Part shown: positions 1 through 52,654 of the stretch, piece by piece | Numbering within the stretch: the first letter of the stretch is position 1 | How the letters are laid out: every line of letters begins with the position of its first letter | NCBI GenBank assembly: GCA_964416015.1 | Contig: CAYQCT010000002.1 | Coordinates: forward strand, 9,109-61,762 | Direction: 5' to 3' | Origin: an uncultured Tepidisphaerales bacterium | GTDB taxonomy: Bacteria; Planctomycetota; Phycisphaerae; Tepidisphaerales; Tepidisphaeraceae | DNA: 52,654 nucleotides | Made by a program: the position numbers and the translations under genes | The notes under the pieces: model-generated | Databases searched by the model: none | The model's input: the letters and a program-made list of their open reading frames with translations, nothing else | What the model was told of the DNA's origin: nothing

Positions 1-300
1 TTCACGGACACTTCCGCCGAAGAGGACGACTTCCTGCGTGACGACGCCGATCTGTCGGCGGACGGCGTCGCGGTGCGTGGTGACGTCGAGCCCGCCGACG
101 CGTGCGGTGCCGGACGTCGGTGAGAGGAGCGTCGAAAGGACGCGAAAGAGCGTGCTTTTACCGCTGCCGTTGGGCCCGAGCAGGGCGACGGTGCTGCCGG
201 GTTCGACCTGGAACGAGACGCCGTCGACCGCCGCCCGGTCGACGCCGGCGTAGCGGCAGACAAGATCGGCGACGTCGACGGCAGGCTCGGGCAAGGGCAC
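1..300 (-). CDS. ABC transporter ATP-binding protein (N-terminal 100 aa; gene runs off the window start)
   Basis: My own reverse-complement translation from GTG (comp. 298-300) gives VPLPEPAVDVADLVCRYAGVDRAAVDGVSFQVEPGSTVALLGPNGSGKSTLFRVLSTLLSPTSGTARVGGLDV... This contains a Walker A motif (GPNGSGKST). The frame is open to position 1. It is absent from the ORF track because there is no stop in the window. Confidence 0.75.
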   Translation of the reverse strand, partial: MPLPEPAVDVADLVCRYAGVDRAAVDGVSFQVEPGSTVALLGPNGSGKSTLFRVLSTLLSPTSGTARVGGLDVTTHRDAVRRQIGVVTQEVVLFGGSVRE

Positions 301-331
301 GACCGTAGGTGCTACGGCCAAAGCAGGAAGC

Positions 332-748
332 TCAGCGGATCTCCCGCCGCGGCGCGAGCGTCAGCCAGTTGCCGGCCGGGTCGCGGAGCAGCAGGCCGTC
401 GCTGCCGGCGACGAGTCCTTTAACTTCTTCGACTTCGACCTCCGCGTCACGCAGACGTTCGACGGAGTCGAGGTAGTCGTCGCTGACGATGCCGACCGGC
501 CGGACGTCGTGGCGATCGGGCCGCGTGTCGTGGCGGACGAAGCGGATCGCGACGTTCTCCGCCTCGTACGCCGGCGGAAAGTCCGCGGCTTTGCGTTCGA
601 ATCTCAACAGGCCAAGGTAGAAGCCGTCGAGCAGTTCCTCGCTGCCGGTGATGTACGGCAGGTGCACGTCACGAACCGCCTCGACCCGCACCGGCGGCGG
701 CTCGGGCAGGCGAGGCCGTTTGTCTCGTGGGGGCAGAACCTCGGACAC
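332..748 (-). CDS. VOC (glyoxalase/bleomycin-resistance/dioxygenase) family protein
   Basis: This is a 138-aa ORF. After an N-terminal Pro/Arg-rich stretch it has a beta-alpha-beta-beta-beta-like pattern: VHLPYITGSEELLDGFYLGLLRF...VAIRFVRHD...GIVSDDYLDSVERLRDAEVEVEE...LLLRDPAGNWLTL. That pattern is typical of small VOC proteins. The call rests on family-level resemblance only. Confidence 0.6.
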   Translation of the reverse strand: MSEVLPPRDKRPRLPEPPPVRVEAVRDVHLPYITGSEELLDGFYLGLLRFERKAADFPPAYEAENVAIRFVRHDTRPDRHDVRPVGIVSDDYLDSVERLRDAEVEVEEVKGLVAGSDGLLLRDPAGNWLTLAPRREIR

Positions 749-821
749 GACGCGACATCATACTTGTCGACCGCCGGCCTCGTCCGGCCCGTTGCACCGG
801 CCGCGGCCCTACCTTGTGGCC

Positions 822-1556
822 ATGGCCGGCCACAGCAAATGGGCGAATATCAAGCACAAGAAGGCCGCGATCGACAAGAAGCGGGCCAAGGTCTGGGGCA
901 AGATCGCCAAGAAACTTATGGTCGCCGCCAAGGCCGGCAGTGATCCGCGGGACAACCTGAGCCTCCGCTACGTCATCGACGAGGCCAAAGCGGCCAACAT
1001 GCCCAAGGGCACCATCGACAACGCCGTCGCCAAAGGGGCCGGCGAGCAGGGGACGGAGAACTTCGAGGACGTCGTCTACGAAGGCTACGGCCCGGCGGGC
1101 GTGGCGGTGCTCGTCGAGACGCTTACCGACAACCGGGCACGAACCGCGCCGGAGCTTCGCAACATCTTCAACAAGTCCGGCGGCAGTCTCGGCACGAGCG
1201 GCAGCGTCGCGTTCCAGTTCGAGAAGCAGGGCGTCTTCGCCCTCGTCGGCAACGATCACGACGAGGAGAAACTGATGGAAGTCGCCGCCGACGCCGGGGC
1301 GGAGGACGTGCGCGAGGAAGAGGGCGTTTCGCTCGTCTTCTCGCCGGCCAACGAGTACGCGTCGGTCAAGGACGCGCTCGAGGCGGCCGGGTTCGAGCTG
1401 GAGAGCAGCGAGCTGATGAACATGCCGCAGAACACGGTCGCCGTCGATGCCGAGGCGGCCGAGAAGGTGCTGCGGCTGATCGACGCGTTGGAAGACAACG
1501 ACGACGTCCAGACGGTCAGCCACAACGCGGAGCTTCCCGACGACGTCGTGGCATAA
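822..1556 (+). CDS. yebC: YebC/PmpR family DNA-binding transcriptional regulator
   Basis: ORF 648..1556 trimmed to the ATG at 822. MAGHSKWANIKHKKAAIDKKRAKVWGKIAKKLMVAAKAG...DNLSLRYVIDEAKAANMPKGTIDNAV is the canonical YebC N-terminus. The length of 244 aa is typical. Confidence 0.95.
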   Translation: MAGHSKWANIKHKKAAIDKKRAKVWGKIAKKLMVAAKAGSDPRDNLSLRYVIDEAKAANMPKGTIDNAVAKGAGEQGTENFEDVVYEGYGPAGVAVLVETLTDNRARTAPELRNIFNKSGGSLGTSGSVAFQFEKQGVFALVGNDHDEEKLMEVAADAGAEDVREEEGVSLVFSPANEYASVKDALEAAGFELESSELMNMPQNTVAVDAEAAEKVLRLIDALEDNDDVQTVSHNAELPDDVVA

Positions 1557-1565
1557 TCTGCCGGC

Positions 1566-2237
1566 ATGAGCAGGACGAGACGCGAGCAGACGACGGCCGA
1601 CCTTCGCGCGGCGGGCGTGGTGGCGGTCGTGCGGACGCCGACGAAGGAGCAGGCGATCGAGGCGACGCGGGCCATCTCCGCCGGTGGCGTCGTCGCGGCG
1701 GAAGTTACCTTCACCGTGCCCGGCGCGGCCGACGCGATCGCGGAGCTCAAGAAGTTGAGCGACGCCGGCGACTTCGGGCAGGCGTTGCTGCTTGGCGCCG
1801 GCACGGTCGTCACGGCCGATCAGGCCAAGGCGGCGGTCGATGCGGGGGCGACGTACTTCGTCAGCCCGCACCTGAGCGAAGAGGTCATGGCCGTCGCGGA
1901 CGAGCTGGACGTGGCGGCCTTACCCGGCGCGTTCACCCCCGGCGAGGTCTACGCGGCCCGGCAGCGTGGCGCGGACATCGTCAAGATCTTCCCGGCCAAA
2001 CGGCTTGGCCCGGCGTACCTGAAGGACCTCGGCGGGCCGTTCCCGGACATCCCGCTCATGCCGACCGGCGGCGTCAGCGCGGCGAACGCGGCCGACTGGA
2101 TCGCCGCCGGCGCGGTAGCGCTGGGCGTCGGCAGCGAGCTGGTCGACAAGGCCGCCGTCGCGGCGGGCGACTGGGCGACCTTGACGGAGCGCGCGGTCGA
2201 ACTAATACAAGCCGTCCGGCAAGCGCGGGGCGGTTGA
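1566..2237 (+). CDS. eda: 2-dehydro-3-deoxyphosphogluconate / 4-hydroxy-2-oxoglutarate aldolase
   Basis: 223-aa protein with VVAVVRTPTKEQAIEATRAISAGGVVAAEVTFTVPGA...GAGTVVTADQAKAAVDAGATYFVSPH...PGAFTPGEVYAARQRGADIVKIFPA (the active-site Lys region KxFPA). It has the KDPG-aldolase motif order. Confidence 0.85.
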   Translation: MSRTRREQTTADLRAAGVVAVVRTPTKEQAIEATRAISAGGVVAAEVTFTVPGAADAIAELKKLSDAGDFGQALLLGAGTVVTADQAKAAVDAGATYFVSPHLSEEVMAVADELDVAALPGAFTPGEVYAARQRGADIVKIFPAKRLGPAYLKDLGGPFPDIPLMPTGGVSAANAADWIAAGAVALGVGSELVDKAAVAAGDWATLTERAVELIQAVRQARGG

Positions 2238-2240
2238 CGC

Positions 2241-3647
2241 TCAGGCGAAGACGCGTTCGGGCTCCGGCATGGCCGGCTCGGGTGCCGGGCGACGCGGTGC
2301 TTCGGGCGGGCTGACCATGGTGAAGACCGGCCGGACGCCGACGGCGGCGTTGAGCGCCGTGTCCCGCCCGGCCGCGGCGGCGGCCATGGTGCGGCCGACG
2401 ATGATGCCGAAGCCGAACAGAAAGGGCGAGCCCAGCAGCGATCCCTGCTTGAACGACAGGATGAACTCGTAGAGGAAGAGCGATCCCGCCGCCGCCGCCG
2501 CGCCGCGGGCGGCGGGACTTTCGCCGAACACGCGTGCCAGCTTCGCCGAGTTGAGCAACACGGCCAGGACGAACCCGCTGAACAGGGCGAATCCGATGAA
2601 GCCGAGCTCGCCGAGGACTTCCGCCGCGACGACGTGCGGGTACGAGCCGAAGAGGATGTCGTTGTCGAAGCTCGCACTCGTGCCGAGCCCGATCACCCAG
2701 GCCAGCGGCCCTTCGTCGATCCAGGCCGAGATCAGAATCCACGCCATCTCGAGCCGGCTGGCGCGGAACGTGTTCATCATCTCCTGCGGGTCCCACCGCG
2801 TATTGCCCTCACCCACGAGTAGGTCGAAAAGCAGGTACGCCAGGCCCAGTATCGTGAGGACGCCGACGCCGGCCACAAAGACGCCACGCACGCTCTTGAG
2901 GCCCCGGCTCAGCGGCAGGAACGCGATGGCCGCGACGAGCAACGCAAAGAGCTGCCCGCGGCTGGAGGCCTGGATCGTCATCGCGATGCCGAGGCCGACG
3001 AGCGGGTAGCGGGCGTACTGGATCAGCTTGCCGACGCCTTGGAAGTTGCAGAGCAGCGCGATGAGCGCGACCCAGCCGCCGAGCGAAGCAATGGCCAGCG
3101 GGTTGCCCGAAGCACCGCGGATCGAGCCGTACCCGGCCGAGCCGAACTGGATGCTGCGGCCGGTCCAGGTCGCGGTCAGCAGCAGCATGACGACGATGCC
3201 GCCACCCAGGAGCATGGTCGTCACGAGGGCGGTCCGCAGCTCGCCGGAGTCGCGGATGAGCAGCGGCATGATGACGGCTGCCGTAAAGAGGTACGGCGCG
3301 TTGCCGACGATGACGCCGAACCCGCCGGACGGGCCGATGACGGTCCACATGCACGAGAGCACTGCCCAGCACATCAGCGCAATGAAGATCCAGAACGAAC
3401 GCGGCATTCCGCCGGCGAACAGGTTCACGCCACGCACCTGCCGGACCGCCAGCGCGAAGAGCATGACGCCGATCGTCACGAAGTTCGTCAGGCGGTTGTT
3501 GGTGTAGAAAAAGTTCGACTGCGACTGCGCCCACTGCTCGAGGCCGTAGGTGCAGATGTAGGCACCAACCGCGGCGGCCGGCGCCTTGAGGGCGAGCAGT
3601 GCGATCGTGCCGAGCACGCCGAAGTAGATCAGAATCGTCGTGTCCAT
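2241..3647 (-). CDS. O-antigen ligase / Wzy-like polysaccharide polymerase family membrane protein
   Basis: ORF 2241..3851 trimmed to the ATG at 3647 (MDTTILIYFGVLGTIALLAL...). The protein has about 10 hydrophobic spans. The central IQASSRGQLFALLVAAIAFLPL matches the SRG+helix signature of the O-antigen ligase (Wzy_C) family. The discarded 68-aa N-terminal extension is Arg/Pro-rich and overlaps the upstream GT gene. Confidence 0.75.
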   Translation of the reverse strand: MDTTILIYFGVLGTIALLALKAPAAAVGAYICTYGLEQWAQSQSNFFYTNNRLTNFVTIGVMLFALAVRQVRGVNLFAGGMPRSFWIFIALMCWAVLSCMWTVIGPSGGFGVIVGNAPYLFTAAVIMPLLIRDSGELRTALVTTMLLGGGIVVMLLLTATWTGRSIQFGSAGYGSIRGASGNPLAIASLGGWVALIALLCNFQGVGKLIQYARYPLVGLGIAMTIQASSRGQLFALLVAAIAFLPLSRGLKSVRGVFVAGVGVLTILGLAYLLFDLLVGEGNTRWDPQEMMNTFRASRLEMAWILISAWIDEGPLAWVIGLGTSASFDNDILFGSYPHVVAAEVLGELGFIGFALFSGFVLAVLLNSAKLARVFGESPAARGAAAAAGSLFLYEFILSFKQGSLLGSPFLFGFGIIVGRTMAAAAAGRDTALNAAVGVRPVFTMVSPPEAPRRPAPEPAMPEPERVFA

Positions 3648-3687
3648 CAGGAGAAGGTCGGCGTAGCTCGGGCAGGACGTTGCATCG

Positions 3688-4968
3688 TCACGCGGGATCC
3701 GCTGCTTCAGGCGTCCGCATCTTAGCGGACGCAGCCGCCGCCCGAGCGTGCGCGGCGGCGAGACGGACGTACTTCTGCGACAGCACGCGGGCGGAGTAGC
3801 AACGCAACGTTCGCGCCCGCGCCGCCCGCGCCATCCGCGGCCACTTGGCACGTTCCGCAGCCGCGCGGGCGAAGGCTTCCGTCAAAGCGTCGGCGAGTCG
3901 CGGCGGGTCCGACTGCGGCGCCAGCCAGCCGGTCACGCCGTCCGCGACCGTCTCGGCCGGCCCGCCGAAGCCGTGGGCGACGACGGGACACCCCATCATC
4001 ATCGCCTCGATCACGCTCAGCCCGAACGGCTCGGCACTGACGCGGCTGTTGAGCCCGATGTCGCACGCCGCCCAGATGCGTCGCGGCTCGTCCGTCGCCG
4101 GCAAGACGTGCACGCGTCCGTCGGCCTCCGTCGCACGCCGGCGAACCTCGTCCAGGAACGCCGACTCGCCCTCGCCGACGACGAGCAAGTGGAACGGCTG
4201 CGCGAGGTCCCGGTTGACCCGCGTCACGGCGTCGATCGCGAGATGCGCGCCCTTGTCGGCCGTCAGCCGCGTGACGAGGCCAATGACCGGTGCGTCGTCG
4301 GCGATGTCGAGCTCGCGGCGAAGCTCAGCGCGGGCACCGGGAACGAGCCGCGGGTCGAACCGTTGCTCGTCGGTCATCGGCTGTACGATGTCGACCGCCT
4401 CGCCGGGCCGGAACGAGTCGGCCGTGTGCCGACTGTTGGCGAGCGGCAGGACGTCGTGCCGGCGGCAGAGGCGGTCGTAGAAGCGGCGATTCAGGCCGAG
4501 TCGGCCGACGTCGCCCACCGTGTTGGGCATGTCCCAGACGATCGGCAGCCCGAGCCGCTCGCCGACGCGGCCGACCAGCGGCAACAGGTTCGGCGAGACC
4601 GTCTGCAACAACACCGGCCCCTCCGTCGGCAGGGCGGCGACATCGGCGAGAGAGTCGGCAACTACGCCCGAATGCCGCCGGGCGTAGGTCAGCGTGCGGG
4701 TCAGGTTCGCAAGCTTCGCGAGGACGCCGCCGGCAAGCGTCGGCGGCTCCGGCAGGTCGACGGCGTCGAGCGGACCGCCGCCCATCGCCTTTGCCAGCCG
4801 GCCGTCGCGGCTGGTGAGGCTGAGTACGTGCACGTCCCAGTTGCGCCGCGGCAGCACGTCGCGGAGCGTCGAGAGCACCCGCGCGATGCCGCCGCCTTCG
4901 CTCCCAGCCGCGACGCATATCAGTCGACCGGCCGACGGCGGTCTGGAGGTTTCGCCCGCTCGCCTCAC
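3688..4968 (-). CDS. Glycosyltransferase family 4 (GT-B fold)
   Basis: RLICVAAGSEGGGIARVLSTL at the N-terminus. The C-terminal half has VVGEGE...LPATDEP...WAACDIGLNSRVSAEPFGLSVIEAMMMGCPVVAHGFGGPAETVADGVTGWL, the E-x7-E nucleotide-sugar motif. The start is uncertain: the track uses TTG at 5019, but that codon lies inside the T-tract of an upstream terminator hairpin. I prefer GTG at 4968. Confidence 0.85.
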   Translation of the reverse strand: MRRAGETSRPPSAGRLICVAAGSEGGGIARVLSTLRDVLPRRNWDVHVLSLTSRDGRLAKAMGGGPLDAVDLPEPPTLAGGVLAKLANLTRTLTYARRHSGVVADSLADVAALPTEGPVLLQTVSPNLLPLVGRVGERLGLPIVWDMPNTVGDVGRLGLNRRFYDRLCRRHDVLPLANSRHTADSFRPGEAVDIVQPMTDEQRFDPRLVPGARAELRRELDIADDAPVIGLVTRLTADKGAHLAIDAVTRVNRDLAQPFHLLVVGEGESAFLDEVRRRATEADGRVHVLPATDEPRRIWAACDIGLNSRVSAEPFGLSVIEAMMMGCPVVAHGFGGPAETVADGVTGWLAPQSDPPRLADALTEAFARAAAERAKWPRMARAARARTLRCYSARVLSQKYVRLAAAHARAAAASAKMRTPEAADPA

Positions 4969-5009
4969 GGCCGCAGCATCCGCTGTCGATCCGCCGCGGG
5001 CAACCGCTT

Positions 5010-5050
5010 CGCAGAACAAACAAGAGCCCGGCCGCAGGACGGCCGGGTTC
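5010..5050 (-). terminator. Putative intrinsic terminator after the 5083..6588 gene
   Basis: The minus strand reads gaaCCCGGCCGtcctgCGGCCGGGctcttgtttgttctg. This is an 8-bp GC stem (5027-5034 / 5040-5047) with a 5-nt loop, followed by a T-rich run. Confidence 0.45.
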
Positions 5051-5082
5051 GAGGATGCACACGTTGCACGAGATTGGGTCCG

Positions 5083-6588
5083 CTAGAACCGCTCGCTGCG
5101 GAGCTTGCGGATCGCTTCGGAGAAGCTTTCCAGGTCGGCGGTCGCGAAGGCACGCTCGCGTACCTTGCCGAATTCGGCGAGGACCGACGTCGGGCGAGTC
5201 TCGGCGGCGGAGCGGGCAGCCGTCCCTGCTTCCTGCTTCTCGAGCTCGAGCGTCTCGGCTTTGTCCTTGCGAGCGTCGGTCGTGTAGGCGTCGGCCACCG
5301 GGCGGGTCGGCGTCGAGCCGAGCACCGGCGTCCGCATCATCACACGCGACGTCGCCGGCTCGACCGGCTCCGGCGAAGGCAGCGGGGCGACTTCGACCAC
5401 CACGCCGACCTCGCTGGCTTCGTCGACCTCTTCGCCGACGAAGATCGTCTGCATCGTGCCCGGCCCTTGCTCGTTCCCGTTGTTGAAGACGCCGGAGTTG
5501 TGCTCGGTCCCGTCGAACGGCGTGCTCGGATCCGCCGCGGCGTGGAGCGCGGCGAACTCGGAGGTCTGCGTCCACCAATCTTCGTTGCCTTCAAAGCCGC
5601 CGTAGCCACGCCAGATCACGACCGAGTCGGCATTGTCGGCGACTGTGTCGAGCTGCAGACGCCAGAAGTCGCCGTCGATGAACTCGTTGGCCTGGAAGCC
5701 ACTCATGTTGTGGTAGTTGGGCATCAGGAACGGCATCACCGGTTTGCCGTACTGCTGGGCTTCGACGATGTTGCCGATGGCGTAGTCGACCCACTGATCG
5801 GTGTTGCCGTAGAAGGTGTAGAGCGAGGGCGCGATGAAGTCGACGGCGTCGCCGAGCTCCTGCAACGCCGCGTTCGCCTGCCGCCACGCGTCCATGTTGG
5901 CCTGCGTCTCTGCCAACTGGCTCCGTTTGAGGTCCCGGTGCCACTGCGAGCTGTCGCTGTCGGCCAGCGTGTCCTGCAGCTGATCGACACGCTTGGCGTG
6001 GTGTACCGGCGTCCAGTAGTCCCGCACGGGCAGAACGCCGTAGATGCCGATCTGCACGTCAGGCCGCTCGTCGTGGGCCCACTCGACCATCTGGACGAAC
6101 TTGGCCACGGTCTCCTGCACCGCCTGCGGGTCCTCACCGCGGATGTCGGAGGCCCAGTGCTCGATGTTGACGACCCACCGCTCGCCTCGACTGGCGGCGA
6201 TGCGGGCGTGTTCGCGGACGCGGCCCTCGTCGAGCTGGTCGCGGACCTGATTGCCGTTCTGGTCGACGACGAACAGGTCGCCGTAGGTCATGTAGACGCC
6301 GCCGACGCTGTGGGCGGAAAGATTCAGCCCGGCCGGCGTGGCACGCATGCCGCTGAGCACCTGGAACGTGCTCCAGTCCGCCGGGTCGCCGACGAAGCCC
6401 TCGACGCCGCTCCGGTCGAAGCCGACGTCGAGGCCGGGCGTGGTCGGATCGTCGGGCGTCGGATCGCCAGTGCCGGACGTGGTCGAGAGCATGCGGCGTT
6501 GCTCGAGCATGTCGAGCGTGATGCCGTGCCCGAAGCGACGGGCATGGCGGCGGGCCGGAACGGCGTTGCGGGTCAAGGTGTGCGTCAT
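5083..6588 (-). CDS. Secreted protein with LE-x-RR-xL leader; unclassified TIM-barrel glycosidase-like domain plus low-complexity acidic/Pro tail
   Basis: ORF 5083..6609 starts at TTG. I prefer the ATG at 6588 (MTHTLTRNAVPARRHARRFGHGITLDMLEQRRMLSTT). The ordered motifs VVNIEHW, IGIYGVLP, IAPSLYTFY and VVIWRGYGG resemble strand-end motifs of (beta/alpha)8 glycosidases. The C-terminal 130 aa are low complexity. Confidence 0.7.
   Translation of the reverse strand: MTHTLTRNAVPARRHARRFGHGITLDMLEQRRMLSTTSGTGDPTPDDPTTPGLDVGFDRSGVEGFVGDPADWSTFQVLSGMRATPAGLNLSAHSVGGVYMTYGDLFVVDQNGNQVRDQLDEGRVREHARIAASRGERWVVNIEHWASDIRGEDPQAVQETVAKFVQMVEWAHDERPDVQIGIYGVLPVRDYWTPVHHAKRVDQLQDTLADSDSSQWHRDLKRSQLAETQANMDAWRQANAALQELGDAVDFIAPSLYTFYGNTDQWVDYAIGNIVEAQQYGKPVMPFLMPNYHNMSGFQANEFIDGDFWRLQLDTVADNADSVVIWRGYGGFEGNEDWWTQTSEFAALHAAADPSTPFDGTEHNSGVFNNGNEQGPGTMQTIFVGEEVDEASEVGVVVEVAPLPSPEPVEPATSRVMMRTPVLGSTPTRPVADAYTTDARKDKAETLELEKQEAGTAARSAAETRPTSVLAEFGKVRERAFATADLESFSEAIRKLRSERF
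6484..6507 (-). other. Leader motif LEQRRMLS
   Basis: Residues 28-35 (counted from the ATG at 6588) of the glycosidase-like protein. Confidence 0.8.
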
Positions 6589-6708
6589 CTCCGTCACTTT
6601 CGGATTCAATTCCCTAGGTTACCAATGAAAAGCGATTGGCTGTGGTGTCTGGCCGGTATAGCGGGGTTAGGAGCAGCGGGGAAGAGCGCCTGAGCAAAAG
6701 AATCCGAT

Positions 6709-8010
6709 TTAGCACGACGTTAGCGAACCGACGGGTTCTGCCTGCTGCACCGCCTCGGCCGCCGCAACGCCGGAGCGGATGGCGCCGTTGATGCTCGCCG
6801 TGTCGCGGTGGTCGCCGCAGAGGAAGAGGCCGTCGGCGAGTCGCGGCGACTTGTGCACCGGCGTCAGCCCTGGCGGCCGCTGGTCCGGCAGGGCGAAGTC
6901 AATCACGTCCGACCGTAAATGCTGCAGACCGGCGGCGTACGCGTCGCCGAACAGGACGGCCATTCCACGTCGCACCGGCTCGGGGTCGGCGTCCTGCACG
7001 CCCACGACGTTGACCGACAGCAGGTCCCGGCCGTCCGGCGCGTAGGTCGGGGCAGCTTTGCTGAGACAGGCGACCGTGTTGATGCCGGCCGCGTCATCGT
7101 GGAGCTGGCCGGAGAGGAGCAACGCGTTCTCATCCGTCGGCGGCCGGGCGTGGGTGAAGTAGTGCGTCGTGGTCGCCTTCACCTGGCGAAGTTGCGTCGC
7201 GAGGTCGGTTGGCGCGTCGTCGCCGAGGAGACGGGCGGCCTGCGGTGCGTCGACCGCCACGACCACGGCGGCGGCTACGATCGCGGTGCCATTTAGCAGA
7301 CGAACCCGCCGTGGCGAGACCTCGGCGACGGGCGTGTTCCGCCGGATCTCGCTGCGAACGAGTCGGCTCGCGAGCTGGCGCGGAATCTCGCCCATTCCGC
7401 CGGCCGGCACGCACGCCCGGCCGGTCGCGAACAGGCGGAAGAGCCACAGGAACAGGCCGCCGCTGGTTGCCAGATCGCGGTCGAGGAAGACGCCGCCGAA
7501 GAACGGGCGAAAGAAGCTTTCGATCGCGAACTCGCTCAACCCCTCGCGGGCGAGCACGTCCGCGGCCGATCCCGGCGTTTCGGCGAGAAGTTGCTCCTGC
7601 GACTTTGCCAACACCCTCGCCTGCAGCCGCGCCACCCGCAGCTTGTCCGCCACCGGCAACGCCGGCGACATCGTGGTCCGCCAAAGCTGGGCAGGCGAGC
7701 GAACTGGGTCGAACACGCCGACCGGATCTGTCCGATTGCGGAGGAACGTCAGTGCCCCCGGCAGGAAGGGCCGGAGGTCCAGTGCCTCGTGATCCAGCAG
7801 CCGTCGCGCATCGGGGTAGCTATCGAGGTAAACCTGGAATCCGCGATCGAGCAGGAACCCGTCGGCATGCCGATCGGTCCGCACCCGGCCGCCGACGTCG
7901 TCGTCCGCTTCGAGCAGCAAGCAACGGACGCCGACCCGATCTAATGTCATGGCACACGCCAGCCCGGCCAATCCGGCTCCAACGATGACGACCGGCGCAT
8001 CCTGCGGCAC
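6709..8010 (-). CDS. NAD(P)/FAD-dependent oxidoreductase (flavin amine-oxidase / phytoene-desaturase-like)
   Basis: GTG start. PVVIVGAGLAGLACAMTLDRVGVRCLLLEADDDVGGRVRTDRHADGFLLDRGFQVY is a GxGxxG dinucleotide fold plus the GGR motif of the amine-oxidase superfamily. The C-terminal LFLCGDHRDTASINGAIRSG is a typical FAD-binding end. Confidence 0.85.
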   Translation of the reverse strand: MPQDAPVVIVGAGLAGLACAMTLDRVGVRCLLLEADDDVGGRVRTDRHADGFLLDRGFQVYLDSYPDARRLLDHEALDLRPFLPGALTFLRNRTDPVGVFDPVRSPAQLWRTTMSPALPVADKLRVARLQARVLAKSQEQLLAETPGSAADVLAREGLSEFAIESFFRPFFGGVFLDRDLATSGGLFLWLFRLFATGRACVPAGGMGEIPRQLASRLVRSEIRRNTPVAEVSPRRVRLLNGTAIVAAAVVVAVDAPQAARLLGDDAPTDLATQLRQVKATTTHYFTHARPPTDENALLLSGQLHDDAAGINTVACLSKAAPTYAPDGRDLLSVNVVGVQDADPEPVRRGMAVLFGDAYAAGLQHLRSDVIDFALPDQRPPGLTPVHKSPRLADGLFLCGDHRDTASINGAIRSGVAAAEAVQQAEPVGSLTSC

Positions 8011-8029
8011 ATGGCACGCTACGCCCGGG

Positions 8030-8311
8030 TCAGATCACGCCGCGGCCGACGCGGGTGCTGGTGCCGGCGCTGTCGTCGGGGACGGTCGCGTCGCCGGCGT
8101 CGTACTGGACGCTGCGGCCCTTGCCGCCGCCGGTCATACGCGTGCCGCCGGGCGAATCGAAGTCGATCTTCGCCGGGGCTGCCTTCACCGGGATCTCGCC
8201 GCGACCGGCCGGCCCGCCGACGGTCTCGCGGTGGCGAAAGTAACCGGTGACCAGTTCGTACGTCGCGTAACCGACGACCGCCAGCACGAGGATCTTCAGG
8301 GAGTTGCGCAT
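8030..8311 (-). CDS. Hypothetical small membrane-anchored protein (93 aa)
   Basis: This is the 3' part of track ORF 8030..9397, starting at the ATG at 8311: MRNSLKILVLAVVGYATYELVTGYF, one TM helix followed by a Gly-rich soluble tail. It lies 19 bp upstream of the oxidoreductase gene on the same strand. There is no recognisable family. Confidence 0.45.
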   Translation of the reverse strand: MRNSLKILVLAVVGYATYELVTGYFRHRETVGGPAGRGEIPVKAAPAKIDFDSPGGTRMTGGGKGRSVQYDAGDATVPDDSAGTSTRVGRGVI

Positions 8312-8461
8312 GGGGCGACAGTACCGCAGCCGTCCGACGGCGTGAACGGCTGAACTTGCTTCGACGCGTCCTGCGGCTGATGATTGACGGAACCAGCGTT
8401 CGCTCTTCGTCGTAGAAGCTCGAACCGCCCGCTCGTTTCCGCAGGTTCCCCCCGAAACATC

Positions 8462-10768
8462 ATGAAGCTTTCCGTCGCCCGCCGGACCCCGTCGCTCGAA
8501 AATCTCGAGCACCGCCGCCTCCTCGCAGCCGACACTGGCCCGGCCGTCATCGAGTACGACCCGCAGACCGGCGTCGTCGAGACGCTGCCCGTCGGCGAAC
8601 GCATCAATGCCGCCGACGCTGACCTGCTCGACGCGCACCTTGCCTCGCAGGGCATCGCCGGCGGCCTCGACTCGCTCCTGGCCAGCCTCGGCTCGCCGAC
8701 CGAATTCCTCGCCAGCATCGACCGCGTCCTCGGCAACGAGAGCAACGCCGGCTTCGACGCGAAGGGCGACGGCATCAGCGACAGCCTCGACCTCTCCGGC
8801 GACTGGTCGGCCGACCTGGGCACCGAAAGCGTCGTCGGCAGCGACGACCGGACCCGTGTCGTCGACGCGACCGACTTTCCCAGCAGCGCCGTCGGCCGGC
8901 TGGCCCTCGGGTGCAGCGGCGCGATGATCGGCCCGTACCACTTCCTGACGGCCGGCCACTGCGTGACCAGCGGCGGCGGCTTCCGCAGCCCGAGCCAGCT
9001 CCGCGTCACCCTCGGCCAGAACGGCAGCGACGACGCCCCCTTCGGCGTCGCCGAGGCAGAATTCGTCCGCGTCTACGACTCCTGGCAGAACGGCAGCGCC
9101 TGGGAAGATGACTGGGCCGTCATCACGCTCGATCGCTCGCTCGGCAACTACACCGGCTACTTCGGTTACCGCGTCTACGAAGGCACTAACGCATTGGCAG
9201 GCAAGCAGGTCTCGATCCTGCAGTACCCCGGCGACAAGCCCAACGGCACGCAGTGGGTCGCCAGCGGCCCTATCGCCTACTCCGACGAGGGCAAGGTCTT
9301 CTACACCGGCACCCTCGACACTGCCGGCGGATCCAGCGGAAGCGGCGTCTGGGAGATGATCGACGGCGACACCGTCCCGCAGGTCCTGGGCGTGCACGGC
9401 TACGGCACGGGCACCGGCATCTACAACTCGGCCGCCCGCATCACGCAGCAGAAGTCCGACGACATCGGCCTCTGGAAGGCCGCCGACGACGTCGCGCGTC
9501 CGCCGACGGAGAAGGCCGAGTTCGTCGTCGACGACCAGGCGAGCGTCCTCAGCGTCCTGCCGGTCGGCGGACGATTCGCCTTCGACGCCGCCGTCCGCAA
9601 CGTCGGCACGCTGCCGGCCGACGGCATGAAGGCGACCGTCCTTCTCACCGGACCGACTCTCGCCGAAGACATCGAGCTTGGAGAGGTCACGTTCGGCACG
9701 ATGACGCCCTTCGCCGACGCCGCGACCGCCGAGGTCGTGACGCGTCTGCCGGCCGAACTGGGCGAGGGCACGTACGAGGTGCAGCTCGTGCTCGACGTCG
9801 ACAACCAGTTCGACGAGTACAACGAGACGGACAACGTCGTCTCGGCAGGCCCGCTGACGATCGGCACGACCGCGGCCGCCGGCTTGCCGCAGCAGGAGCC
9901 GAACGACACCTTCTCGACGGCGACCAACCTCGGCTTCGTCGGCACCATCGAGGCCGATGAGCTAGCCATCACGACGGGCGACGTGGACTACTTCCGCTTC
10001 ACCGCCGCCGCGGCCGGCACGGTGACCGTCGACCTGCTCTTCCCGCACTTCCTGGGCGACATCGACGCCAAGCTCTACGACGGTGACGGCGGCTTCCGCG
10101 ATGCCAGCACGTCGGCGACCAACAACGAGCGTCTCGACGCCAGCGTCGCTGCGGGTGACGAGCTGGTTCTCGAGGTCTACGGCTGGTCCGGTGCGACCAA
10201 CAGCTACGACCTTCGCATTACTGGCCCGGCGGGCGGATCGGTCGCCGCACCGGAGCTGTCGTCGGCAGCCTTCTTCAAGGACGTTGCCCAGCAGATCGAC
10301 CTCGACTTCGACGGCATCATCGACACGTCGGCCGTCGCCGCGGGCGACCTGGTGCTGTCGAACCTCTCGACGGGTGCGACCTTCGACGCTAGCGGCCTCG
10401 ACTTTGCGGCAGGCCCGCGTGGCATGACGTGGGCCGTGCCGGCGGGCGGGACATTGCTGAGCAACGGCTTGTGGCAGGCGACGCTGCCGGGCTCGAGCAT
10501 CGTCAGCGCGGGCGGCGTGGCGGCACAGGCGCCGGTCAGCTTCCAGTTCGGCGTCCTCAACGGCGACGCCGACGGCAGTGGCACGGTGAACCTGGCGGAC
10601 TTCGGCGTGCTCCGCAGCAACTTCGGCCGGACCGGCTTCCTGTCGGCCGGCGAGGGCGACTTCAACTTCGACGGCCGGGTCGACCTTGCAGACTTCGGCC
10701 TGCTCCGCGGCAGCTTCGGCCAGACCGTCGCGACGCCGGGCTCGCTTTTCGCCGACGAGTCGCTGTAG
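8462..10768 (+). CDS. Secreted trypsin-like serine protease (S1, V8/Glu-endopeptidase-like) with CARDB-like, PPC, Ig-like and double dockerin-like domains
   Basis: ATG at 8462 (MKLSVARRTPSLENLEHRRLLAAD). The catalytic triad context is LTAGHCV (His), DDWAVITLD (Asp) and GGSSGSGVW (Ser). EPNDTFSTATNLG...DVDYFRFTA...YDLRI is a pre-peptidase C-terminal domain. The C-terminus is NGDADGSGTVNLADFGVLRSNFG...GDFNFDGRVDLADFGLLRGSFG. Confidence 0.9.
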   Translation: MKLSVARRTPSLENLEHRRLLAADTGPAVIEYDPQTGVVETLPVGERINAADADLLDAHLASQGIAGGLDSLLASLGSPTEFLASIDRVLGNESNAGFDAKGDGISDSLDLSGDWSADLGTESVVGSDDRTRVVDATDFPSSAVGRLALGCSGAMIGPYHFLTAGHCVTSGGGFRSPSQLRVTLGQNGSDDAPFGVAEAEFVRVYDSWQNGSAWEDDWAVITLDRSLGNYTGYFGYRVYEGTNALAGKQVSILQYPGDKPNGTQWVASGPIAYSDEGKVFYTGTLDTAGGSSGSGVWEMIDGDTVPQVLGVHGYGTGTGIYNSAARITQQKSDDIGLWKAADDVARPPTEKAEFVVDDQASVLSVLPVGGRFAFDAAVRNVGTLPADGMKATVLLTGPTLAEDIELGEVTFGTMTPFADAATAEVVTRLPAELGEGTYEVQLVLDVDNQFDEYNETDNVVSAGPLTIGTTAAAGLPQQEPNDTFSTATNLGFVGTIEADELAITTGDVDYFRFTAAAAGTVTVDLLFPHFLGDIDAKLYDGDGGFRDASTSATNNERLDASVAAGDELVLEVYGWSGATNSYDLRITGPAGGSVAAPELSSAAFFKDVAQQIDLDFDGIIDTSAVAAGDLVLSNLSTGATFDASGLDFAAGPRGMTWAVPAGGTLLSNGLWQATLPGSSIVSAGGVAAQAPVSFQFGVLNGDADGSGTVNLADFGVLRSNFGRTGFLSAGEGDFNFDGRVDLADFGLLRGSFGQTVATPGSLFADESL
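8504..8527 (+). other. Leader motif LEHRRLLA
   Basis: Residues 15-22 of the S1 protease. This is one of five copies of L-E-x-R-R-[LMH]-L-[AS] in the window. Confidence 0.8.
10559..10720 (+). repeat. Tandem dockerin-like (EF-hand-like) repeat pair, copy 1 of 3
   Basis: Encodes NGDADGSGTVNLADFGVLRSNFG-(7 aa)-GEGDFNFDGRVDLADFGLLRGSFG. The nucleotide-level similarity to 14670-14831 and 18623-18781 is visible by eye (gtSaacctYgcSgacttYggc...). Confidence 0.85.
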
Positions 10769-10795
10769 TTTCTTCGGCAGAAACGCCGCAAACCT

Positions 10796-10835
10796 GCGGC
10801 CGCCGCACTCCTTCGGGTGACGGCGGCCGTTTCGC
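10796..10835 (+). terminator. Putative intrinsic terminator after the S1 protease gene
   Basis: GGCCGCCGCAC (10798-10808), loop tccttcgg, then GTGaCGGCGGCC (10817-10828) with one bulge, followed by gtttcg. A second small hairpin gtttc-ttcggca-gaaac lies directly after the stop codon. Confidence 0.5.
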
Positions 10836-11011
10836 GTCGTCGACCGCGTACTCCGCCGGTGCGGGTCGTGCGGACGCGGCGTGATGGAGCTTTATGCAGA
10901 TGGCGTAAATAAAGCTTGTCGGACGTAGCGTTACCGGCTAGGGTGTCGAAGTCAGGGCCGGCCCTCGTCGTGGTCGCGTCCCCGCATGGGATCGAAAATG
11001 CTCGTGCGTCA

Positions 11012-11056
11012 AGAAGTTTTCACCCGCGATAGAAGTTTTCCGCGTCCGAAGTTCTG
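11012..11056 (+). promoter_or_regulatory. AT-rich direct repeats upstream of the beta-helix gene (candidate operator)
   Basis: AGAAGTTTTC occurs exactly twice (11012-11021 and 11031-11040). A degenerate third copy cGAAGTTcTg lies at 11047-11056. The periods are 19 and 16 nt. The repeats are 135-180 bp upstream of the ATG at 11190, in an otherwise GC-rich genome. Confidence 0.3.
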
Positions 11057-11189
11057 CCTCACGACATCACTCCGCGTCGCCGCCGGTCCCGTCTGCTGGG
11101 ATCAGTCGGTTGACTGCCGCGAGTTTCACTTTCGTCTCACCAGTCGCCTCCTCGGCCTGTTTTTGCTTACCTCGTAAGGACCTCTGTAC

Positions 11190-14100
11190 ATGCGTCGCCC
11201 GACGTCACCCAACGCCCGTCTGAATCTTCTCGAGAGCCTCGAGAGCCGTCGCCTTCTGGCGAACATCGTCGTGACCACGCTGGCCGACTCGGTCGCCGGG
11301 GCCGAGACGAGCCTTCGTGACGCGTTGGCCCAGGCCGATGCGAATGCAGAGGCCGACATCATCACGTTCGGCGGCACCGCTGCCAACGGCGGCACGATCA
11401 CGCTCGACGCGCTCAACGGCCAGCTCGAGATCGCCTCGACCGAGGCCATCACGATCACGGCCCCGTCGGCCGGCGTCACCGTCGACGCCGCCGGCAACAG
11501 CCGCGGCCTCGTCGTCGGCGACGGTGCGACGGTCTCAATCTCAAACCTGAGCTTTAGCAACGGCGACACGATCACCTCGGACGCTCGCGGCGGCAACATC
11601 GCGGTCGGCGAAGGTGCGACCTTCACGATGGTCGACGGCAGCCTGACCGGCGGCGTCGCCAACCAGGGCGGCGGCCTCTACGCGGTTCTTGCGACCGTCT
11701 CCCTGACCGACGTCGACATCACCGGCAACCTGGCCGACGACACCGAAGCCGTCACCGGCGGCTTCGGCGGTGGCGTCCGCGTGCTCGGCAGCGACCTGAC
11801 GATCGTCGGCGGCAACATCAGCGGCAACACGGCTGGCACGCTCGCCACTGAGCCCGATCCGGACAATGTCGGCGAACTGCTCGACGACTCCGGCTCCGGT
11901 GCCGGTATCGCGGTCGGTGCCCTTTCCGACGGCGAAGATCCGCCCACGCTGACGCCGAGCACCTTCTCGATCAGCGGTGTCACCTTCGACGGCAACGTCG
12001 CGGCGAACCCCGAGGGCAACGGCGACGCCGGCGGCATCCGCGTCGACGGCTCGAGCGGCAGCGTCAGCAACTCGACCTTCCAGAACCACAGCACCGGCTT
12101 CGGCGCGGGCATGCTGACGTTCAACTCGGACATCACGCTCAACGAAGTCACCTTCCTCAACCACGACGCAACCGGCTCCGGCGGCGCGCTCTACTTCGAC
12201 GGCGGCACCATCGATGATGCGACGACCGTCACCAACACCCTCGTCATCAACGGCGGCAGCATCGAGAACAGCACCGCCGGCGGCGGCGGCGCCATGATCA
12301 TCTTCGACGGCGATGCCGACATCGACGACCTTGACGTCATTAACAGCTCCGTCACCGGCAACGGCGGTGGCATCTTCTCGCAGAACGGCAACCTCGAGCT
12401 GACCAACTCGCTCATCCAGGGCAGCGTCTCCGACTCGGGCGTCACCGGCGGCGGCGGCTTCGGCGGCGGCGTGCTGTACGCACGCTTCTCGGTCGCGCCC
12501 GGCACCGTCACCTTCGAGAACAACGAGTTCTACAGCAACACCGCCCGCGTCGGCGGCGGAGCCTTCATCCAGGACGCGGAGTTCTTCAGCACCAACGACC
12601 AGTTCGGTGATCTCGTCGACCAGGGCGACGATCCGGACCTCGACCTGGGCAACGACGCCCGCAACGACGGCGGCGGCCTGTTCCTCAACGGCGGCGACGG
12701 CGTCCACAGCATCACCGGCACGACCTTCACCGGCAACAACTCTGAGACGGTCGATGACCCCGAAGGCACCGGTGCCGGCGGCGGCATGATCTACTTCGGC
12801 CAGAACGACGGCACGCTCTCGATCGCCGACTCCGAGTTCCTCAGCAACGACGGCGACGTCTTCGGCGGCGGTGCCATTCTCGTCAACCGTGGCGGCGGCG
12901 GTGCGATCAGCATCACGGGCACCACCTTCGCTGGCAACGCCGCCCAGATCGGCGGCGGCCTCGACTACAACGGCCCCAGCACCGGTGCCCCGCCCGCGTT
13001 GACGGCCCTGGCCGGCGGCGATGAAGTCGACGGCGTCGCGACCTACACCGCCTCCGAGCTCGAGACGCTCAAGCGGTCCGGCTACCAGGGCGAAGCGGCG
13101 ACGCTGACCTCCGTCGAGCGGCTCGTCCGCGATGCGAACGGCCGCACGTCGGTCGTGACGCAGGAACGTCCGGCGGATCGCACAGACGATCGTGGCACGT
13201 CCCGCGGCTTGGCGAGCCTGACGACGCCGGCGTTGTTCGACGATTCGTCGATGACGATCAGCAACTCGACCTTCGAGAACAACATCGGCTTCGCCGGTGG
13301 TGGTGCCCGGTTCTTCTTCGGTCGGGCCAATGTCATCGACACGAACTTCATCAACAACAACGGCTTCTTCTCGCTGCCGCTGGCCAACCGGGACTTCGTC
13401 AACGGCACGGGTGAAGTCACCGGCACGTCCAACGGCGGCGGCATCTTCTCGATCAGTGCGGACCTGGCCGTCGAGCGTTCGGCGTTCATCGGCAACGACG
13501 TCACGTTCCCCGAGACCTTCGAGACGGTTGATCCGGACACCAACCTTCCCGTCACGCTGACGCTGACGCTGGAAGCCGGTGTCGAGGATTCGTCCGGCGG
13601 TGGCATCGACTGGCTCGGCAGCGACAACAACGCTGACGGTGCTGCGACGGCGGCCGGCGCCCGTGCCGACCTGAGCTTCGTGAACAGCACGATCGGCGGC
13701 AACATTGCCGCGGACGCCGCCGGTGCCCGTTTTGAGGGCAGCCTCGGCGACACGGGTGACTTCCCGACGACGTTCGACCTGACCTTCGTCAACAGCACGA
13801 TCTTCGACAACGAAGCGACGAACACCGCCGGCGGTATCCAGCTGGTCAACCAGGCGTTCGCGGTGCCCGCCTTCGGCGTGCCGGAAGCGAACGCGTTCTT
13901 CTACAACACCGTCCTCAGCGGCAACACCGCCGACGGTGCCGTGTCGAACTACAGCGACATCAGCCAGGACCTCGACCCGGGCACCGTGCCGGTCACGGTC
14001 CTGTTCGACAACAACTACCTCGGCTCCGACCTCGCTGGCGAGGCTGCCGACAACCTCATCGGCGACGCGCCGCTGCTGTCCGAGGCCGTCTTCGGCGGTG

Positions 14101-14888
14101 GCACGACCGGCGTCTACGTCCCGCTCATCGGCAGCCCGCTGCTCGATGCCGGCGACAACGCCTTGGCCAAGGATCCGGGCGACGATGCCCTGCTCCAGCC
14201 GAGCGACTCGACGCTCACGCTCGATGCCCGTGGCTCGTCGTTCTTCGACCGCTTCTTCGACTACCCGACCGCCGCCGGCACTGGCGTCGACATCGGCGCT
14301 GTCGAGAAGCAGGGCCCCGATGCCGGCGAGACCGGCGTCTTCGACATCGGCATGGAGGCGACCGTCAGCTTCACCTTCGATCAGTCGATCGACGCCTCGA
14401 CCGCGGCCGGTACCGACCTCGTCCTCGTCAACAACACGACCGAGGAAGAGATCGACACCACCGGCGTCACGACCAGCTACGATCCGGGCACGAACACCCT
14501 CACGTTCGACCTCACGTCGCTCATCCAGAACGGCCTGCTCACGAACGGCAACTACACGGCGACCCTCGCCGCGTTCAGCCCGGACACGGATGCTGGCGAT
14601 CCGGACGGCGTCTTCGGCCTCAACGGCTCGCCCAACGCCCTCTCGGCCAGCGTCGACTTCTCGTTCGTCAACGGCGACGCCAACCGTGACCTCCGCGTGA
14701 ACCTTGCCGACTTCGGCATCCTGCGTGGCAACTTCGGCGCACAGAGCGGCGTCGGCTTCCTGCAGGCCGACTTCAACCTCGACGGCCGCGTGAACCTCGC
14801 CGACTTCGGCATCCTGCGCGGCAACTTCGGCTTCACGCTGCCGGCACCGACTGCTTCGCTCTTCAGCGAAGAGGCCGCCGGCTTCTGA
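11190..14888 (+). CDS. Large secreted right-handed parallel beta-helix repeat protein (Pmp/adhesin- or lyase-like) with Ig-like and double dockerin-like C-terminus
   Basis: ATG at 11190 preceded by AAGGA. The leader is MRRPTSPNARLNLLESLESRRLLANIVVTTLAD. ETSLRDALAQADANAEADIITFGG resembles a 'CSLREA'-type N-cap. There are dozens of about 25-aa repeats of the form GGGxx...N(S/T)xFxxN. The C-terminus is NGDANRDLRVNLADFGILRGNFG...ADFNLDGRVNLADFGILRGNFG. Confidence 0.9.
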   Translation: MRRPTSPNARLNLLESLESRRLLANIVVTTLADSVAGAETSLRDALAQADANAEADIITFGGTAANGGTITLDALNGQLEIASTEAITITAPSAGVTVDAAGNSRGLVVGDGATVSISNLSFSNGDTITSDARGGNIAVGEGATFTMVDGSLTGGVANQGGGLYAVLATVSLTDVDITGNLADDTEAVTGGFGGGVRVLGSDLTIVGGNISGNTAGTLATEPDPDNVGELLDDSGSGAGIAVGALSDGEDPPTLTPSTFSISGVTFDGNVAANPEGNGDAGGIRVDGSSGSVSNSTFQNHSTGFGAGMLTFNSDITLNEVTFLNHDATGSGGALYFDGGTIDDATTVTNTLVINGGSIENSTAGGGGAMIIFDGDADIDDLDVINSSVTGNGGGIFSQNGNLELTNSLIQGSVSDSGVTGGGGFGGGVLYARFSVAPGTVTFENNEFYSNTARVGGGAFIQDAEFFSTNDQFGDLVDQGDDPDLDLGNDARNDGGGLFLNGGDGVHSITGTTFTGNNSETVDDPEGTGAGGGMIYFGQNDGTLSIADSEFLSNDGDVFGGGAILVNRGGGGAISITGTTFAGNAAQIGGGLDYNGPSTGAPPALTALAGGDEVDGVATYTASELETLKRSGYQGEAATLTSVERLVRDANGRTSVVTQERPADRTDDRGTSRGLASLTTPALFDDSSMTISNSTFENNIGFAGGGARFFFGRANVIDTNFINNNGFFSLPLANRDFVNGTGEVTGTSNGGGIFSISADLAVERSAFIGNDVTFPETFETVDPDTNLPVTLTLTLEAGVEDSSGGGIDWLGSDNNADGAATAAGARADLSFVNSTIGGNIAADAAGARFEGSLGDTGDFPTTFDLTFVNSTIFDNEATNTAGGIQLVNQAFAVPAFGVPEANAFFYNTVLSGNTADGAVSNYSDISQDLDPGTVPVTVLFDNNYLGSDLAGEAADNLIGDAPLLSEAVFGGGTTGVYVPLIGSPLLDAGDNALAKDPGDDALLQPSDSTLTLDARGSSFFDRFFDYPTAAGTGVDIGAVEKQGPDAGETGVFDIGMEATVSFTFDQSIDASTAAGTDLVLVNNTTEEEIDTTGVTTSYDPGTNTLTFDLTSLIQNGLLTNGNYTATLAAFSPDTDAGDPDGVFGLNGSPNALSASVDFSFVNGDANRDLRVNLADFGILRGNFGAQSGVGFLQADFNLDGRVNLADFGILRGNFGFTLPAPTASLFSEEAAGF
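11238..11261 (+). other. Leader motif LESRRLLA
   Basis: Residues 17-24 of the beta-helix protein. Confidence 0.8.
14670..14831 (+). repeat. Tandem dockerin-like repeat pair, copy 2 of 3
   Basis: NGDANRDLRVNLADFGILRGNFG-(9 aa)-ADFNLDGRVNLADFGILRGNFG. The second repeat with its following FTLP is near-identical at the DNA level to 18740-18793. Confidence 0.85.
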
Positions 14889-14926
14889 ATCTGAACAGCC
14901 GGCCTCGGCCGACTGCAACCTCTTTC

Positions 14927-14962
14927 GCCGCCCCGGCCACTCGGCCGGGGCGGCTTTGCGTT
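14927..14962 (+). terminator. Intrinsic terminator after the beta-helix gene
   Basis: Perfect 12-bp stem GCCGCCCCGGCC (14927-14938) / GGCCGGGGCGGC (14943-14954) with a 4-nt loop actc, followed by tttgcgttg. Confidence 0.7.
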
Positions 14963-15134
14963 GTCATCCGCACAAGCTGCCTCATCGGCCCGATAGTCGC
15001 GTGACCTGCCGCGGAAACTCGCCGCTTCGGAAGCCGCCGCGTCAGTCGGTGCGAAACTAGGATGCCGCGGCTCCGGAGCAGAAGTTTCTGCAGACTCCGG
15101 CGTGCCTTGATTCGTAGGAAGGCCAGCGGCGGAG

Positions 15135-16871
15135 GTGGGAGACTGTCATGCGTCATCGCTCGAGCCGCGCCGGCACCTGGCGGCCGATCCGCTCGTGAGC
15201 GAGCAGTGGCATCTCGCTCCGCCGACACCCGGCGAGGCCGGTGCGAACGTGCTGGCGGCGCATGCGATGCCGTCACCGACCGATGCCGCCGTCGACGGCA
15301 GCGGTGTCCTGGTCGCGATTGTCGACAACGGCGTACGCCTCGACCACTACGACCTCGACGACAACCTCATTGCCGACTACGGCTACGACTTTGCCGACGA
15401 CGACCCGCTCCCGCTCGCGTCCGGCTCCGTGCCGCAGAGCAGTCCGTGGTGGGGCCACGGGACGGCCGTCGCGGGCATTGTCGCGGCCGAAGCGGGCAAC
15501 GGCCGCGGCGGGCAGGGCGTCGCGCCCGACGCGTCGCTGGCGGCGTTGCGTCTCTTCGCCGGTGCCTCACCGCCGACCGACGATGCGGCCGCCGCGGCAC
15601 TCGCGTGGCGGGCGGACGAGGTCGACGTCTATGTAAACGCCTGGGGCCCGGCCGACGATGGCGAGCGGTTCGAAGGCCCCGCCCCGGCGACGGCGGCGGT
15701 GATCGAGCAGACGGCCACTACGGGTCGCGGCGGGCTCGGCTCGGTCCTCGTCTGGGCCGCCGGCAACGGTGGCAGCGACGACGACGCCAACCGCGACGGA
15801 TACGCCAACAGCCGGCACACAATCGCCGTCACTGCCGTTTCGGAGCAGGGCGTTCGCCCGTTCTACGCCGAAACTGGCGCGAACCTGCTCGTCGCGGCAC
15901 CTTCGTCGGGACAGACGGGGACCGACCGCGCGATCGTCACGGCCTCCCCTCTGCTCGCCGAGGCGAGTGCGTCATCTGTGCCGCCACTGGCCGAAGGTGT
16001 GCCTGCGGCCGCCGAATTGGTCCCTCGCTCGATCGCGTTGGAGCCGCTGGCGTCGTCGACCGGCTACCGCGACGACTTCGGCGGCACAAGCGCAGCCGCT
16101 CCGGTCGTGGCCGGCGTCGTGGCGTTGATGCTGGAAGCCAATCCCGATTTGTCCGCCCGCGACGTCCAGCACGTTCTGGTCGACTCTGCCGTGCAGAACG
16201 ATGCGACGTCCGGAACCTGGCAGATCAATGCCGCCGGCCGCACCGTCAGTCACGTCTACGGGCACGGCCTGGTCGACGCCGCCGCGGCCGTGACGCTCGC
16301 GCAGGACTGGCAGACCGTCGGTTCCGAGCAATCGGTCGCCACGCCGACCGTGTCCGTGGCAACGCCAATCCCCGCCGACGGCTCAACCTTGTCGGTCCCG
16401 CTCTCGCTGCCGGCCGGGATCCGCATCGAGCACGTCGAGCTCGATCTCGACGCCAGCCACACCTTCCGCGGCGACATCGAGGCCGTCCTGCGTTCGCCGA
16501 ATGGCACCGAGAGCCGCCTGCTGGTGGCCAACGATGATCCAAACGAAGATATCCGCGACTGGACCCTGACGAGCACGCAACATTGGGGCGAGTCCAGCGG
16601 CGGCGTCTGGACGCTCAACGTGCGAGATGCGTTTCCCGCTTCGGACAACGGCGTTTTGAATAATGTTCAGCTCCGCGCATTCGGGACGGTTGTTCCTCAG
16701 CCGGCGGTTCAGGCGTTTGGCCCCTCGTCGCGAGCGTCGCCGGCGAGGATCTGGACGGGACAAGCAGAAACTTTCGCTGCCGAAGCAATGAACGGCAGTG
16801 GCGTGCGACACGTATCTGTGATAACAGTGTTTGTAGACCGGCGGCTGGGGCCGATGTTGCTGGTCATGTAG
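15135..16871 (+). CDS. S8 subtilisin-family serine protease with kexin/furin-type P (proprotein convertase) domain
   Basis: GTG at 15135 is the only start possible, because an in-frame TGA lies at 15108-15110. The catalytic motifs are VAIVDNGV (Asp), GHGTAVAGIVAA (His) and GGTSAAAPVVAGVVALMLEANP (Ser). The P-domain signature is FRGDIEAVLRSPNGTESRLL...WTLNVRD. The leader is MGDCHASSLEPRRHLAADP. The last 59 codons or so are AT-richer and look like read-through. Confidence 0.9.
   Translation: MGDCHASSLEPRRHLAADPLVSEQWHLAPPTPGEAGANVLAAHAMPSPTDAAVDGSGVLVAIVDNGVRLDHYDLDDNLIADYGYDFADDDPLPLASGSVPQSSPWWGHGTAVAGIVAAEAGNGRGGQGVAPDASLAALRLFAGASPPTDDAAAAALAWRADEVDVYVNAWGPADDGERFEGPAPATAAVIEQTATTGRGGLGSVLVWAAGNGGSDDDANRDGYANSRHTIAVTAVSEQGVRPFYAETGANLLVAAPSSGQTGTDRAIVTASPLLAEASASSVPPLAEGVPAAAELVPRSIALEPLASSTGYRDDFGGTSAAAPVVAGVVALMLEANPDLSARDVQHVLVDSAVQNDATSGTWQINAAGRTVSHVYGHGLVDAAAAVTLAQDWQTVGSEQSVATPTVSVATPIPADGSTLSVPLSLPAGIRIEHVELDLDASHTFRGDIEAVLRSPNGTESRLLVANDDPNEDIRDWTLTSTQHWGESSGGVWTLNVRDAFPASDNGVLNNVQLRAFGTVVPQPAVQAFGPSSRASPARIWTGQAETFAAEAMNGSGVRHVSVITVFVDRRLGPMLLVM
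15159..15182 (+). other. Leader motif LEPRRHLA
   Basis: Residues 9-16 of the S8 protease. Confidence 0.75.
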
Positions 16872-16936
16872 TTCCCGATGATGTGTCGGGCATCCGCCCG
16901 TTGTTTCTTGGCCGTTGGCCACATCCAGTTTTGCTC

Positions 16937-18856
16937 ATGCGTCAGACCCCTCGCCGTCGACTCTCTTCGCACGCTCTCCCGGAGCAGGTGCACCTCGATC
17001 GCCTCGAAGGCCGACGGATGCTGTCGGCGACGGATCTTCGCGGCGAAATCATCGGCACGCACGTGCCCGGCGCGTGCGGTTGCGGCGTCTGCAGCGGTGC
17101 CCTCAGCTACGCGGACGGCCGATCGTTTCTGGAAGTTGCCCTCGCCGAGGCGACGAAGAACGGCATGCCGGCGAACGGCATCGATCTCGACCCGGCCTCC
17201 ATCGGCCTGTCGGGCCTGACGACCGAGGGCGGCGACGGCTTCGAGCTGGGCCGTGGCGAGGCGACGTCCGCCATCACCACCGCAAACGCAACGCCGCCCG
17301 GCGACTTCGACATCATCGTCGAGTTCCAGTCGCCGGTCACGGCGGCGCAGGAGGCGGCCTTCGCCCAGGCCGAGCTAATCTGGGAGAGCATCATCCTCGG
17401 CGACGTGGCCGATACGTTCGTCAGCGGCTACGGCCCGGTCGACGACCTGGTCATCTTCAGCGACCTCGGTCCGATCGACGGTCCCGGCAACATTCTCGGC
17501 CAGGCCTGTCCGTTCAGCTTCCGCGGCAGTGGCATTCCGCGAGCCGGTTCGATGGACTTCGACTCGGCCGACCTCGCCTCGCTGGAACAGCAGGGCCTGC
17601 TAACCGACGTGATCGTCCACGAGATGGGCCACGTCCTGGGCGTCGGCACGATCTGGGGCAGCCTCGGCCTGCGGCAAGGCGCCGGCACCAGCAACCCGCG
17701 GTACATCGGCAGCGAAGCGCTGGCGGAGTACAACACGTTCGTCGACAACAACACGAGCAACATCCCGCTCGCCAACGTCGGCGGCCCGGGCAGCCGCGAC
17801 TCGCACTGGCGGGAAAGCACGTTCAACAACGAGCTGATGAGCCCGAACCTCAACGGCGGCAGCAACCCGCTGAGCCGGATGACCGCCGCCTCGCTCATCG
17901 ACTACGGCTACACGAACATCGACCTCGATGCGACCGACTTCTACGAACTGCCCGGCGGCAACGACGCGCCCCGGCTCTTCGGCCTCGGCACGAGCGTCGA
18001 TCCCGTGCCGGACGGCGGAACGGTGACGCTCTCCGTGCCCGCCACCGACACCGACTCGGGCATGGATCGCGTCGAGTTCTGGCTCGACTCCAACGGCCGC
18101 GACGGGTTGCAGCGGGGCACGAACAACCCCGACACGCTGCTCGGCGTCGACTCGACGCCCTCCGGGAGCACCTACAGCGTGGAGCTGCCCGCGTCCGACT
18201 TCGAGCCGGGCGACAACACCGTCATCGCCCGCGGCTTTGATCAGCGAAACCTCGGTAGCAGCGACCGCAGCACGATCGTCTCTCGCGAGGCGGATCTGGT
18301 CGGACCCGAAGTGACGGACACGGCCGTCTTCCTCGAGCAGTCGCAGCAGCTGCGCTTCACCTTCGGCGAGCGGACCGAGGCCGATCCTGTCGTGAGCGAC
18401 CTGACGCTGACGAACCTGACGACGGGCCAGGTCGTGCCGACCTCGACGCTGTCGCTGCAGGTGGTCAAGGTCGGGCAGGTCACGGTCGCGACGTTCTCCT
18501 ACGACGTGTCGGGCAATGGCCCGCTGGCCAACGGCAACTACCGCGCGACGCTCGCCGCCGGTGCCGCCGAAGATGCGGCGGGCAACGGCTCGCTCGAGAC
18601 GGTGATCGACTTCGCCTTCGTCAATGGCGACGCCGACGGCAGCGGCACGGTCAACCTCGCCGACTTCGGCGTCCTCCGGGCGAACTTCGGCCAGAACGGT
18701 CGGACCTTCTCCGAGGGCGACTTCAACTACGACGGCCTCGTTAACCTCGCCGACTTTGGCATCCTTCGCGGCAACTTCGGCTTTACCCTGCCGAGCAACG
18801 CGACCGCCATCTTCAGCGATTCGAGCGTCGATGACGAGGACGAACGAAACGTCTGA
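16937..18856 (+). CDS. Secreted zinc metalloprotease, leishmanolysin-like (M8), with Ig-like and double dockerin-like C-terminus
   Basis: ORF 16883..18856 trimmed to the ATG at 16937 (MRQTPRRRLSSHALPEQVHLDRLEGRRMLSATD). VIVHEMGHVLGVGTIWG is an HExxH motif. The downstream DSHWRESTFNNELMSP gives the third His ligand plus the ELM motif typical of M8. The C-terminus is NGDADGSGTVNLADFGVLRANFG...EGDFNYDGLVNLADFGILRGNFG. Confidence 0.85.
   Translation: MRQTPRRRLSSHALPEQVHLDRLEGRRMLSATDLRGEIIGTHVPGACGCGVCSGALSYADGRSFLEVALAEATKNGMPANGIDLDPASIGLSGLTTEGGDGFELGRGEATSAITTANATPPGDFDIIVEFQSPVTAAQEAAFAQAELIWESIILGDVADTFVSGYGPVDDLVIFSDLGPIDGPGNILGQACPFSFRGSGIPRAGSMDFDSADLASLEQQGLLTDVIVHEMGHVLGVGTIWGSLGLRQGAGTSNPRYIGSEALAEYNTFVDNNTSNIPLANVGGPGSRDSHWRESTFNNELMSPNLNGGSNPLSRMTAASLIDYGYTNIDLDATDFYELPGGNDAPRLFGLGTSVDPVPDGGTVTLSVPATDTDSGMDRVEFWLDSNGRDGLQRGTNNPDTLLGVDSTPSGSTYSVELPASDFEPGDNTVIARGFDQRNLGSSDRSTIVSREADLVGPEVTDTAVFLEQSQQLRFTFGERTEADPVVSDLTLTNLTTGQVVPTSTLSLQVVKVGQVTVATFSYDVSGNGPLANGNYRATLAAGAAEDAAGNGSLETVIDFAFVNGDADGSGTVNLADFGVLRANFGQNGRTFSEGDFNYDGLVNLADFGILRGNFGFTLPSNATAIFSDSSVDDEDERNV
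17003..17026 (+). other. Leader motif LEGRRMLS
   Basis: Residues 23-30 of the M8-like protease. Confidence 0.8.
18623..18781 (+). repeat. Tandem dockerin-like repeat pair, copy 3 of 3
   Basis: NGDADGSGTVNLADFGVLRANFG-(7 aa)-EGDFNYDGLVNLADFGILRGNFG. Confidence 0.85.
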
Positions 18857-18879
18857 CGCGACAATCACGATCTGTCCGA

Positions 18880-18920
18880 GCAGCCCCGGGTCGTCATCCG
18901 GGGCTGCTTTGCTTCGTTGG
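18880..18920 (+). terminator. Intrinsic terminator after the M8 protease gene (overlaps the stop codon of the convergent M28 gene)
   Basis: GCAGCCCCGG (18880-18889), loop gtcgtcat, CCGGGGCTGC (18898-18907), then tttgcttcgttgg. The TGA of the minus-strand gene (comp. 18894-18896) lies in the loop. Confidence 0.55.
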
Positions 18921-20510
18921 CGCAATGCCCTGCATCGTCAGCAACGGCACCCACGGCAGGACGACGAGCAGGAGAAGGAACGACGCCACGCCGCCGAGGC
19001 GGAGCGTCAACGCCTGCCCGGCCAGCCACGCCGCCGGCACGGTGAGCAGCGTCGCCAGGACAGCCGCGACGACGGCCAGAGGCCAAAGCTTCGTCCGGCT
19101 CGTAAGCAGCACGACGCCGCCGACGAGAAGCAGGGCGGCCGGCAGGTAGCTTGCGCCCGGCAGCAGGATCGTCAGGCCGACAGCGGCCGCGGCGATGGGA
19201 ACGAGCACGGCCGCCAGTGTCTGCTCGGCCCCAAGACGCGCGGCGGCGAAGGCGGCGACGAGGGCCATGCCAGCCAATCCGATCCAGACGATGCCGAAGA
19301 ACCGCCCGACCTCCGGGTGCGGTAGTAACATGCCCAGGCCCTGCCCGACGACGCAGACGGCGACCACGATGGCGGCGAGGCCGACAAGGACATGCTTCCA
19401 GGACCGCTCGTGCCGTCGCCGCGTGGTGGTCAGGACGCCGAGGCCGGCGAGACCAAGGGCGGGCAGCAGTACGATCCACGCGACGGGCCGTGCGTAGATC
19501 ACGACGGTGGCGGCCAGTACATCGAAGTAGACATCCGCCGACGCCGGCGCCGAACCCTCACCTTCGGCCGCCGCCCGCGTGACGGCGACCGCCTGGGCCG
19601 CCTGGTGGAACAGCGTCCGCCGGCTGACATTTTCGATGCGGTCCTGGCCCGTGTGGTAGCCGTGGTAGCCGCCGATGAAGGCGAAGTTGAGTCCCGGCAG
19701 GTCGACATGCAGGTCCGTCGGCAGGCCCTGCTCGATGCTCGGCGGGAAGTCGCCCGGCACGTACGTCAGCATGTCGAAGTCTGTCCGGTTCGGCATCAGG
19801 CCGTAGATGGCATCGGAGAGGCTGCTTGTGACCGGGTGCGGCGCGACGCGGGCGTAGGTCCGCACGAGGCCGCCGCTGCTTGGGCCCTGCTGGAACAGCA
19901 ACGCCGGCCCCGACAGGCCGCGCCCTTCGAAGTTGAACGCGGCGATCACGTTCATGAAGTCGGGCCGCGTCAGGATCGCCCAGAGCATCGCGCCACGCAG
20001 ACCGGCCTCTTCGCCGTCGGGGAGCAGGATCACGACGTCGCGTTTCGGCGGCGACTCGCTGAACTGCCGCGCCGCTTCCAGGACGGCCGCGACGCCGGCA
20101 CCGTTGTCGCCCGCCCCGTGGCTGTCGGCCGGCGTGCCGTCGAAGCGGTCGCGGCTGTCGAAGTGCGCACACAGCAGCACCGCCTCCCCGGTGCCGCCGG
20201 TGCCGGCCAGCCGGGCGATGACGTTGCGGACCGGGATGCGGATCGACGGATCACGCCAGTGCCCGAAGACGCCGTCCTGTCGGTCGACGTCGTAGCCGAG
20301 GCGGGCGAGTTCGCCGGCGAGGAAGTCGCCGACGACCGCGTTCGCCTCCGAGTCCGCCGGGTGCGGCTCGGCGGCGACGTGGTTCAGGATCCGCTCGACG
20401 TAGCTCTCGTCGATCCCGGGCGACGACGCCGGCGGGTGCACGCGAAGAAGGCTGAGCCCCGTCGTCGCGAGCAAAGCGACGAGCGCGACGATAACCCGCA
20501 TGCGGTGCAC
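18894..20510 (-). CDS. M28 family metallopeptidase fused to a C-terminal polytopic membrane domain
   Basis: MHRMRVIVALVALLATTGLSLL is a signal or anchor sequence. NVIARLAGTGG...VLLCAHFDS...GAGDNGAGVAAVLEAARQF...VVILLPDGEEAGLRGA carries the M28 zinc ligands (H, D, EE). About 250 aa follow, containing 6-7 hydrophobic helices. Confidence 0.85.
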   Translation of the reverse strand: MHRMRVIVALVALLATTGLSLLRVHPPASSPGIDESYVERILNHVAAEPHPADSEANAVVGDFLAGELARLGYDVDRQDGVFGHWRDPSIRIPVRNVIARLAGTGGTGEAVLLCAHFDSRDRFDGTPADSHGAGDNGAGVAAVLEAARQFSESPPKRDVVILLPDGEEAGLRGAMLWAILTRPDFMNVIAAFNFEGRGLSGPALLFQQGPSSGGLVRTYARVAPHPVTSSLSDAIYGLMPNRTDFDMLTYVPGDFPPSIEQGLPTDLHVDLPGLNFAFIGGYHGYHTGQDRIENVSRRTLFHQAAQAVAVTRAAAEGEGSAPASADVYFDVLAATVVIYARPVAWIVLLPALGLAGLGVLTTTRRRHERSWKHVLVGLAAIVVAVCVVGQGLGMLLPHPEVGRFFGIVWIGLAGMALVAAFAAARLGAEQTLAAVLVPIAAAAVGLTILLPGASYLPAALLLVGGVVLLTSRTKLWPLAVVAAVLATLLTVPAAWLAGQALTLRLGGVASFLLLLVVLPWVPLLTMQGIAPTKQSSPG

Positions 20511-20608
20511 GCGGCGAGGATACGAGAGGCGTCGGCTCCGACGTACTGGAGCTCATCAGAGGACGATCTGCGAGCCGCCGCTGCTACGACCAAAGTTCTC
20601 GAAACCTC

Positions 20609-21436
20609 CTAGCTCACACCGGAAACCACGTCCACCTCGCGAACGACCAGCGGCCGGGCCTGCGGGATCAGGCCGTGTGATGCCGCCTCGTGGTGGAAGC
20701 GGGCGATTGCCTCGAGCTGGCGTGGGCCGATGTTGAAGCGGAGGTGCTGGGTCAGGTAGCGTCGCGCGACGTCGAACGGCCAACCGGCGGGCTTGGCGAA
20801 GTCGTGAAGGATCGATTCGATGTTGTCAGGGCGTGTCCCCGCTTCGCGAGCAAAGGCCAGCTCGCGGGGCAGGTCGCCGACGTCGAGGCGGCGCCGCGTG
20901 GTCCAGCATGCGAAGACGAACGGCAAGCCGGTCATATCCTTCCACGCCTGGCCGAGGTCGAGCTGGTGCGGAAAGCCGGTCGGCTCGTCGAGGACGACTT
21001 TGTCGCCGATGAGCAGGCGGGCCGTCGCCGGATCGTTGCCGACGTTGGCGAGGCTCACGACGTCCGGCCATGCGTCGAACATCTTGGCGAGGACGATCCG
21101 CGAGAGCGCGACGCTCGTGTGACTGTCGGGATCGACCGCGAGCCGCCGCACCTTGTAAAACGGCACGCGGCTGAAGAGGCGGACGGTCAGCGTCGCCCCG
21201 TCGCAGCCGATGCCGCCGACGGGCAGAAGCTCGGCATCGTCGAGCCGTTGGTAGTCGATGACCGGCAGCAACGCCACGTCCTCGCGGCCGTCGGCGAGGC
21301 GTTCGAGCAGGCGGCTGGGCACGTCGAGGTGCACCGGTCGATCGAGGCCGAACAGCAATGGCTTGGCATTCAGATAGGCGACGCAAGCGAGCTTCGGCGG
21401 CGCGGCGGGCACGTGTCGATCCTTCGCAACCGGCAC
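20609..21436 (-). CDS. mqnA: Menaquinone biosynthesis protein, MqnA family (chorismate dehydratase, futalosine pathway)
   Basis: 275-aa protein. KLACVAYLNAKPLLFGL...DVALLPVIDY...LPVGGIGCDGATLTVRLFS...DPDSHTSVALSRIVL...LLIGDKVV matches the periplasmic-binding-like MqnA/MqnD (VitK2_biosynth) pattern. I cannot distinguish MqnA from MqnD with certainty. Confidence 0.75.
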   Translation of the reverse strand: MPVAKDRHVPAAPPKLACVAYLNAKPLLFGLDRPVHLDVPSRLLERLADGREDVALLPVIDYQRLDDAELLPVGGIGCDGATLTVRLFSRVPFYKVRRLAVDPDSHTSVALSRIVLAKMFDAWPDVVSLANVGNDPATARLLIGDKVVLDEPTGFPHQLDLGQAWKDMTGLPFVFACWTTRRRLDVGDLPRELAFAREAGTRPDNIESILHDFAKPAGWPFDVARRYLTQHLRFNIGPRQLEAIARFHHEAASHGLIPQARPLVVREVDVVSGVS

Positions 21437-21596
21437 GACCGGACGTTCAGATGTCTGCGAAGACTGTCGTCAGGTGGACCAGACGCGAAATGTTGACATA
21501 CTGGCCCTACGGTGAGGCCGATCGCGTGCATGCCGCGCCGGCCCGTGCCGGCCGTGTCGGGTGGCCGCGACCCGTTCTCGAAAATCCAGTCTGCTC

Positions 21597-22760
21597 ATGC
21601 CTGATCCGGGCGATACGACCCTCATGGGGGTGCTGCACACCTCCAACGACAAGGCCGACGGCCAACTTCGCGACCCCGACCACCTGCTCCGCCCCGCGCG
21701 GGGCGAGGGGGGCAAGTCGCCCGTGGTTCCGCGACGCCTCATCGACCAGCACAACCTCCGGCCGGGCAACCTGCTCACGCTCAGCCTGCGTCCCAACGGC
21801 AAAGTCCGCGACGTCGAGCTCGTCGAGGACATGAAGCCCGAACTCTGGGCCCAGGTGCCGGCGATCTACGACAGCGTCGCGCTCGATCCGGGCCCGCAGG
21901 TCGTCCTCGAGCACGACCCGAAGGAAGTCACCAGCCGCATCGTCGACCTCATCGCACCCGTCGGCTTCGGGCAACGCGGCCTCATCGTCGCGCCGCCCCG
22001 CACCGGCAAGACGGTGCTCATGCAGAACCTGGCCCGCGGCATCCACGCCAACAACCCGCAGGCCGACCTCTTCCTTCTGCTCGTCGACGAGCGGCCCGAG
22101 GAAGTCACCGACATGCGCCGCAACGTCCCCGGCACGGTCATCGCCAGCAGCAACGACAACGACACGCGACACCACATCGAACTCGCCAGCCTCGCCTGCG
22201 AACGCTTCAAGCGGCTGGCGGAAACGGGTCGCGATGTCATCGTCCTCATGGACTCGCTCACGCGGCTCGGCCGGGCGTTCAACCGCGGCACCAACAGCGG
22301 CAAACTCATGTCCGGCGGCATCGACGCACGCGCGTTGGAAGTGCCCAAACGCATCTTCGGCGCCGCCCGCAAGATCGAAGGCGGCGGAAGCCTGACCATC
22401 CTCGCCACGGCCCTCGTCCAGACCAACAGCCGGATGGACGACGTCATTTTCGAGGAGTTCAAAGGCACCGGCAACATGGAGATCACGCTCGATCGCAAGG
22501 CCAGCAACGACCGGATCTACCCCGCGTTCTGGCTCGCGCAGTGCGGCACGCGGAAGGAAGAAAACCTGATCCCCGAGCACCACATGCCGGCGATCAACAA
22601 CATCCGCAAGCACCTGGCCAGCATGCCGCCGGTCATGGCGATCAAGACGCTCATCGAGGCCGTCGGCAAGCACCCGACGAACGAGAGCTTCCTGAAGGCG
22701 ATGACGCCCGCGCCGCAGCGGCCGGTCGAACGCGTGCAGCGGCGGGCCGTCGGTCGGTAA
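21597..22760 (+). CDS. rho: Transcription termination factor Rho
   Basis: [34 protein letters not shown] (Walker A), [16 protein letters not shown] (Walker B), [16 protein letters not shown], and [50 protein letters not shown]. The start is either the ATG at 21597 or the GTG at 21561. Confidence 0.95.
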
Positions 22761-22763
22761 AGG

Positions 22764-24251
22764 TTGCTACGGTCGCGGGTCGGGGCCGGTCCCCAAGTTC
22801 GTCCCACAACCAGCCGATTCGATGAGGTGTCGTTGAACCTCCTTCCGCCGCGCACGATCCAACCGATCCGGATCTGGATCGATCGGCTGCGCGACAGCTT
22901 CTGGTTCATCCCCGGCCTGCTGACGGCGGCGGCGGCGGTGCTGGGGCTAGTAATGCCGTACGTCGACCAGGTCTTCGAGCCGAGCAACGGGACGGCGGTC
23001 TTTCTCTACGACGTCGGGGCCGAGGGCGCGCGCAGCGTCCTGACGACCGCCGCCGCCAGCAGCATCGGCATCGCGGCAACCGTCTTCAGCATCACGATCG
23101 CCACGCTCACCCTCACCAGCAGCCAGTTCGGCCCGCGGCTGCTACGCACCTTCACCAGCGACCGCGGCATCCAGGTGGCGTTGGGCATGTTCCTCGCCAC
23201 CTTCGTGTACCCGCTGCTCGTCCTGCGGACGGTCCGCACCAGCGAGTCGCTGCAGACCGGCGGCATGAAGCACAGTGGTGAACCCGACGATGCGGCGGCC
23301 TCAACCGTCTCCGCGTTCGTGCCGCACCTGAGCGTGATGCTCGCTTTGCTGCTGGCGCTCTTTGCGGTCGCGGTGCTGATCTACTTCATTCACCACGTCT
23401 CGCGGATCATCCGCGCGCCGCAGGTCATCGACGCCGTCGGTCTGGAATTGGACGAGACGGCCGACGACGTGCTCGGCTCGCTGCCGTGGGATGGCGAGGC
23501 GGAGATCGACCCGCCGGCGCGGCCCGATCCGGCCGCGGTGATCGCGCGGGCGTCGCGCAGCGGCTTTCTGGCTGTCATCGACGAGCCGGAGCTCTCAAAG
23601 CTCGCGGACGCGGTCGAAGGAACGCTCTGGTGCGCGGTGCGGCCGGGTGATTACCTGTTCGAGGGCACGCCGTTGGTAATCGCCGAGGCCGATATCGCCG
23701 GCCGCGTGCATGCGAAGGCGGCGCGTCGGGTCGAGGATGCCTTCCGCATTCGCAGTGCACGCACCGTCACCGGCGACGTCGGCTTCGCGATCGACCAGCT
23801 GACGGAGATCGCTCAGCGCGCCTTGTCACCGGGGATCAACGATCCGTTCACGGCCCAGTCGTGCACCGACCGACTTGCGGCGTCATTGGCACGCGTGGCC
23901 AGCCGGATGATGCCGTCGCCGGAGGTCGTGGGACGCGACGGGCCGGGGAGACTGATCTGTTTTCGCCCGACGTGGCCCGAGATGGTGCAGCGGGCGTTCG
24001 CCCCGATCCGCCGGTGGGGCGGGAGCGACGCGGCGGTGGAGTCGCACATCCTCGACGCCCTACGCCGACTCTCCGCCGCGACGCCCAAAGCCCGCCGCGA
24101 GCCGCTCCGCGTGCAGGCCAACGCCGCCCGCGCCGCAGCGCTCGCCGAGTCGCCGGACGAGCCGGACAAGGCGATGGTCGAGGCAGCCCACGCCGCCTGC
24201 TTGCAGGCCATCCGCGACGACGCCGAACCGCCACGACTGATCGAGGCGTAG
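22764..24251 (+). CDS. DUF2254 domain-containing membrane protein
   Basis: IRIWIDRLRDSFWFIPGLLTAAAAVLGLVMPYVD, followed by 3-4 further TM helices and a soluble C-terminal half. This architecture matches the DUF2254 family as I remember it. The start is TTG 22764 or GTG 22827. Confidence 0.7.
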   Translation: MLRSRVGAGPQVRPTTSRFDEVSLNLLPPRTIQPIRIWIDRLRDSFWFIPGLLTAAAAVLGLVMPYVDQVFEPSNGTAVFLYDVGAEGARSVLTTAAASSIGIAATVFSITIATLTLTSSQFGPRLLRTFTSDRGIQVALGMFLATFVYPLLVLRTVRTSESLQTGGMKHSGEPDDAAASTVSAFVPHLSVMLALLLALFAVAVLIYFIHHVSRIIRAPQVIDAVGLELDETADDVLGSLPWDGEAEIDPPARPDPAAVIARASRSGFLAVIDEPELSKLADAVEGTLWCAVRPGDYLFEGTPLVIAEADIAGRVHAKAARRVEDAFRIRSARTVTGDVGFAIDQLTEIAQRALSPGINDPFTAQSCTDRLAASLARVASRMMPSPEVVGRDGPGRLICFRPTWPEMVQRAFAPIRRWGGSDAAVESHILDALRRLSAATPKARREPLRVQANAARAAALAESPDEPDKAMVEAAHAACLQAIRDDAEPPRLIEA

Positions 24252-24267
24252 GTTCTTGCTCGTCGCG

Positions 24268-25899
24268 CTATGACCCGCGCGTCGCCGGCCGCGTCTCCGG
24301 CGTCGCGGCAGGGCGGAGCCGGTAGACGCGACCCGTCCCTGCGCGGAAGCGTTCCTGGCCGTCACGCATGCGAAGCACGCCGGCGTCGAGGATGAAGAGC
24401 GTGCCGTCAGCGGCGAAGGCCGCGTCGGCAGGGCGGTGCAGCAGGCGGGCGTCCTCGGCCGCCGATGCCGTGTCGCCGGCGTTGAAGACGAATTGTTCGA
24501 CGGTCCCGCGATCGACGTCGACCACGGCCACGTACCGACCCGGCGTCACGCGTAGCGGCAGGCCGCTCGTTGCAAACGGGGCCCGATCGCCCCGCAGCGG
24601 CACGAGCAGACGCCCGGCGAAGGCCTCGAAGCCCGGCAGGCCGTCCGGAACCACCGTCATCCCGCCGGCCCCGCTCAGCGGCGGGAAGCGGGCGACCAGC
24701 AGCGACGCCGCGTCCGGCGGTTCGAGCGTCGACGAGGTGATGTCGCCGCTGCCGTCGAGATCGATCAGCGGGCTCAGCTCGCCGTAGCCGGTCGCCCGCA
24801 ACAGGTCCGCCGGCGGCTGCAGGCGCAGGTCCGTCACCGGGCGAAAGTCCGCCGAGTAGTCGGGCCAGCCGTACCACGGTGCGTCATCTCCGCCGCCGGC
24901 GAGCACGCGTACGACGACGTCCGGATCGTCCCGAACCGGCCGGGTCCCGCGGAGCTCCATGCCCTGATTGGTCGCGTATAGCCCGGCGAACTCGTCGAAG
25001 GCCAACCCGGTCGGGTTCCGCAGGCCGTGTGCTTCGACGCGGACGTCGCCGCCGCGTGGGTCGACGCTGTAGATCGCGCCGGTCGGCCGACCGTCGGCGG
25101 CGGCGGGGACTCGTTGCCCGGACTCGCCGAAGGCGTTGAATGGAGCAGTGTTGACGCTGTCGGGCCGGAGCAGGCTGCCGGCGGGGTTGTCGGTGTCGAA
25201 GCGGTAGCCGAAGATTTTGAGCGGCGTCAGCGGGCGGTCGTGGAAGTCGCGGTGCTCCTTGAGCCAGCCGGACCGCCAGTTGTCGAGACCGACGACGCCG
25301 CTGTTGGTCGCGCTGCCGAGGCCGAAGTAGAGCCGGCCGGTGAGTGGGTGGAAGGCCAGTGCTTCGACGCCGTGATCGCCCATCGCGGGCAGGCCGCTGA
25401 CGATCGTCCGCACCTCCGGCCGCCGCGTCGGTTCCCCCTCGCCCGGCGGCCAGTCGGCAAGATCAAAGGCCACGATCACGCCGCGTCCCTGCTCGTCGCG
25501 GCCGGCGACGTAGAGCAGATCGTTCCGCCAGGCCAGCGCCCCGACCGGCCCGTACAGCCGCGGCCTGCGATCGAACCAGCTCACGATCGCCCGGCGGGCC
25601 GGGTAGACCTCGACCTTCTCGCCGCTGTCGGGATCGAGCCGGGTGATCCGCGACTCGTTCCCGCGAAGACCCTGATCGGCGACGTAGACGTTGCCGGCGG
25701 CGTCGGTTGTCAATGCGGTCGCCGCGGTGAAGCCTTCGGCAGTGACGGCGAGTTCGAGACCGGCGGGGTACTCGATGCCCGCGCGGTCGATCGGCGTCGT
25801 GTCCGGGTCCGCAATCACCCGCACGGCCGGCTGACACCCGACGCACGCGGCGGCCGCGAGCAGCACCAACAGCCGAAGCACGACGGGCAAGACATTCAT
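24268..25899 (-). CDS. Beta-propeller lipoprotein, glucose/sorbosone dehydrogenase (SGL/NHL)-like
   Basis: ORF trimmed to the ATG at 25899: MNVLPVVLRLLVLLAAAACVGC, which contains a lipobox. Repeated blade motifs are AAGNVYVADQG, LAFHPLTGRLYFG, HGLRNPTGLAFD and DGTLFILDAG. Confidence 0.65.
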   Translation of the reverse strand: MNVLPVVLRLLVLLAAAACVGCQPAVRVIADPDTTPIDRAGIEYPAGLELAVTAEGFTAATALTTDAAGNVYVADQGLRGNESRITRLDPDSGEKVEVYPARRAIVSWFDRRPRLYGPVGALAWRNDLLYVAGRDEQGRGVIVAFDLADWPPGEGEPTRRPEVRTIVSGLPAMGDHGVEALAFHPLTGRLYFGLGSATNSGVVGLDNWRSGWLKEHRDFHDRPLTPLKIFGYRFDTDNPAGSLLRPDSVNTAPFNAFGESGQRVPAAADGRPTGAIYSVDPRGGDVRVEAHGLRNPTGLAFDEFAGLYATNQGMELRGTRPVRDDPDVVVRVLAGGGDDAPWYGWPDYSADFRPVTDLRLQPPADLLRATGYGELSPLIDLDGSGDITSSTLEPPDAASLLVARFPPLSGAGGMTVVPDGLPGFEAFAGRLLVPLRGDRAPFATSGLPLRVTPGRYVAVVDVDRGTVEQFVFNAGDTASAAEDARLLHRPADAAFAADGTLFILDAGVLRMRDGQERFRAGTGRVYRLRPAATPETRPATRGS

Positions 25900-25965
25900 G
25901 GTGGTGGCAGCAGATCCGCCAGCTGTGACCGTAAGGCTTAGCGGGCAGGGCGACAACCGCCGCAC

Positions 25966-27372
25966 CTATGCCGAGGCGACCGCGGCGCGGATGGCGTCCA
26001 GATCGTTCGCCACCTTCACCGGCGGGTTTGCCAACCGGCCGGGCTCGTCGCCGATGTGGTAGTCGACCGTGCGGTCCGGGTCCTTCAGCTCGTGGCCGGT
26101 CAGGACGCAGACGACTTCTTCGTCCCTTTGGATGATGCCTTGCTCGACGAGTTGCCGCACGCCGGCGACGGTCGCGCCACTCGCCGGCTCACACCCGAAG
26201 CCGTGGCGGGCGACGAGGGCCCGGCCGTCGAGGATCGCGTCGTCGTCGACCTCGCGGACGACGCCGTCCATCACGTCGAGCGCTCGCAACGCCTTGGGCA
26301 GATTCACCGGCCGGCCGATCTCGATGGCGCTGGCGACCGTCTTGGCCCGGTGGCTGATCGCGTCGTAGCCGCGATAGAGCGCGTCGGGCACGTCACGGTC
26401 GAATCGGCCTTCGTTCCAACGCAGGCCCTGCTCTTCGTGGAGCTGATAGAGCGTGTTGGCCCCGTGCGCGTTGATGACGGCCAGCCGCGGCACGCGATCG
26501 ACGAGGCCGAGCTCCCTGAGCTCCAGGTACGCCTTGCCGAACGCCGACGAGTTGCCGAGGTTTCCGCCCGGAACGACGATCCAGTCCGGCACACGCCAGC
26601 CGCGGGCTTCGAGGATGCGATACATGATCGCCTTCTGGCCCTCGAGGCGGAAGGGATTGACGCTGTTCATCAGGTACACGCCCGCCTCGGCATCGTCGGC
26701 GAGTTCGCGGACGCGACGCAGGCAGTCGTCGAAGTCGCCGTCGACCTGCAGCGTGGTTGCTCCGTAGTCGAGTGCCTGGCTGAGCTTGCCGAACGCGATC
26801 TTGCCGCTGCCGACGAAGACGATCGCACGCATGCCGGCGGCGCTGGCGTAGAGGGCCAGGGCGGCGCTCGTGTTGCCGGTCGAGGCGCAGGCGACGGTCG
26901 TCGCACCGACGCGATTGGCATGCGTGAAGGCAGCCGTCATACCGTTGTCCTTGAAGCTGCCGGACGGGTTGAAGCCCTCGTATTGCAGCTGCAGCGTGCC
27001 GTGAAACCCGATGTCGACGGCCACGGCACAGGCGTCCCGCAACAGCGTCCGGCCTTCGCCGACGGTGACGATCTCGCTCCCGTCGCCGAAGAACGGCAGC
27101 AACTCGCGGAACCGCCAGACGCCGCTGAGGTCGAGCGGGGCGAACGACGTGCGGCGTTGGTCGAAGTCCTGCAGGCTGCCGGGCACGTCGAGCTTCGACC
27201 AATCGTAACGGATGTCGAGCAGCGACCCGCACGCCCGGCAGGCCGTCAGGATCTCGCCGACGTCGTACGTGGCCGCACAGGCGGGATCGATGCACTGCTG
27301 GCGGACGGCGTCGTTCATTGCGGATCGGCAGGATACCGCGTGGGTGCGGGAGCCGGGGAAGCCCTTGGGCAT
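25966..27372 (-). CDS. thrC: Threonine synthase
   Basis: N-terminal zinc-ribbon-like region [32 protein letters not shown]. The PLP-lysine motif is [28 protein letters not shown] is also present. The start is the ATG at 27372, which abuts the upstream gene's stop, or the ATG at 27318. Confidence 0.9.
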
Positions 27373-28416
27373 TTACTGGCTCTTGGCGAGTCTCGCCTTT
27401 TCGAGGATGTCCTTCTCCTCGCGGGTCAGCGACTTCATGCCGCTGTCGCTGATTTTCGCCAGAATCAGGTCCAGATCGCTCTCCAGCCGTCGGGCCGCTT
27501 CGGCCTCGCGTTCGGCCCGCTTCTCGGCCCGCCGGCGGCGTTGGCGTTCGCGGAATGACTCCTTCGCCGGCTCGTCCGGGTCCATCATCGCCGAGGCGGC
27601 AAAGTCCGGCCCGTCCTCCTCCTGAAACGCCCAAGGCCCGGCGGCGACGAGCTGGCGACGCAGGCTCAGGCACGTCAGAAGGCAGGACAGCCCGATGAAC
27701 GAGACGATTAGGCTCGACGCGAATCCGTACAAAATCAGCAGCGGCGAAGCGATCAGGCCGAACGTCGTCGTCCAGAGCGTGGCCTTGTACCACCCGTTCT
27801 TCCACCAGAGCAGGCCCTGCAGCAGTTGCCCGCCGTCGAGCGGGAAGACCGGCAGCAGGTTGAACAGCAGCAGGAAGTAGCTGACCGCGTAGACGTAGAA
27901 GACGACGCGCCCGATCGGGCTCATCGCGACTGCGAACAGGTTGCCGGTCTGGAACGGCCCGACCGGCCAGAACCCGTAGCCGATGCCGAGGATGAGGATG
28001 CCGACGGCGCAGATCAGCACGTTGACCAGCGGGCCGCAGAGGATCGTGATCGTATGCGGGTACCAGCCCTTGGCGGGCTGAGCGAGTGCCATGCCGCCGA
28101 GGGGCGTGAGGACGACTTCGCTCGCCGAGCCGCCGGTCTTGCGTGCGCCCCAGATGTGGCCGAACTCGTGGAGGACGACGATGAACAGGAGCGTTCCGAG
28201 GAACAGCAGCGTGTTGCCGAATCCACCGAACGGCCCGCCGCCGCCGAGGCTCAGGAGCAACAGCACGCCGGCCAGCACGACCGTCAAGGCCTGGACGTAG
28301 AGCGTCACGCCCCAGACCTCGAACAACCGCACGCGGCCCTGCAGGAGCCACATCAGCGGGTTGCTGCCGAAGCCGTACGGCTCCTCGCGTGCATAATCGC
28401 GGTCACGCCAACCCAT
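27373..28416 (-). CDS. Site-2 protease family (M50) membrane metalloprotease with charged coiled-coil C-terminal tail
   Basis: Only the 3' third of track ORF 27373..30060 is coding. The start is the ATG at 28416 (MGWRDRDYAREEPYG...). HEFGH lies in a TM helix (FIVVLHEFGHIWGA), and a second motif LLPVFPLDGGQLL (the LDG of M50) follows. The tail is ERQRRRRAEKRAEREAEAARRLESDLDLILAKISDSGMKSLTREEKDILEKA. Confidence 0.85.
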   Translation of the reverse strand: MGWRDRDYAREEPYGFGSNPLMWLLQGRVRLFEVWGVTLYVQALTVVLAGVLLLLSLGGGGPFGGFGNTLLFLGTLLFIVVLHEFGHIWGARKTGGSASEVVLTPLGGMALAQPAKGWYPHTITILCGPLVNVLICAVGILILGIGYGFWPVGPFQTGNLFAVAMSPIGRVVFYVYAVSYFLLLFNLLPVFPLDGGQLLQGLLWWKNGWYKATLWTTTFGLIASPLLILYGFASSLIVSFIGLSCLLTCLSLRRQLVAAGPWAFQEEDGPDFAASAMMDPDEPAKESFRERQRRRRAEKRAEREAEAARRLESDLDLILAKISDSGMKSLTREEKDILEKARLAKSQ

Positions 28417-28638
28417 CGGCGGACATCCTAGGAAGAGGCGAAGCAGGCCGATTGAGCCGGCGGTGAAGTCTGGTGCGGCGACGGGTCGATACGGGTCGTG
28501 TGGGTCGGGCCGATTGCGGTTTGACTCGGCTTGCCGCCGCGCCGGGTTGCGGGGCGAGGCCGAGGCCGCAACACTGTCCGCCCGCGCGTGACGGCAACCG
28601 GCCGTCGCGACTGATTCCGCCTTCCCAGGACTCGCCGA

Positions 28639-30045
28639 GTGCCGACCGTGAACCTGCCGCACGCGAACCGCCCGCCCGTCGTCCGTCGACGCCCCCGCGT
28701 CGCGCGACTCCTCGCCGCCGCCGCGTATGCCGCTGCGCCTGCGTTGCTGCTCGCCCTCGGAGCCGGCTGCGAAGTTTCCAGCTTCCTCGATCCGACCGTC
28801 ACCACGGATCCCAAGAAGCAGAACCAGCTCCAACCCGACGGCTCGGCCACCCCGGCGGTCCAGGTCATTCTCGACGGCATCGACCTGGGCGAAGTCGCGC
28901 CGGACCAGTCCCGCTTCGCCTCCGCCCGCGACGTGCGAGCCGAGGATTTGGAGATCATCACCGCCGACTACGTCATCGGCCCGGGCGATCAGCTGCGGAT
29001 CAGCATCAACGACTTCCCCAACGCCGGCCAGCAGTTTGCCGACGCGTTCGAAGTCACGAGCACCGGCTTCGTCAACCTGCCGGACATCGACGAGCCGCTG
29101 CCGGTCGAGGGCCTCACCGAGGGTCAAGTCGCCGATGCGGTCGAAGAGGCGTACGTCCGGGCCGGCATCCTGCGGGCGGGCGTAGCGCGGGCGAACGTGC
29201 TTGCCTTCACCAAGACCAACCGCACGTTCACGATCCTCGGCCAGGCGGTCGGTCGACCGGCGCAGTACCTGATCGGGCGGCCGGACTTCCGCATGCTCGA
29301 CGCGGTCGCGCTTGCCGGCGTGACGACGAGCGTCGCCGCGGTCGACGAGTACGCCTACATCATTCGGCCCGACGCGCTCGAGCCGCGTCCGGTGCAGTTC
29401 AACCAGCCGCCGAGGGGCAATCCCAACGACGGCCAGCTTCCGCCCGGCGAGGACGACCCGCTCGCGCCGCAGGGCCGGCTCGACACGGACGACGCTGCGG
29501 TCTTCGCCCAGGCCGATCAGGCCGGCGGGTTCAGCCAGGATTCGTTCGACTTCGAGCCCCCGGCCGAGCCGACGGACCGGACGGTCATCCGCGTGCCGAT
29601 GAAGGAGCTGCTCGAAGGACAACTCAAGTTCAACGTCGTCATCCGCCCGCGGGACACGGTCTTCATCGGTGCCAACATCAGCGGCAACTACTACGTCGGC
29701 GGCCAGGCGGCCGTGACCGGCGTCTTCGGGATCGACCCGAACAACCGCGTCACGCTCAAGCGGGCGATCGTCGCCGCCCGCGGGTTTAATCCGGTCGCCA
29801 TCCCGCAGCGGACGCAGCTGGTCCGCAAGGTCGGCGACGCCGACTTCTTCGTCCGCGTCAACCTGTTCAACATCATGCAGGGCAAAGATCCGGACATCTA
29901 TGTCGAGCCGGATGACATGATCATGGTCGGCACGAACTTCCCGGCACCGTTCCTGGCGGCGCTCCGCAACGGCTTCCGCGTCAGCTACGGCTTCGGCTTC
30001 CTCTACGACCGCAACTTCGCTCGCGACCGGCAGAACCAGTTCTGA
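28639..30045 (+). CDS. Polysaccharide export protein (Wza/EpsE-like outer-membrane lipoprotein)
   Basis: GTG start. The lipobox context is LLLALGAGCEVSS. YVIGPGDQLRISINDFP...FEVTSTGFVNLPDIDEPLPVEGLTEGQVADAVEEAY is the Poly_export domain, followed by SLBB-like segments. Confidence 0.85.
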   Translation: MPTVNLPHANRPPVVRRRPRVARLLAAAAYAAAPALLLALGAGCEVSSFLDPTVTTDPKKQNQLQPDGSATPAVQVILDGIDLGEVAPDQSRFASARDVRAEDLEIITADYVIGPGDQLRISINDFPNAGQQFADAFEVTSTGFVNLPDIDEPLPVEGLTEGQVADAVEEAYVRAGILRAGVARANVLAFTKTNRTFTILGQAVGRPAQYLIGRPDFRMLDAVALAGVTTSVAAVDEYAYIIRPDALEPRPVQFNQPPRGNPNDGQLPPGEDDPLAPQGRLDTDDAAVFAQADQAGGFSQDSFDFEPPAEPTDRTVIRVPMKELLEGQLKFNVVIRPRDTVFIGANISGNYYVGGQAAVTGVFGIDPNNRVTLKRAIVAARGFNPVAIPQRTQLVRKVGDADFFVRVNLFNIMQGKDPDIYVEPDDMIMVGTNFPAPFLAALRNGFRVSYGFGFLYDRNFARDRQNQF

Positions 30046-30078
30046 TTCGCCGGCTGCCACGCGTCACGACATCTTCGC

Positions 30079-30110
30079 CGCCCCGAACGCTCCGTCCGGG
30101 GCGTTTGCGT
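30079..30110 (+). terminator. Possible terminator/attenuator hairpin between the export gene and the exosortase gene
   Basis: CGCCCCG (30079-30085), an 11-nt loop, CGGGGCG (30097-30103), then tttgcgtg. Confidence 0.35.
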
Positions 30111-30207
30111 GCGCCGGCGCGCACCGCGGCGAAGGTTCCGACGTAGAACGCCTCCGCGCGGTACAGTCGACGGACCCGCGGGCCGACCTACGGCGGAGGA
30201 GACGACC

Positions 30208-31539
30208 TTGACGACGCTGCACGCCACGCCTGTTCCTGCTTCCTCCGCCGGCCGATGGACGCGGTTCGCCTGGGCGGCCGTGCTCGGCATCGGGCTGCTC
30301 GTTGTCGCCCTCTACTGGCGCAACCTCGCCTGGATCTGGGCAAAGACCAACCTCTTCTACGGCCAGGACAGCGGCGAGTGGGCGCACTCGACGCTCGTAC
30401 CGATTATCGGCATCTACTACCTCTACCTGCGTCGCGACGATCTTCGCGCCGCGTCGATCGACCCGGTCCTGCCCGCCTCGCGGTGGCCCTGGCTGCTCGC
30501 GGGCGGGTCGGTGGTCGCGGTCGTGGCATCGATGGCGTGGCTGTTCGGCCGGACGATGAATCCGCCGCCGAGCTGGCTCTCGCTGGCGTTGCCGGTGGCG
30601 GCGATCGGGTTCCTCGCGGCGGCGTCCGAAGTCGTCGTGACGAGCGTCCGCGGCAACGTCGGCCGACCGCGGATGATGCTGGGCGGCCTGTTCCTGATCT
30701 GCGGCATTGCCGGCTGGCAGTTCTTCGCGGTGGTCACCAGCCTGCTCGGCCCCGTGCCGTCCGGCTACGTCTCGTCGGCCTGCCTCGGCGTGGCGATCCT
30801 GGGCCTGCTGGTGATGCTGTTCGACTGGGGCGTCGCGACGCTCGTGGCCGGCGTCTTTCTGACGGGCTACGGCATCTGGCCGGGGCAGAACACGTTCCTG
30901 CAGATGCTCGGCATGGTCCTGGCCATCTTCGGTGCGACCCTCACCATCGGCGGCTGGCGGATCATGAAGATCGTCTGGTTCCCGATCCTGTTCCTCACCT
31001 TCGCCATCCCGTGGCCCTCGCTGGTCTACAGCAAGGTCGCCATGCCGCTGCAGTACCTGGCGGCCGAGGTGGCGGTGGTCGTGATGAACCTCTGCATGAT
31101 CGACACGAGCGTCGAGGGCACGCAGATCGTCATCCACAACGAGATGGGCATGCCGCACGTCCTAAACGTGGCCGAGGCCTGTGCCGGGATGCGGTCGCTG
31201 ATGACATTCCTGACGGTCGGCGCTGCGATCGCTTTCATCTTCGGGCCCGACCGTCCGCTTTGGCAGCGGCTGGTGATCGTCGTCGCCGCCGTGCCGATCG
31301 CGATTCTCTGCAACGTCGGCCGCGTCGCCGGCATGGGCGTGGCCTACGTCTACGTCTCCGAGGCCGTCGCCGAGGGGTTCACGCACAAGATGGCGGGCCT
31401 GGTCATGCTCGTGCCGGCCTTCTTCCTGCTCGTCGGCGTCGGCTGGGTGTTGGACAACCTGTACGTCGAAGAGGACGACGCTGCGACTGATGACGCCACG
31501 GCGCATGGGTCCTCTGCCGGGAGATTGCACCATGCCTGA
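30208..31539 (+). CDS. Exosortase (EpsH/Xrt family transpeptidase)
   Basis: The signature motifs appear in order: NVAEACAGMRSLMTFLTVG (catalytic Cys), AAVPIAILCNVGRVAGMG (Asn/Arg) and FTHKMAGLVML (His), with about 8 TM helices. I prefer TTG at 30208, which is preceded by GGAGGA 7 nt upstream and lies downstream of the hairpin. The track start GTG at 30109 is an alternative. Confidence 0.85.
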   Translation: MTTLHATPVPASSAGRWTRFAWAAVLGIGLLVVALYWRNLAWIWAKTNLFYGQDSGEWAHSTLVPIIGIYYLYLRRDDLRAASIDPVLPASRWPWLLAGGSVVAVVASMAWLFGRTMNPPPSWLSLALPVAAIGFLAAASEVVVTSVRGNVGRPRMMLGGLFLICGIAGWQFFAVVTSLLGPVPSGYVSSACLGVAILGLLVMLFDWGVATLVAGVFLTGYGIWPGQNTFLQMLGMVLAIFGATLTIGGWRIMKIVWFPILFLTFAIPWPSLVYSKVAMPLQYLAAEVAVVVMNLCMIDTSVEGTQIVIHNEMGMPHVLNVAEACAGMRSLMTFLTVGAAIAFIFGPDRPLWQRLVIVVAAVPIAILCNVGRVAGMGVAYVYVSEAVAEGFTHKMAGLVMLVPAFFLLVGVGWVLDNLYVEEDDAATDDATAHGSSAGRLHHA

Positions 31540-32488
31540 CGCCACGCCTCCACCTGTTACTGATTCTCGCCGTCCGCTGCGGGCCTTCCTCCTCGTCGCC
31601 ACGATCCTGGGCGTCGCCGCGGTCGGCTTGAACTTCACGGCGAGCTACATGAAGCTCAACTTCCGTAAGGCCGCCGTCCCGCCGCGGGAGCCGATTCGGT
31701 CGATCCCGCTCGAGATCGGGCCTTGGCTTGCCGTGAACGATCATCGCCTGTCGGAAGAGATCGAGGACGAGCTCGGCACGACCGACTACATCAGCCGGCA
31801 GTACGTCGACACCCGACACGCCTCGCAGGCGACGCTGGAGCTTCTCGAAGATGCCGACACGACTGAATTACGCCGCGATGCGGAGCGGAAGCTGCTGAAC
31901 GAGGTCTACACCGCCAGCCCGACGAGCGTGGTCAGCCTGCACGTCGCGTACTACACCGGCAGCGTCGACACGGTGCCCCACGTGCCGGACCGCTGCATGC
32001 TCGGGGCCGGCTTCGAGATGGCGATCCGCGACGAGCCGATCCTGACGATCCGGGCCAATCCCGACGCCGGGGAGGTCGACGCGAGCGAGTCCCGGCAGAT
32101 TCAGACGAGTTATCGCGAGTTCCAGGACACGCGCAACAACGCCCGGCCGATGACGCAGGGCGTCGCTTACTTCTTCCAGGTCAACGGCGACTACGAGCAC
32201 GACGCGATCATCGGCGTCCGCAAGCGTCTTCAGAACTTGTTCGAGACGCACGCTTACTTCGCCAAGATCGAGGTCATGGTGCAGCTGCCGACGGACCAGC
32301 TCGACCCGACGGGCGACCGCAACGCGTGGGCGATGACGAGCTTCGACAATTTCCTGTCCGACGTGCTTCCGGCGATCGAGCAGCGGCTGCCGGACTGGGA
32401 CGAAGTGACAAGTCTCGATGCCGACACGCGGGACGCCGCGACGTCCGACGAGGTTGCCGTAGCCGACAAGTCGGCTGCGGCGTTGTAG
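31532..32488 (+). CDS. epsI: Exosortase-associated EpsI family protein
   Basis: The ATG at 31532 overlaps the exosortase stop by 8 nt (ATGCCTGA). There is an N-terminal TM helix (LRAFLLVATILGVAAVGL). IPLEIGPWLAVNDHRLSEEIEDELGTTDYISRQYVD...SLHVAYYTGSVDTVPHVPDRCMLGAGFE is the EpsI/DUF3485 pattern. Confidence 0.8.
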   Translation: MPDATPPPVTDSRRPLRAFLLVATILGVAAVGLNFTASYMKLNFRKAAVPPREPIRSIPLEIGPWLAVNDHRLSEEIEDELGTTDYISRQYVDTRHASQATLELLEDADTTELRRDAERKLLNEVYTASPTSVVSLHVAYYTGSVDTVPHVPDRCMLGAGFEMAIRDEPILTIRANPDAGEVDASESRQIQTSYREFQDTRNNARPMTQGVAYFFQVNGDYEHDAIIGVRKRLQNLFETHAYFAKIEVMVQLPTDQLDPTGDRNAWAMTSFDNFLSDVLPAIEQRLPDWDEVTSLDADTRDAATSDEVAVADKSAAAL

Positions 32489-32609
32489 ACTTGTCTTCCA
32501 ATCCTTCCCGGTCGGGCATGGCCGACCGGGGCGACGGGGGCTGTGGGATCACCACCCGCGTTCGAACCACCACCACCCGCCGCGTTCGCGCGGCTGCCGA
32601 ATCCACCGC

Positions 32610-35600
32610 ATGGCTCGCAGACGACGGCTCAACACGAACCTGATCATCGCGCTCTTCGTCGGCCTCGCCGTGGCCGGCCTCGGGGCGTACTTCGCTGCGC
32701 GGTACGTCCGCGACAACCCCGAACGCGCCGCAGAACGCGCCGAGGCCTATGAGCAGCAGGGCGATTGGCAGCGCGCCGCCGGCCAGTGGAACAAGGCCTA
32801 CCGCGGGACCAGCGACCCGCAGTACCAGCTCCGCGGCGTCGAAGCCGTCATGCACCTCACGTCCGACCCGGACGAGGGCGATGAACAACTCGCCCGCGCC
32901 GCCGGCGGCCTGAACGAACTCGTCAGTCGCGACCCGAGCAATGCCCCGGTCGCGCGGCGGTTGATGCGCTTCCACGCGGAGTCGCCGACTTTCCTGCGGC
33001 CGATCCCGTCGGCCGAGACGCGTGAGGTCCGCGAGAAGGCCGCACTCGTGCTGGCGCAGATTCCGGACGACAACGAAGCCGCGATCTTCCACGCGGCAGC
33101 GACCTTGAATCTTGCGGCGACGGCCGGCGAGCAGATCCCGACCGAGGAGGTCGAGGCCGCCCGCGCGACGCTGCTCGAACGGCTGCCCGCCACGCCGATC
33201 AACGGCACGGGGCTGGAGGCCTACTCGCGTGACCTGCTGACGCGGCTGTCCGCCGAGTCGGATCCCGAAGCGGCCGAAGCGTTGCTCGAGGAAGCGCAGG
33301 CGACCCTCGAAGCCGTCGCGACGGCCGCCCGGAACCACACGCCACGCGAGGAGTATCCGACGGACACCGCCGAGCTGCTGATGAACGTCGCCCAGGCGCG
33401 GCTCGGCATCAGCGAAATCGCCGCCCGGCAGCGTGCCCAGGAGCTGCTGCGGGCCGATCGCGACGCGGGTCGACCGCAGGACACGGCCGCGGCGAACGCG
33501 GCGGCACAGGAGATGATGGAGCCGGCCCGGGCTCAGACGCTGGCGGACCTCGAAGACGCCAAGGCCGCCCTCGACGTCCAACGTGACGCCGACACCCGGC
33601 CCTTCCGCGAGGTCTACAACGCGCTCGCCACTGCCAAGCAGCTCTTCGGCGACCGCGAAGGTGCCGAGCAGGACCTGCGTGACCTGCTGGCTGCGCGGCC
33701 TTACGACCTCGACGCCGCGCTTCTGCTGGGCCGGCTGCTCTCCGAGTCGAACCGTGCGACGGAAGCTCTTGAGGTCGTTCGCGGCACTGTCGAGCTCGAC
33801 GAAGAGGCCGTCCCGACGCTGTACGGATTCGAAGGTTCCACCTTCCGCCGCAACCGGCTGATGGCGAATCTATACCTCTCCGACTTCCTTCTCGACGCAC
33901 GCCGCGCCACCGACAATTCGGCAGAACGTCGCTCGCTTCTCGAAGAAGCCCGGCAGTCGTTCGAGCGCTACCGAACCACCGCCACGACGGCCGGCCTGCG
34001 CGACAATTACCAGAGTGAGCGTGTCGAGGGCCAGCTGCTCATCGCGCAAGGCCGATCCGATCAGGGCCAAGCCAAGCTCTCCTCGGCCCTCGAGCGGACG
34101 CGGCAGTTCGCCGGCCCGGGCGCACGGCGGGAGCAGCTACGCTTGCTCCGTCTGCTCGCCGAGGCCAATCGCGACCTCAACCAGACCGGCGCGGAGATGG
34201 GCTACCTCAGCGAAGCCGTCGATCTCGGCGGAAACCTGACGGAGGTCGAGCGGCTGGTGACGCTTTACCGCCGAACCGACCGCAACGACCAGGCGATCGC
34301 CTTGCTCGACCGCCTGCTCGAGCCCGCCCGCGACGTCGGCGACGACGTCCGGCAGTGGGCGGTGACGACGAAGGCCCAGCTCGCTCCCGAAGACGATCGC
34401 GCTGCGGCCGTCGCGGCGTTGCCGGAGACGACGGACCTGGATCGCCGCCGCAAGTTGCAGGCTGCGATCGGAGTGGGGGACGACGACCTGGCGTTGCGTC
34501 TTGTGCGTCGTCTTCGCGATGATTCGCCGGACGATCCGCTGATGCTCCTGCAAGAGGCCGGCGTGCTGGCCCGGATGAATCGGCAGGAGGAGGCGGCCGC
34601 ACTGCTCCGCAGCAGCGACGACCCGCGGGCCGTCGCGATGCTCGACCGCTTCGACCGCGGCGTCGATGCGGTCATCGAGAGCATCCAAGACCCGATGCGT
34701 CGTGCGTTGGCCTCTGCGCAGGTGGCACAGCAGCGTCGCGACGTGCAGGAAGCCGATCGGCTGCTGGACGAGGCGATCAAGCTGCAGGCCGACGGGCAGG
34801 CGACGCCGGACGCGGGCGAACTGCTCTTCGAGCTTCTCGTCGCTGCCGATCGGCTCGACGATGCCGAGCAGGTCGCCGAGCGGCTTCGTGAGTCGCCCGG
34901 CGACGGACTTGGCGGCCGCACGTACGCCGTTCGTCTGCAACTGGCCCGCGGTGATACGGAGGAAGCGCTCGACCCGGCCCGCCGGCTTGCCCAGCAGCAC
35001 CCGCGTTCGGCCGCGGCACAGTCGCTGTTCGCCCGGACGCTCCGCCTCAACGAGCAACCCGCCGCCGCCGTCGCGCCCGCGTTGGCCGCGGTTGAGCTTC
35101 GGCCGGACGACGTGCGGACGCTCTCGGTCGCCGTTGACGCCCTCGCCGCCGCCGGCCGCGCCCGCGAGGCCGGCGAGCTGATCGAGCGAGGCCTTCGTTT
35201 GCAGCCGAACAACGCGCTGCTCCGGCAGGCGTCGGAGCAGTACGCGTTGCGCTTCAGCGACCCGTCGCAGATCCTGCAGGCCCGCCGCGACGCCGTCGCC
35301 GCGACGCCGGACGTGCCTGCCGCACACGGCGGCCTGATCGAGTCACTCGTCGTCGCCGCCGAAGCCGCGACGCAGCGAGGTGAGGACGCGACCGCGCTTC
35401 GTCGCGAGGCCGCCGACGCCGCTCGCGAAGCAGTCACGCGTTTCCCCGACGACGGACGTCTGTACGCGTTGCTTGCCCGTTCGTCGCTCGCCGCCGGTGA
35501 CGAAGCCGTCGCCGCCGCCCGGCCGATCATGGAGCGGGTCACGACGCCGAGTGACGAGGCGTCGATGATCGACGACCCCCGTGTCGTCGCCGCCGCGACC

Positions 35601-37583
35601 GATTTCTACTCGAGCCTCGGCGAGTTCCCGCAGGCCGAGGCCGTCGTGCGTCGTTATCTCGCGACGCCGACCGTGCAGGACCGACAGATGCAGGCCGCCG
35701 GCCTCGCGATGCTGTCGCGTCTCCTGGCGCAGCAGGGTCGGGCGCAGGAGGCCGTCGAAGTGCTCCGCGGCTATGAGGATCTGCCCGGCGTCGTCGATCG
35801 ACAGATCGTCCTCCTCGCCGGCCGTGCCGCCGGTGCGACCGAGTCCGCGGAGGGCGAAGCTCTGCTGGAGGACGTGCGTGCGCTCATTGCGGACACGGAC
35901 GACATCGGTGCCGCCGCCCGTCGTGCCGCAGCCGTCGCGGAGCTCCGCGTCGGCGAGGCGGACCGGGCAGTGGCGTTGCTCGATGATCAGGAAGACGCCC
36001 AGTCGCTCGTGCTGCTGGGCCAGGCGATGGCGAACCGCGACGAGCCGGACCTCGAGCGTGCGGCGGAGCTGATGGACCGCGCCGCCGCCGCCGATGCCGG
36101 CGGCGAAATCGGCCGCGGTGCGCTACGCGACTTGAGCCAGATCGAGCAGGCACGCGGCAACCGCGATAGTGCCGCGACCGCCTTGCGTCGCCTGCTGGAG
36201 CGTTTCCCGGACGACGTGCGGGCGCGGCTGTCGCTGGCGCGGATGGACCTCGCCAAGAGCCCGCCCGACTACGCCGCCGCCGACCGGATTCTGCGTGGCG
36301 GGCCGGCGACGGGTGAGAATCCACTGCTCCTGATGACGCGGGCGCGGATGGAAATGGACCGCGACCGTCGCAACGAAGCCGTCGACCTCGGCCGACTGGC
36401 GGTGGAACAGTCCTTCGCCTTCGCCACCGGCGCAGTTCCGCCGACGGGCGACCCGCGTGTCGACACGGCCGCGGCGCGTGTGCCGGCGCTGGTCAACACG
36501 TACCTCGACCTTCTGCTGCGTGCCGGCCGAACGGAGGAAGCGTTGCGGCAGATTGACGGCTTTGCCCGTCGCCTGGAAAACGGCAGCTCCGCCGGCCAGC
36601 TGCCTTGGTGGCTGCAACGGCGTCGTGCCGAGGCCCTCGCCCGCGCGGGTCAACGCCGCGATGCCGAGGCATCGTTCAAGGCCTCTTTCGACGCCGCTAT
36701 GGCCTCGGCCGGTCCGCGTGTCGCCGGCAATGTCGCCGTCGAGGCGGCCAAGCGACTCGACGCCGCCTTCGGCTACAGCCTGGTCCGCGACGGCGTCGAG
36801 GCGGATCCGATCGACCCGCAGGCGGCCGCCATCGCCGCGACCATCTTCGGCCAATCCGGTGACACATCGCGTGCGATCGAGCTGACGGAGCAGGTCCGCG
36901 CCTCGCTTCAGGCGGCCGGCCGACTCAGCCGCTCGCAGGCGGCGCGGCTCGACCTGCAGGCCGGCACGCTGCACCTGCAGGCGGATCCGCCGAATCTCGA
37001 AGAGGCCGTCGCCGCGTTCCGCTCGATGCTCGACACGCAGCCGGACAGCGTCGCCGGGGCCAACAACATCGCCTACGCCCTGACGCTCCGCGGCTTGGCC
37101 GAGAGAGATCTCGGCGAAGACGCCGCGGCACGCAAGAGCTTCGAAGAGGCCGAGGCCTTCGGCAAGATTGCCGCCGATGCCGTCCGCGACGTCGCCGACC
37201 GCACCGGCGGTGATCCGAACGTGAACGTCATCGACACGCACGCCTGGGCCCGCGTCAACCTTGCATTGGCGACGGACGATCAGGACCTGCTCGAGGCGGC
37301 GATCCGTGACCTGCGGGCCGCCCGCGCCTCCAGCGAGCGCGACGGCGAGCCGCTGCCCGAACTGTACTACCACCTCGCCGTCGCCCTCGAAGCGGCCGGC
37401 GAGACGCGGGCGGCACGGGAGTCCGTCGCGACCGGCCTGCAGGTGCTGGACGTGCGGGCCGACGACGCCGAGCAGCGGGCGCCGACGGATCCCGCGACGC
37501 GGCGTCGGCTGACGGAGGTCCTGAGCCGGATCGAGTTGGCCGCGCCCGTCGAGAGTGAACCGGATGCGGCCCCGGCGTCGTAG
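32610..37583 (+). CDS. Giant membrane-anchored TPR-repeat protein (PrsT-like, 1657 aa)
   Basis: MARRRRLNTNLIIALFVGLAVAGLGAYFAA is an N-terminal anchor. The rest is Ala/Leu/Arg/Asp/Glu-rich helical repeats with recurring TPR-like A..(Y/L)...G....A...(L/F) spacing over the whole length. It sits immediately after the exosortase and epsI genes. Confidence 0.85.
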   Translation: MARRRRLNTNLIIALFVGLAVAGLGAYFAARYVRDNPERAAERAEAYEQQGDWQRAAGQWNKAYRGTSDPQYQLRGVEAVMHLTSDPDEGDEQLARAAGGLNELVSRDPSNAPVARRLMRFHAESPTFLRPIPSAETREVREKAALVLAQIPDDNEAAIFHAAATLNLAATAGEQIPTEEVEAARATLLERLPATPINGTGLEAYSRDLLTRLSAESDPEAAEALLEEAQATLEAVATAARNHTPREEYPTDTAELLMNVAQARLGISEIAARQRAQELLRADRDAGRPQDTAAANAAAQEMMEPARAQTLADLEDAKAALDVQRDADTRPFREVYNALATAKQLFGDREGAEQDLRDLLAARPYDLDAALLLGRLLSESNRATEALEVVRGTVELDEEAVPTLYGFEGSTFRRNRLMANLYLSDFLLDARRATDNSAERRSLLEEARQSFERYRTTATTAGLRDNYQSERVEGQLLIAQGRSDQGQAKLSSALERTRQFAGPGARREQLRLLRLLAEANRDLNQTGAEMGYLSEAVDLGGNLTEVERLVTLYRRTDRNDQAIALLDRLLEPARDVGDDVRQWAVTTKAQLAPEDDRAAAVAALPETTDLDRRRKLQAAIGVGDDDLALRLVRRLRDDSPDDPLMLLQEAGVLARMNRQEEAAALLRSSDDPRAVAMLDRFDRGVDAVIESIQDPMRRALASAQVAQQRRDVQEADRLLDEAIKLQADGQATPDAGELLFELLVAADRLDDAEQVAERLRESPGDGLGGRTYAVRLQLARGDTEEALDPARRLAQQHPRSAAAQSLFARTLRLNEQPAAAVAPALAAVELRPDDVRTLSVAVDALAAAGRAREAGELIERGLRLQPNNALLRQASEQYALRFSDPSQILQARRDAVAATPDVPAAHGGLIESLVVAAEAATQRGEDATALRREAADAAREAVTRFPDDGRLYALLARSSLAAGDEAVAAARPIMERVTTPSDEASMIDDPRVVAAATDFYSSLGEFPQAEAVVRRYLATPTVQDRQMQAAGLAMLSRLLAQQGRAQEAVEVLRGYEDLPGVVDRQIVLLAGRAAGATESAEGEALLEDVRALIADTDDIGAAARRAAAVAELRVGEADRAVALLDDQEDAQSLVLLGQAMANRDEPDLERAAELMDRAAAADAGGEIGRGALRDLSQIEQARGNRDSAATALRRLLERFPDDVRARLSLARMDLAKSPPDYAAADRILRGGPATGENPLLLMTRARMEMDRDRRNEAVDLGRLAVEQSFAFATGAVPPTGDPRVDTAAARVPALVNTYLDLLLRAGRTEEALRQIDGFARRLENGSSAGQLPWWLQRRRAEALARAGQRRDAEASFKASFDAAMASAGPRVAGNVAVEAAKRLDAAFGYSLVRDGVEADPIDPQAAAIAATIFGQSGDTSRAIELTEQVRASLQAAGRLSRSQAARLDLQAGTLHLQADPPNLEEAVAAFRSMLDTQPDSVAGANNIAYALTLRGLAERDLGEDAAARKSFEEAEAFGKIAADAVRDVADRTGGDPNVNVIDTHAWARVNLALATDDQDLLEAAIRDLRAARASSERDGEPLPELYYHLAVALEAAGETRAARESVATGLQVLDVRADDAEQRAPTDPATRRRLTEVLSRIELAAPVESEPDAAPAS

Positions 37584-37831
37584 GAGCGGCAGGCGAGTTA
37601 TCGGCGGCACACGGATGTTCGCCGCCGCGTCCGGTAGTCGGTACGGACGCCTCGGCGGGCGTAGGGCGGCGCATGCTGCCCCGTCGGCACCGCCTGAACC
37701 CGTTGCTAGCGCAACCGGCGATGCTTTCGGCTAAGACGTTGCCTGCCGATCCCCGACGAACGTGACGGACCAGTCCCGCCAGCCGCCAAAGTTTCCCTTC
37801 CTCCAACCACCCGAACCAGCCCGGACGACCC

Positions 37832-40162
37832 ATGACGACGTTGCCGCAGACGCTACCGAGCCGCATTCCTGACGATCAGGTCGAGGCCCCGCGCGGCACC
37901 AACGGCCACGCCTCCCGCTACGCCGGGCCGAGCATGGTCGGTGCGTCGCTGCCGACGATCTCGCACCCGCTCAGCATCCCCGGCCAGCCCGGCGGTGGTG
38001 GTAGCGGCGGCTTGACCGGCACGGACATCGCCCGCGTCCTCCGCGAGAATCTCTGGCTCATCCTGCTGGCCGCCGTGCTCAGCGGTGCGGCCGGCTTCGG
38101 TCTCAACGAGTACCTCAAGAAGCACCAGCTCACCTACACCGCCACCGGCCAGCTGCTGCTGCGTGACGCCGAGGGCTTCGACCCGCTCGAGGAGCGGAAT
38201 CGTCGCTTCTTCCGGCCCGGCGAAAGTCTCGAGACGCGCATGCTCAACGCCGTCTTCAGCCTGCAAAGCGATCAGCTCCGCACGCAGCTTCTGCAGGAGA
38301 CCGAAGGCCCGATCCGCGAGAGCGAATGGCTTCGCCGCGTCGCCGGCGACGGCAGCGGCGGCCTCGAAGTCATCGAGGCCAAGGAAGCGCTGCAGGAAAA
38401 CTTCAGCGCCACTCCGCAACGCGGCAGCCAGTACATCCGCGTCTCCTTCGACGCCGACGACGGCAAGGAAGCGGCCGACATCCTGACCCACATGGTCAAC
38501 ACGCGGATCAAGCAGCTCGAACTCGAGGGCGGCCAGCGCTCGACGTTCGACATCACCGAGAGCGAACGCCTCATCCGCGGCCGGCAGATCGAACTCCGCA
38601 ACCTGCAGGCCGAGATCCGTCAGGCACGTCAGGACAGCCAGGGCGGCGACGGCGGGACAGCCTGGGCAACGCGGATGGAGCTGAGCAACCTCAACGACAT
38701 CCGCCGCGTCGCCGAGCAGGAGGCAGCAGCGCTTCGGACGGAGCTCGCCGACGCCCGCGCCGCCATTCAGCGTGGTGCCGACCCCGCGGCGATCGAAGAA
38801 ATTGTCAGCCAGAACGTCCAAGTCGCGCAGCTTCGCAACCGCGTGTTCCAGCTCGAATCGTTCTACGAGGAGCTGCGTCTGACCGCCGGCGAAAACAGCC
38901 AGCAGCTCCAGCAGGCCGGCGAGCGGCTCGAAGCCGCCCGCCGCCGCGCTGCCGACATCGAGGCGGACGCGCGAGCTCAGGCCCGTGGCACCGTCGTCCA
39001 GCAGCTCGAAGCCAAGCTCGAACAGGCCGAGCGGGCCGCCGCCGACGCTGCCGAGCGGATTCGTGTTCTCGACGATCGCCTCGAAGAGCTCGCCAGCAAC
39101 TCGGCCCTCATTGCCGAGCTCGACGAAAAGCGTCGCGAGCTGCAGCGTCGGCTCGCCGCGAACGAGGAAGAGCTCGAGCTGATGAAGCGCGAAGCGGCGA
39201 TTCAGCCTTATGTCCCGCTCGCTTGGGCCGACCAGCCGACGCGGCCGTCGAGCCCGTCGTGGCCGAAGCTTCCGCTGACCGTCGCCGGATGTCTGCTCGC
39301 CGGAGTCGGCCTCGCGGTCGGGCTGGCGTTCCTGCGGGAGGTTCTCGACACGAGCGTCCGCAGCCCGCGAGACATCGCCCGTGTGGCCGCCAGTAGCGGG
39401 ACCGCCGTGCCCATGCCCGTGCTCGGCAGCATTCCTGACGAGAACGACGATCCGCACTCGAGCGGGCCGGACAAGCCGTTGGAGCTGTCGATCGCGCACA
39501 GTCCGCACTCGATGACGGCCGAGCAATTCCGCACCGCCCGCGGCCGCCTCGCCCGCATTGCGCCGCTCGAGACGACCCGAAGCATCCTCGTCACCGGCCC
39601 ACAGCCGGGCGACGGCAAGACGACGATCGCCTGCAACCTCGCCGCCGGCCTTGCCCTCAACGGCCGCCGGACGCTGCTCGTCGACGCCAACTTCCGTCGG
39701 CCACGCCTGCACGAGATCTTTGCCATCGACAACAGCCAAGGCCTCGCCGCTTGCCTCGAAGATGCCGATCTTCTCGAGGAAGCTGCTTTTCCGTACGAGC
39801 AGGTCCCGAATCTCCACGTCCTGCCCGCCGGCCCGCGGCCGCACAATGTGACGGAGCTGATCGAGGGCAGCAACTTCGCCGACGTGCTCGATCGGGCGCT
39901 GGAGTCGTACGACGTGATCATCTTCGACAGCGGTCCGATCCTGTTCACCAGCGAGACGAGCGCGATGGCGCCGCAGGTCGACGGCGTCGTCAGCGTCGTT
40001 CGCGCCGCCAAGAGCAGTCGCGGCCTGCTCGGGCGACTCCAAGATTCGCTCGCGTCGCTCAACGTCGAGCACCTGGGCATCATCCTCAACGGCGTCCAGG
40101 CCCGCGCGGGTGGCTATTACAAGCGGAACATCCGCAACTACTACCGTTACCAGCAGGTTTGA
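37832..40162 (+). CDS. Polysaccharide co-polymerase / tyrosine autokinase (Wzz domain + BY-kinase)
   Basis: The Wzz-type N-terminus is DIARVLRENLWLILLAAVLSGAAGFGL. It is followed by a long coiled-coil periplasmic region, a second TM helix, Walker A (ILVTGPQPGDGKTTIACNLAAGLA), Walker A' (LLVDANFRRP), Walker B (VIIFDSGP) and a C-terminal Tyr cluster (GGYYKRNIRNYYRYQQV). Confidence 0.9.
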   Translation: MTTLPQTLPSRIPDDQVEAPRGTNGHASRYAGPSMVGASLPTISHPLSIPGQPGGGGSGGLTGTDIARVLRENLWLILLAAVLSGAAGFGLNEYLKKHQLTYTATGQLLLRDAEGFDPLEERNRRFFRPGESLETRMLNAVFSLQSDQLRTQLLQETEGPIRESEWLRRVAGDGSGGLEVIEAKEALQENFSATPQRGSQYIRVSFDADDGKEAADILTHMVNTRIKQLELEGGQRSTFDITESERLIRGRQIELRNLQAEIRQARQDSQGGDGGTAWATRMELSNLNDIRRVAEQEAAALRTELADARAAIQRGADPAAIEEIVSQNVQVAQLRNRVFQLESFYEELRLTAGENSQQLQQAGERLEAARRRAADIEADARAQARGTVVQQLEAKLEQAERAAADAAERIRVLDDRLEELASNSALIAELDEKRRELQRRLAANEEELELMKREAAIQPYVPLAWADQPTRPSSPSWPKLPLTVAGCLLAGVGLAVGLAFLREVLDTSVRSPRDIARVAASSGTAVPMPVLGSIPDENDDPHSSGPDKPLELSIAHSPHSMTAEQFRTARGRLARIAPLETTRSILVTGPQPGDGKTTIACNLAAGLALNGRRTLLVDANFRRPRLHEIFAIDNSQGLAACLEDADLLEEAAFPYEQVPNLHVLPAGPRPHNVTELIEGSNFADVLDRALESYDVIIFDSGPILFTSETSAMAPQVDGVVSVVRAAKSSRGLLGRLQDSLASLNVEHLGIILNGVQARAGGYYKRNIRNYYRYQQV

Positions 40163-41190
40163 CCAAGCCCGCCGCCGGAACCCTCGCAGCCGCCGACCTC
40201 CGTCGGCGGCTGCTCGCGTGGTACGACGTGCACGCCCGCGACCTGCCCTGGCGAAACGCCGGACGGACGCCGTACCGCGTCTTCGTCAGCGAAGCGATGC
40301 TGCAACAGACGCGGGTCGCGGCCGTCGTTCCATACTTCGACCGTTTTGTAGAAAAGCTGCCCGACTTTGCCGCTCTCGCCGATGCCGACGAGCAGGAAGT
40401 CCTCGGTCTCTGGCAAGGCCTCGGCTACTATCGCCGGGCGCGCAATCTGCAAGCCGCCGCCCGCGTTATCATGAATGAACATGACGGCGTGTTGCCACGG
40501 GACGTCCACCTCCTGCGAAAGCTTCCGGGCGTCGGCCCCTACACCGCCGGTGCCATCGCAAGCATCGCCCTTGATCTGCCCGAACCGATCGTCGACGGCA
40601 ACGTCGCCCGCGTCATCACGCGACTCGACGCCATAGAAGCCGATCCTGCCACGCCCGCCGTGCAGAAGCATTTATGGCAACGGTCTGAAGCGCTGGTAGA
40701 TCCGACCCGCCCCGGCGATTTCAACAGTTCGCTCATGGAGCTCGGCGCGACCGTCTGCCTGCCGCGCTTGCCGCACTGTCTGCTCTGCCCGATCGCTGAG
40801 CACTGCAAGGCGAAGGAGGCGAATCTTCAGGACTCTATCCCGCCGCCGAAGCAGGCAAAGACAACACTGATCGTCCACCGCAACGTCTTCCGCGTTCGCC
40901 AGGGCGATGCGGTGCTAGTCGAGAAACGCCCGCCCACCGGCCGTTGGGCCGGTCTATGGCAGCTGCCCACTCGTCCGCCGGGTTCGCCGCCACCCGTAGC
41001 CGGCAATTACACGCCGACGGGCGAACTTCGCCATGCGCTCACGCACCGCCGTTATGCGTTCCGCCTACTCGACCTGGCAGTGAAGAATCACGCTCCGCCC
41101 GACGGGATGCGATGGGCTGATCCTGATGCAGTGGAAAAGCTGCCGATGTCGGTTCCCCAACGGAAATTACTTCGATTGCAGCAGACGTAA
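40159..41190 (+). CDS. mutY: A/G-specific adenine DNA glycosylase
   Basis: Track ORF 39751..41190 trimmed to TTG at 40159, which overlaps the BY-kinase TGA (TTGA). LLAWYDVHARDLPWR...PYRVFVSEAMLQQTRVAAVVPYF...GLGYYRRARNL...LPGVGPYTAGAIASIA. The [4Fe-4S] motif is CLPRLPHCLLCPIAEHC. A NUDIX-like C-terminal domain follows. Confidence 0.9.
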   Translation: MTKPAAGTLAAADLRRRLLAWYDVHARDLPWRNAGRTPYRVFVSEAMLQQTRVAAVVPYFDRFVEKLPDFAALADADEQEVLGLWQGLGYYRRARNLQAAARVIMNEHDGVLPRDVHLLRKLPGVGPYTAGAIASIALDLPEPIVDGNVARVITRLDAIEADPATPAVQKHLWQRSEALVDPTRPGDFNSSLMELGATVCLPRLPHCLLCPIAEHCKAKEANLQDSIPPPKQAKTTLIVHRNVFRVRQGDAVLVEKRPPTGRWAGLWQLPTRPPGSPPPVAGNYTPTGELRHALTHRRYAFRLLDLAVKNHAPPDGMRWADPDAVEKLPMSVPQRKLLRLQQT

Positions 41191-41196
41191 CTATCA

Positions 41197-41221
41197 AGCT
41201 GTTTCTTGTACGAAGACAGCT
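41197..41221. terminator. Possible bidirectional hairpin between convergent mutY and the pseudopilin gene
   Basis: AGCTGTtTCTT-gtac-GAAGACAGCT, an imperfect stem in an AT-richer spacer. It partly overlaps the TAG of the minus-strand gene. Confidence 0.3.
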
Positions 41222-41981
41222 ACTGCCGATCTAGTAACACGGTCCCCGTGCCGACGAAACCGAGTCCGTTCGCCGGCAACTCGGGCTCGGCCTTCCTCGC
41301 CGCGACGTGCCCGTCGAGCCAGGCCACCGTTGCTCGCTCCCGATGCCGATAGTGCGTCGTCGGCAAGACCCCCGTGTCCGGATCCAGGAAGCTGTACTCG
41401 ATCAGGCCGCCGCCCGGCCGCTCGAAGGCCGCATCCGCGAAAGCCGCGGTGGCAACCGGGTCAGCGAACCAGACGAGCTTCGCCCCCAGCTCCGACGACG
41501 CATCGCCCGGCTCATCGGTGCCGAGGAAGGCGTTGTTGTAGCCGTAGCCGCCGGTGCCGCGTTCGAAGTTGGCCATCTGGCCCGCCACCGCCAACACGTC
41601 GCCGGCGACGGTGGCGAAGGAGGGGCAACGACGGACGCCAACGCTGGCCGACTCGTCGCCGAGGTACGGCGTGATCGCGCCGCGGCTCGGGTCGAAGGCG
41701 TCGTCGTCATCGTCCCGCTCGCCATGCCAACGACGCAGGTTCGACTCCGCCGTTCGAGGCGGCGGCAGGAAAAAGCCGGCCGCGCCCGGCGGAGCGCGGC
41801 CGACGTGGTCGAGCGAGTACCCGACGACGGCCCCGTGCAACTGCTTCGCGTTCGATCCGCAAACGACCTGCCGACCGGACTCACGCGCCGACGCGAGCGC
41901 CGGCAGCAGGATCCCGATCAGCACCGCGATGATCCCGACAACGACGAGCAGCTCGACCAGCGTGAAGCCGCCTCGCCTCAT
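41220..41981 (-). CDS. Type II secretion/type IV pilin-like pseudopilin, DUF1559 ('H-x9-DG') family
   Basis: [48 protein letters not shown] is a prepilin N-terminal cleavage/methylation domain. The C-terminal [17 protein letters not shown] is the H-x9-DG motif common in Planctomycetes. Confidence 0.85.
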
Positions 41982-42739
41982 CGCCGCCTCCGCAGCAACA
42001 GGCCCCCGACCGCCGCGACGATCGAAACCGCCGCCGGCTCCGGTACGACAAAACGGACGAAGTCGATTTCTGCCGACACCGGTCCGAAGACGCCCAGGTC
42101 GTCGTCGCTGACGGTCCGCAGGCGGACGTAGCTGACGCCCTGCGACAGCGACACGCCGTTGCCGGCTAGATCAATCGCACGGTCGAGGAACATGCGATCG
42201 CCGCCGACGGTGCTGTCGGCGTAGCCGCTGACATCGCCGCTCCAAATTGGATTGCCGTACCACGGCTCCGTCGGATACTGGAACCCGAGCGATGCCGGCG
42301 CGACCCGCGGGTCGGCGGCGAGCGCTCCATAGTTGTCGGCGGCGAGCAGGAAAAAGGTCTCGTCTCGCCAGCCGTCGACGCTCGCGACGCCGCTGGATTC
42401 AACAGCGACTTCGACGAACGCCGGCTCGCGAAACGTCTGGTCGCCGAAGGAGAAGGCGTTGCCGCCGACCTCGAGAAATGCACCCGGCACATTCGCCAGC
42501 GGCGTGTCGAAGCCGAGCACCAGGCCGACCGGGTCGCCGTCACCGGTCGTCGGATCGTCCGACCATTGGCCGAGGCTGACCACGTTGCCGTCGTCGGCCA
42601 AGGCGAACGACGAATCGTCGAAGCCCGCCGGCACGTTCAAGCCGGCTTCATAGTTCGCGACGAACGAGGGCATAATGACCTGCCCGAAGGCGGGCGAGAC
42701 GAGGGCGGCCGAAGCCGCGAAAATCTTGGGAACAGTCAC
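41978..42739 (-). CDS. PEP-CTERM sorting-domain protein (exosortase substrate), otherwise uncharacterised
   Basis: The C-terminus [24 protein letters not shown] is VPEP plus a TM helix plus an Arg cluster. I prefer GTG at 42739, which has AGGAG 6 nt upstream and gives the signal peptide [20 protein letters not shown]. The stop overlaps the ATG of the downstream pseudopilin gene (ATGA at 41978-41981). Confidence 0.85.
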
Positions 42740-43212
42740 AAATTTCTCCTGCCCCTTCGCGGGGGCACCGGAAGACACACGCAGCGGGCATCAGCGGCAG
42801 GAGGACAGCGGCCGCGCACGCAAGGCGGGCGACCGCCGCCGGCTCCCTTCGCGAGGAACCCGCGGAAACTTCGCCAACCGCTCCGGCTTACGCCGCAACG
42901 ACACGCCGGCCCGACAACGCGGGCCGGCAACAGGCAGGTCTTCCGGCTTCGGGCGATCGACCGACTCCGCCTTCCCGTCGATGGCTCGACAGTGGCGTGT
43001 GGAGTCGGCCGCGTCCGTCACGGCGGCGCGACCGCGGAGGAATCGGCGTATAGCCTCACCTCGCTTCCCTTTTCACCGACGCCCGAAGACGCCGGCACCT
43101 GTGGCGACCGGCAGACTACGGCCAGCGAAGGTCACCTGCAACCGCGACACTCGCGGCGCGCCAGCGATCGTCGGACGTGACGATCCTGCGACGCCTCCGT
43201 ACCTTGCCCACG

Positions 43213-44526
43213 ATGACGCCAGCCGAACGTCTTGCCGAGAAGATCGAATCCGCCACGGCCACCGTCGGCGTCATCGGCCTCGGCTACGTTGGCCTGCCGC
43301 TGCTCGCCGCCTTCCACGCCGCCGGCTTTTGCGTCCTCGGCTTCGACAAAGATCCGGCGAAGATCGAAGCACTGCACCGCGGCGAGAACTACCTCCGACA
43401 CCTCGGCACGACGCTCGTCGCCGACATGCTCGGCAACCGCTTCGACGCCACCGCGGACCACGGCCGGCTCGGCGAATGCGACGTCGTCCTGGTCTGCGTC
43501 CCAACGCCGCTCGGCAACCATCTGGAACCGGACCTGTCGTACGTCGAACAATCCGCCGAAGACATTGCCGCGACGTTGAGGCCCGGACAGCTGGCGGTTC
43601 TCGAGTCGAGCACGTACCCGCGAACGACGCGAGAAGTCTTCGAACCCCGCTTCCGCGCACTCGGCTTTACAAGTGGCAAGGACGTCTTCATCGCATACTC
43701 GCCCGAACGCGAAGACCCTGGCAGCGCCACACATTCGACGTCCACCATCCCCAAACTCGTCGGCGGCCTCGAAGACCAGAGCGGCAAGCTGGCGGCTGCT
43801 CTTTATCAGAAGGCGATTCGGGCTGAAATTATCCGCGTGCCAAGTGCCGAAGTTGCCGAGTCGGCAAAACTTCTCGAGAACATCTACAGAGCCGTCAACA
43901 TCGCCCTTGTCAACGAGATGAAAGTCGTCCTCGACGCGATGGAGATCGACATCTGGCAGGTCGTCGAAGCCGCAAAGACAAAGCCTTTCGGCTTCCAAGC
44001 ATTCTACCCCGGCCCGGGTCTCGGCGGACACTGCATTCCGATCGACCCGTACTACCTGACGTGGAAAGCCCGCGAGTACGGCCACGCGACACGCTTCATT
44101 GAGCTCGCGGGCGAAGTGAACCGCTCAATGCCGTCGCACGTCGTCGAGAAGGTGATGCTTGCACTCAACGAAGCCGGCAAGGCCGTCCGCGGTAGTCGCG
44201 TGCTTGTGCTGGGACTTGCGTACAAGCCGGACGTCGACGACGTGCGGGAATCGCCGGCATTCGAGTTGATCGAGCGACTGGAGAAGCTTGGGGCGGAGGT
44301 CGATTATCACGATCCGAACGTGCCGCGAACGCACCAGATGCGTCATTACAACATTGAGAAGGAGAGCGTCGCGATGAGCGACAAATCCATCAAGTCGTAC
44401 GATTGCGTGCTCGTCGCGACGAATCACTCGGCCGTCGACTGGAAGGCCCTTGCGGAGAACGCGAAGCTGATCGTGGATACCCGCAATGCCATGAACGGCT
44501 TCGGCGGCAATGTCGTGAAGGCCTGA
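43213..44526 (+). CDS. Nucleotide-sugar dehydrogenase (UDP-N-acetyl-hexosamine 6-dehydrogenase-like, UDP-Glc/GDP-Man DH family)
   Basis: VGVIGLGYVGLPLLAAFHAAGFCVLGFD is a Rossmann fold. The catalytic Cys context is FYPGPGLGGHCIPIDPYYL. VLVLGLAYKPDVDDVRESPA marks the C-terminal UDP-binding domain. The start is ATG 43213 or GTG 43177. Confidence 0.9.
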   Translation: MTPAERLAEKIESATATVGVIGLGYVGLPLLAAFHAAGFCVLGFDKDPAKIEALHRGENYLRHLGTTLVADMLGNRFDATADHGRLGECDVVLVCVPTPLGNHLEPDLSYVEQSAEDIAATLRPGQLAVLESSTYPRTTREVFEPRFRALGFTSGKDVFIAYSPEREDPGSATHSTSTIPKLVGGLEDQSGKLAAALYQKAIRAEIIRVPSAEVAESAKLLENIYRAVNIALVNEMKVVLDAMEIDIWQVVEAAKTKPFGFQAFYPGPGLGGHCIPIDPYYLTWKAREYGHATRFIELAGEVNRSMPSHVVEKVMLALNEAGKAVRGSRVLVLGLAYKPDVDDVRESPAFELIERLEKLGAEVDYHDPNVPRTHQMRHYNIEKESVAMSDKSIKSYDCVLVATNHSAVDWKALAENAKLIVDTRNAMNGFGGNVVKA

Positions 44527-44529
44527 CGC

Positions 44530-47451
44530 CTACTCGTACTGCGACATCGGCGGGCAGCTGCATTGCAAGTTGCGGTCGCCGTAGACGTTGTCGATCCGAC
44601 CGATGCTGGGCCAAAACTTGTTCGCCCTGAGCGACTTCACCGGGTATGCCGCAACCTGACGCGAGTACGGACGCTGCCACTCGTCGGCCGTGACCGCCGC
44701 CGCCGTGTGCGGGGCGTTGTGCAACGGGTTGTCGTCGCTCGGCCAACCACCTTGCTCAATCTTTCGTATCTCCTCGCGAATCGCCAGCATCGCGTCGCAA
44801 AAGCGGTCGAGCTCGGCCAGATCTTCGCTCTCCGTCGGCTCGATCATCAGCGTCCCCGGGACCGGCCAACTCATTGTCGGAGCGTGAAAACCATAATCGA
44901 TCAACCGCTTGGCGACGTCCTCGACGGTCACATCCGCCGCCTTCTCAAAGGGGCGGCAGTCGACGACAAATTCGTGTGCGACGCGACCACTCGTTCCAAC
45001 GAACAGAACGTCAAAGTTGCCTTCAAGTCGTTTCGCCATGTAGTTGGCGTTGAGAATCGCAACTTCGCTTGCCCGTCGCAGACCGGCCGGGCCCATCATT
45101 GCAAGGTACATCCAGCTGATCGGCAGGATCGATGGGCTTCCGTACGGTGCGGCGCTAACGGCGTTCGCCTCCGTGTCCGTCGGCATGCCCGGCAGGAAGT
45201 CGCCCAGGTGCGGCTTGGCACAGATCGGCCCCATCCCCGGCCCGCCGCCGCCGTGGGGGATGCAGAAAGTTTTGTGCAGATTCAGGTGACAAACGTCCGC
45301 CCCAAAATCGCCCGGCCGGCAAAGGCCGACCTGGGCGTTCATGTTTGCGCCATCCATATAAACCTGCCCGCCGCGGTCGTGGATGACTTGGCAGACCTCG
45401 CGAATCTCCGCCTCGAAGACGCCGTGCGTGCTCGGGTATGTGACCATCAACGCTGCCAGATTCTCCGCGTGCTGGTCGGCCTTTCGCGTCAGGTCGTCCA
45501 GGTCGACATCGCCGTTCGGCCTCGTCTTGACGACGACGACTTTCATGCCGCAGATGACGGCACTCGCCGGGTTCGTGCCGTGCGCACTATCGGGTATCAG
45601 GCAAATCGTCCGGTTCTCATTGCCGCGGCTTCGGTGGTACCGGCGAATCGCGAGCAGCCCGGCGTACTCGCCCTGACTGCCCGCGTTCGGCTGCAGGCTG
45701 ACCGAAGGCAGGCCCGTCAGCTCGCCCAGCCAGTCCCGCAGGTCTGCAAACATCTCGGCATATCCTCGTGCTTGTTCGGCCGGAACGTACGGGTGCAGCT
45801 CGCCGAACTCGGGCCACGTTACGGGCAGCATTTCACTCGTCGCGTTCAGCTTCATCGTGCACGAACCGAGCGGGATCATGCCGTGCACGAGCGAGTAGTC
45901 CTTACTTTGCAATGAGTACAGGTAACGCGTCAACCCTGCTTCGCTGTGGTATTGATGAAACGTTGGGTGAGTGAGAAAGTCACTGTTCCGCCCGAGCGAC
46001 CCAAGTGGTGCCGCCGCGTCGGCTTCTTCGGCGAGTTCGGCGACGTTCAGTCGGAACGTGCTGCCGCCGGCAAAACACTCGATCAGCCGACGGACCTCGT
46101 CTGCGTCGCTGCGCTCGTCGAGCGTAATGCCGACCCGGCCGTCGCCGAAGTCGCGGAGGTTGAAACCTTGGCTTGACGCTGCCGACAGCACCGCCTCCAC
46201 CGGCAAGCCCTGCGGCTCAACGGCAATCGTGTCGAAGACCGGACCATCGCCGACGAAGTGGCCGAGACGCTGCATTCCTGCCGACAAAGCGGCCGTCAGC
46301 GTGCGGACGCGTGTCGCAATAAGCGTCAGTCCCTGCGGCCCGTGGTAGACGCCGAACATGCCGGCCATGACGGCGAGCAGAACTTGGGCCGTGCAGATGT
46401 TGCTCGTCGCCTTCTCGCGACGAATGTGCTGTTCCCGCGTCTGCAGCGTCAGCCGGTAGGCGACGTTGCCGTGGGCGTCTTTACTGACACCGACAATGCG
46501 ACCCGGCATGCGGCGTGCGTATTCCTCACGGCACGCCATGAAAGCCGCGTGCGGCCCGCCGTAGCCCATCGGCACGCCGAACCTCTGACTGTTTCCGATC
46601 GCGATGTCCGCGCCCCATTCGCCCGCCGGCCGAAGCAGGATCGACGCAAGAAGATCTGTCGCGGCGATTACAAGTCCACCGGCTTCGTGCACCGCATCAG
46701 CTAATTCGGTATAGTCTCGAACGGCACCGTCTGTCGCCGGGTACTGCACTAGAATTGCGAAGCAGTCCTCCGAAACATCCCGCATTCCGTGTTCCGTGTT
46801 CCACATTTCCACCTTGATCCCCATCGATCGCGCTCGCGTGCTCACGACGCCGATGGTTTGTGGGTGACAGTCGGCGGCGACGACGAACGTGTTCTTGGTC
46901 TTGCCTTTGAGGCTCTTGGCCATCGTCATTGCTTCGGCTGCCGCGGTGGCCTCGTCGAGGAGCGACGCGTTCGCCAGCGGCAGGGCGGTCAGGTCGGCGA
47001 TCATCTGCTGATAGACCAGCAACGCCTCGAGCCGACCTTGACTGATTTCGGCCTGGTACGGCGTGTAGGCCGTGTACCACGCGGGGTTCTCCAAGACGTT
47101 CCGCAGGATCGGCGGCGGCGTCCGGGTGGCGGCATACCCCTGTCCAATGAGGCTGCGGCGGACGTCGTTTTTCGCCGCCATCTCCCGGAGCCGCGCCAAG
47201 GCCGCCGACTCCGTCAATCCTCGGCCGAGACCCGACAGTTCGAGCTCTCGATCAAGCCGAATTTGCTCCGGCACCGCCTGACGCATGAGTTCGTCGATCG
47301 AGTCGACGCCGAGCGCATCGAGCATTGTCCGCTGCTGTTTCGCGTCCGGCCCAAGGTGCCGACGCGGGAAAGTATCGCAGGGCACGAGCAGGGCCTCCGT
47401 CGCCACGCCCGCCACATTGCCTGGGTCCGTCTGCACGTCAAGTAGCGTCAT
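44530..47451 (-). CDS. gcvP: Glycine dehydrogenase (decarboxylating), single-chain P protein
   Basis: 973-aa protein. FPRRHLGP...[46 protein letters not shown]...[19 protein letters not shown] (PLP Lys)...[21 protein letters not shown]. Confidence 0.95.
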
Positions 47452-47546
47452 CGCCGGATGTTACGCGGCCGCCGGGTCAGCTTCGGCCTGTTGCCGCGCT
47501 GCGTCTGGTGAAAGTTGCGCTGGCCAGGATCTGGTACAACACGCAG

Positions 47547-50318
47547 ATGCGAATTGCGTTGCTCTTGCTTTGTCTGCTTACCTCGCCGGCCTTCGCCGAG
47601 CCGACGAACTTGTTGCGAAACGGGTCGTTCGAGGGGGCGTTGCTGTACTGGCACGGTGAAGACGCGGCGAAGACGAAGGTCACGCTTTCCGAAGAGGCCC
47701 GGAGCGGGCGATACGCGTTGCGGATCGATGGCGACTGGGTGGCGAGTGCGCCGATTCCGATGGAGAAGGACGCGAACTACACGGTGAGTTTCTGGGCCAA
47801 AGCCGACGGCGAGGCGGGTCGCGTGAGCATCTCGGTCCCGCCGACGGCGCGGGAAGTCGCGCAAAAGGCGAAGAGGATTTGGACGAAGGGGGCCGGCAAG
47901 AGCGTCGCAGTCGATGGCGAGTGGACGCGGTACAGCGTGACGTTTCCGGCGGACGTGCCGACGACGGGGTTTTGGCCGCAGCCGCATTACATGGTTGTCA
48001 TCAGCGGGGCCAAGGAGAAGCCGGTGCTGGTCGACGGGATGACCGTGACGAAGGGCGAGACGCGGACGGAGGACTACGTCGGGCGGGCGGCGGTGGAGGT
48101 CGTTGTGGCGTGTACGAATCTGCCGGGCTATCGCGGGGCGGCGGGGAACGTGTTCGAGGTGGGCGAGACGGCAGAGATGGTGGCTTACATCAACAATGCG
48201 ATTGATGAGGCGCAGACGGTGCGGCCGGTTTGGCGGACGATGGATTACGAGAACGCGGCGCAGATGGGGGACGGGCATCTGGGTGATGCTGTGACGCTTG
48301 AGGCGGGCGAGACGGTGGCGGTGAAGCATTCGATTCCGCTGGCGTTCAGGGGGCTTGCGCTGGGCGAGGTTCTTGTGATCGATGAGGCGAACGCGATGAT
48401 CGACTCGAGTGCGTTTCCGTTGGCCACGCTGCCGTTTCCGATGGAGTCAAAGGAAGGGAACTTTGACGAGCGGTTCGGCGGAAGCTTCGCCGGCGGGGTC
48501 GAAGTGCTGGACAAGTTTCAGCGAATCGGGTTCGGGTGGACGCGGTGGTGGCCGAAGCAGAAGTGGCACAACATGGAGCCGGAGGAAGGCCAGTACGACT
48601 GGCAGAACGAGAAGTATCAGCAGGCCTTCGACCGCGGCGTGGCGTGTCACGTGACGCTCTACGGGTGGCCCAAGTGGGCGATGGAGAAGGGTCATCCGCT
48701 GCCGAAGGACATGCGGTGGAAGGCGGACGATCCGCGGTGGGAGGACCTGTCGGTCGAGACATCATGGGACCGTTTCATCGTCGCGGCGGTCGAGAACTTT
48801 CGTGGGAAGCCGGTCGTCTTCGAGATCAGCAACGAGCCCGGCTTCGACGATTGGGACGACTATGGCGACGAGTACGTGAAGTTCAACGAGCGGACGGCGG
48901 CGCTAATCAAGAAGACGGACGCGGAAGCCGTCGTCATGGTGAACAATACCTACAAGAACCCGAGTCGGCCGAACGCGAGGCTACTTGCGAAGGGCGATCT
49001 GTCGAACATCGACGTCTGGTCGTGGCACGACTACAAAGCCGGGTGGTTGATCGACGCGACGGGCATCAAGCAAATGCGGCAGATGCTCGATGAAGCCGGC
49101 ACGAATGAAGGCGGCGGAGAGCACATCGAAATCTGGTTCAACGAAGGCTGGGCCTTTACGAACACGGCCGTCGATCAACCGATCGCGGCGACGAGTTTGA
49201 CCGCGGCTGAGAGTACGAACGCGATCTTCAACAGTGTGGTCGAGGCGACCGTGAACGGGCAGGAGAAGACGGTGCTCTTTCATACTGCCTACGGCACGCA
49301 TGGCATGAGCTTCTGGGACTACTCGATTCCCGGGACAATGCTGTGGGACTGGTACAGCTATCCGACGCCGCTCGTGCCGGCGTGGAACGTGCTCAATCAT
49401 CACATCGGCCTGAGCGACGCGATCGGCCACGTCCGGCCGATCGGCGGGAACCTGGCGATCTTTCAGGATCTTCGCAACGGCCGCGGCGTGATGATCGCAT
49501 ACGCGGACCGGTCGGCGACAAAGGACGTGACGATCGAGCTGCCGGCCTTCGGCACGAAGCTGATGGCGGAGGACGCGATGGGCAACGCGGAGGAGTTCGA
49601 TGGGACGACGCTCACGCTTTCGCAGACGGGGCGGCCGGTGCTGCTGTACGCGGCGGACAAGTCGCTTACGGGACAGGCGATGCACGACGCGGTGCTGCCG
49701 CTGGATCGGAGCAACGCGGGCTTCGCTACGACAAACGGCGGGTTGACCCGCTACGCCCTGCCGCCGGCGTGGGAGGGCGTGGAGAAAGGGTCGAGCGAGG
49801 GCAGCGTCGTGTCGAGCGACGGCGTGCCGATCTGGAGGGTCGAGCAGGTTTGGCCGTTCGAGCCGATGGAGGCGGGCAGCTACCGCCCGCTCGTCTGGGG
49901 CGGCACGCAGTGGGTCGCCAGCAGTGACGGCTTCGGCGGACAGCCGCAGGTGAAGATGAAGGACGCGTCGCTCGAGTTCGGCACACGAGCTAGCCACGGC
50001 ACACCGCCCCGCGTGCGGACGGCAGCGTTGTCGTTCATCGTACCGGAAGACGGCAACTACCAGATTACGGGCTCGGCCCGCGTGCGGCTTTGGGAAGGCA
50101 AGAGCCCGACGAAGTTGTTCGTGCTTCACCAATCCGGCGATTCGATGGCGAAAGTGAAGGAGTACGTCATCCCGAACAAGGAGATCGCCCGCTTCGAAGG
50201 CGTGACGGTCGAGGCCGCCGCGGGCGACGTGCTACGGTTCGTCCCGCAGATCGAAGGCATGTACGCCGGCGGTACGCTATGGCTACGCGATCTGGCGGTG
50301 ACGCAACAAAGTCGATGA
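47547..50318 (+). CDS. Secreted glycoside hydrolase-like protein (clan GH-A TIM barrel) with N-terminal CBM-like jelly-roll
   Basis: Track ORF trimmed to the ATG at 47547: MRIALLLLCLLTSPAFAEP, a classical Sec signal. NLLRNGSFEGALLYWHG is a CBM4/9-type start. WTRWWPKQKWHNMEPEEGQYDW...PVVFEISNEPG contains the NEP acid/base motif. The long C-terminal beta-rich region is of unknown function. Confidence 0.75.
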   Translation: MRIALLLLCLLTSPAFAEPTNLLRNGSFEGALLYWHGEDAAKTKVTLSEEARSGRYALRIDGDWVASAPIPMEKDANYTVSFWAKADGEAGRVSISVPPTAREVAQKAKRIWTKGAGKSVAVDGEWTRYSVTFPADVPTTGFWPQPHYMVVISGAKEKPVLVDGMTVTKGETRTEDYVGRAAVEVVVACTNLPGYRGAAGNVFEVGETAEMVAYINNAIDEAQTVRPVWRTMDYENAAQMGDGHLGDAVTLEAGETVAVKHSIPLAFRGLALGEVLVIDEANAMIDSSAFPLATLPFPMESKEGNFDERFGGSFAGGVEVLDKFQRIGFGWTRWWPKQKWHNMEPEEGQYDWQNEKYQQAFDRGVACHVTLYGWPKWAMEKGHPLPKDMRWKADDPRWEDLSVETSWDRFIVAAVENFRGKPVVFEISNEPGFDDWDDYGDEYVKFNERTAALIKKTDAEAVVMVNNTYKNPSRPNARLLAKGDLSNIDVWSWHDYKAGWLIDATGIKQMRQMLDEAGTNEGGGEHIEIWFNEGWAFTNTAVDQPIAATSLTAAESTNAIFNSVVEATVNGQEKTVLFHTAYGTHGMSFWDYSIPGTMLWDWYSYPTPLVPAWNVLNHHIGLSDAIGHVRPIGGNLAIFQDLRNGRGVMIAYADRSATKDVTIELPAFGTKLMAEDAMGNAEEFDGTTLTLSQTGRPVLLYAADKSLTGQAMHDAVLPLDRSNAGFATTNGGLTRYALPPAWEGVEKGSSEGSVVSSDGVPIWRVEQVWPFEPMEAGSYRPLVWGGTQWVASSDGFGGQPQVKMKDASLEFGTRASHGTPPRVRTAALSFIVPEDGNYQITGSARVRLWEGKSPTKLFVLHQSGDSMAKVKEYVIPNKEIARFEGVTVEAAAGDVLRFVPQIEGMYAGGTLWLRDLAVTQQSR

Positions 50319-50365
50319 GCTTTTGCGAACGACCGTCAGGCCACTCTTGCTCTATAGGCGAAGAT

Positions 50366-52654
50366 CTATAGAAGGCTCACCGGATCCACGTCGACGGCGA
50401 CGCGGTCGTTTTGCGACAGATGCCCGGCGGCGCGGACGGTGGCGAGCGTGCGTTGCAGCGGCTGGGGTGTGGCAGCGGTGAGGACGATCTGCTGGCGAAA
50501 GTAGCCGGCGATGCGGGCGATGGCGCACGGCATCGGACCCTCGATCGTCGTGTCGCCGGCGGCGGCGTCGGTGAAGACGCCGGTCAGTGCGGCGGCCTTC
50601 GTCATCACCGTTTCCTCGTCACGGTCTCGCAGGACAATTCGCACCATCCGGCCGAACGGCGGCAGGTTCGTCTGGCGACGCGCCTCCAGCTCCCGCGTCG
50701 CGAAGCCGGCGAAGTCCTGGCGAAGCGCAGCCCGAATCGTGTCGTCGTAGGGCTGGAACGTCTGCAGCACGACCCGCCCCGGCACGTCCCCGCGACCGGC
50801 CCGGCCGGCGACCTGCGTGATCAATGCGAAGGTCCGCTCGGCCGCGCGGAAGTCGGGCAGGCTCAAACTCGTGTCGCCACTGATAATTCCGACAAGACTC
50901 ACGTTCGGGAAGTCGAGTCCCTTGGCAATCATCTGCGTCCCCATTAGCACATCAACGTCACCGGCGGCGAAGCGGCGAAGCACCTTCTCATAGTCGCCCG
51001 CGTTCCGCATGGAATCGGAGTCGACGCGTTCAAATCGAACGTCGGGAAACTTGCGAGTTATCTCTTCCTCGACACGTTGCGTGCCGAGTCCGAAGAGCGA
51101 CAGATTGCCGCCGGCCCGTTTGGCGGCATTGTCAAGCGGATCGACCGCGAGGCAGTAGTGGCAGTGCAGTTGGCCGGTGTGCAACGCCTTGACGAACTGG
51201 GCTCCGATCGGCCCCTCGCCGGCGGTGCGGTGGTAAGTCATCGTCGCGTCGCAGAACCGACACGTCACCGGCTCGTCCGTGCTCGGGTTGTAGACGAAGT
51301 TGGCGTAACCGCGGCGATTCAGAAGAAGAATTGCCTGTTGGCCTTGCTCGATCGTGTGCTTGAGCAGCGTCTCGAGCCGCGGCGAGAGCAGGTGGACGCC
51401 CTTGCGAAGGCGGGCGACTTCCTTGAGGTCGACGACCTCGATCGTCGGCATCGGGCGGTCGTGCACGCGGGCGGGGAGCTCGTGCAGGCGGTGCGGATGA
51501 GCCGGAGATCGCGAAGACGCGAAGGCGCGAAGAGAGAGGCGAGAATCAGATAATGTTGAGCCCTCTCCTTCTGAATCCACTTCCTTCCTTCGCTTCTCTC
51601 TTCGCCCCTTCGCGTCTTCGCGATCTCCGAACGCCCGCAAGTACGATTCCAACGATGGCGTAGCACTTCCCAGTACGACGGGACACGAATGTAGTTGTCC
51701 TCGCTTTATCGCAACGTCGCGTGCGTGGTAGCGTGGGGCCGTGTCCTGTTTGTAGGAAGATTCGTGCTCCTCGTCGACGACGAATAACCCCGGCTGCGGG
51801 ACGGGAGCGAAGATGGCGGAGCGGGCGCCGACCACGACGTCGGCGCGGCCCGAGGCGATGTCGCGCCAGTGGCGGTGACGGGCGCCTGCGGAGAGGCCGC
51901 TGTGGAGGACGGCGACGCGGCGGAAACGTTCGGTGAATCGCCGCACCGTTTGTGGCGTCAGGGCAATTTCGGGAACGAGCATCACCGCCTGCTTGCCGGC
52001 GGCGATGGCCTCGGCGATGAGGCGGAGGTAGACCTCGGTCTTGCCGCTGCCGGTGACGCCGAGCAGGAGGTCCGTGCCGAAGACGCCTTCGCGGACACGC
52101 GGCGTCATCGCCTCGACGGCGGCCGCCTGGTGCGGATTGAGCGTCGGCAGCACCGCGTCTTCGTTCACTGCCGGGCCGGCGTCGCGGGGTGTCGCGTCGG
52201 CGTCGGGGGCGTCGGCTTCGCTGCGGATCGTGACGACGCCGAGCTGTTGCAGCTTGCGGACCGTCGGCACGGTTACGCCCGCTTCGCTGGCGAGTCGCAC
52301 CGTGTCGATGGCGGTGTCCTGCGGAAGTTGCAGGAGTCGCGCGAGCAGGCCGCGACGCTTCTTGGCTGTGGTTTTCTCGAACAACGTCTGGATCTCGTCG
52401 TGCGGCATCGCCAGCCGCACGCGGCTCGTCGAGCCGACGCCGATCCGCTTTTTTACCGCGCCCGGCACCATGCTCTCGAGGACAAGGCCCAGCGCGCAGC
52501 AGTAGTACCGGCCGATCCAGCGAGCCAATTCCATCATCGGTCCGGCGACGAGCTGTCGGTCGTCGTCGATGCCGATGACCGGCTTCAGCTTCGTCGCAGC
52601 AAACCCGGCGGCGGCCTCGTCGAACGTGTCCCGGACGGACACGACAAAGCCGAA
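50366..52654 (-). CDS. priA: Primosomal protein N' (replication restart helicase PriA); N-terminus lies beyond the window end
   Basis: LLLGVTGSGKTEVYLRLIAEAI (Walker A), LFVVDEEHESSYKQ (DExH), the Cys-rich Zn region CRFCDATMTYH...LHCHYCL, and LMGTQMIAKGLDFPNVSLVG. The frame stays open through 52654 (..FGFVVSVRD..), so the GTG at 52642 is probably not the true start. Confidence 0.9.
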   Translation of the reverse strand, partial: FGFVVSVRDTFDEAAAGFAATKLKPVIGIDDDRQLVAGPMMELARWIGRYYCCALGLVLESMVPGAVKKRIGVGSTSRVRLAMPHDEIQTLFEKTTAKKRRGLLARLLQLPQDTAIDTVRLASEAGVTVPTVRKLQQLGVVTIRSEADAPDADATPRDAGPAVNEDAVLPTLNPHQAAAVEAMTPRVREGVFGTDLLLGVTGSGKTEVYLRLIAEAIAAGKQAVMLVPEIALTPQTVRRFTERFRRVAVLHSGLSAGARHRHWRDIASGRADVVVGARSAIFAPVPQPGLFVVDEEHESSYKQDTAPRYHARDVAIKRGQLHSCPVVLGSATPSLESYLRAFGDREDAKGRREKRRKEVDSEGEGSTLSDSRLSLRAFASSRSPAHPHRLHELPARVHDRPMPTIEVVDLKEVARLRKGVHLLSPRLETLLKHTIEQGQQAILLLNRRGYANFVYNPSTDEPVTCRFCDATMTYHRTAGEGPIGAQFVKALHTGQLHCHYCLAVDPLDNAAKRAGGNLSLFGLGTQRVEEEITRKFPDVRFERVDSDSMRNAGDYEKVLRRFAAGDVDVLMGTQMIAKGLDFPNVSLVGIISGDTSLSLPDFRAAERTFALITQVAGRAGRGDVPGRVVLQTFQPYDDTIRAALRQDFAGFATRELEARRQTNLPPFGRMVRIVLRDRDEETVMTKAAALTGVFTDAAAGDTTIEGPMPCAIARIAGYFRQQIVLTAATPQPLQRTLATVRAAGHLSQNDRVAVDVDPVSLL
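51504..51628. repeat. About 125-bp palindromic (MITE/REP/RPE-like) element embedded in-frame in priA
   Basis: The left arm at 51504-51544 is GGAGATCGCGAAGACGCGAAGGCGCGAAGAGAGAGGCGAGA. The reverse complement of the right arm at 51588-51628 is GGAGATCGCGAAGACGCGAAGGGGCGAAGAGAGAAGCGAAG. About 37 of 41 positions are identical. The 43-bp centre is AT-richer (atcagataatgttgagccctctccttctgaatccacttccttc). Confidence 0.75.

Follow-up and report, generated by a model that had tools for sequence, protein, structure and literature searches.

How are the products of five clustered genes exported when none of them begins with a classical signal peptide? The question is raised by a 52,654-nt stretch of planctomycete DNA, here called the window, in which an earlier note described a short motif, LE-x-RR-[LMH]-L-[AS], shared by the N-termini of five proteins (cargos 1–5). 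All five copies lie at the coordinates, and on the strands, that had been reported (Table 1). The six-frame translation of the window contains five matches to this pattern and no more; 0.007 are expected from composition. Searches with this strict pattern, and with the looser LE.R.[LMHIVF]L[AST] and E.RR.L[AS], each recovered these five sites alone among ~105,000 six-frame codons (composition-based expectation for the loose pattern, 0.11). In 200 dinucleotide-preserving shuffles of the window there were no strict matches, and at most one loose match per shuffle. An in-frame stop lies 16–113 codons upstream of each site, and the ORFs concerned are 501–1232 aa long. All five motifs are 8–27 residues from the likely start of their long exo-enzyme ORF. 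Conservation extends further in four of the five, where the unit reads L-[ED]-x-L-E-x-R-R-x-L-[AS].

We found no hydrophobic core in the five leaders. The maximum Kyte-Doolittle value over 10 residues was 0.02–1.29, compared with 2.26–3.39 for classical signals encoded in the same window. Nor can such a core be hidden upstream. The farthest possible starts of cargos 1–5 are 34, 40, 16, 8 and 40 codons upstream of the motif and, for cargo 5, the GTG at 16883 is the first start codon after the stop at 16661. The earlier note had left room, in principle, for a hidden upstream signal peptide in all but the S8 gene; start mapping excludes this for all five. The view that the motif is a real N-terminal leader of extracytoplasmic-type proteins, neither Sec- nor Tat-like, is upheld. 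AlphaFold models of cargos 1 and 4 show the leader as an unstructured extension (pLDDT < 50), predicted to end at the start of the first folded domain. In cargo 4, residues 1–13 and 532–578 are below this value. The end of the cargo 3 leader directly abuts the CSLREA N-terminal domain.

Table 1. Positions of the cargo genes, their leaders and C-terminal modules, and other features of the window.
Feature	Position	Strand	Details
Cargo 1	5083..6588	-	501-aa TIM-barrel protein, glycosidase-like (uncertain); likely start ATG 6588, farthest TTG 6609
Cargo 1 leader	6484..6516	-	LDMLEQRRMLS; short motif 6484-6507
Cargo 2	8462..10768	+	S1 (trypsin-like) protease, CARDB, PPC, C-terminal dockerin-like module; likely start ATG 8462
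Cargo 2 leader	8495..8527	+	LENLEHRRLLA; short motif 8504-8527; PF07595 20.4 bits (cut-off 25.5)
Cargo 2 C-terminus	10565..10765	+	Dockerin-like EF-hand pair, SLFADESL tail
Cargo 3	11190..14888	+	1232-aa beta-helix-type repeat protein, Big_5, C-terminal dockerin-like module
Cargo 3 leader	11229..11261	+	LESLESRRLLA; short motif 11238-11261; PF07595 19.8 bits
Cargo 3 C-terminus	14673..14885	+	Dockerin-like pair, SLFSEEAAGF tail; Pfam Dockerin_1 1162-1209
Cargo 4	15135..16871	+	S8 subtilase, proprotein-convertase P-domain; GTG start; in-frame stop 15108
Cargo 4 leader	15159..15182	+	LEPRRHLA; PF07595 12.3 bits
Cargo 5	16937..18856	+	Leishmanolysin-like (M8) metalloprotease, Big_7, C-terminal dockerin-like module; likely start ATG 16937, farthest GTG 16883
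Cargo 5 leader	16994..17026	+	LDRLEGRRMLS; short motif 17003-17026
Cargo 5 C-terminus	18629..18853	+	Dockerin-like pair, AIFSDSSVDD... tail
Membrane-bound M28 peptidase	18894-20510	-	Gene abuts cargo 5
Exosortase/EpsI locus	30.1-32.5 kb
PEP-CTERM protein	41978-42778	-	Candidate exosortase substrate; hydrophobic N-terminus resembling a short signal peptide

The five genes are best explained as encoding cell-surface or extracellular enzymes. Pfam agreed with the identities previously given to cargo 2 (Trypsin, 1.2e-07; CARDB, 3e-07; also PPC), cargo 4 (Peptidase_S8, 1.4e-41; P_proprotein, 2.7e-20) and cargo 5 (Peptidase_M8, 7.4e-09). The other two identities are less secure. For the beta-helix protein, cargo 3, all domain matches are sub-threshold (CSLREA_Nterm at 26-47, choice-of-anchor Q, Big_5 and Dockerin_1). 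Cargo 1, described as glycosidase-like, is without a family match in Pfam or NCBIfam; AlphaFold confidently models a TIM barrel (core residues 70-355), which resembles GH53 and clan GH-A enzymes only weakly. The five proteins are poor in cysteine (0–4 residues each). Cargo 4 has no C-terminal dockerin module.

Comparison of sequences best explains the window leaders as divergent, Arg-Arg-containing copies of the catalogued LEPR-XLL or 'planctomycete extracellular' leader. Its general form would be a basic stretch and then Φ-E-x-Φ-E-x-R-x-L-L-[AS], with Φ standing for a hydrophobic residue. Hence, the motif is already known, and the novelty that had been implied was overstated: the window copies are a sub-threshold RR variant of PF07595 and NF012209. 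PF07595 (Planc_extracel), in Pfam since 2004, was defined in Rhodopirellula baltica and proposed as a novel export signal (Studholme, Fuerst & Bateman, 2004). Like the window leaders, it is N-terminal (consensus RRLxxExLExRxLLA), has a planctomycete host and heads extracellular-type enzymes or adhesins, in which dockerin, cadherin or Calx-beta domains are frequent. The window copies differ in their invariant second Arg and in having [LMH] at a consensus L. Three of them score below the PF07595 gathering cut-off (Table 1) and two are missed. NF012209 (LEPR-XLL, or 'LEPR-8K') has the core LE-P-R-x-L-L in common with the window leaders. However, this model is fitted to FEALEPRLLLSADG, the canonical form, as found on giant, largely proteobacterial proteins of ~8,000 aa, whereas the window cargos are enzymes of 500–1,200 aa without DUF4347. 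Searching the five proteins with NF012209 gave no reported match at E <= 10. By curated threshold, all five window proteins therefore fail both families. The name LEPR-XLL, given in the earlier note, was nonetheless right in substance, since a profile made from the window leaders and their homologues finds proteins scoring 25–41 bits with NF012209, above its cut-off of 17. In the wider family there is a single invariant Arg. Tuwongella immobilis has 52 proteins with a related motif, reaching 4,016–10,566 aa; 20 were detected by proteomics, 8 of them exclusively in the SDS-soluble fraction (PMC8567305).

Among 120 homologues of the S8/P-domain protein, ~25 have the leader and others have classical hydrophobic signal peptides; RTX-bearing homologues have no N-terminal extension. 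The cargo-1 family includes seven planctomycete-type homologues with the leader and others with classical signal peptides. Hence, in two of the five cargo families, leader and Sec signal peptide alternate at the same position, which supports a role in export. The canonical leader is not planctomycete-specific. Named genomes gave ~78 credible N-terminal matches: 23 in Planctomycetota, 17 in Gamma-, 17 in Beta- and 8 in Alphaproteobacteria, 10 in Desulfobacterota and 2 in Verrucomicrobiota. About two-thirds are thus in Proteobacteria or Desulfobacterota. The cargos are mostly DUF4347/RTX/cadherin giants outside planctomycetes and diverse enzymes within them. Leader-bearing ORFs of more than 2,600 aa extend past the ends of their loci. 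Some leader proteins additionally have C-terminal RTX repeats (also PMC10868602); these may in fact be exported by way of a C-terminal type-I signal.

Evidence from other genomes suggests a SecA-like/M50/HlyD/TolC exporter as the probable machinery. In Proteobacteria and Desulfobacterota, the leader gene often sits directly downstream of a four-gene operon, ordered GAF-HlyD, M50-protease/HlyD fusion, secondary SecA-like ATPase and HlyD, sometimes with TolC. The commonest neighbour families of leader genes are HlyD (15), OEP (9), Peptidase_M50 (4) and SecA (3); no ABC ATPase was seen in the neighbourhoods surveyed. Module genes are present in 13 of 44 non-planctomycete leader loci with enough upstream sequence. 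Seven more have a TolC-like gene upstream, within 600 nt in five cases. Gene order is conserved in 80 metagenome loci encoding the M50/HlyD protein (GAF-HlyD in 75, M50/HlyD in 80, SecA-like in 66 and HlyD in 44). Where such loci extend beyond the operon, 11 of ~27 contain a leader gene, which in 10 of the 11 follows immediately after the operon, in the same orientation; more than half of those with visible flanks have no adjoining leader gene. The leader search of 278 kb of control loci gave no independent matches. Planctomycete leader loci show adjacency to the module in only 1 of 20. At one planctomycete locus (L076, Sedimentisphaerales), genes for M50/HlyD, SecA-like, HlyD and TolC-like proteins and a leader gene lie within 8 kb. 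The M50 part keeps HExxH and NPxxxxDG, the C-terminal part of the same protein matches HlyD-type PDB structures, and the SecA-like ATPase keeps its preprotein-binding domain. For the N-terminal domain of the M50 protein, the best PDB match, the lasso-peptide RRE protein TfuB1, is non-significant (E = 0.09-0.25).

Previously, Kamneva, Poudel and Ward (2015) described a Secondary-SecA_DEAD / Peptidase_M50 / HlyD / GAF-HlyD module, with or without OEP, for which they named no substrate and called the biological role 'completely unknown' (PMC4452313). Its hosts were Rhodopirellula baltica, Blastopirellula, Pirellula, Planctomyces, Phycisphaera, Verrucomicrobium, Nitrospira and Proteobacteria. The operon beside leader genes has the same gene content and order, and an equal phyletic range (Planctomycetes, Verrucomicrobia, Proteobacteria and Nitrospirae). 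Gemmata is missing from their table of module-bearing genomes (PMC4452313), yet the related Tuwongella has its 52 variant-leader proteins (PMC8567305). We found no literature joining the LEPR-type leader with this module and, as the earlier note had supposed, no paper that shows machinery or a cleavage site experimentally. The 52.6-kb window contains neither the module nor homologues of its components; we infer the link to the leader from adjacency elsewhere.

The best explanation, for which our confidence is evenly balanced, is that the leader is the targeting peptide of a Sec-independent, type-I-like route through the SecA-like/M50/HlyD/TolC module. HlyD-type adaptors and a TolC-type channel are common to this candidate and to type I secretion (HlyB/HlyD/TolC). 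Leader cargos, like RTX type-I substrates, have no Sec signal, are often giant and Ca2+-binding, and contain few cysteines. Conversely, the ABC transporter is replaced by a SecA-like ATPase together with an M50-like membrane protein, the conserved signal is N-terminal rather than C-terminal, and the five window proteins have no GGxGxD repeats. Double-glycine leaders and their PCAT exporters also combine a short N-terminal leader, without hydrophobic core, and a dedicated protease-bearing exporter, as proposed here. They differ in having a Gly-Gly site, which is not conserved in our leaders, a C39 rather than an M50 protease, and small peptides rather than large enzymes as cargo. The TfuB1 match, non-significant even at E = 0.09, would recall the recognition of RiPP leaders by PqqD-like RRE domains.

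It is unlikely, in our judgement, that these are classical type-I substrates with a C-terminal export signal (RTX elsewhere; here the dockerin-like pair and an acidic/hydrophobic tail). The leader would then be a retention, anchoring or processing element, holding the protein at the cell surface as does the N-terminal retention module of LapA-type adhesins. Consistent with this, a dockerin-like EF-hand pair and then xLF[SA][DE], often continuing with [DE][DE][LV]L[A], form the C-terminus of 3 of the 5 cargos and of 22 of the 24 S8 homologues that bear the leader. In addition, leader genes are flanked most often by HlyD and TolC genes. The leader proteins of Proteobacteria are giant adhesins, of which some have RTX repeats (PMC10868602). 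Those of Tuwongella are in the SDS-soluble fraction, in a study that did not establish cell location or release (PMC8567305). However, the C-terminal module is missing from cargos 1 and 4 and from the cargo-1 family, and no ABC exporter was seen beside leader genes. Dockerin module and tail are also found in proteins that begin with a classical Sec signal peptide (P0190, P0243), and before PEP-CTERM anchors; hence, the module behaves as an independent anchoring unit. In cargo 4 the catalytic domain follows within 5 residues of the leader, so that a plug domain would not fit.

An atypical Sec or Tat signal, in which the basic stretch and RR-x-L-[AS] suffice for SecA/SecYEG or TatABC before a type-II-like outer-membrane step, seems to us quite improbable. 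Like Sec (type I) and Tat signals, the leader is N-terminal, has basic residues ahead and keeps its position in homologues, where it is interchangeable with Sec signal peptides. Furthermore, all five window copies have Arg-Arg, and a prepilin-type (N_methyl) protein is encoded in the window. Conversely, the h-region needed by Tat signals is missing, as are any hydrophobic stretch (at most 1.29, against at least 2.26 for the window's real signals), an AxA site and, assuming cleavage after LL[AS], a small residue at −3. Since one Arg only is conserved family-wide, the twin arginine is a local feature and its likeness to Tat superficial. Because Tat exports folded proteins, cargos of several thousand residues (the ORFs above 2,600 aa and those of Tuwongella) seem unlikely substrates. 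We consider it highly improbable that the motif has no targeting role, being a shared pro-peptide, a regulatory peptide or a relic of common descent of gene starts. No experiment ties export to the motif, and clustered genes could have exchanged 5' ends. However, the mature parts of the five proteins are unrelated folds, and the motif is found, N-terminal in every case, on hundreds of unrelated proteins from several phyla. It also alternates with signal peptides within orthologous families and co-localises with secretion genes. Scarcely credible is machinery in the window itself, for which the earlier note favoured the exosortase locus and membrane proteases. Proximity suggests the exosortase/EpsI locus, 10 kb off, the M28 peptidase adjoining cargo 5, or DUF2254. 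Exosortases act on C-terminal PEP-CTERM signals; these are absent from the five cargos, and the exosortase has a candidate substrate of its own (Table 1). Moreover, M28, DUF2254 and exosortase are not in the 25 commonest of more than 100 neighbour families at ~70 other loci, and the window has no homologue of the components found beside leader genes elsewhere.

For the preferred reading, export through the SecA-like/M50/HlyD/TolC module, we suggest the following. The leader would direct a one-step, Sec-independent, type-I-like crossing of both membranes. It would be recognised by a machine comprising the secondary SecA-like ATPase and a polytopic M50/site-2-protease-like protein fused to an HlyD domain, together with a TolC-like channel and two more adaptors of the HlyD type, one of them containing GAF. 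The substrate would be engaged N-terminus first; going by the non-significant TfuB1 match, the N-terminal domain of the M50 protein may bind the leader. Because its HExxH and NPxxxxDG motifs are kept, the M50 domain could clip the leader. Cleavage, transport direction and energy source are as we infer them. Once outside the cell, the Ca2+-binding modules (dockerin-like here, RTX or cadherin in other leader proteins) would fold. In planctomycetes, a single export module, encoded at another site in the genome, would handle the products of many scattered cargo genes, these five included.

The earlier note described a short N-terminal leader, LE-x-RR-[LMH]-L-[AS], on five proteins of the window (cargos 1 to 5), and six-frame translation of all 52,654 bp bore out each position. 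The pattern LE.RR[LMH]L[AS] occurs exactly five times, and two looser patterns returned the same five sites and no others. Composition predicts 0.007 strict matches, against the five observed. Across 200 dinucleotide-preserving shuffles there were no strict matches, and at most one loose match per shuffle. Each of the five sites heads a long ORF whose third codon positions are GC-rich, and lies 8-27 residues from the likely start. The motif as first written is present in every cargo, but the conserved unit is longer and reads L-[ED]-x-L-E-x-R-R-x-L-[AS] in four of the five. AlphaFold models of cargos 1 and 4 place the leader outside the fold, with pLDDT below 50 in both.

The view that these leaders are neither Sec- nor Tat-like is sound; they have no h-region and the genes have no upstream coding room. 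A type I Sec signal has an h-region of ~10-15 residues after a basic n-region, and small residues at -1 and -3. The maximum Kyte-Doolittle value over 10 residues is 0.02-1.29 for the five window leaders. It is 2.26-3.39 for classical signals or anchors elsewhere in the window, namely those of lipoprotein-like ORFs and of the M28 peptidase. Tat signals combine S/T-R-R-x-F-L-K with an h-region; the leaders have the RR but lack an h-region, and among 35 aligned family members only one Arg is invariant; a Tat signal was rejected on these grounds. A double-glycine leader was also rejected, because the motif is followed by GG only at the start of an SdrD-type domain. The earlier note had allowed that, S8 gene aside, the true starts might lie further upstream and encode ordinary signal peptides. 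In-frame stops and missing start codons exclude such hidden signals for all five. The nearest in-frame stops are 16-113 codons upstream of the motifs, and the farthest usable start codons are only 8-40 codons 5' of them, so there is no room for an upstream signal peptide in any case. In cargo 5, the first start codon after the stop at 16661 is the GTG at 16883. Signal-peptide predictors would probably call these proteins non-secreted, because they look for a hydrophobic core, which these leaders do not have.

Leader and classical signal peptide alternate on related enzymes. The best 120 homologues of cargo 4, the S8 protease (best identity 47%), have N-termini of three classes. Members of one class have a classical hydrophobic signal peptide, usually followed by the S8 pro-domain; those of another have no N-terminal extension and are combined with RTX repeats. 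The third class, ~25 of the 120, carries the leader and belongs to Planctomycetota or Tepidisphaeraceae wherever named. The cargo 1 family alternates likewise. In many homologues the first folded domain begins within a few residues of LL[AS], and the motif therefore marks the leader end. Compared with its leader-bearing homologues, cargo 4 itself is short by 170-400 residues and is missing the dockerin module at the C-terminus. Its final 47 residues form a low-confidence tail (...VITVFVDRRLGPMLLVM) reaching up to the next gene, and the shorter form may be a truncation.

Features of the window, and domains compared from loci of other genomes or metagenomes (L numbers)
Feature	Position	Strand	Assignment and basis
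YebC, KDPG aldolase	648-2237
GT4 glycosyltransferase	3688-5019	-
Cargo 1	5083-6588	-	TIM barrel, weakly like GH53 / clan GH-A glycosidases; AlphaFold confident for residues 70-355, homologues aligned
Amine oxidase	6709-8010	-	Between cargos 1 and 2
Cargo 2	8462-10768	+	Trypsin-like protease, CARDB, PPC (Pfam)
Cargo 2, C-terminus	10565-10765		Dockerin-like EF-hand loop pair, then xLF[SA][DE]
Cargo 3	11190-14888	+	1232-aa repeat protein; sub-threshold N-terminal CSLREA, choice-of-anchor-Q, Big_5 and dockerin matches
Cargo 3, C-terminus	14673-14885		Dockerin-like EF-hand loop pair, then xLF[SA][DE]
Cargo 4	15135-16871	+	S8 subtilase, P-domain (Pfam)
Cargo 5	16937-18856	+	Leishmanolysin-like M8 protease, Big_7 (Pfam)
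Cargo 5, C-terminus	18629-18853		Dockerin-like EF-hand loop pair, then xLF[SA][DE]
M28 peptidase	18894-20510	-	Transmembrane segments
MqnA-like, Rho, DUF2254, ScyD/E-like protein, PLP enzyme	20609-27372
Exopolysaccharide/exosortase locus	28639-40162		Poly_export, exosortase, EpsI-like, 1657-aa TPR protein, chain-length tyrosine kinase
Prepilin-type protein	41220-41981	-	N_methyl
Putative exosortase substrate	41978-42778	-	266 aa; hydrophobic N-terminus like a short signal peptide, by appearance; VPEP...RRRR C-terminus
Nucleotide-sugar dehydrogenase, GcvP, CBM_4_9 protein, PriA	43177-52642
M50/HlyD N-terminal domain	L044, 3699-4079
M50/HlyD N-terminal domain	L034, 6595-6999
M50/HlyD N-terminal domain	L017, 4489-4893
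M50/HlyD N-terminal domain	L067, 3513-3905

Cargo 1 matched no Pfam or NCBIfam family. The dockerin-like pair, DFNYDGxVDLADFxxLxxNFG, ends cargos 2, 3 and 5, and almost every leader-bearing S8 homologue (P0002-P0075) has it too; it is followed by a Pro-rich linker and the conserved xLF[SA][DE] tail, which often ends ...[DE][DE][LV]L[A]. Pair and tail are absent from the C-termini of cargos 1 and 4. All matches to a profile of this C-terminal module were fragments of at most 200 aa. Other proteins have a PEP-CTERM anchor in the tail's place behind the same module, and the tail may therefore serve as another kind of C-terminal signal, for sorting or anchoring.

Two databases describe a related leader. 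The PF07595 model (Planc_extracel) aligned with the motif region of cargos 2, 3 and 4 at 20.4, 19.8 and 12.3 bits, all below the gathering threshold of 25.5; cargos 1 and 5 were unmatched. The motif that defines this family, ...ExLExRxLLA within ~50 residues of the N-terminus of a predicted extracellular protein, is found in all five. None of the five N-termini matched NCBIfam NF012209 (LEPR-XLL; cut-off 17 bits) at E <= 10, and close homologues scored 13.0 and 11.9 bits. In an alignment of 35 leaders from the window and homologues, one Arg is invariant and one Glu occurs in at least 90%, giving the consensus Φ-E-x-Φ-E-x-R-x-L-L-[AS]. Searched against 1.84 billion representative proteins, the resulting profile gave eight matches at E <= 0.001, too few for cargo tabulation. 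Seven are true N-terminal leaders of the form RRKILFEALEPRLLLSADG and one is a eukaryotic EGF false positive. NF012209 recognised five of the six retrieved proteins tested, at 24.8-40.9 bits, and the name LEPR-XLL, which the earlier note had given, is thus apt. The window leaders are therefore new, divergent members of one family, which both databases already cover, and published work (Studholme et al.; Seeger et al., 2021) is in line with this. Curated family models overlook leaders like these five. Taken alone, five additional divergent members of a family catalogued 20 years ago are ordinary. In Tuwongella immobilis, 52 proteins have a related motif; 20 were detected by proteomics, eight of them exclusively in the SDS-soluble fraction (Seeger et al., 2021; PMC8567305). 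The motif is carried by eight of the ten longest proteins of that organism (Seeger et al., 2021; PMC8567305, PMC3343278), where giants without Sec signals span 4,016-10,566 residues (PMC8567305).

With each species represented by one genome, a scan for a degenerate DNA version of the canonical leader, F-E-x-L-E-x-R-x-L-L-S-[AG]-D, gave at least 120 loci. Among the matches listed, 82 were classed as N-terminal and ~78 are credible leaders; these follow a basic stretch, lie 10-90 codons from a start and head ORFs often longer than 1,000-2,600 residues. These listed leaders fall in Planctomycetota (23), Gamma- (17), Beta- (17) and Alphaproteobacteria (8), Desulfobacterota (10) and Verrucomicrobiota (2). 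The label 'planctomycete-specific' does not hold for the canonical leader. Again among the matches listed, DUF4347 directly follows the leader in 19 of 48 non-planctomycete proteins, and six of the 48 have RTX repeats within the first 850 residues; planctomycete cargos are diverse enzymes. A further 38 'class B' mid-ORF matches from many phyla (L003, L006, L008, L012, L013 and 33 others), with the peptide ...RRERRLEARLALLA/FERFEQRGFFTADVG or ...VVDRGRLAVQAEARRERRLEARLALLA/FERFEQRGFFTADVGAE..., were set aside as not leaders and reused solely as control DNA. The peptide seems to come from reading a widely conserved gene in an alternative frame or antisense. On L001, the metagenome contig of the S8 homologue P0005, the leader gene at 10001-12271 is preceded by a 1047-aa gene (6732-9875) that is also leader-headed (RLIENLETRRLLATFV), and cargo genes therefore cluster in pairs elsewhere too; machinery genes were not found near these two. 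Towards its C-terminus, the 1175-aa leader ORF of the deltaproteobacterial locus L098 has hydrophobic segments (...AIAASTGLSVGYVVWLLRGGALLSSVLSS...) that probably span a membrane. If these are real, some leader proteins may stay membrane-anchored.

Among the neighbours of non-planctomycete leader genes (130 ORFs), HlyD-type adaptors (15), TolC-type OEP (9), Peptidase_M50 (4) and SecA domains (3) predominate, and no ABC ATPase was found. BLAST clustering and PDB searches gave five groups: a MacA-like adaptor of ~300 aa, immediately 5' of the leader gene at 10 loci; a longer adaptor of ~600 aa; a ~720-aa protein that combines 6-8 transmembrane helices and HExxH with an HlyD-like region at the C-terminus; a ~660-aa SecA paralogue; and TolC-like proteins. 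The same module, comprising GAF-HlyD, Peptidase_M50, secondary SecA_DEAD, HlyD/biotin-lipoyl and sometimes OEP, has been described, as an orphan lacking a cargo, by Kamneva, Poudel and Ward (2015; PMC4452313). Its genomes include R. baltica SH1 (RB142/144/146), Blastopirellula marina, Pirellula staleyi, Planctomyces brasiliensis and Phycisphaera mikurensis. Gemmata is absent from their table (PMC4452313); Gemmataceae may lack the module, as an exception. We found no literature linking leader and module.

Outside planctomycetes, 44 leader loci have 1.2 kb or more of sequence upstream; 13 of them hold module genes, and a TolC-like gene lies upstream in seven more, at most 600 nt away in five. 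Among 20 planctomycete loci, the one case is L076 (Sedimentisphaerales), where M50/HlyD, SecA-like, adaptor, TolC-like lipoprotein and leader genes all fall within 8 kb; adjacency in planctomycetes is based on this locus and the 2015 species list. The converse search used an alignment of the M50/HlyD fusion against metagenomes. It confirmed 567 of 600 candidate stretches, and 80 loci were kept. Their gene order is constant: long adaptor, M50/HlyD, SecA-like, short adaptor (75, 80, 66 and 44 loci, respectively, counts limited by contig ends). Where loci extended at least 1.2 kb past the last operon gene, a leader gene was nearby in 11 of ~27, and in 10 it was the next downstream gene on the same strand. 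The leader detector gave no independent hits in 278 kb of control loci. The added value lies beyond the window: the association between the leader and a published orphan secretion-like operon is reciprocal and position-specific. In several Gammaproteobacteria, SapC-family and TolC-like genes lie upstream of leader genes (L035 2168-3043, L051 1853-2599, L086 1133-1975). SapC and TolC genes (Cag_662, Cag_664) adjoin the giant-protein genes Cag_663 and Cag_665 of Chlorobium chlorochromatii (2026 preprint).

Six aligned M50 proteins conserve HExxH and N-P-x4-D, both metal-binding motifs of site-2 proteases. The C-terminal third resembles solved membrane-fusion proteins (PDB, E = 5e-6). For the cytoplasmic N-terminal domain (~130 residues) the best PDB match, nearly full length and not significant (E = 0.09-0.25), is TfuB1, a lasso-peptide leader-binding protein with a PqqD-like RRE. 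In the same PDB sequence search the M50 part matched no site-2 protease. The SecA paralogues keep the DEAD motor and preprotein-binding domain and lack the wing/scaffold domain. Our tentative proposal, which we hold somewhat short of probable, is that the LEPR-XLL/PF07595 leader is the missing substrate signal of this secondary-SecA/M50-HlyD/GAF-HlyD/HlyD/TolC module. In the best-supported model, recognition, transport direction, cleavage and energy source are inferred as follows. Either the SecA-like ATPase or the M50 protein, through its N-terminal domain, would bind the leader, or both would. The chain, unfolded and with its N-terminus leading, would then be pushed through an M50/adaptor/TolC conduit. 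Clipping of the leader is possible, and Ca2+-binding modules would fold outside the cell.

The main alternative is that the cargos are ordinary type I substrates with C-terminal signals, and that the N-terminal motif serves in retention or processing. Consistent with this are the dockerin-like C-termini, which bind Ca2+ and have acidic/hydrophobic ends, and the RTX repeats of proteobacterial leader proteins, and the cargos could carry a cryptic C-terminal signal. However, such C-termini are missing from cargos 1 and 4, and no ABC exporter was seen among the neighbours of leader genes. The C-terminal GGxGxD nonapeptide repeats of RTX proteins do not occur in the cargos (no GGxGxD in any of the five), three of which have the dockerin-like pair instead. 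The same dockerin module also stands behind classical signal peptides and before PEP-CTERM anchors; it therefore behaves like a self-contained unit for surface anchoring. An atypical Sec or Tat signal, to which the basic stretch and RR might point, is less likely given the missing h-region. Also less likely is a non-targeting role for the motif, which takes the place of signal peptides in two enzyme families.

Less likely again is that the machinery is encoded in the window itself, the place where the earlier note had suggested looking. Using tblastn with 34 module proteins, we found no window ORF resembling any of them, and the five leader genes have no module adjacency here. The exosortase was rejected because it acts on C-terminal PEP-CTERM signals, absent from all five cargos. 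A regex scan of all window ORFs for such signals (PEP motif, transmembrane helix and basic cluster) gave one credible case, the 266-aa protein, which is likely to be the exosortase's own substrate. Its gene adjoins the prepilin-type gene, ~2 kb past the exosortase/EPS locus (28.6-40.2 kb). The M28 peptidase has an N-terminal signal anchor and, by eye, a multi-spanning C-terminal half, and its gene abuts that of cargo 5 on the opposite strand. M28 is not among the 25 commonest families beside leader genes in other genomes. Family models match Rho (21561-22760) only from about model position 113, leaving its first ~80 residues unmatched; the N-terminal RNA-binding part is therefore divergent or missing.

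At stake is how planctomycetes and many Gram-negatives export large proteins without Sec signals; the window enzymes have 500-1,200 residues. The link between leader and operon provides a concrete hypothesis, with named genes, a defined leader and tractable hosts. If it is true, leader and module would together make up a separate secretion pathway that spans the envelope and is driven by a SecA paralogue in place of an ABC transporter. The pathway would read a non-hydrophobic N-terminal leader, which a site-2-type protease of its own might remove. In Proteobacteria its substrates would be giant adhesins, and in planctomycetes much of the exo-enzyme repertoire, these five proteins included.

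Follow-up and report, generated by a model that had tools for sequence, protein, structure and literature searches.

Rickettsia palindromic elements (RPEs) are palindromic repeats of ~100-150 bp that enter housekeeping genes in-frame, and their translation adds surface peptides that the protein fold accommodates (PMC10969869). The ERIC, BOX and Correia/NEMIS MITEs are small and non-coding, have terminal inverted repeats and lie occasionally in-frame within ORFs (PMC10969869). The REP/REPIN sequences, which are mobilized by RAYT transposases, are dispersed and lineage-persistent hairpin doublets of ~100 nt made of inverted short repeats (PMC3116915, PMC3733652). Finally, the STRR/TAACTGA heptamers of cyanobacteria and Beggiatoaceae are tandem 7-nt repeats, mostly intergenic and patchily distributed across phyla, whose mechanism is unknown (PMC4679880).

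We have analyzed a hairpin repeat with a total length of 127 nt that lies inside priA, in a 52.6-kb stretch of planctomycetotal DNA (hereafter, the window). The in-frame palindrome reported in the original prediction was confirmed (Table 1). Its arms had been placed at 51504-51544 and 51588-51628 with ~37/41 positions paired; our delimitation agreed with this within 1-2 nt and gave two 40-nt arms that are 95% complementary (38/40 positions pair). The predicted AT-richer core corresponds to the 47 nt between the arms, with a GC content of 0.45 vs. 0.62-0.65 in the arms and 0.66 in the coding sequence. Each arm is built from three tandem octamers, CGCGAAGN, a make-up that the original prediction did not mention. 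The arms begin with CGGAGATCGCG, and their octamers are direct repeats that are not self-palindromic and have no GTAG or CGTC head. Weak inner pairing was found within the loop. Stop codons are confined to the loop, in the unused frame 0 of each strand, and are missing from all frames of the arms, so that any insertion with a multiple-of-three length would be readable.

Table 1. Coordinates of the priA locus and of the hairpin repeat in the window
Feature	Position	Strand	Remarks
priA (primosomal protein N')	50366..52654 (ORF 50366..52642)	-	Open to window end
GSATPSLE, residues 325-332, end of helicase lobe 1	51647..51670	-	Conserved motif just upstream of the insertion site
5' arm (priA sense strand)	51590..51629	-	CGGAGAT + octamers CGCGAAGA CGCGAAGG GGCGAAGA + GAGAAGCGA; encodes GDREDAKGRREKR
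Loop, 47 nt	51543..51589	-	GC 0.45; encodes roughly RKEVDSEGEGSTLSDS
3' arm (sense strand)	51503..51542	-	TCGCCTCTCT CTTCGCGC CTTCGCGT CTTCGCGATCTCCG; encodes RLSLRAFASSRSP
In-frame insert, PriA residues G339-P380 (42 aa)	51503..51628	-	~41 aa beyond the empty site of relative P0013
LHELPARV, residues 386-393	51464..51487	-	Conserved; the PriA fold resumes here, downstream of the insert

The priA palindrome was the sole long inverted repeat with separated arms within the window, and the longest arm obtained by chance in 20 shuffles had 21 nt. When the 30-nt core of the arm was searched in the window it matched only itself and the partner arm, with no match in any of 100 shuffles. The sense strand of the hairpin had a folding energy of -88.8 kcal/mol (z = -8.7), a value equalled by none of 200 shuffles. 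The intragenic attenuator suggested as an alternative in the original prediction found no support, since neither strand had a T-run or a terminator-like site at 51503-51629 and the stem is followed by GCTCATCCGC. No promoter feature was found at the hairpin, and the Rfam 15 matches on both strands were limited to generic miRNA-precursor hairpins (≤49 bits vs. gathering scores of 60-168).

At the protein level, the element extends from the third base of codon F338 to P380 and keeps the priA frame, as predicted for a translated insert of ~42 aa, which reads GDREDAKGRREKRRKEVDSEGEGSTLSDSRLSLRAFASSRSP. The priA frame runs off the end of the window, which therefore lacks ~60-70 of the N-terminal residues. 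E. coli PriA (6dcr) aligned to residues 165-334 and 386-755 of the query, with ~10 residues at the junction vs. 51 in the query, in line with the predicted near-contiguity of the flanks in other PriAs. The GSATPxxE and NRRG motifs are 108 aa apart here, compared with 67 aa in the close relative P0013 and 62-69 aa in distant PriAs; the insert, which is lineage-specific, is missing from P0013 and from the distant PriAs. In the AlphaFold model both PriA lobes were confident and intact, and the insert was placed outside them. Residues 339-358 were modeled as a continuation of the native helix and residues 361-379 as disordered (pLDDT < 50). A profile search of the protein universe with the translated insert, aimed at other host genes, returned 110 candidates of which none scored, a result explained by a query that is too short and of low complexity. 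The segment is a repeat element and not native PriA sequence, as also borne out by its octamer arms, by the recurrence of the arm motif in many phyla and by the intergenic copies in relatives (see below).

A scan of a genome collection revealed the window arm motif at >120 loci in many phyla, and from these loci we have defined a class of tandem-unit-arm hairpins. The strict hairpin arrangement was present at at least 64 of 132 arm-motif sites, and visibly at more when diverged partner arms were considered. The units were spaced by 8 nt in 179/218 cases and the purine-rich arm was 5' in 51/64 hairpins; the window element likewise has at least three tandem 7-8-nt units per arm, a reverse-complement partner and the purine-rich arm in the 5' position. 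About 130 of the 132 sites were intergenic or in spurious ORFs. The window copy lies inside priA, and only one further copy was clearly intragenic, a Sphingomonadales MAG having it in-frame in truB. The class of hairpins whose arms are tandem 7-8-nt units appears to be pan-bacterial. No transposase linked to the class was found, and the searched literature yielded no description of the class or of the priA hotspot described below, nor any match to the repeat strings. A class-wide preference for the loops of existing hairpins was considered and rejected: enclosing inverted repeats accompanied 3-5% of the elements vs. 1-1.6% of the controls, exact enclosing repeats were no commoner than in controls, and nesting was common only at the priA site.

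Closer to the host, the window has a single copy of the element, none of the loci retrieved from the genome collection seemed to belong to the window's own genome, and relatives carry 1-2 copies per 20 kb, the extra ones being intergenic. Intergenic copies with the same termini as the priA copy were located 1.4-2.5 kb from priA in three relatives (L121, L122 and L207), with the arms of the two copies nearly identical in L207. Together with the loci in other phyla, these copies show that the arm motif is dispersed. The flanks of L205 and L206 had no hairpin repeats although their priA was occupied, and the window likewise had no other hairpin repeat. GTAG REPs occupied intergenic spacers in L121, L123 and L204. 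Altogether, ~35 strong hairpins were found in ~200 kb of flanks; apart from those in priA, the only ones within coding sequence were three weak matches that are GC-rich and look like chance.

The window element shares with MITEs its terminal inverted repeats, a length below ~300 bp and the lack of coding capacity of its own. It differs from them in that the arm is a tandem array throughout rather than a transposase-binding terminal inverted repeat, and in that no target-site duplication is visible: no flanking direct repeat was detected at the priA copy or at the intergenic copies of relatives, where the palindrome fades into the flanks. No cognate IS is known for the tandem-unit-arm element. 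With REPINs it has in common two repeats in inverted orientation that form a long hairpin, and in one relative (L210) this site of priA is filled by a genuine GTAG REPIN. REP units are imperfect palindromes of 20-40 nt headed by GTAG or CGTC, however, whereas the window arms lack such a head and are not palindromic themselves, and no RAYT gene was linked to the window element. REPs are, by definition, extragenic. As for STRR, heptamers in inverted order are reported to extend helix P12 in the gene for RNase P RNA of heterocystous cyanobacteria (attributed to Vioque, 1997); if so, these bacteria would offer a parallel, in which a functional gene tolerates a hairpin made of unit arrays. STRR are nevertheless described mainly as direct repeats, and the hairpin arrangement, octamers, in-frame copies and recurrent site are not part of that description.

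We have then compared the insertion site among 120 PriA homologues (Planctomycetota, Phycisphaerae-type), scoring an insert as present when the linker between GSATPxxE and NRRG was longer than 73 aa. An insert was present at exactly this place in 110 of them, with lengths among homologues from ~0 to 130 aa; P0013 and ~10 other homologues had none. Seven unrelated hairpin families at the site were confirmed from DNA, and about seven more were suggested by peptide periodicity only. On the protein side, a "translated palindrome" score compared with shuffles discriminated weakly (z = 2.7 for the query), so that the family calls rest on peptide motifs and DNA. The families seen at the DNA level included CGCRAAG (5 loci), GGGTTCA, GGCACGA and CGGACAA, a TGCAAAT hairpin nested in the loop of a GACGCGG hairpin, and the GTAG REPIN, which is of the classical type. 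A hairpin was present in 10 of the 11 priA loci of relatives with available DNA, and the eleventh (L211) had a palindromic excision scar of 17 nt, GAAGGCAC.G.GTGCCTTC (GAAGGCACGGTGCCTTC). Many inserts have no recognizable palindromy any more, and those of L124-L126 folded no better than an empty site.

PriAs 94-97% identical outside the linker have different families, and one family recurs in PriAs that are only 60-70% identical. The nearest neighbour shared the family in 0.39 of cases vs. 0.10 after permutation; the NJ tree is unbootstrapped. Within the window subclade, the CGCRAAG element has passed down by vertical inheritance; it has decayed in some lineages and one has lost it. Across the wider clade, unrelated hairpins have again and again filled this site after it had been emptied, and the priA linker thus behaves as a recurrent insertion and excision hotspot. 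The frequency with which inserts are replaced among near-identical PriAs implies that the site is targeted or that its local rate is unusually high. Such recurrence is unexpected from random insertion and points to a mechanism by which hairpin repeats, including REPINs, are targeted or retained. No mechanism was found: nesting is not general in the class, and the native flanks (WRV and LTLP codons) do not form a conserved stem that could serve as a target, the fraction of shuffles reaching the observed complementarity being 0.04-0.94. A flip-flop inversion of the loop between the window and L122 was also dropped; the shared GTGGATTCAGA lies within the inner palindromy and is present in both orientations, which confounds the comparison.

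These data bear on the proposed RPE-like pattern. An in-frame, lineage-specific palindromic insertion in an essential gene was indeed found, in a structurally permissive position between the PriA lobes and with a length (127 nt) in the RPE range. RPE-family membership, on the other hand, was not supported, and the insertion is not a single event. RPEs are distributed among many genes, each by one insertion, whereas here one priA site has received many families repeatedly. The window element belongs to another phylum, has tandem-octamer arms and no conserved element-encoded peptide, and there is no evidence of a sequence relationship; its membership in RPE-1 to RPE-10 is unlikely given its architecture and Planctomycetota host. 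Since unrelated families occupy one site even in nearly identical PriAs, the analogy holds for behaviour and not for membership. The orthologues were also inspected for a homologous, non-palindromic segment shared across the phylum, which the original prediction had set against a mobile element; they did not carry one, as their inserts are palindromic and mostly non-homologous to one another.

Two other explanations of the palindrome's origin were considered. Perfect palindromes can come from amplification or assembly errors, and one explanation is a chimeric fold-back in the contig. The likelihood of such an artefact is negligible: the frame is preserved, the arms hold two mismatches, independent assemblies (ENA, JGI, NCBI) have homologous hairpins at these very codons, and the purging of stop codons (see below) is explicable by translation only. 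A single ancient hairpin insertion, with all families generated by concerted unit evolution (mutation of one unit followed by its spread through slippage and arm-to-arm conversion) and no new insertions, would be compatible with octamer families that are 1-2 bases apart per unit (ACGCGAAG, ACGCGGAG, ACAAGGAG; GCGCGAAG, GCACGAAG) and with the window subclade, where CGCRAAG is vertically inherited and G/A changes affect every unit of the two arms in a coordinated way. Such an origin is already contradicted for the wider clade, and as a general account we regard it as very improbable. The heptamer families and the GTAG REPIN are not derivable from octamer units, one hairpin sits inside the loop of another, near-identical PriAs have entirely different inserts, and the same families exist as independent intergenic elements.

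Arm pairing was conserved to a larger extent than arm sequence. Within elements 302/329 positions paired, and the same arm was 76-92% identical between orthologues. The arm mismatches in the sense strand comprised 5 G.U, 9 A.C and 13 others, with no G.U excess. The TGAACCC arm of L205 has CGA in place of TGA wherever TGA would be in-frame; one of these CGA sites lies within the paired stem, with the matching G in the opposite arm. This purging of stop codons reflects selection on translation.

PriA binds hairpin-like primosome assembly sites, and the hairpin could have a function in cis for priA, with selection preserving it despite the turnover of its sequence. It could act in the mRNA, as a target of RNase III or by pausing translation between the two lobes, or as a DNA hairpin recognized by PriA. 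The near-constant presence of a hairpin or scar at the 11 priA loci despite unrelated sequences, the arm complementarity kept despite divergence between orthologues, the mirrored change in L205 and the filling of the site where the surrounding DNA has no such repeats would all fit this explanation. We nevertheless consider it unlikely. P0013 and ~10 other homologues manage without an insert, L211 was left with the 17-nt scar only, and many inserts are now non-palindromic and of low complexity, with L124-L126 folding like the empty site. Furthermore, the sense strand shows no G.U excess, terminator and promoter features are missing, no Rfam match reached its threshold, and the intergenic copies of the class are equally arm-complementary outside the priA context.

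Alternatively, the linker could be a hypervariable protein segment under diversifying or length selection (e.g., for tuning of inter-lobe motion or evasion of inhibitors), with hairpin repeats as mere raw material. Its lengths of ~0-130 aa and quickly replaced content, the purging of stop codons from translated arms and the predicted helix in the first half of the insert, which continues the native one, are in keeping with this. The peptides are, however, simply repeat-encoded, and their character differs among families (basic or acidic, Pro-rich, hydrophobic) with no property shared. Half of the window insert is predicted to be disordered, empty alleles exist in the same clade, and DNA palindromy, irrelevant to such selection, is the most conserved feature. 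We thus judge selection on the peptide to be quite improbable.

The explanation that we consider probable is a non-autonomous selfish or neutral hairpin repeat in a permissive PriA linker that is a recurrent insertion and excision hotspot. The 127-nt palindrome belongs to a widespread hairpin class with arms of tandem 7-8-nt units, here CGCGAAGN, and lies in the linker that joins the two RecA-like lobes of PriA. Its insertion would be tolerated by virtue of the stop-free arms and of a charged helical extension and disordered loop projecting from the lobe junction, and PriA need gain nothing from it. Arm complementarity would be kept by a strand-symmetric process at the DNA level, likely template switching or gene conversion, both between arms and among genomic copies, together with slippage of units; the data do not seem to indicate selection on the mRNA fold.

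A purely passive version of this explanation, in which priA is one more neutral spacer, does not predict the occupation of priA in the window, L205 and L206, where no other hairpin repeat was found around it. The inter-lobe linker might instead be an actively targeted landing site for several hairpin classes, harbouring a protected "master" copy or co-opted for PriA control, a possibility that we regard as rather doubtful. The replacements among 94-97% identical PriAs, the occupancy in repeat-free regions and the near-identity of the priA and intergenic arms in L207 are consistent with it. If true, the linker would resemble a safe harbour or a homing site, located within an essential gene; a master copy in priA would survive genome-wide purges and could reseed intergenic copies, and, in the case of co-option, the hairpin would control PriA, itself a recognizer of hairpin and fork DNA.

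For annotators, these results are a warning that low-complexity "domains" of such proteins are translated DNA repeats. For tagging or engineering, the linker between PriA lobes 1 and 2 offers a permissive site validated in nature, where ~0-130 extra residues are tolerated. In-frame repeat insertion of the RPE type is extended to Planctomycetota and to hairpins with arms of tandem 7-8-nt units, and one codon-level site of an essential gene displays insertion, nesting, stop-codon purging, decay and excision with a scar.

The ORF hosting the palindrome encodes PriA (758 codons, minus strand), and its frame is open up to the window end, so that the N-terminus lies beyond it. The near-perfect inverted repeat that the original prediction had placed in this gene was recovered (see table), together with its AT-richer core (GC of 0.45 in the loop against 0.62-0.65 in the arms; 0.66 in the gene). 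Each arm consists of three tandem octamers, CGCGAAGN, and the priA sense strand folds into a single long hairpin (-88.8 kcal/mol, z = -8.7). Beginning at the third base of codon F338 and ending at P380, the palindrome is translated as GDREDAKGRREKRRKEVDSEGEGSTLSDSRLSLRAFASSRSP and leaves four of the six frames open across its full length. It is the sole long separated-arm inverted repeat within the 52.6 kb: a lower-threshold scan of the window revealed nothing beyond the shuffle level (longest chance arm, 21 nt), and no second arm core (0 matches in 100 shuffles), hairpin repeat outside priA or GTAG-headed REP palindrome was found there. A 997-aa ORF, putatively secreted and with a hydrophobic N-terminal segment, lies directly past the priA 3' end on the opposite strand.

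Coordinates of the hairpin repeats and neighboring features in the window and in fetched loci (L handles)
Feature	Sequence	Position	Remarks
Hairpin arms in priA	Window	51503-51542, 51590-51629	40 nt each, 38/40 positions paired, 47-nt spacer
997-aa ORF	Window	47325-50318 (+)	
GTAG-headed REPs	L121	483-558, 1066-1134, 5407-5462, 8737-8811	Intergenic
GTAG-headed REPs	L123	12355-12422, 13867-13976	Intergenic
GTAG-headed REP	L204	3453-3526	Intergenic
CGCAAAG hairpin	L122	5862-5989	Intergenic
CGCAAAG hairpin	L207	8759-8884	Intergenic
GGGTTCA-family hairpin	L205	2597-2776	priA site
ISL3-family transposase	L209	17040-18265	Split in two ORFs
truB hairpin	L083	~1669-1738	In-frame
Octamer array	L113	~4560-4830	One-stranded

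The hairpin is an insert between conserved PriA segments. Two stretches of the window PriA, residues 165-334 and 386-755, are matched by Escherichia coli PriA (6dcr), with about 10 residues of 6dcr facing 51 in between, in agreement with the predicted near-contiguity (~10 residues) of the flanks in other PriA proteins. About 70 distant PriA genes have 62-69 aa between GSATPxxE and NRRG, and P0013 (locus L123), a close relative, has 67 aa, against 108 aa in the window; the distances in L121 and L122 are 109 and 117 aa, respectively. Mapping onto an AlphaFold model, as originally proposed, placed the insert between two folded lobes (mean pLDDT 76): residues 339-358 are modeled as extending a native helix begun at 331, a disordered stretch spans residues 361-379, and the conserved fold returns at 384.

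Three CGCRAAGN units were sought in a single genome of each species, which gave at least 120 matching stretches. Hosts among the matches listed were Acidobacteriota, Chloroflexota, Cyanobacteria, several proteobacterial classes, Verrucomicrobiota, Planctomycetota, Bacteroidota, Chlamydiota and Methanothrix, isolates such as Sorangium cellulosum So0157-2 included; the same CGCRAAG octamer was seen there in more than a dozen phyla plus Methanothrix. Among these matches, a hairpin of the same design was present at 64 or more of 132 sites by a strict criterion, many remaining sites having, by eye, diverged partner arms. Of the 218 pairs of neighboring units, 179 had 8-nt spacing; the medians were three units per arm and a 31-nt loop, and the purine-rich CGCRAAG arm was 5' in 51 of 64 hairpins, a strong polarity as in priA. 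Nearly all listed sites were intergenic; 13 fell in long open frames, and only one of these was a genuine gene, truB of a Sphingomonadales MAG (L083, JAYVGQ010000066.1), whose in-frame CGCAAAG-unit hairpin (reading including LCVFASLRETEKDLFAQRRKDAKD) is the sole other clearly intragenic copy among the 132 cross-phylum sites. The priA copy is thus an in-frame member of a dispersed, widely distributed class of hairpin repeats. At the arm-motif loci (L001-L120), the tandem-octamer hairpins are accompanied by further families of units (GCAGATGAAC-type, CACAAAG, GGCTTGGCG). The locus L113, from Leucobacter sp. M11, carries a tandem array of at least 25 related octamers (GACGTGAA, GACGCAAA, GAAGCAAA) that forms no hairpin and adjoins a masked stretch.

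Within the window's subclade, the CGCRAAG element is vertically inherited. The closest PriA homologues share just 72% identity and come from Planctomycetota MAGs, and named matches at about 60% belong to Tepidisphaeraceae, Humisphaera and Phycisphaerales. In L121, L122, L207 and L208, the same codons are occupied by a homologous hairpin built of CGCAAAGN units (-98 to -111 kcal/mol); the G-to-A difference between them and the window is present in units of both arms. A further intergenic copy with matching termini (CGGAGAACGCAAAG...CTTTGCGTTCTCCG) lies 1.4-2.5 kb off in L121, L122 and L207, and in L207 its arms are almost identical to those in priA while the loops differ. Intergenic hairpins of L122 and L207 are syntenic, between a PALP-domain gene and a ~306-aa gene upstream of priA, indicating that intergenic copies can also be old and vertically inherited. 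Arm positions paired inside elements numbered 302 of 329, whereas same-arm identity between orthologues was 76-92%; hence, the arms co-evolve and are homogenized. The sense-strand arm mismatches (5 G.U, 9 A.C, 13 other) do not indicate selection on the mRNA fold, and the hairpin is probably maintained by template switching or conversion at the DNA level.

In the wider clade, the priA site shows recurrent occupancy and turnover, with nesting, decay and excision. The linker exceeded 73 aa in 110 of 120 homologues (median 98, maximum 196). Strong hairpins of unrelated units occupied this site in the DNA of five further relatives: in L204 they consist of GACGCGGN octamers whose loop contains seven nested TGCAAAT heptamers (-247 kcal/mol), in L205 of GGGTTCA heptamers, in L206 of GGCACGAA octamers and in L209 of CGGACAA heptamers, and L210 carries a textbook GTAG REPIN with perfectly paired 28-nt arms. 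L211 retains just GAAGGCAC.G.GTGCCTTC, the base of an L206-type hairpin minus its interior. Peptides repeating every 7 or 8 residues, followed downstream by the translated partner arm, indicated about seven further families and at least 10 compound inserts. When families were mapped on a PriA tree with the linker masked, the nearest labeled neighbor was of the same family at a frequency of 0.39, against 0.10 when permuted, i.e., clustering above chance. Yet the PriA homologues P0062 (REPIN) and P0069 (GGGTTCA) are 94-97% identical outside the linker with entirely different inserts, as are P0061 and P0088, and P0043 and P0054, and the same family also occurs in PriAs of mere 60-70% identity. 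Some 35 strong hairpins were counted in about 200 kb of flanks (~170 genes); those in priA, plus three weak matches rich in GC, are the only ones not intergenic. In some relatives, classical GTAG-headed REP palindromes fill most intergenic spacers around priA. The P0089 contig (L209) carries a transposase 5 kb from priA, with no link to the hairpins seen. General loop-targeting and a conserved flank stem were each tested as reasons for the frequent hits at this site, and both failed.

Every octamer unit seen is free of stops in three frames on both strands; the GGGTTCA complement is not. In L205, CGA stands wherever the complementary arm would otherwise read an in-frame TGA, and the only such site within the paired stem has a matching G on the opposite arm, a clear example of translation-driven palindrome editing with pairing kept. 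Purifying selection thus removes stop codons from translated arms. That the hairpin is itself functional for priA seems improbable, since empty alleles and decayed inserts exist and a G.U bias is absent; terminator features are also absent, so the alternative of an intragenic attenuator was not sustained. We infer a neutral or mildly deleterious effect of the insert on PriA.

An Rfam search returned no family matching the hairpin, and the repeat string was not found in the literature searched. Among the nearest published descriptions are tandem heptamer repeats, reported without known mechanism (PMC4679880), REP/REPIN elements (PMC3116915, PMC3733652), and in-frame MITEs and RPEs (PMC10969869). 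The element works like both RPEs and REPs; it lies outside the REP family and, given its tandem-octamer arms and Planctomycetota host, is unlikely to belong to the RPE families. The RPE-like pattern first proposed therefore holds for its behavior, a hairpin repeat tolerated in-frame, and probably not for RPE family membership. The finding is real and more interesting than a lone RPE-like insertion; its new elements are the arms built of tandem units and the recurrence of inserts at the priA site.
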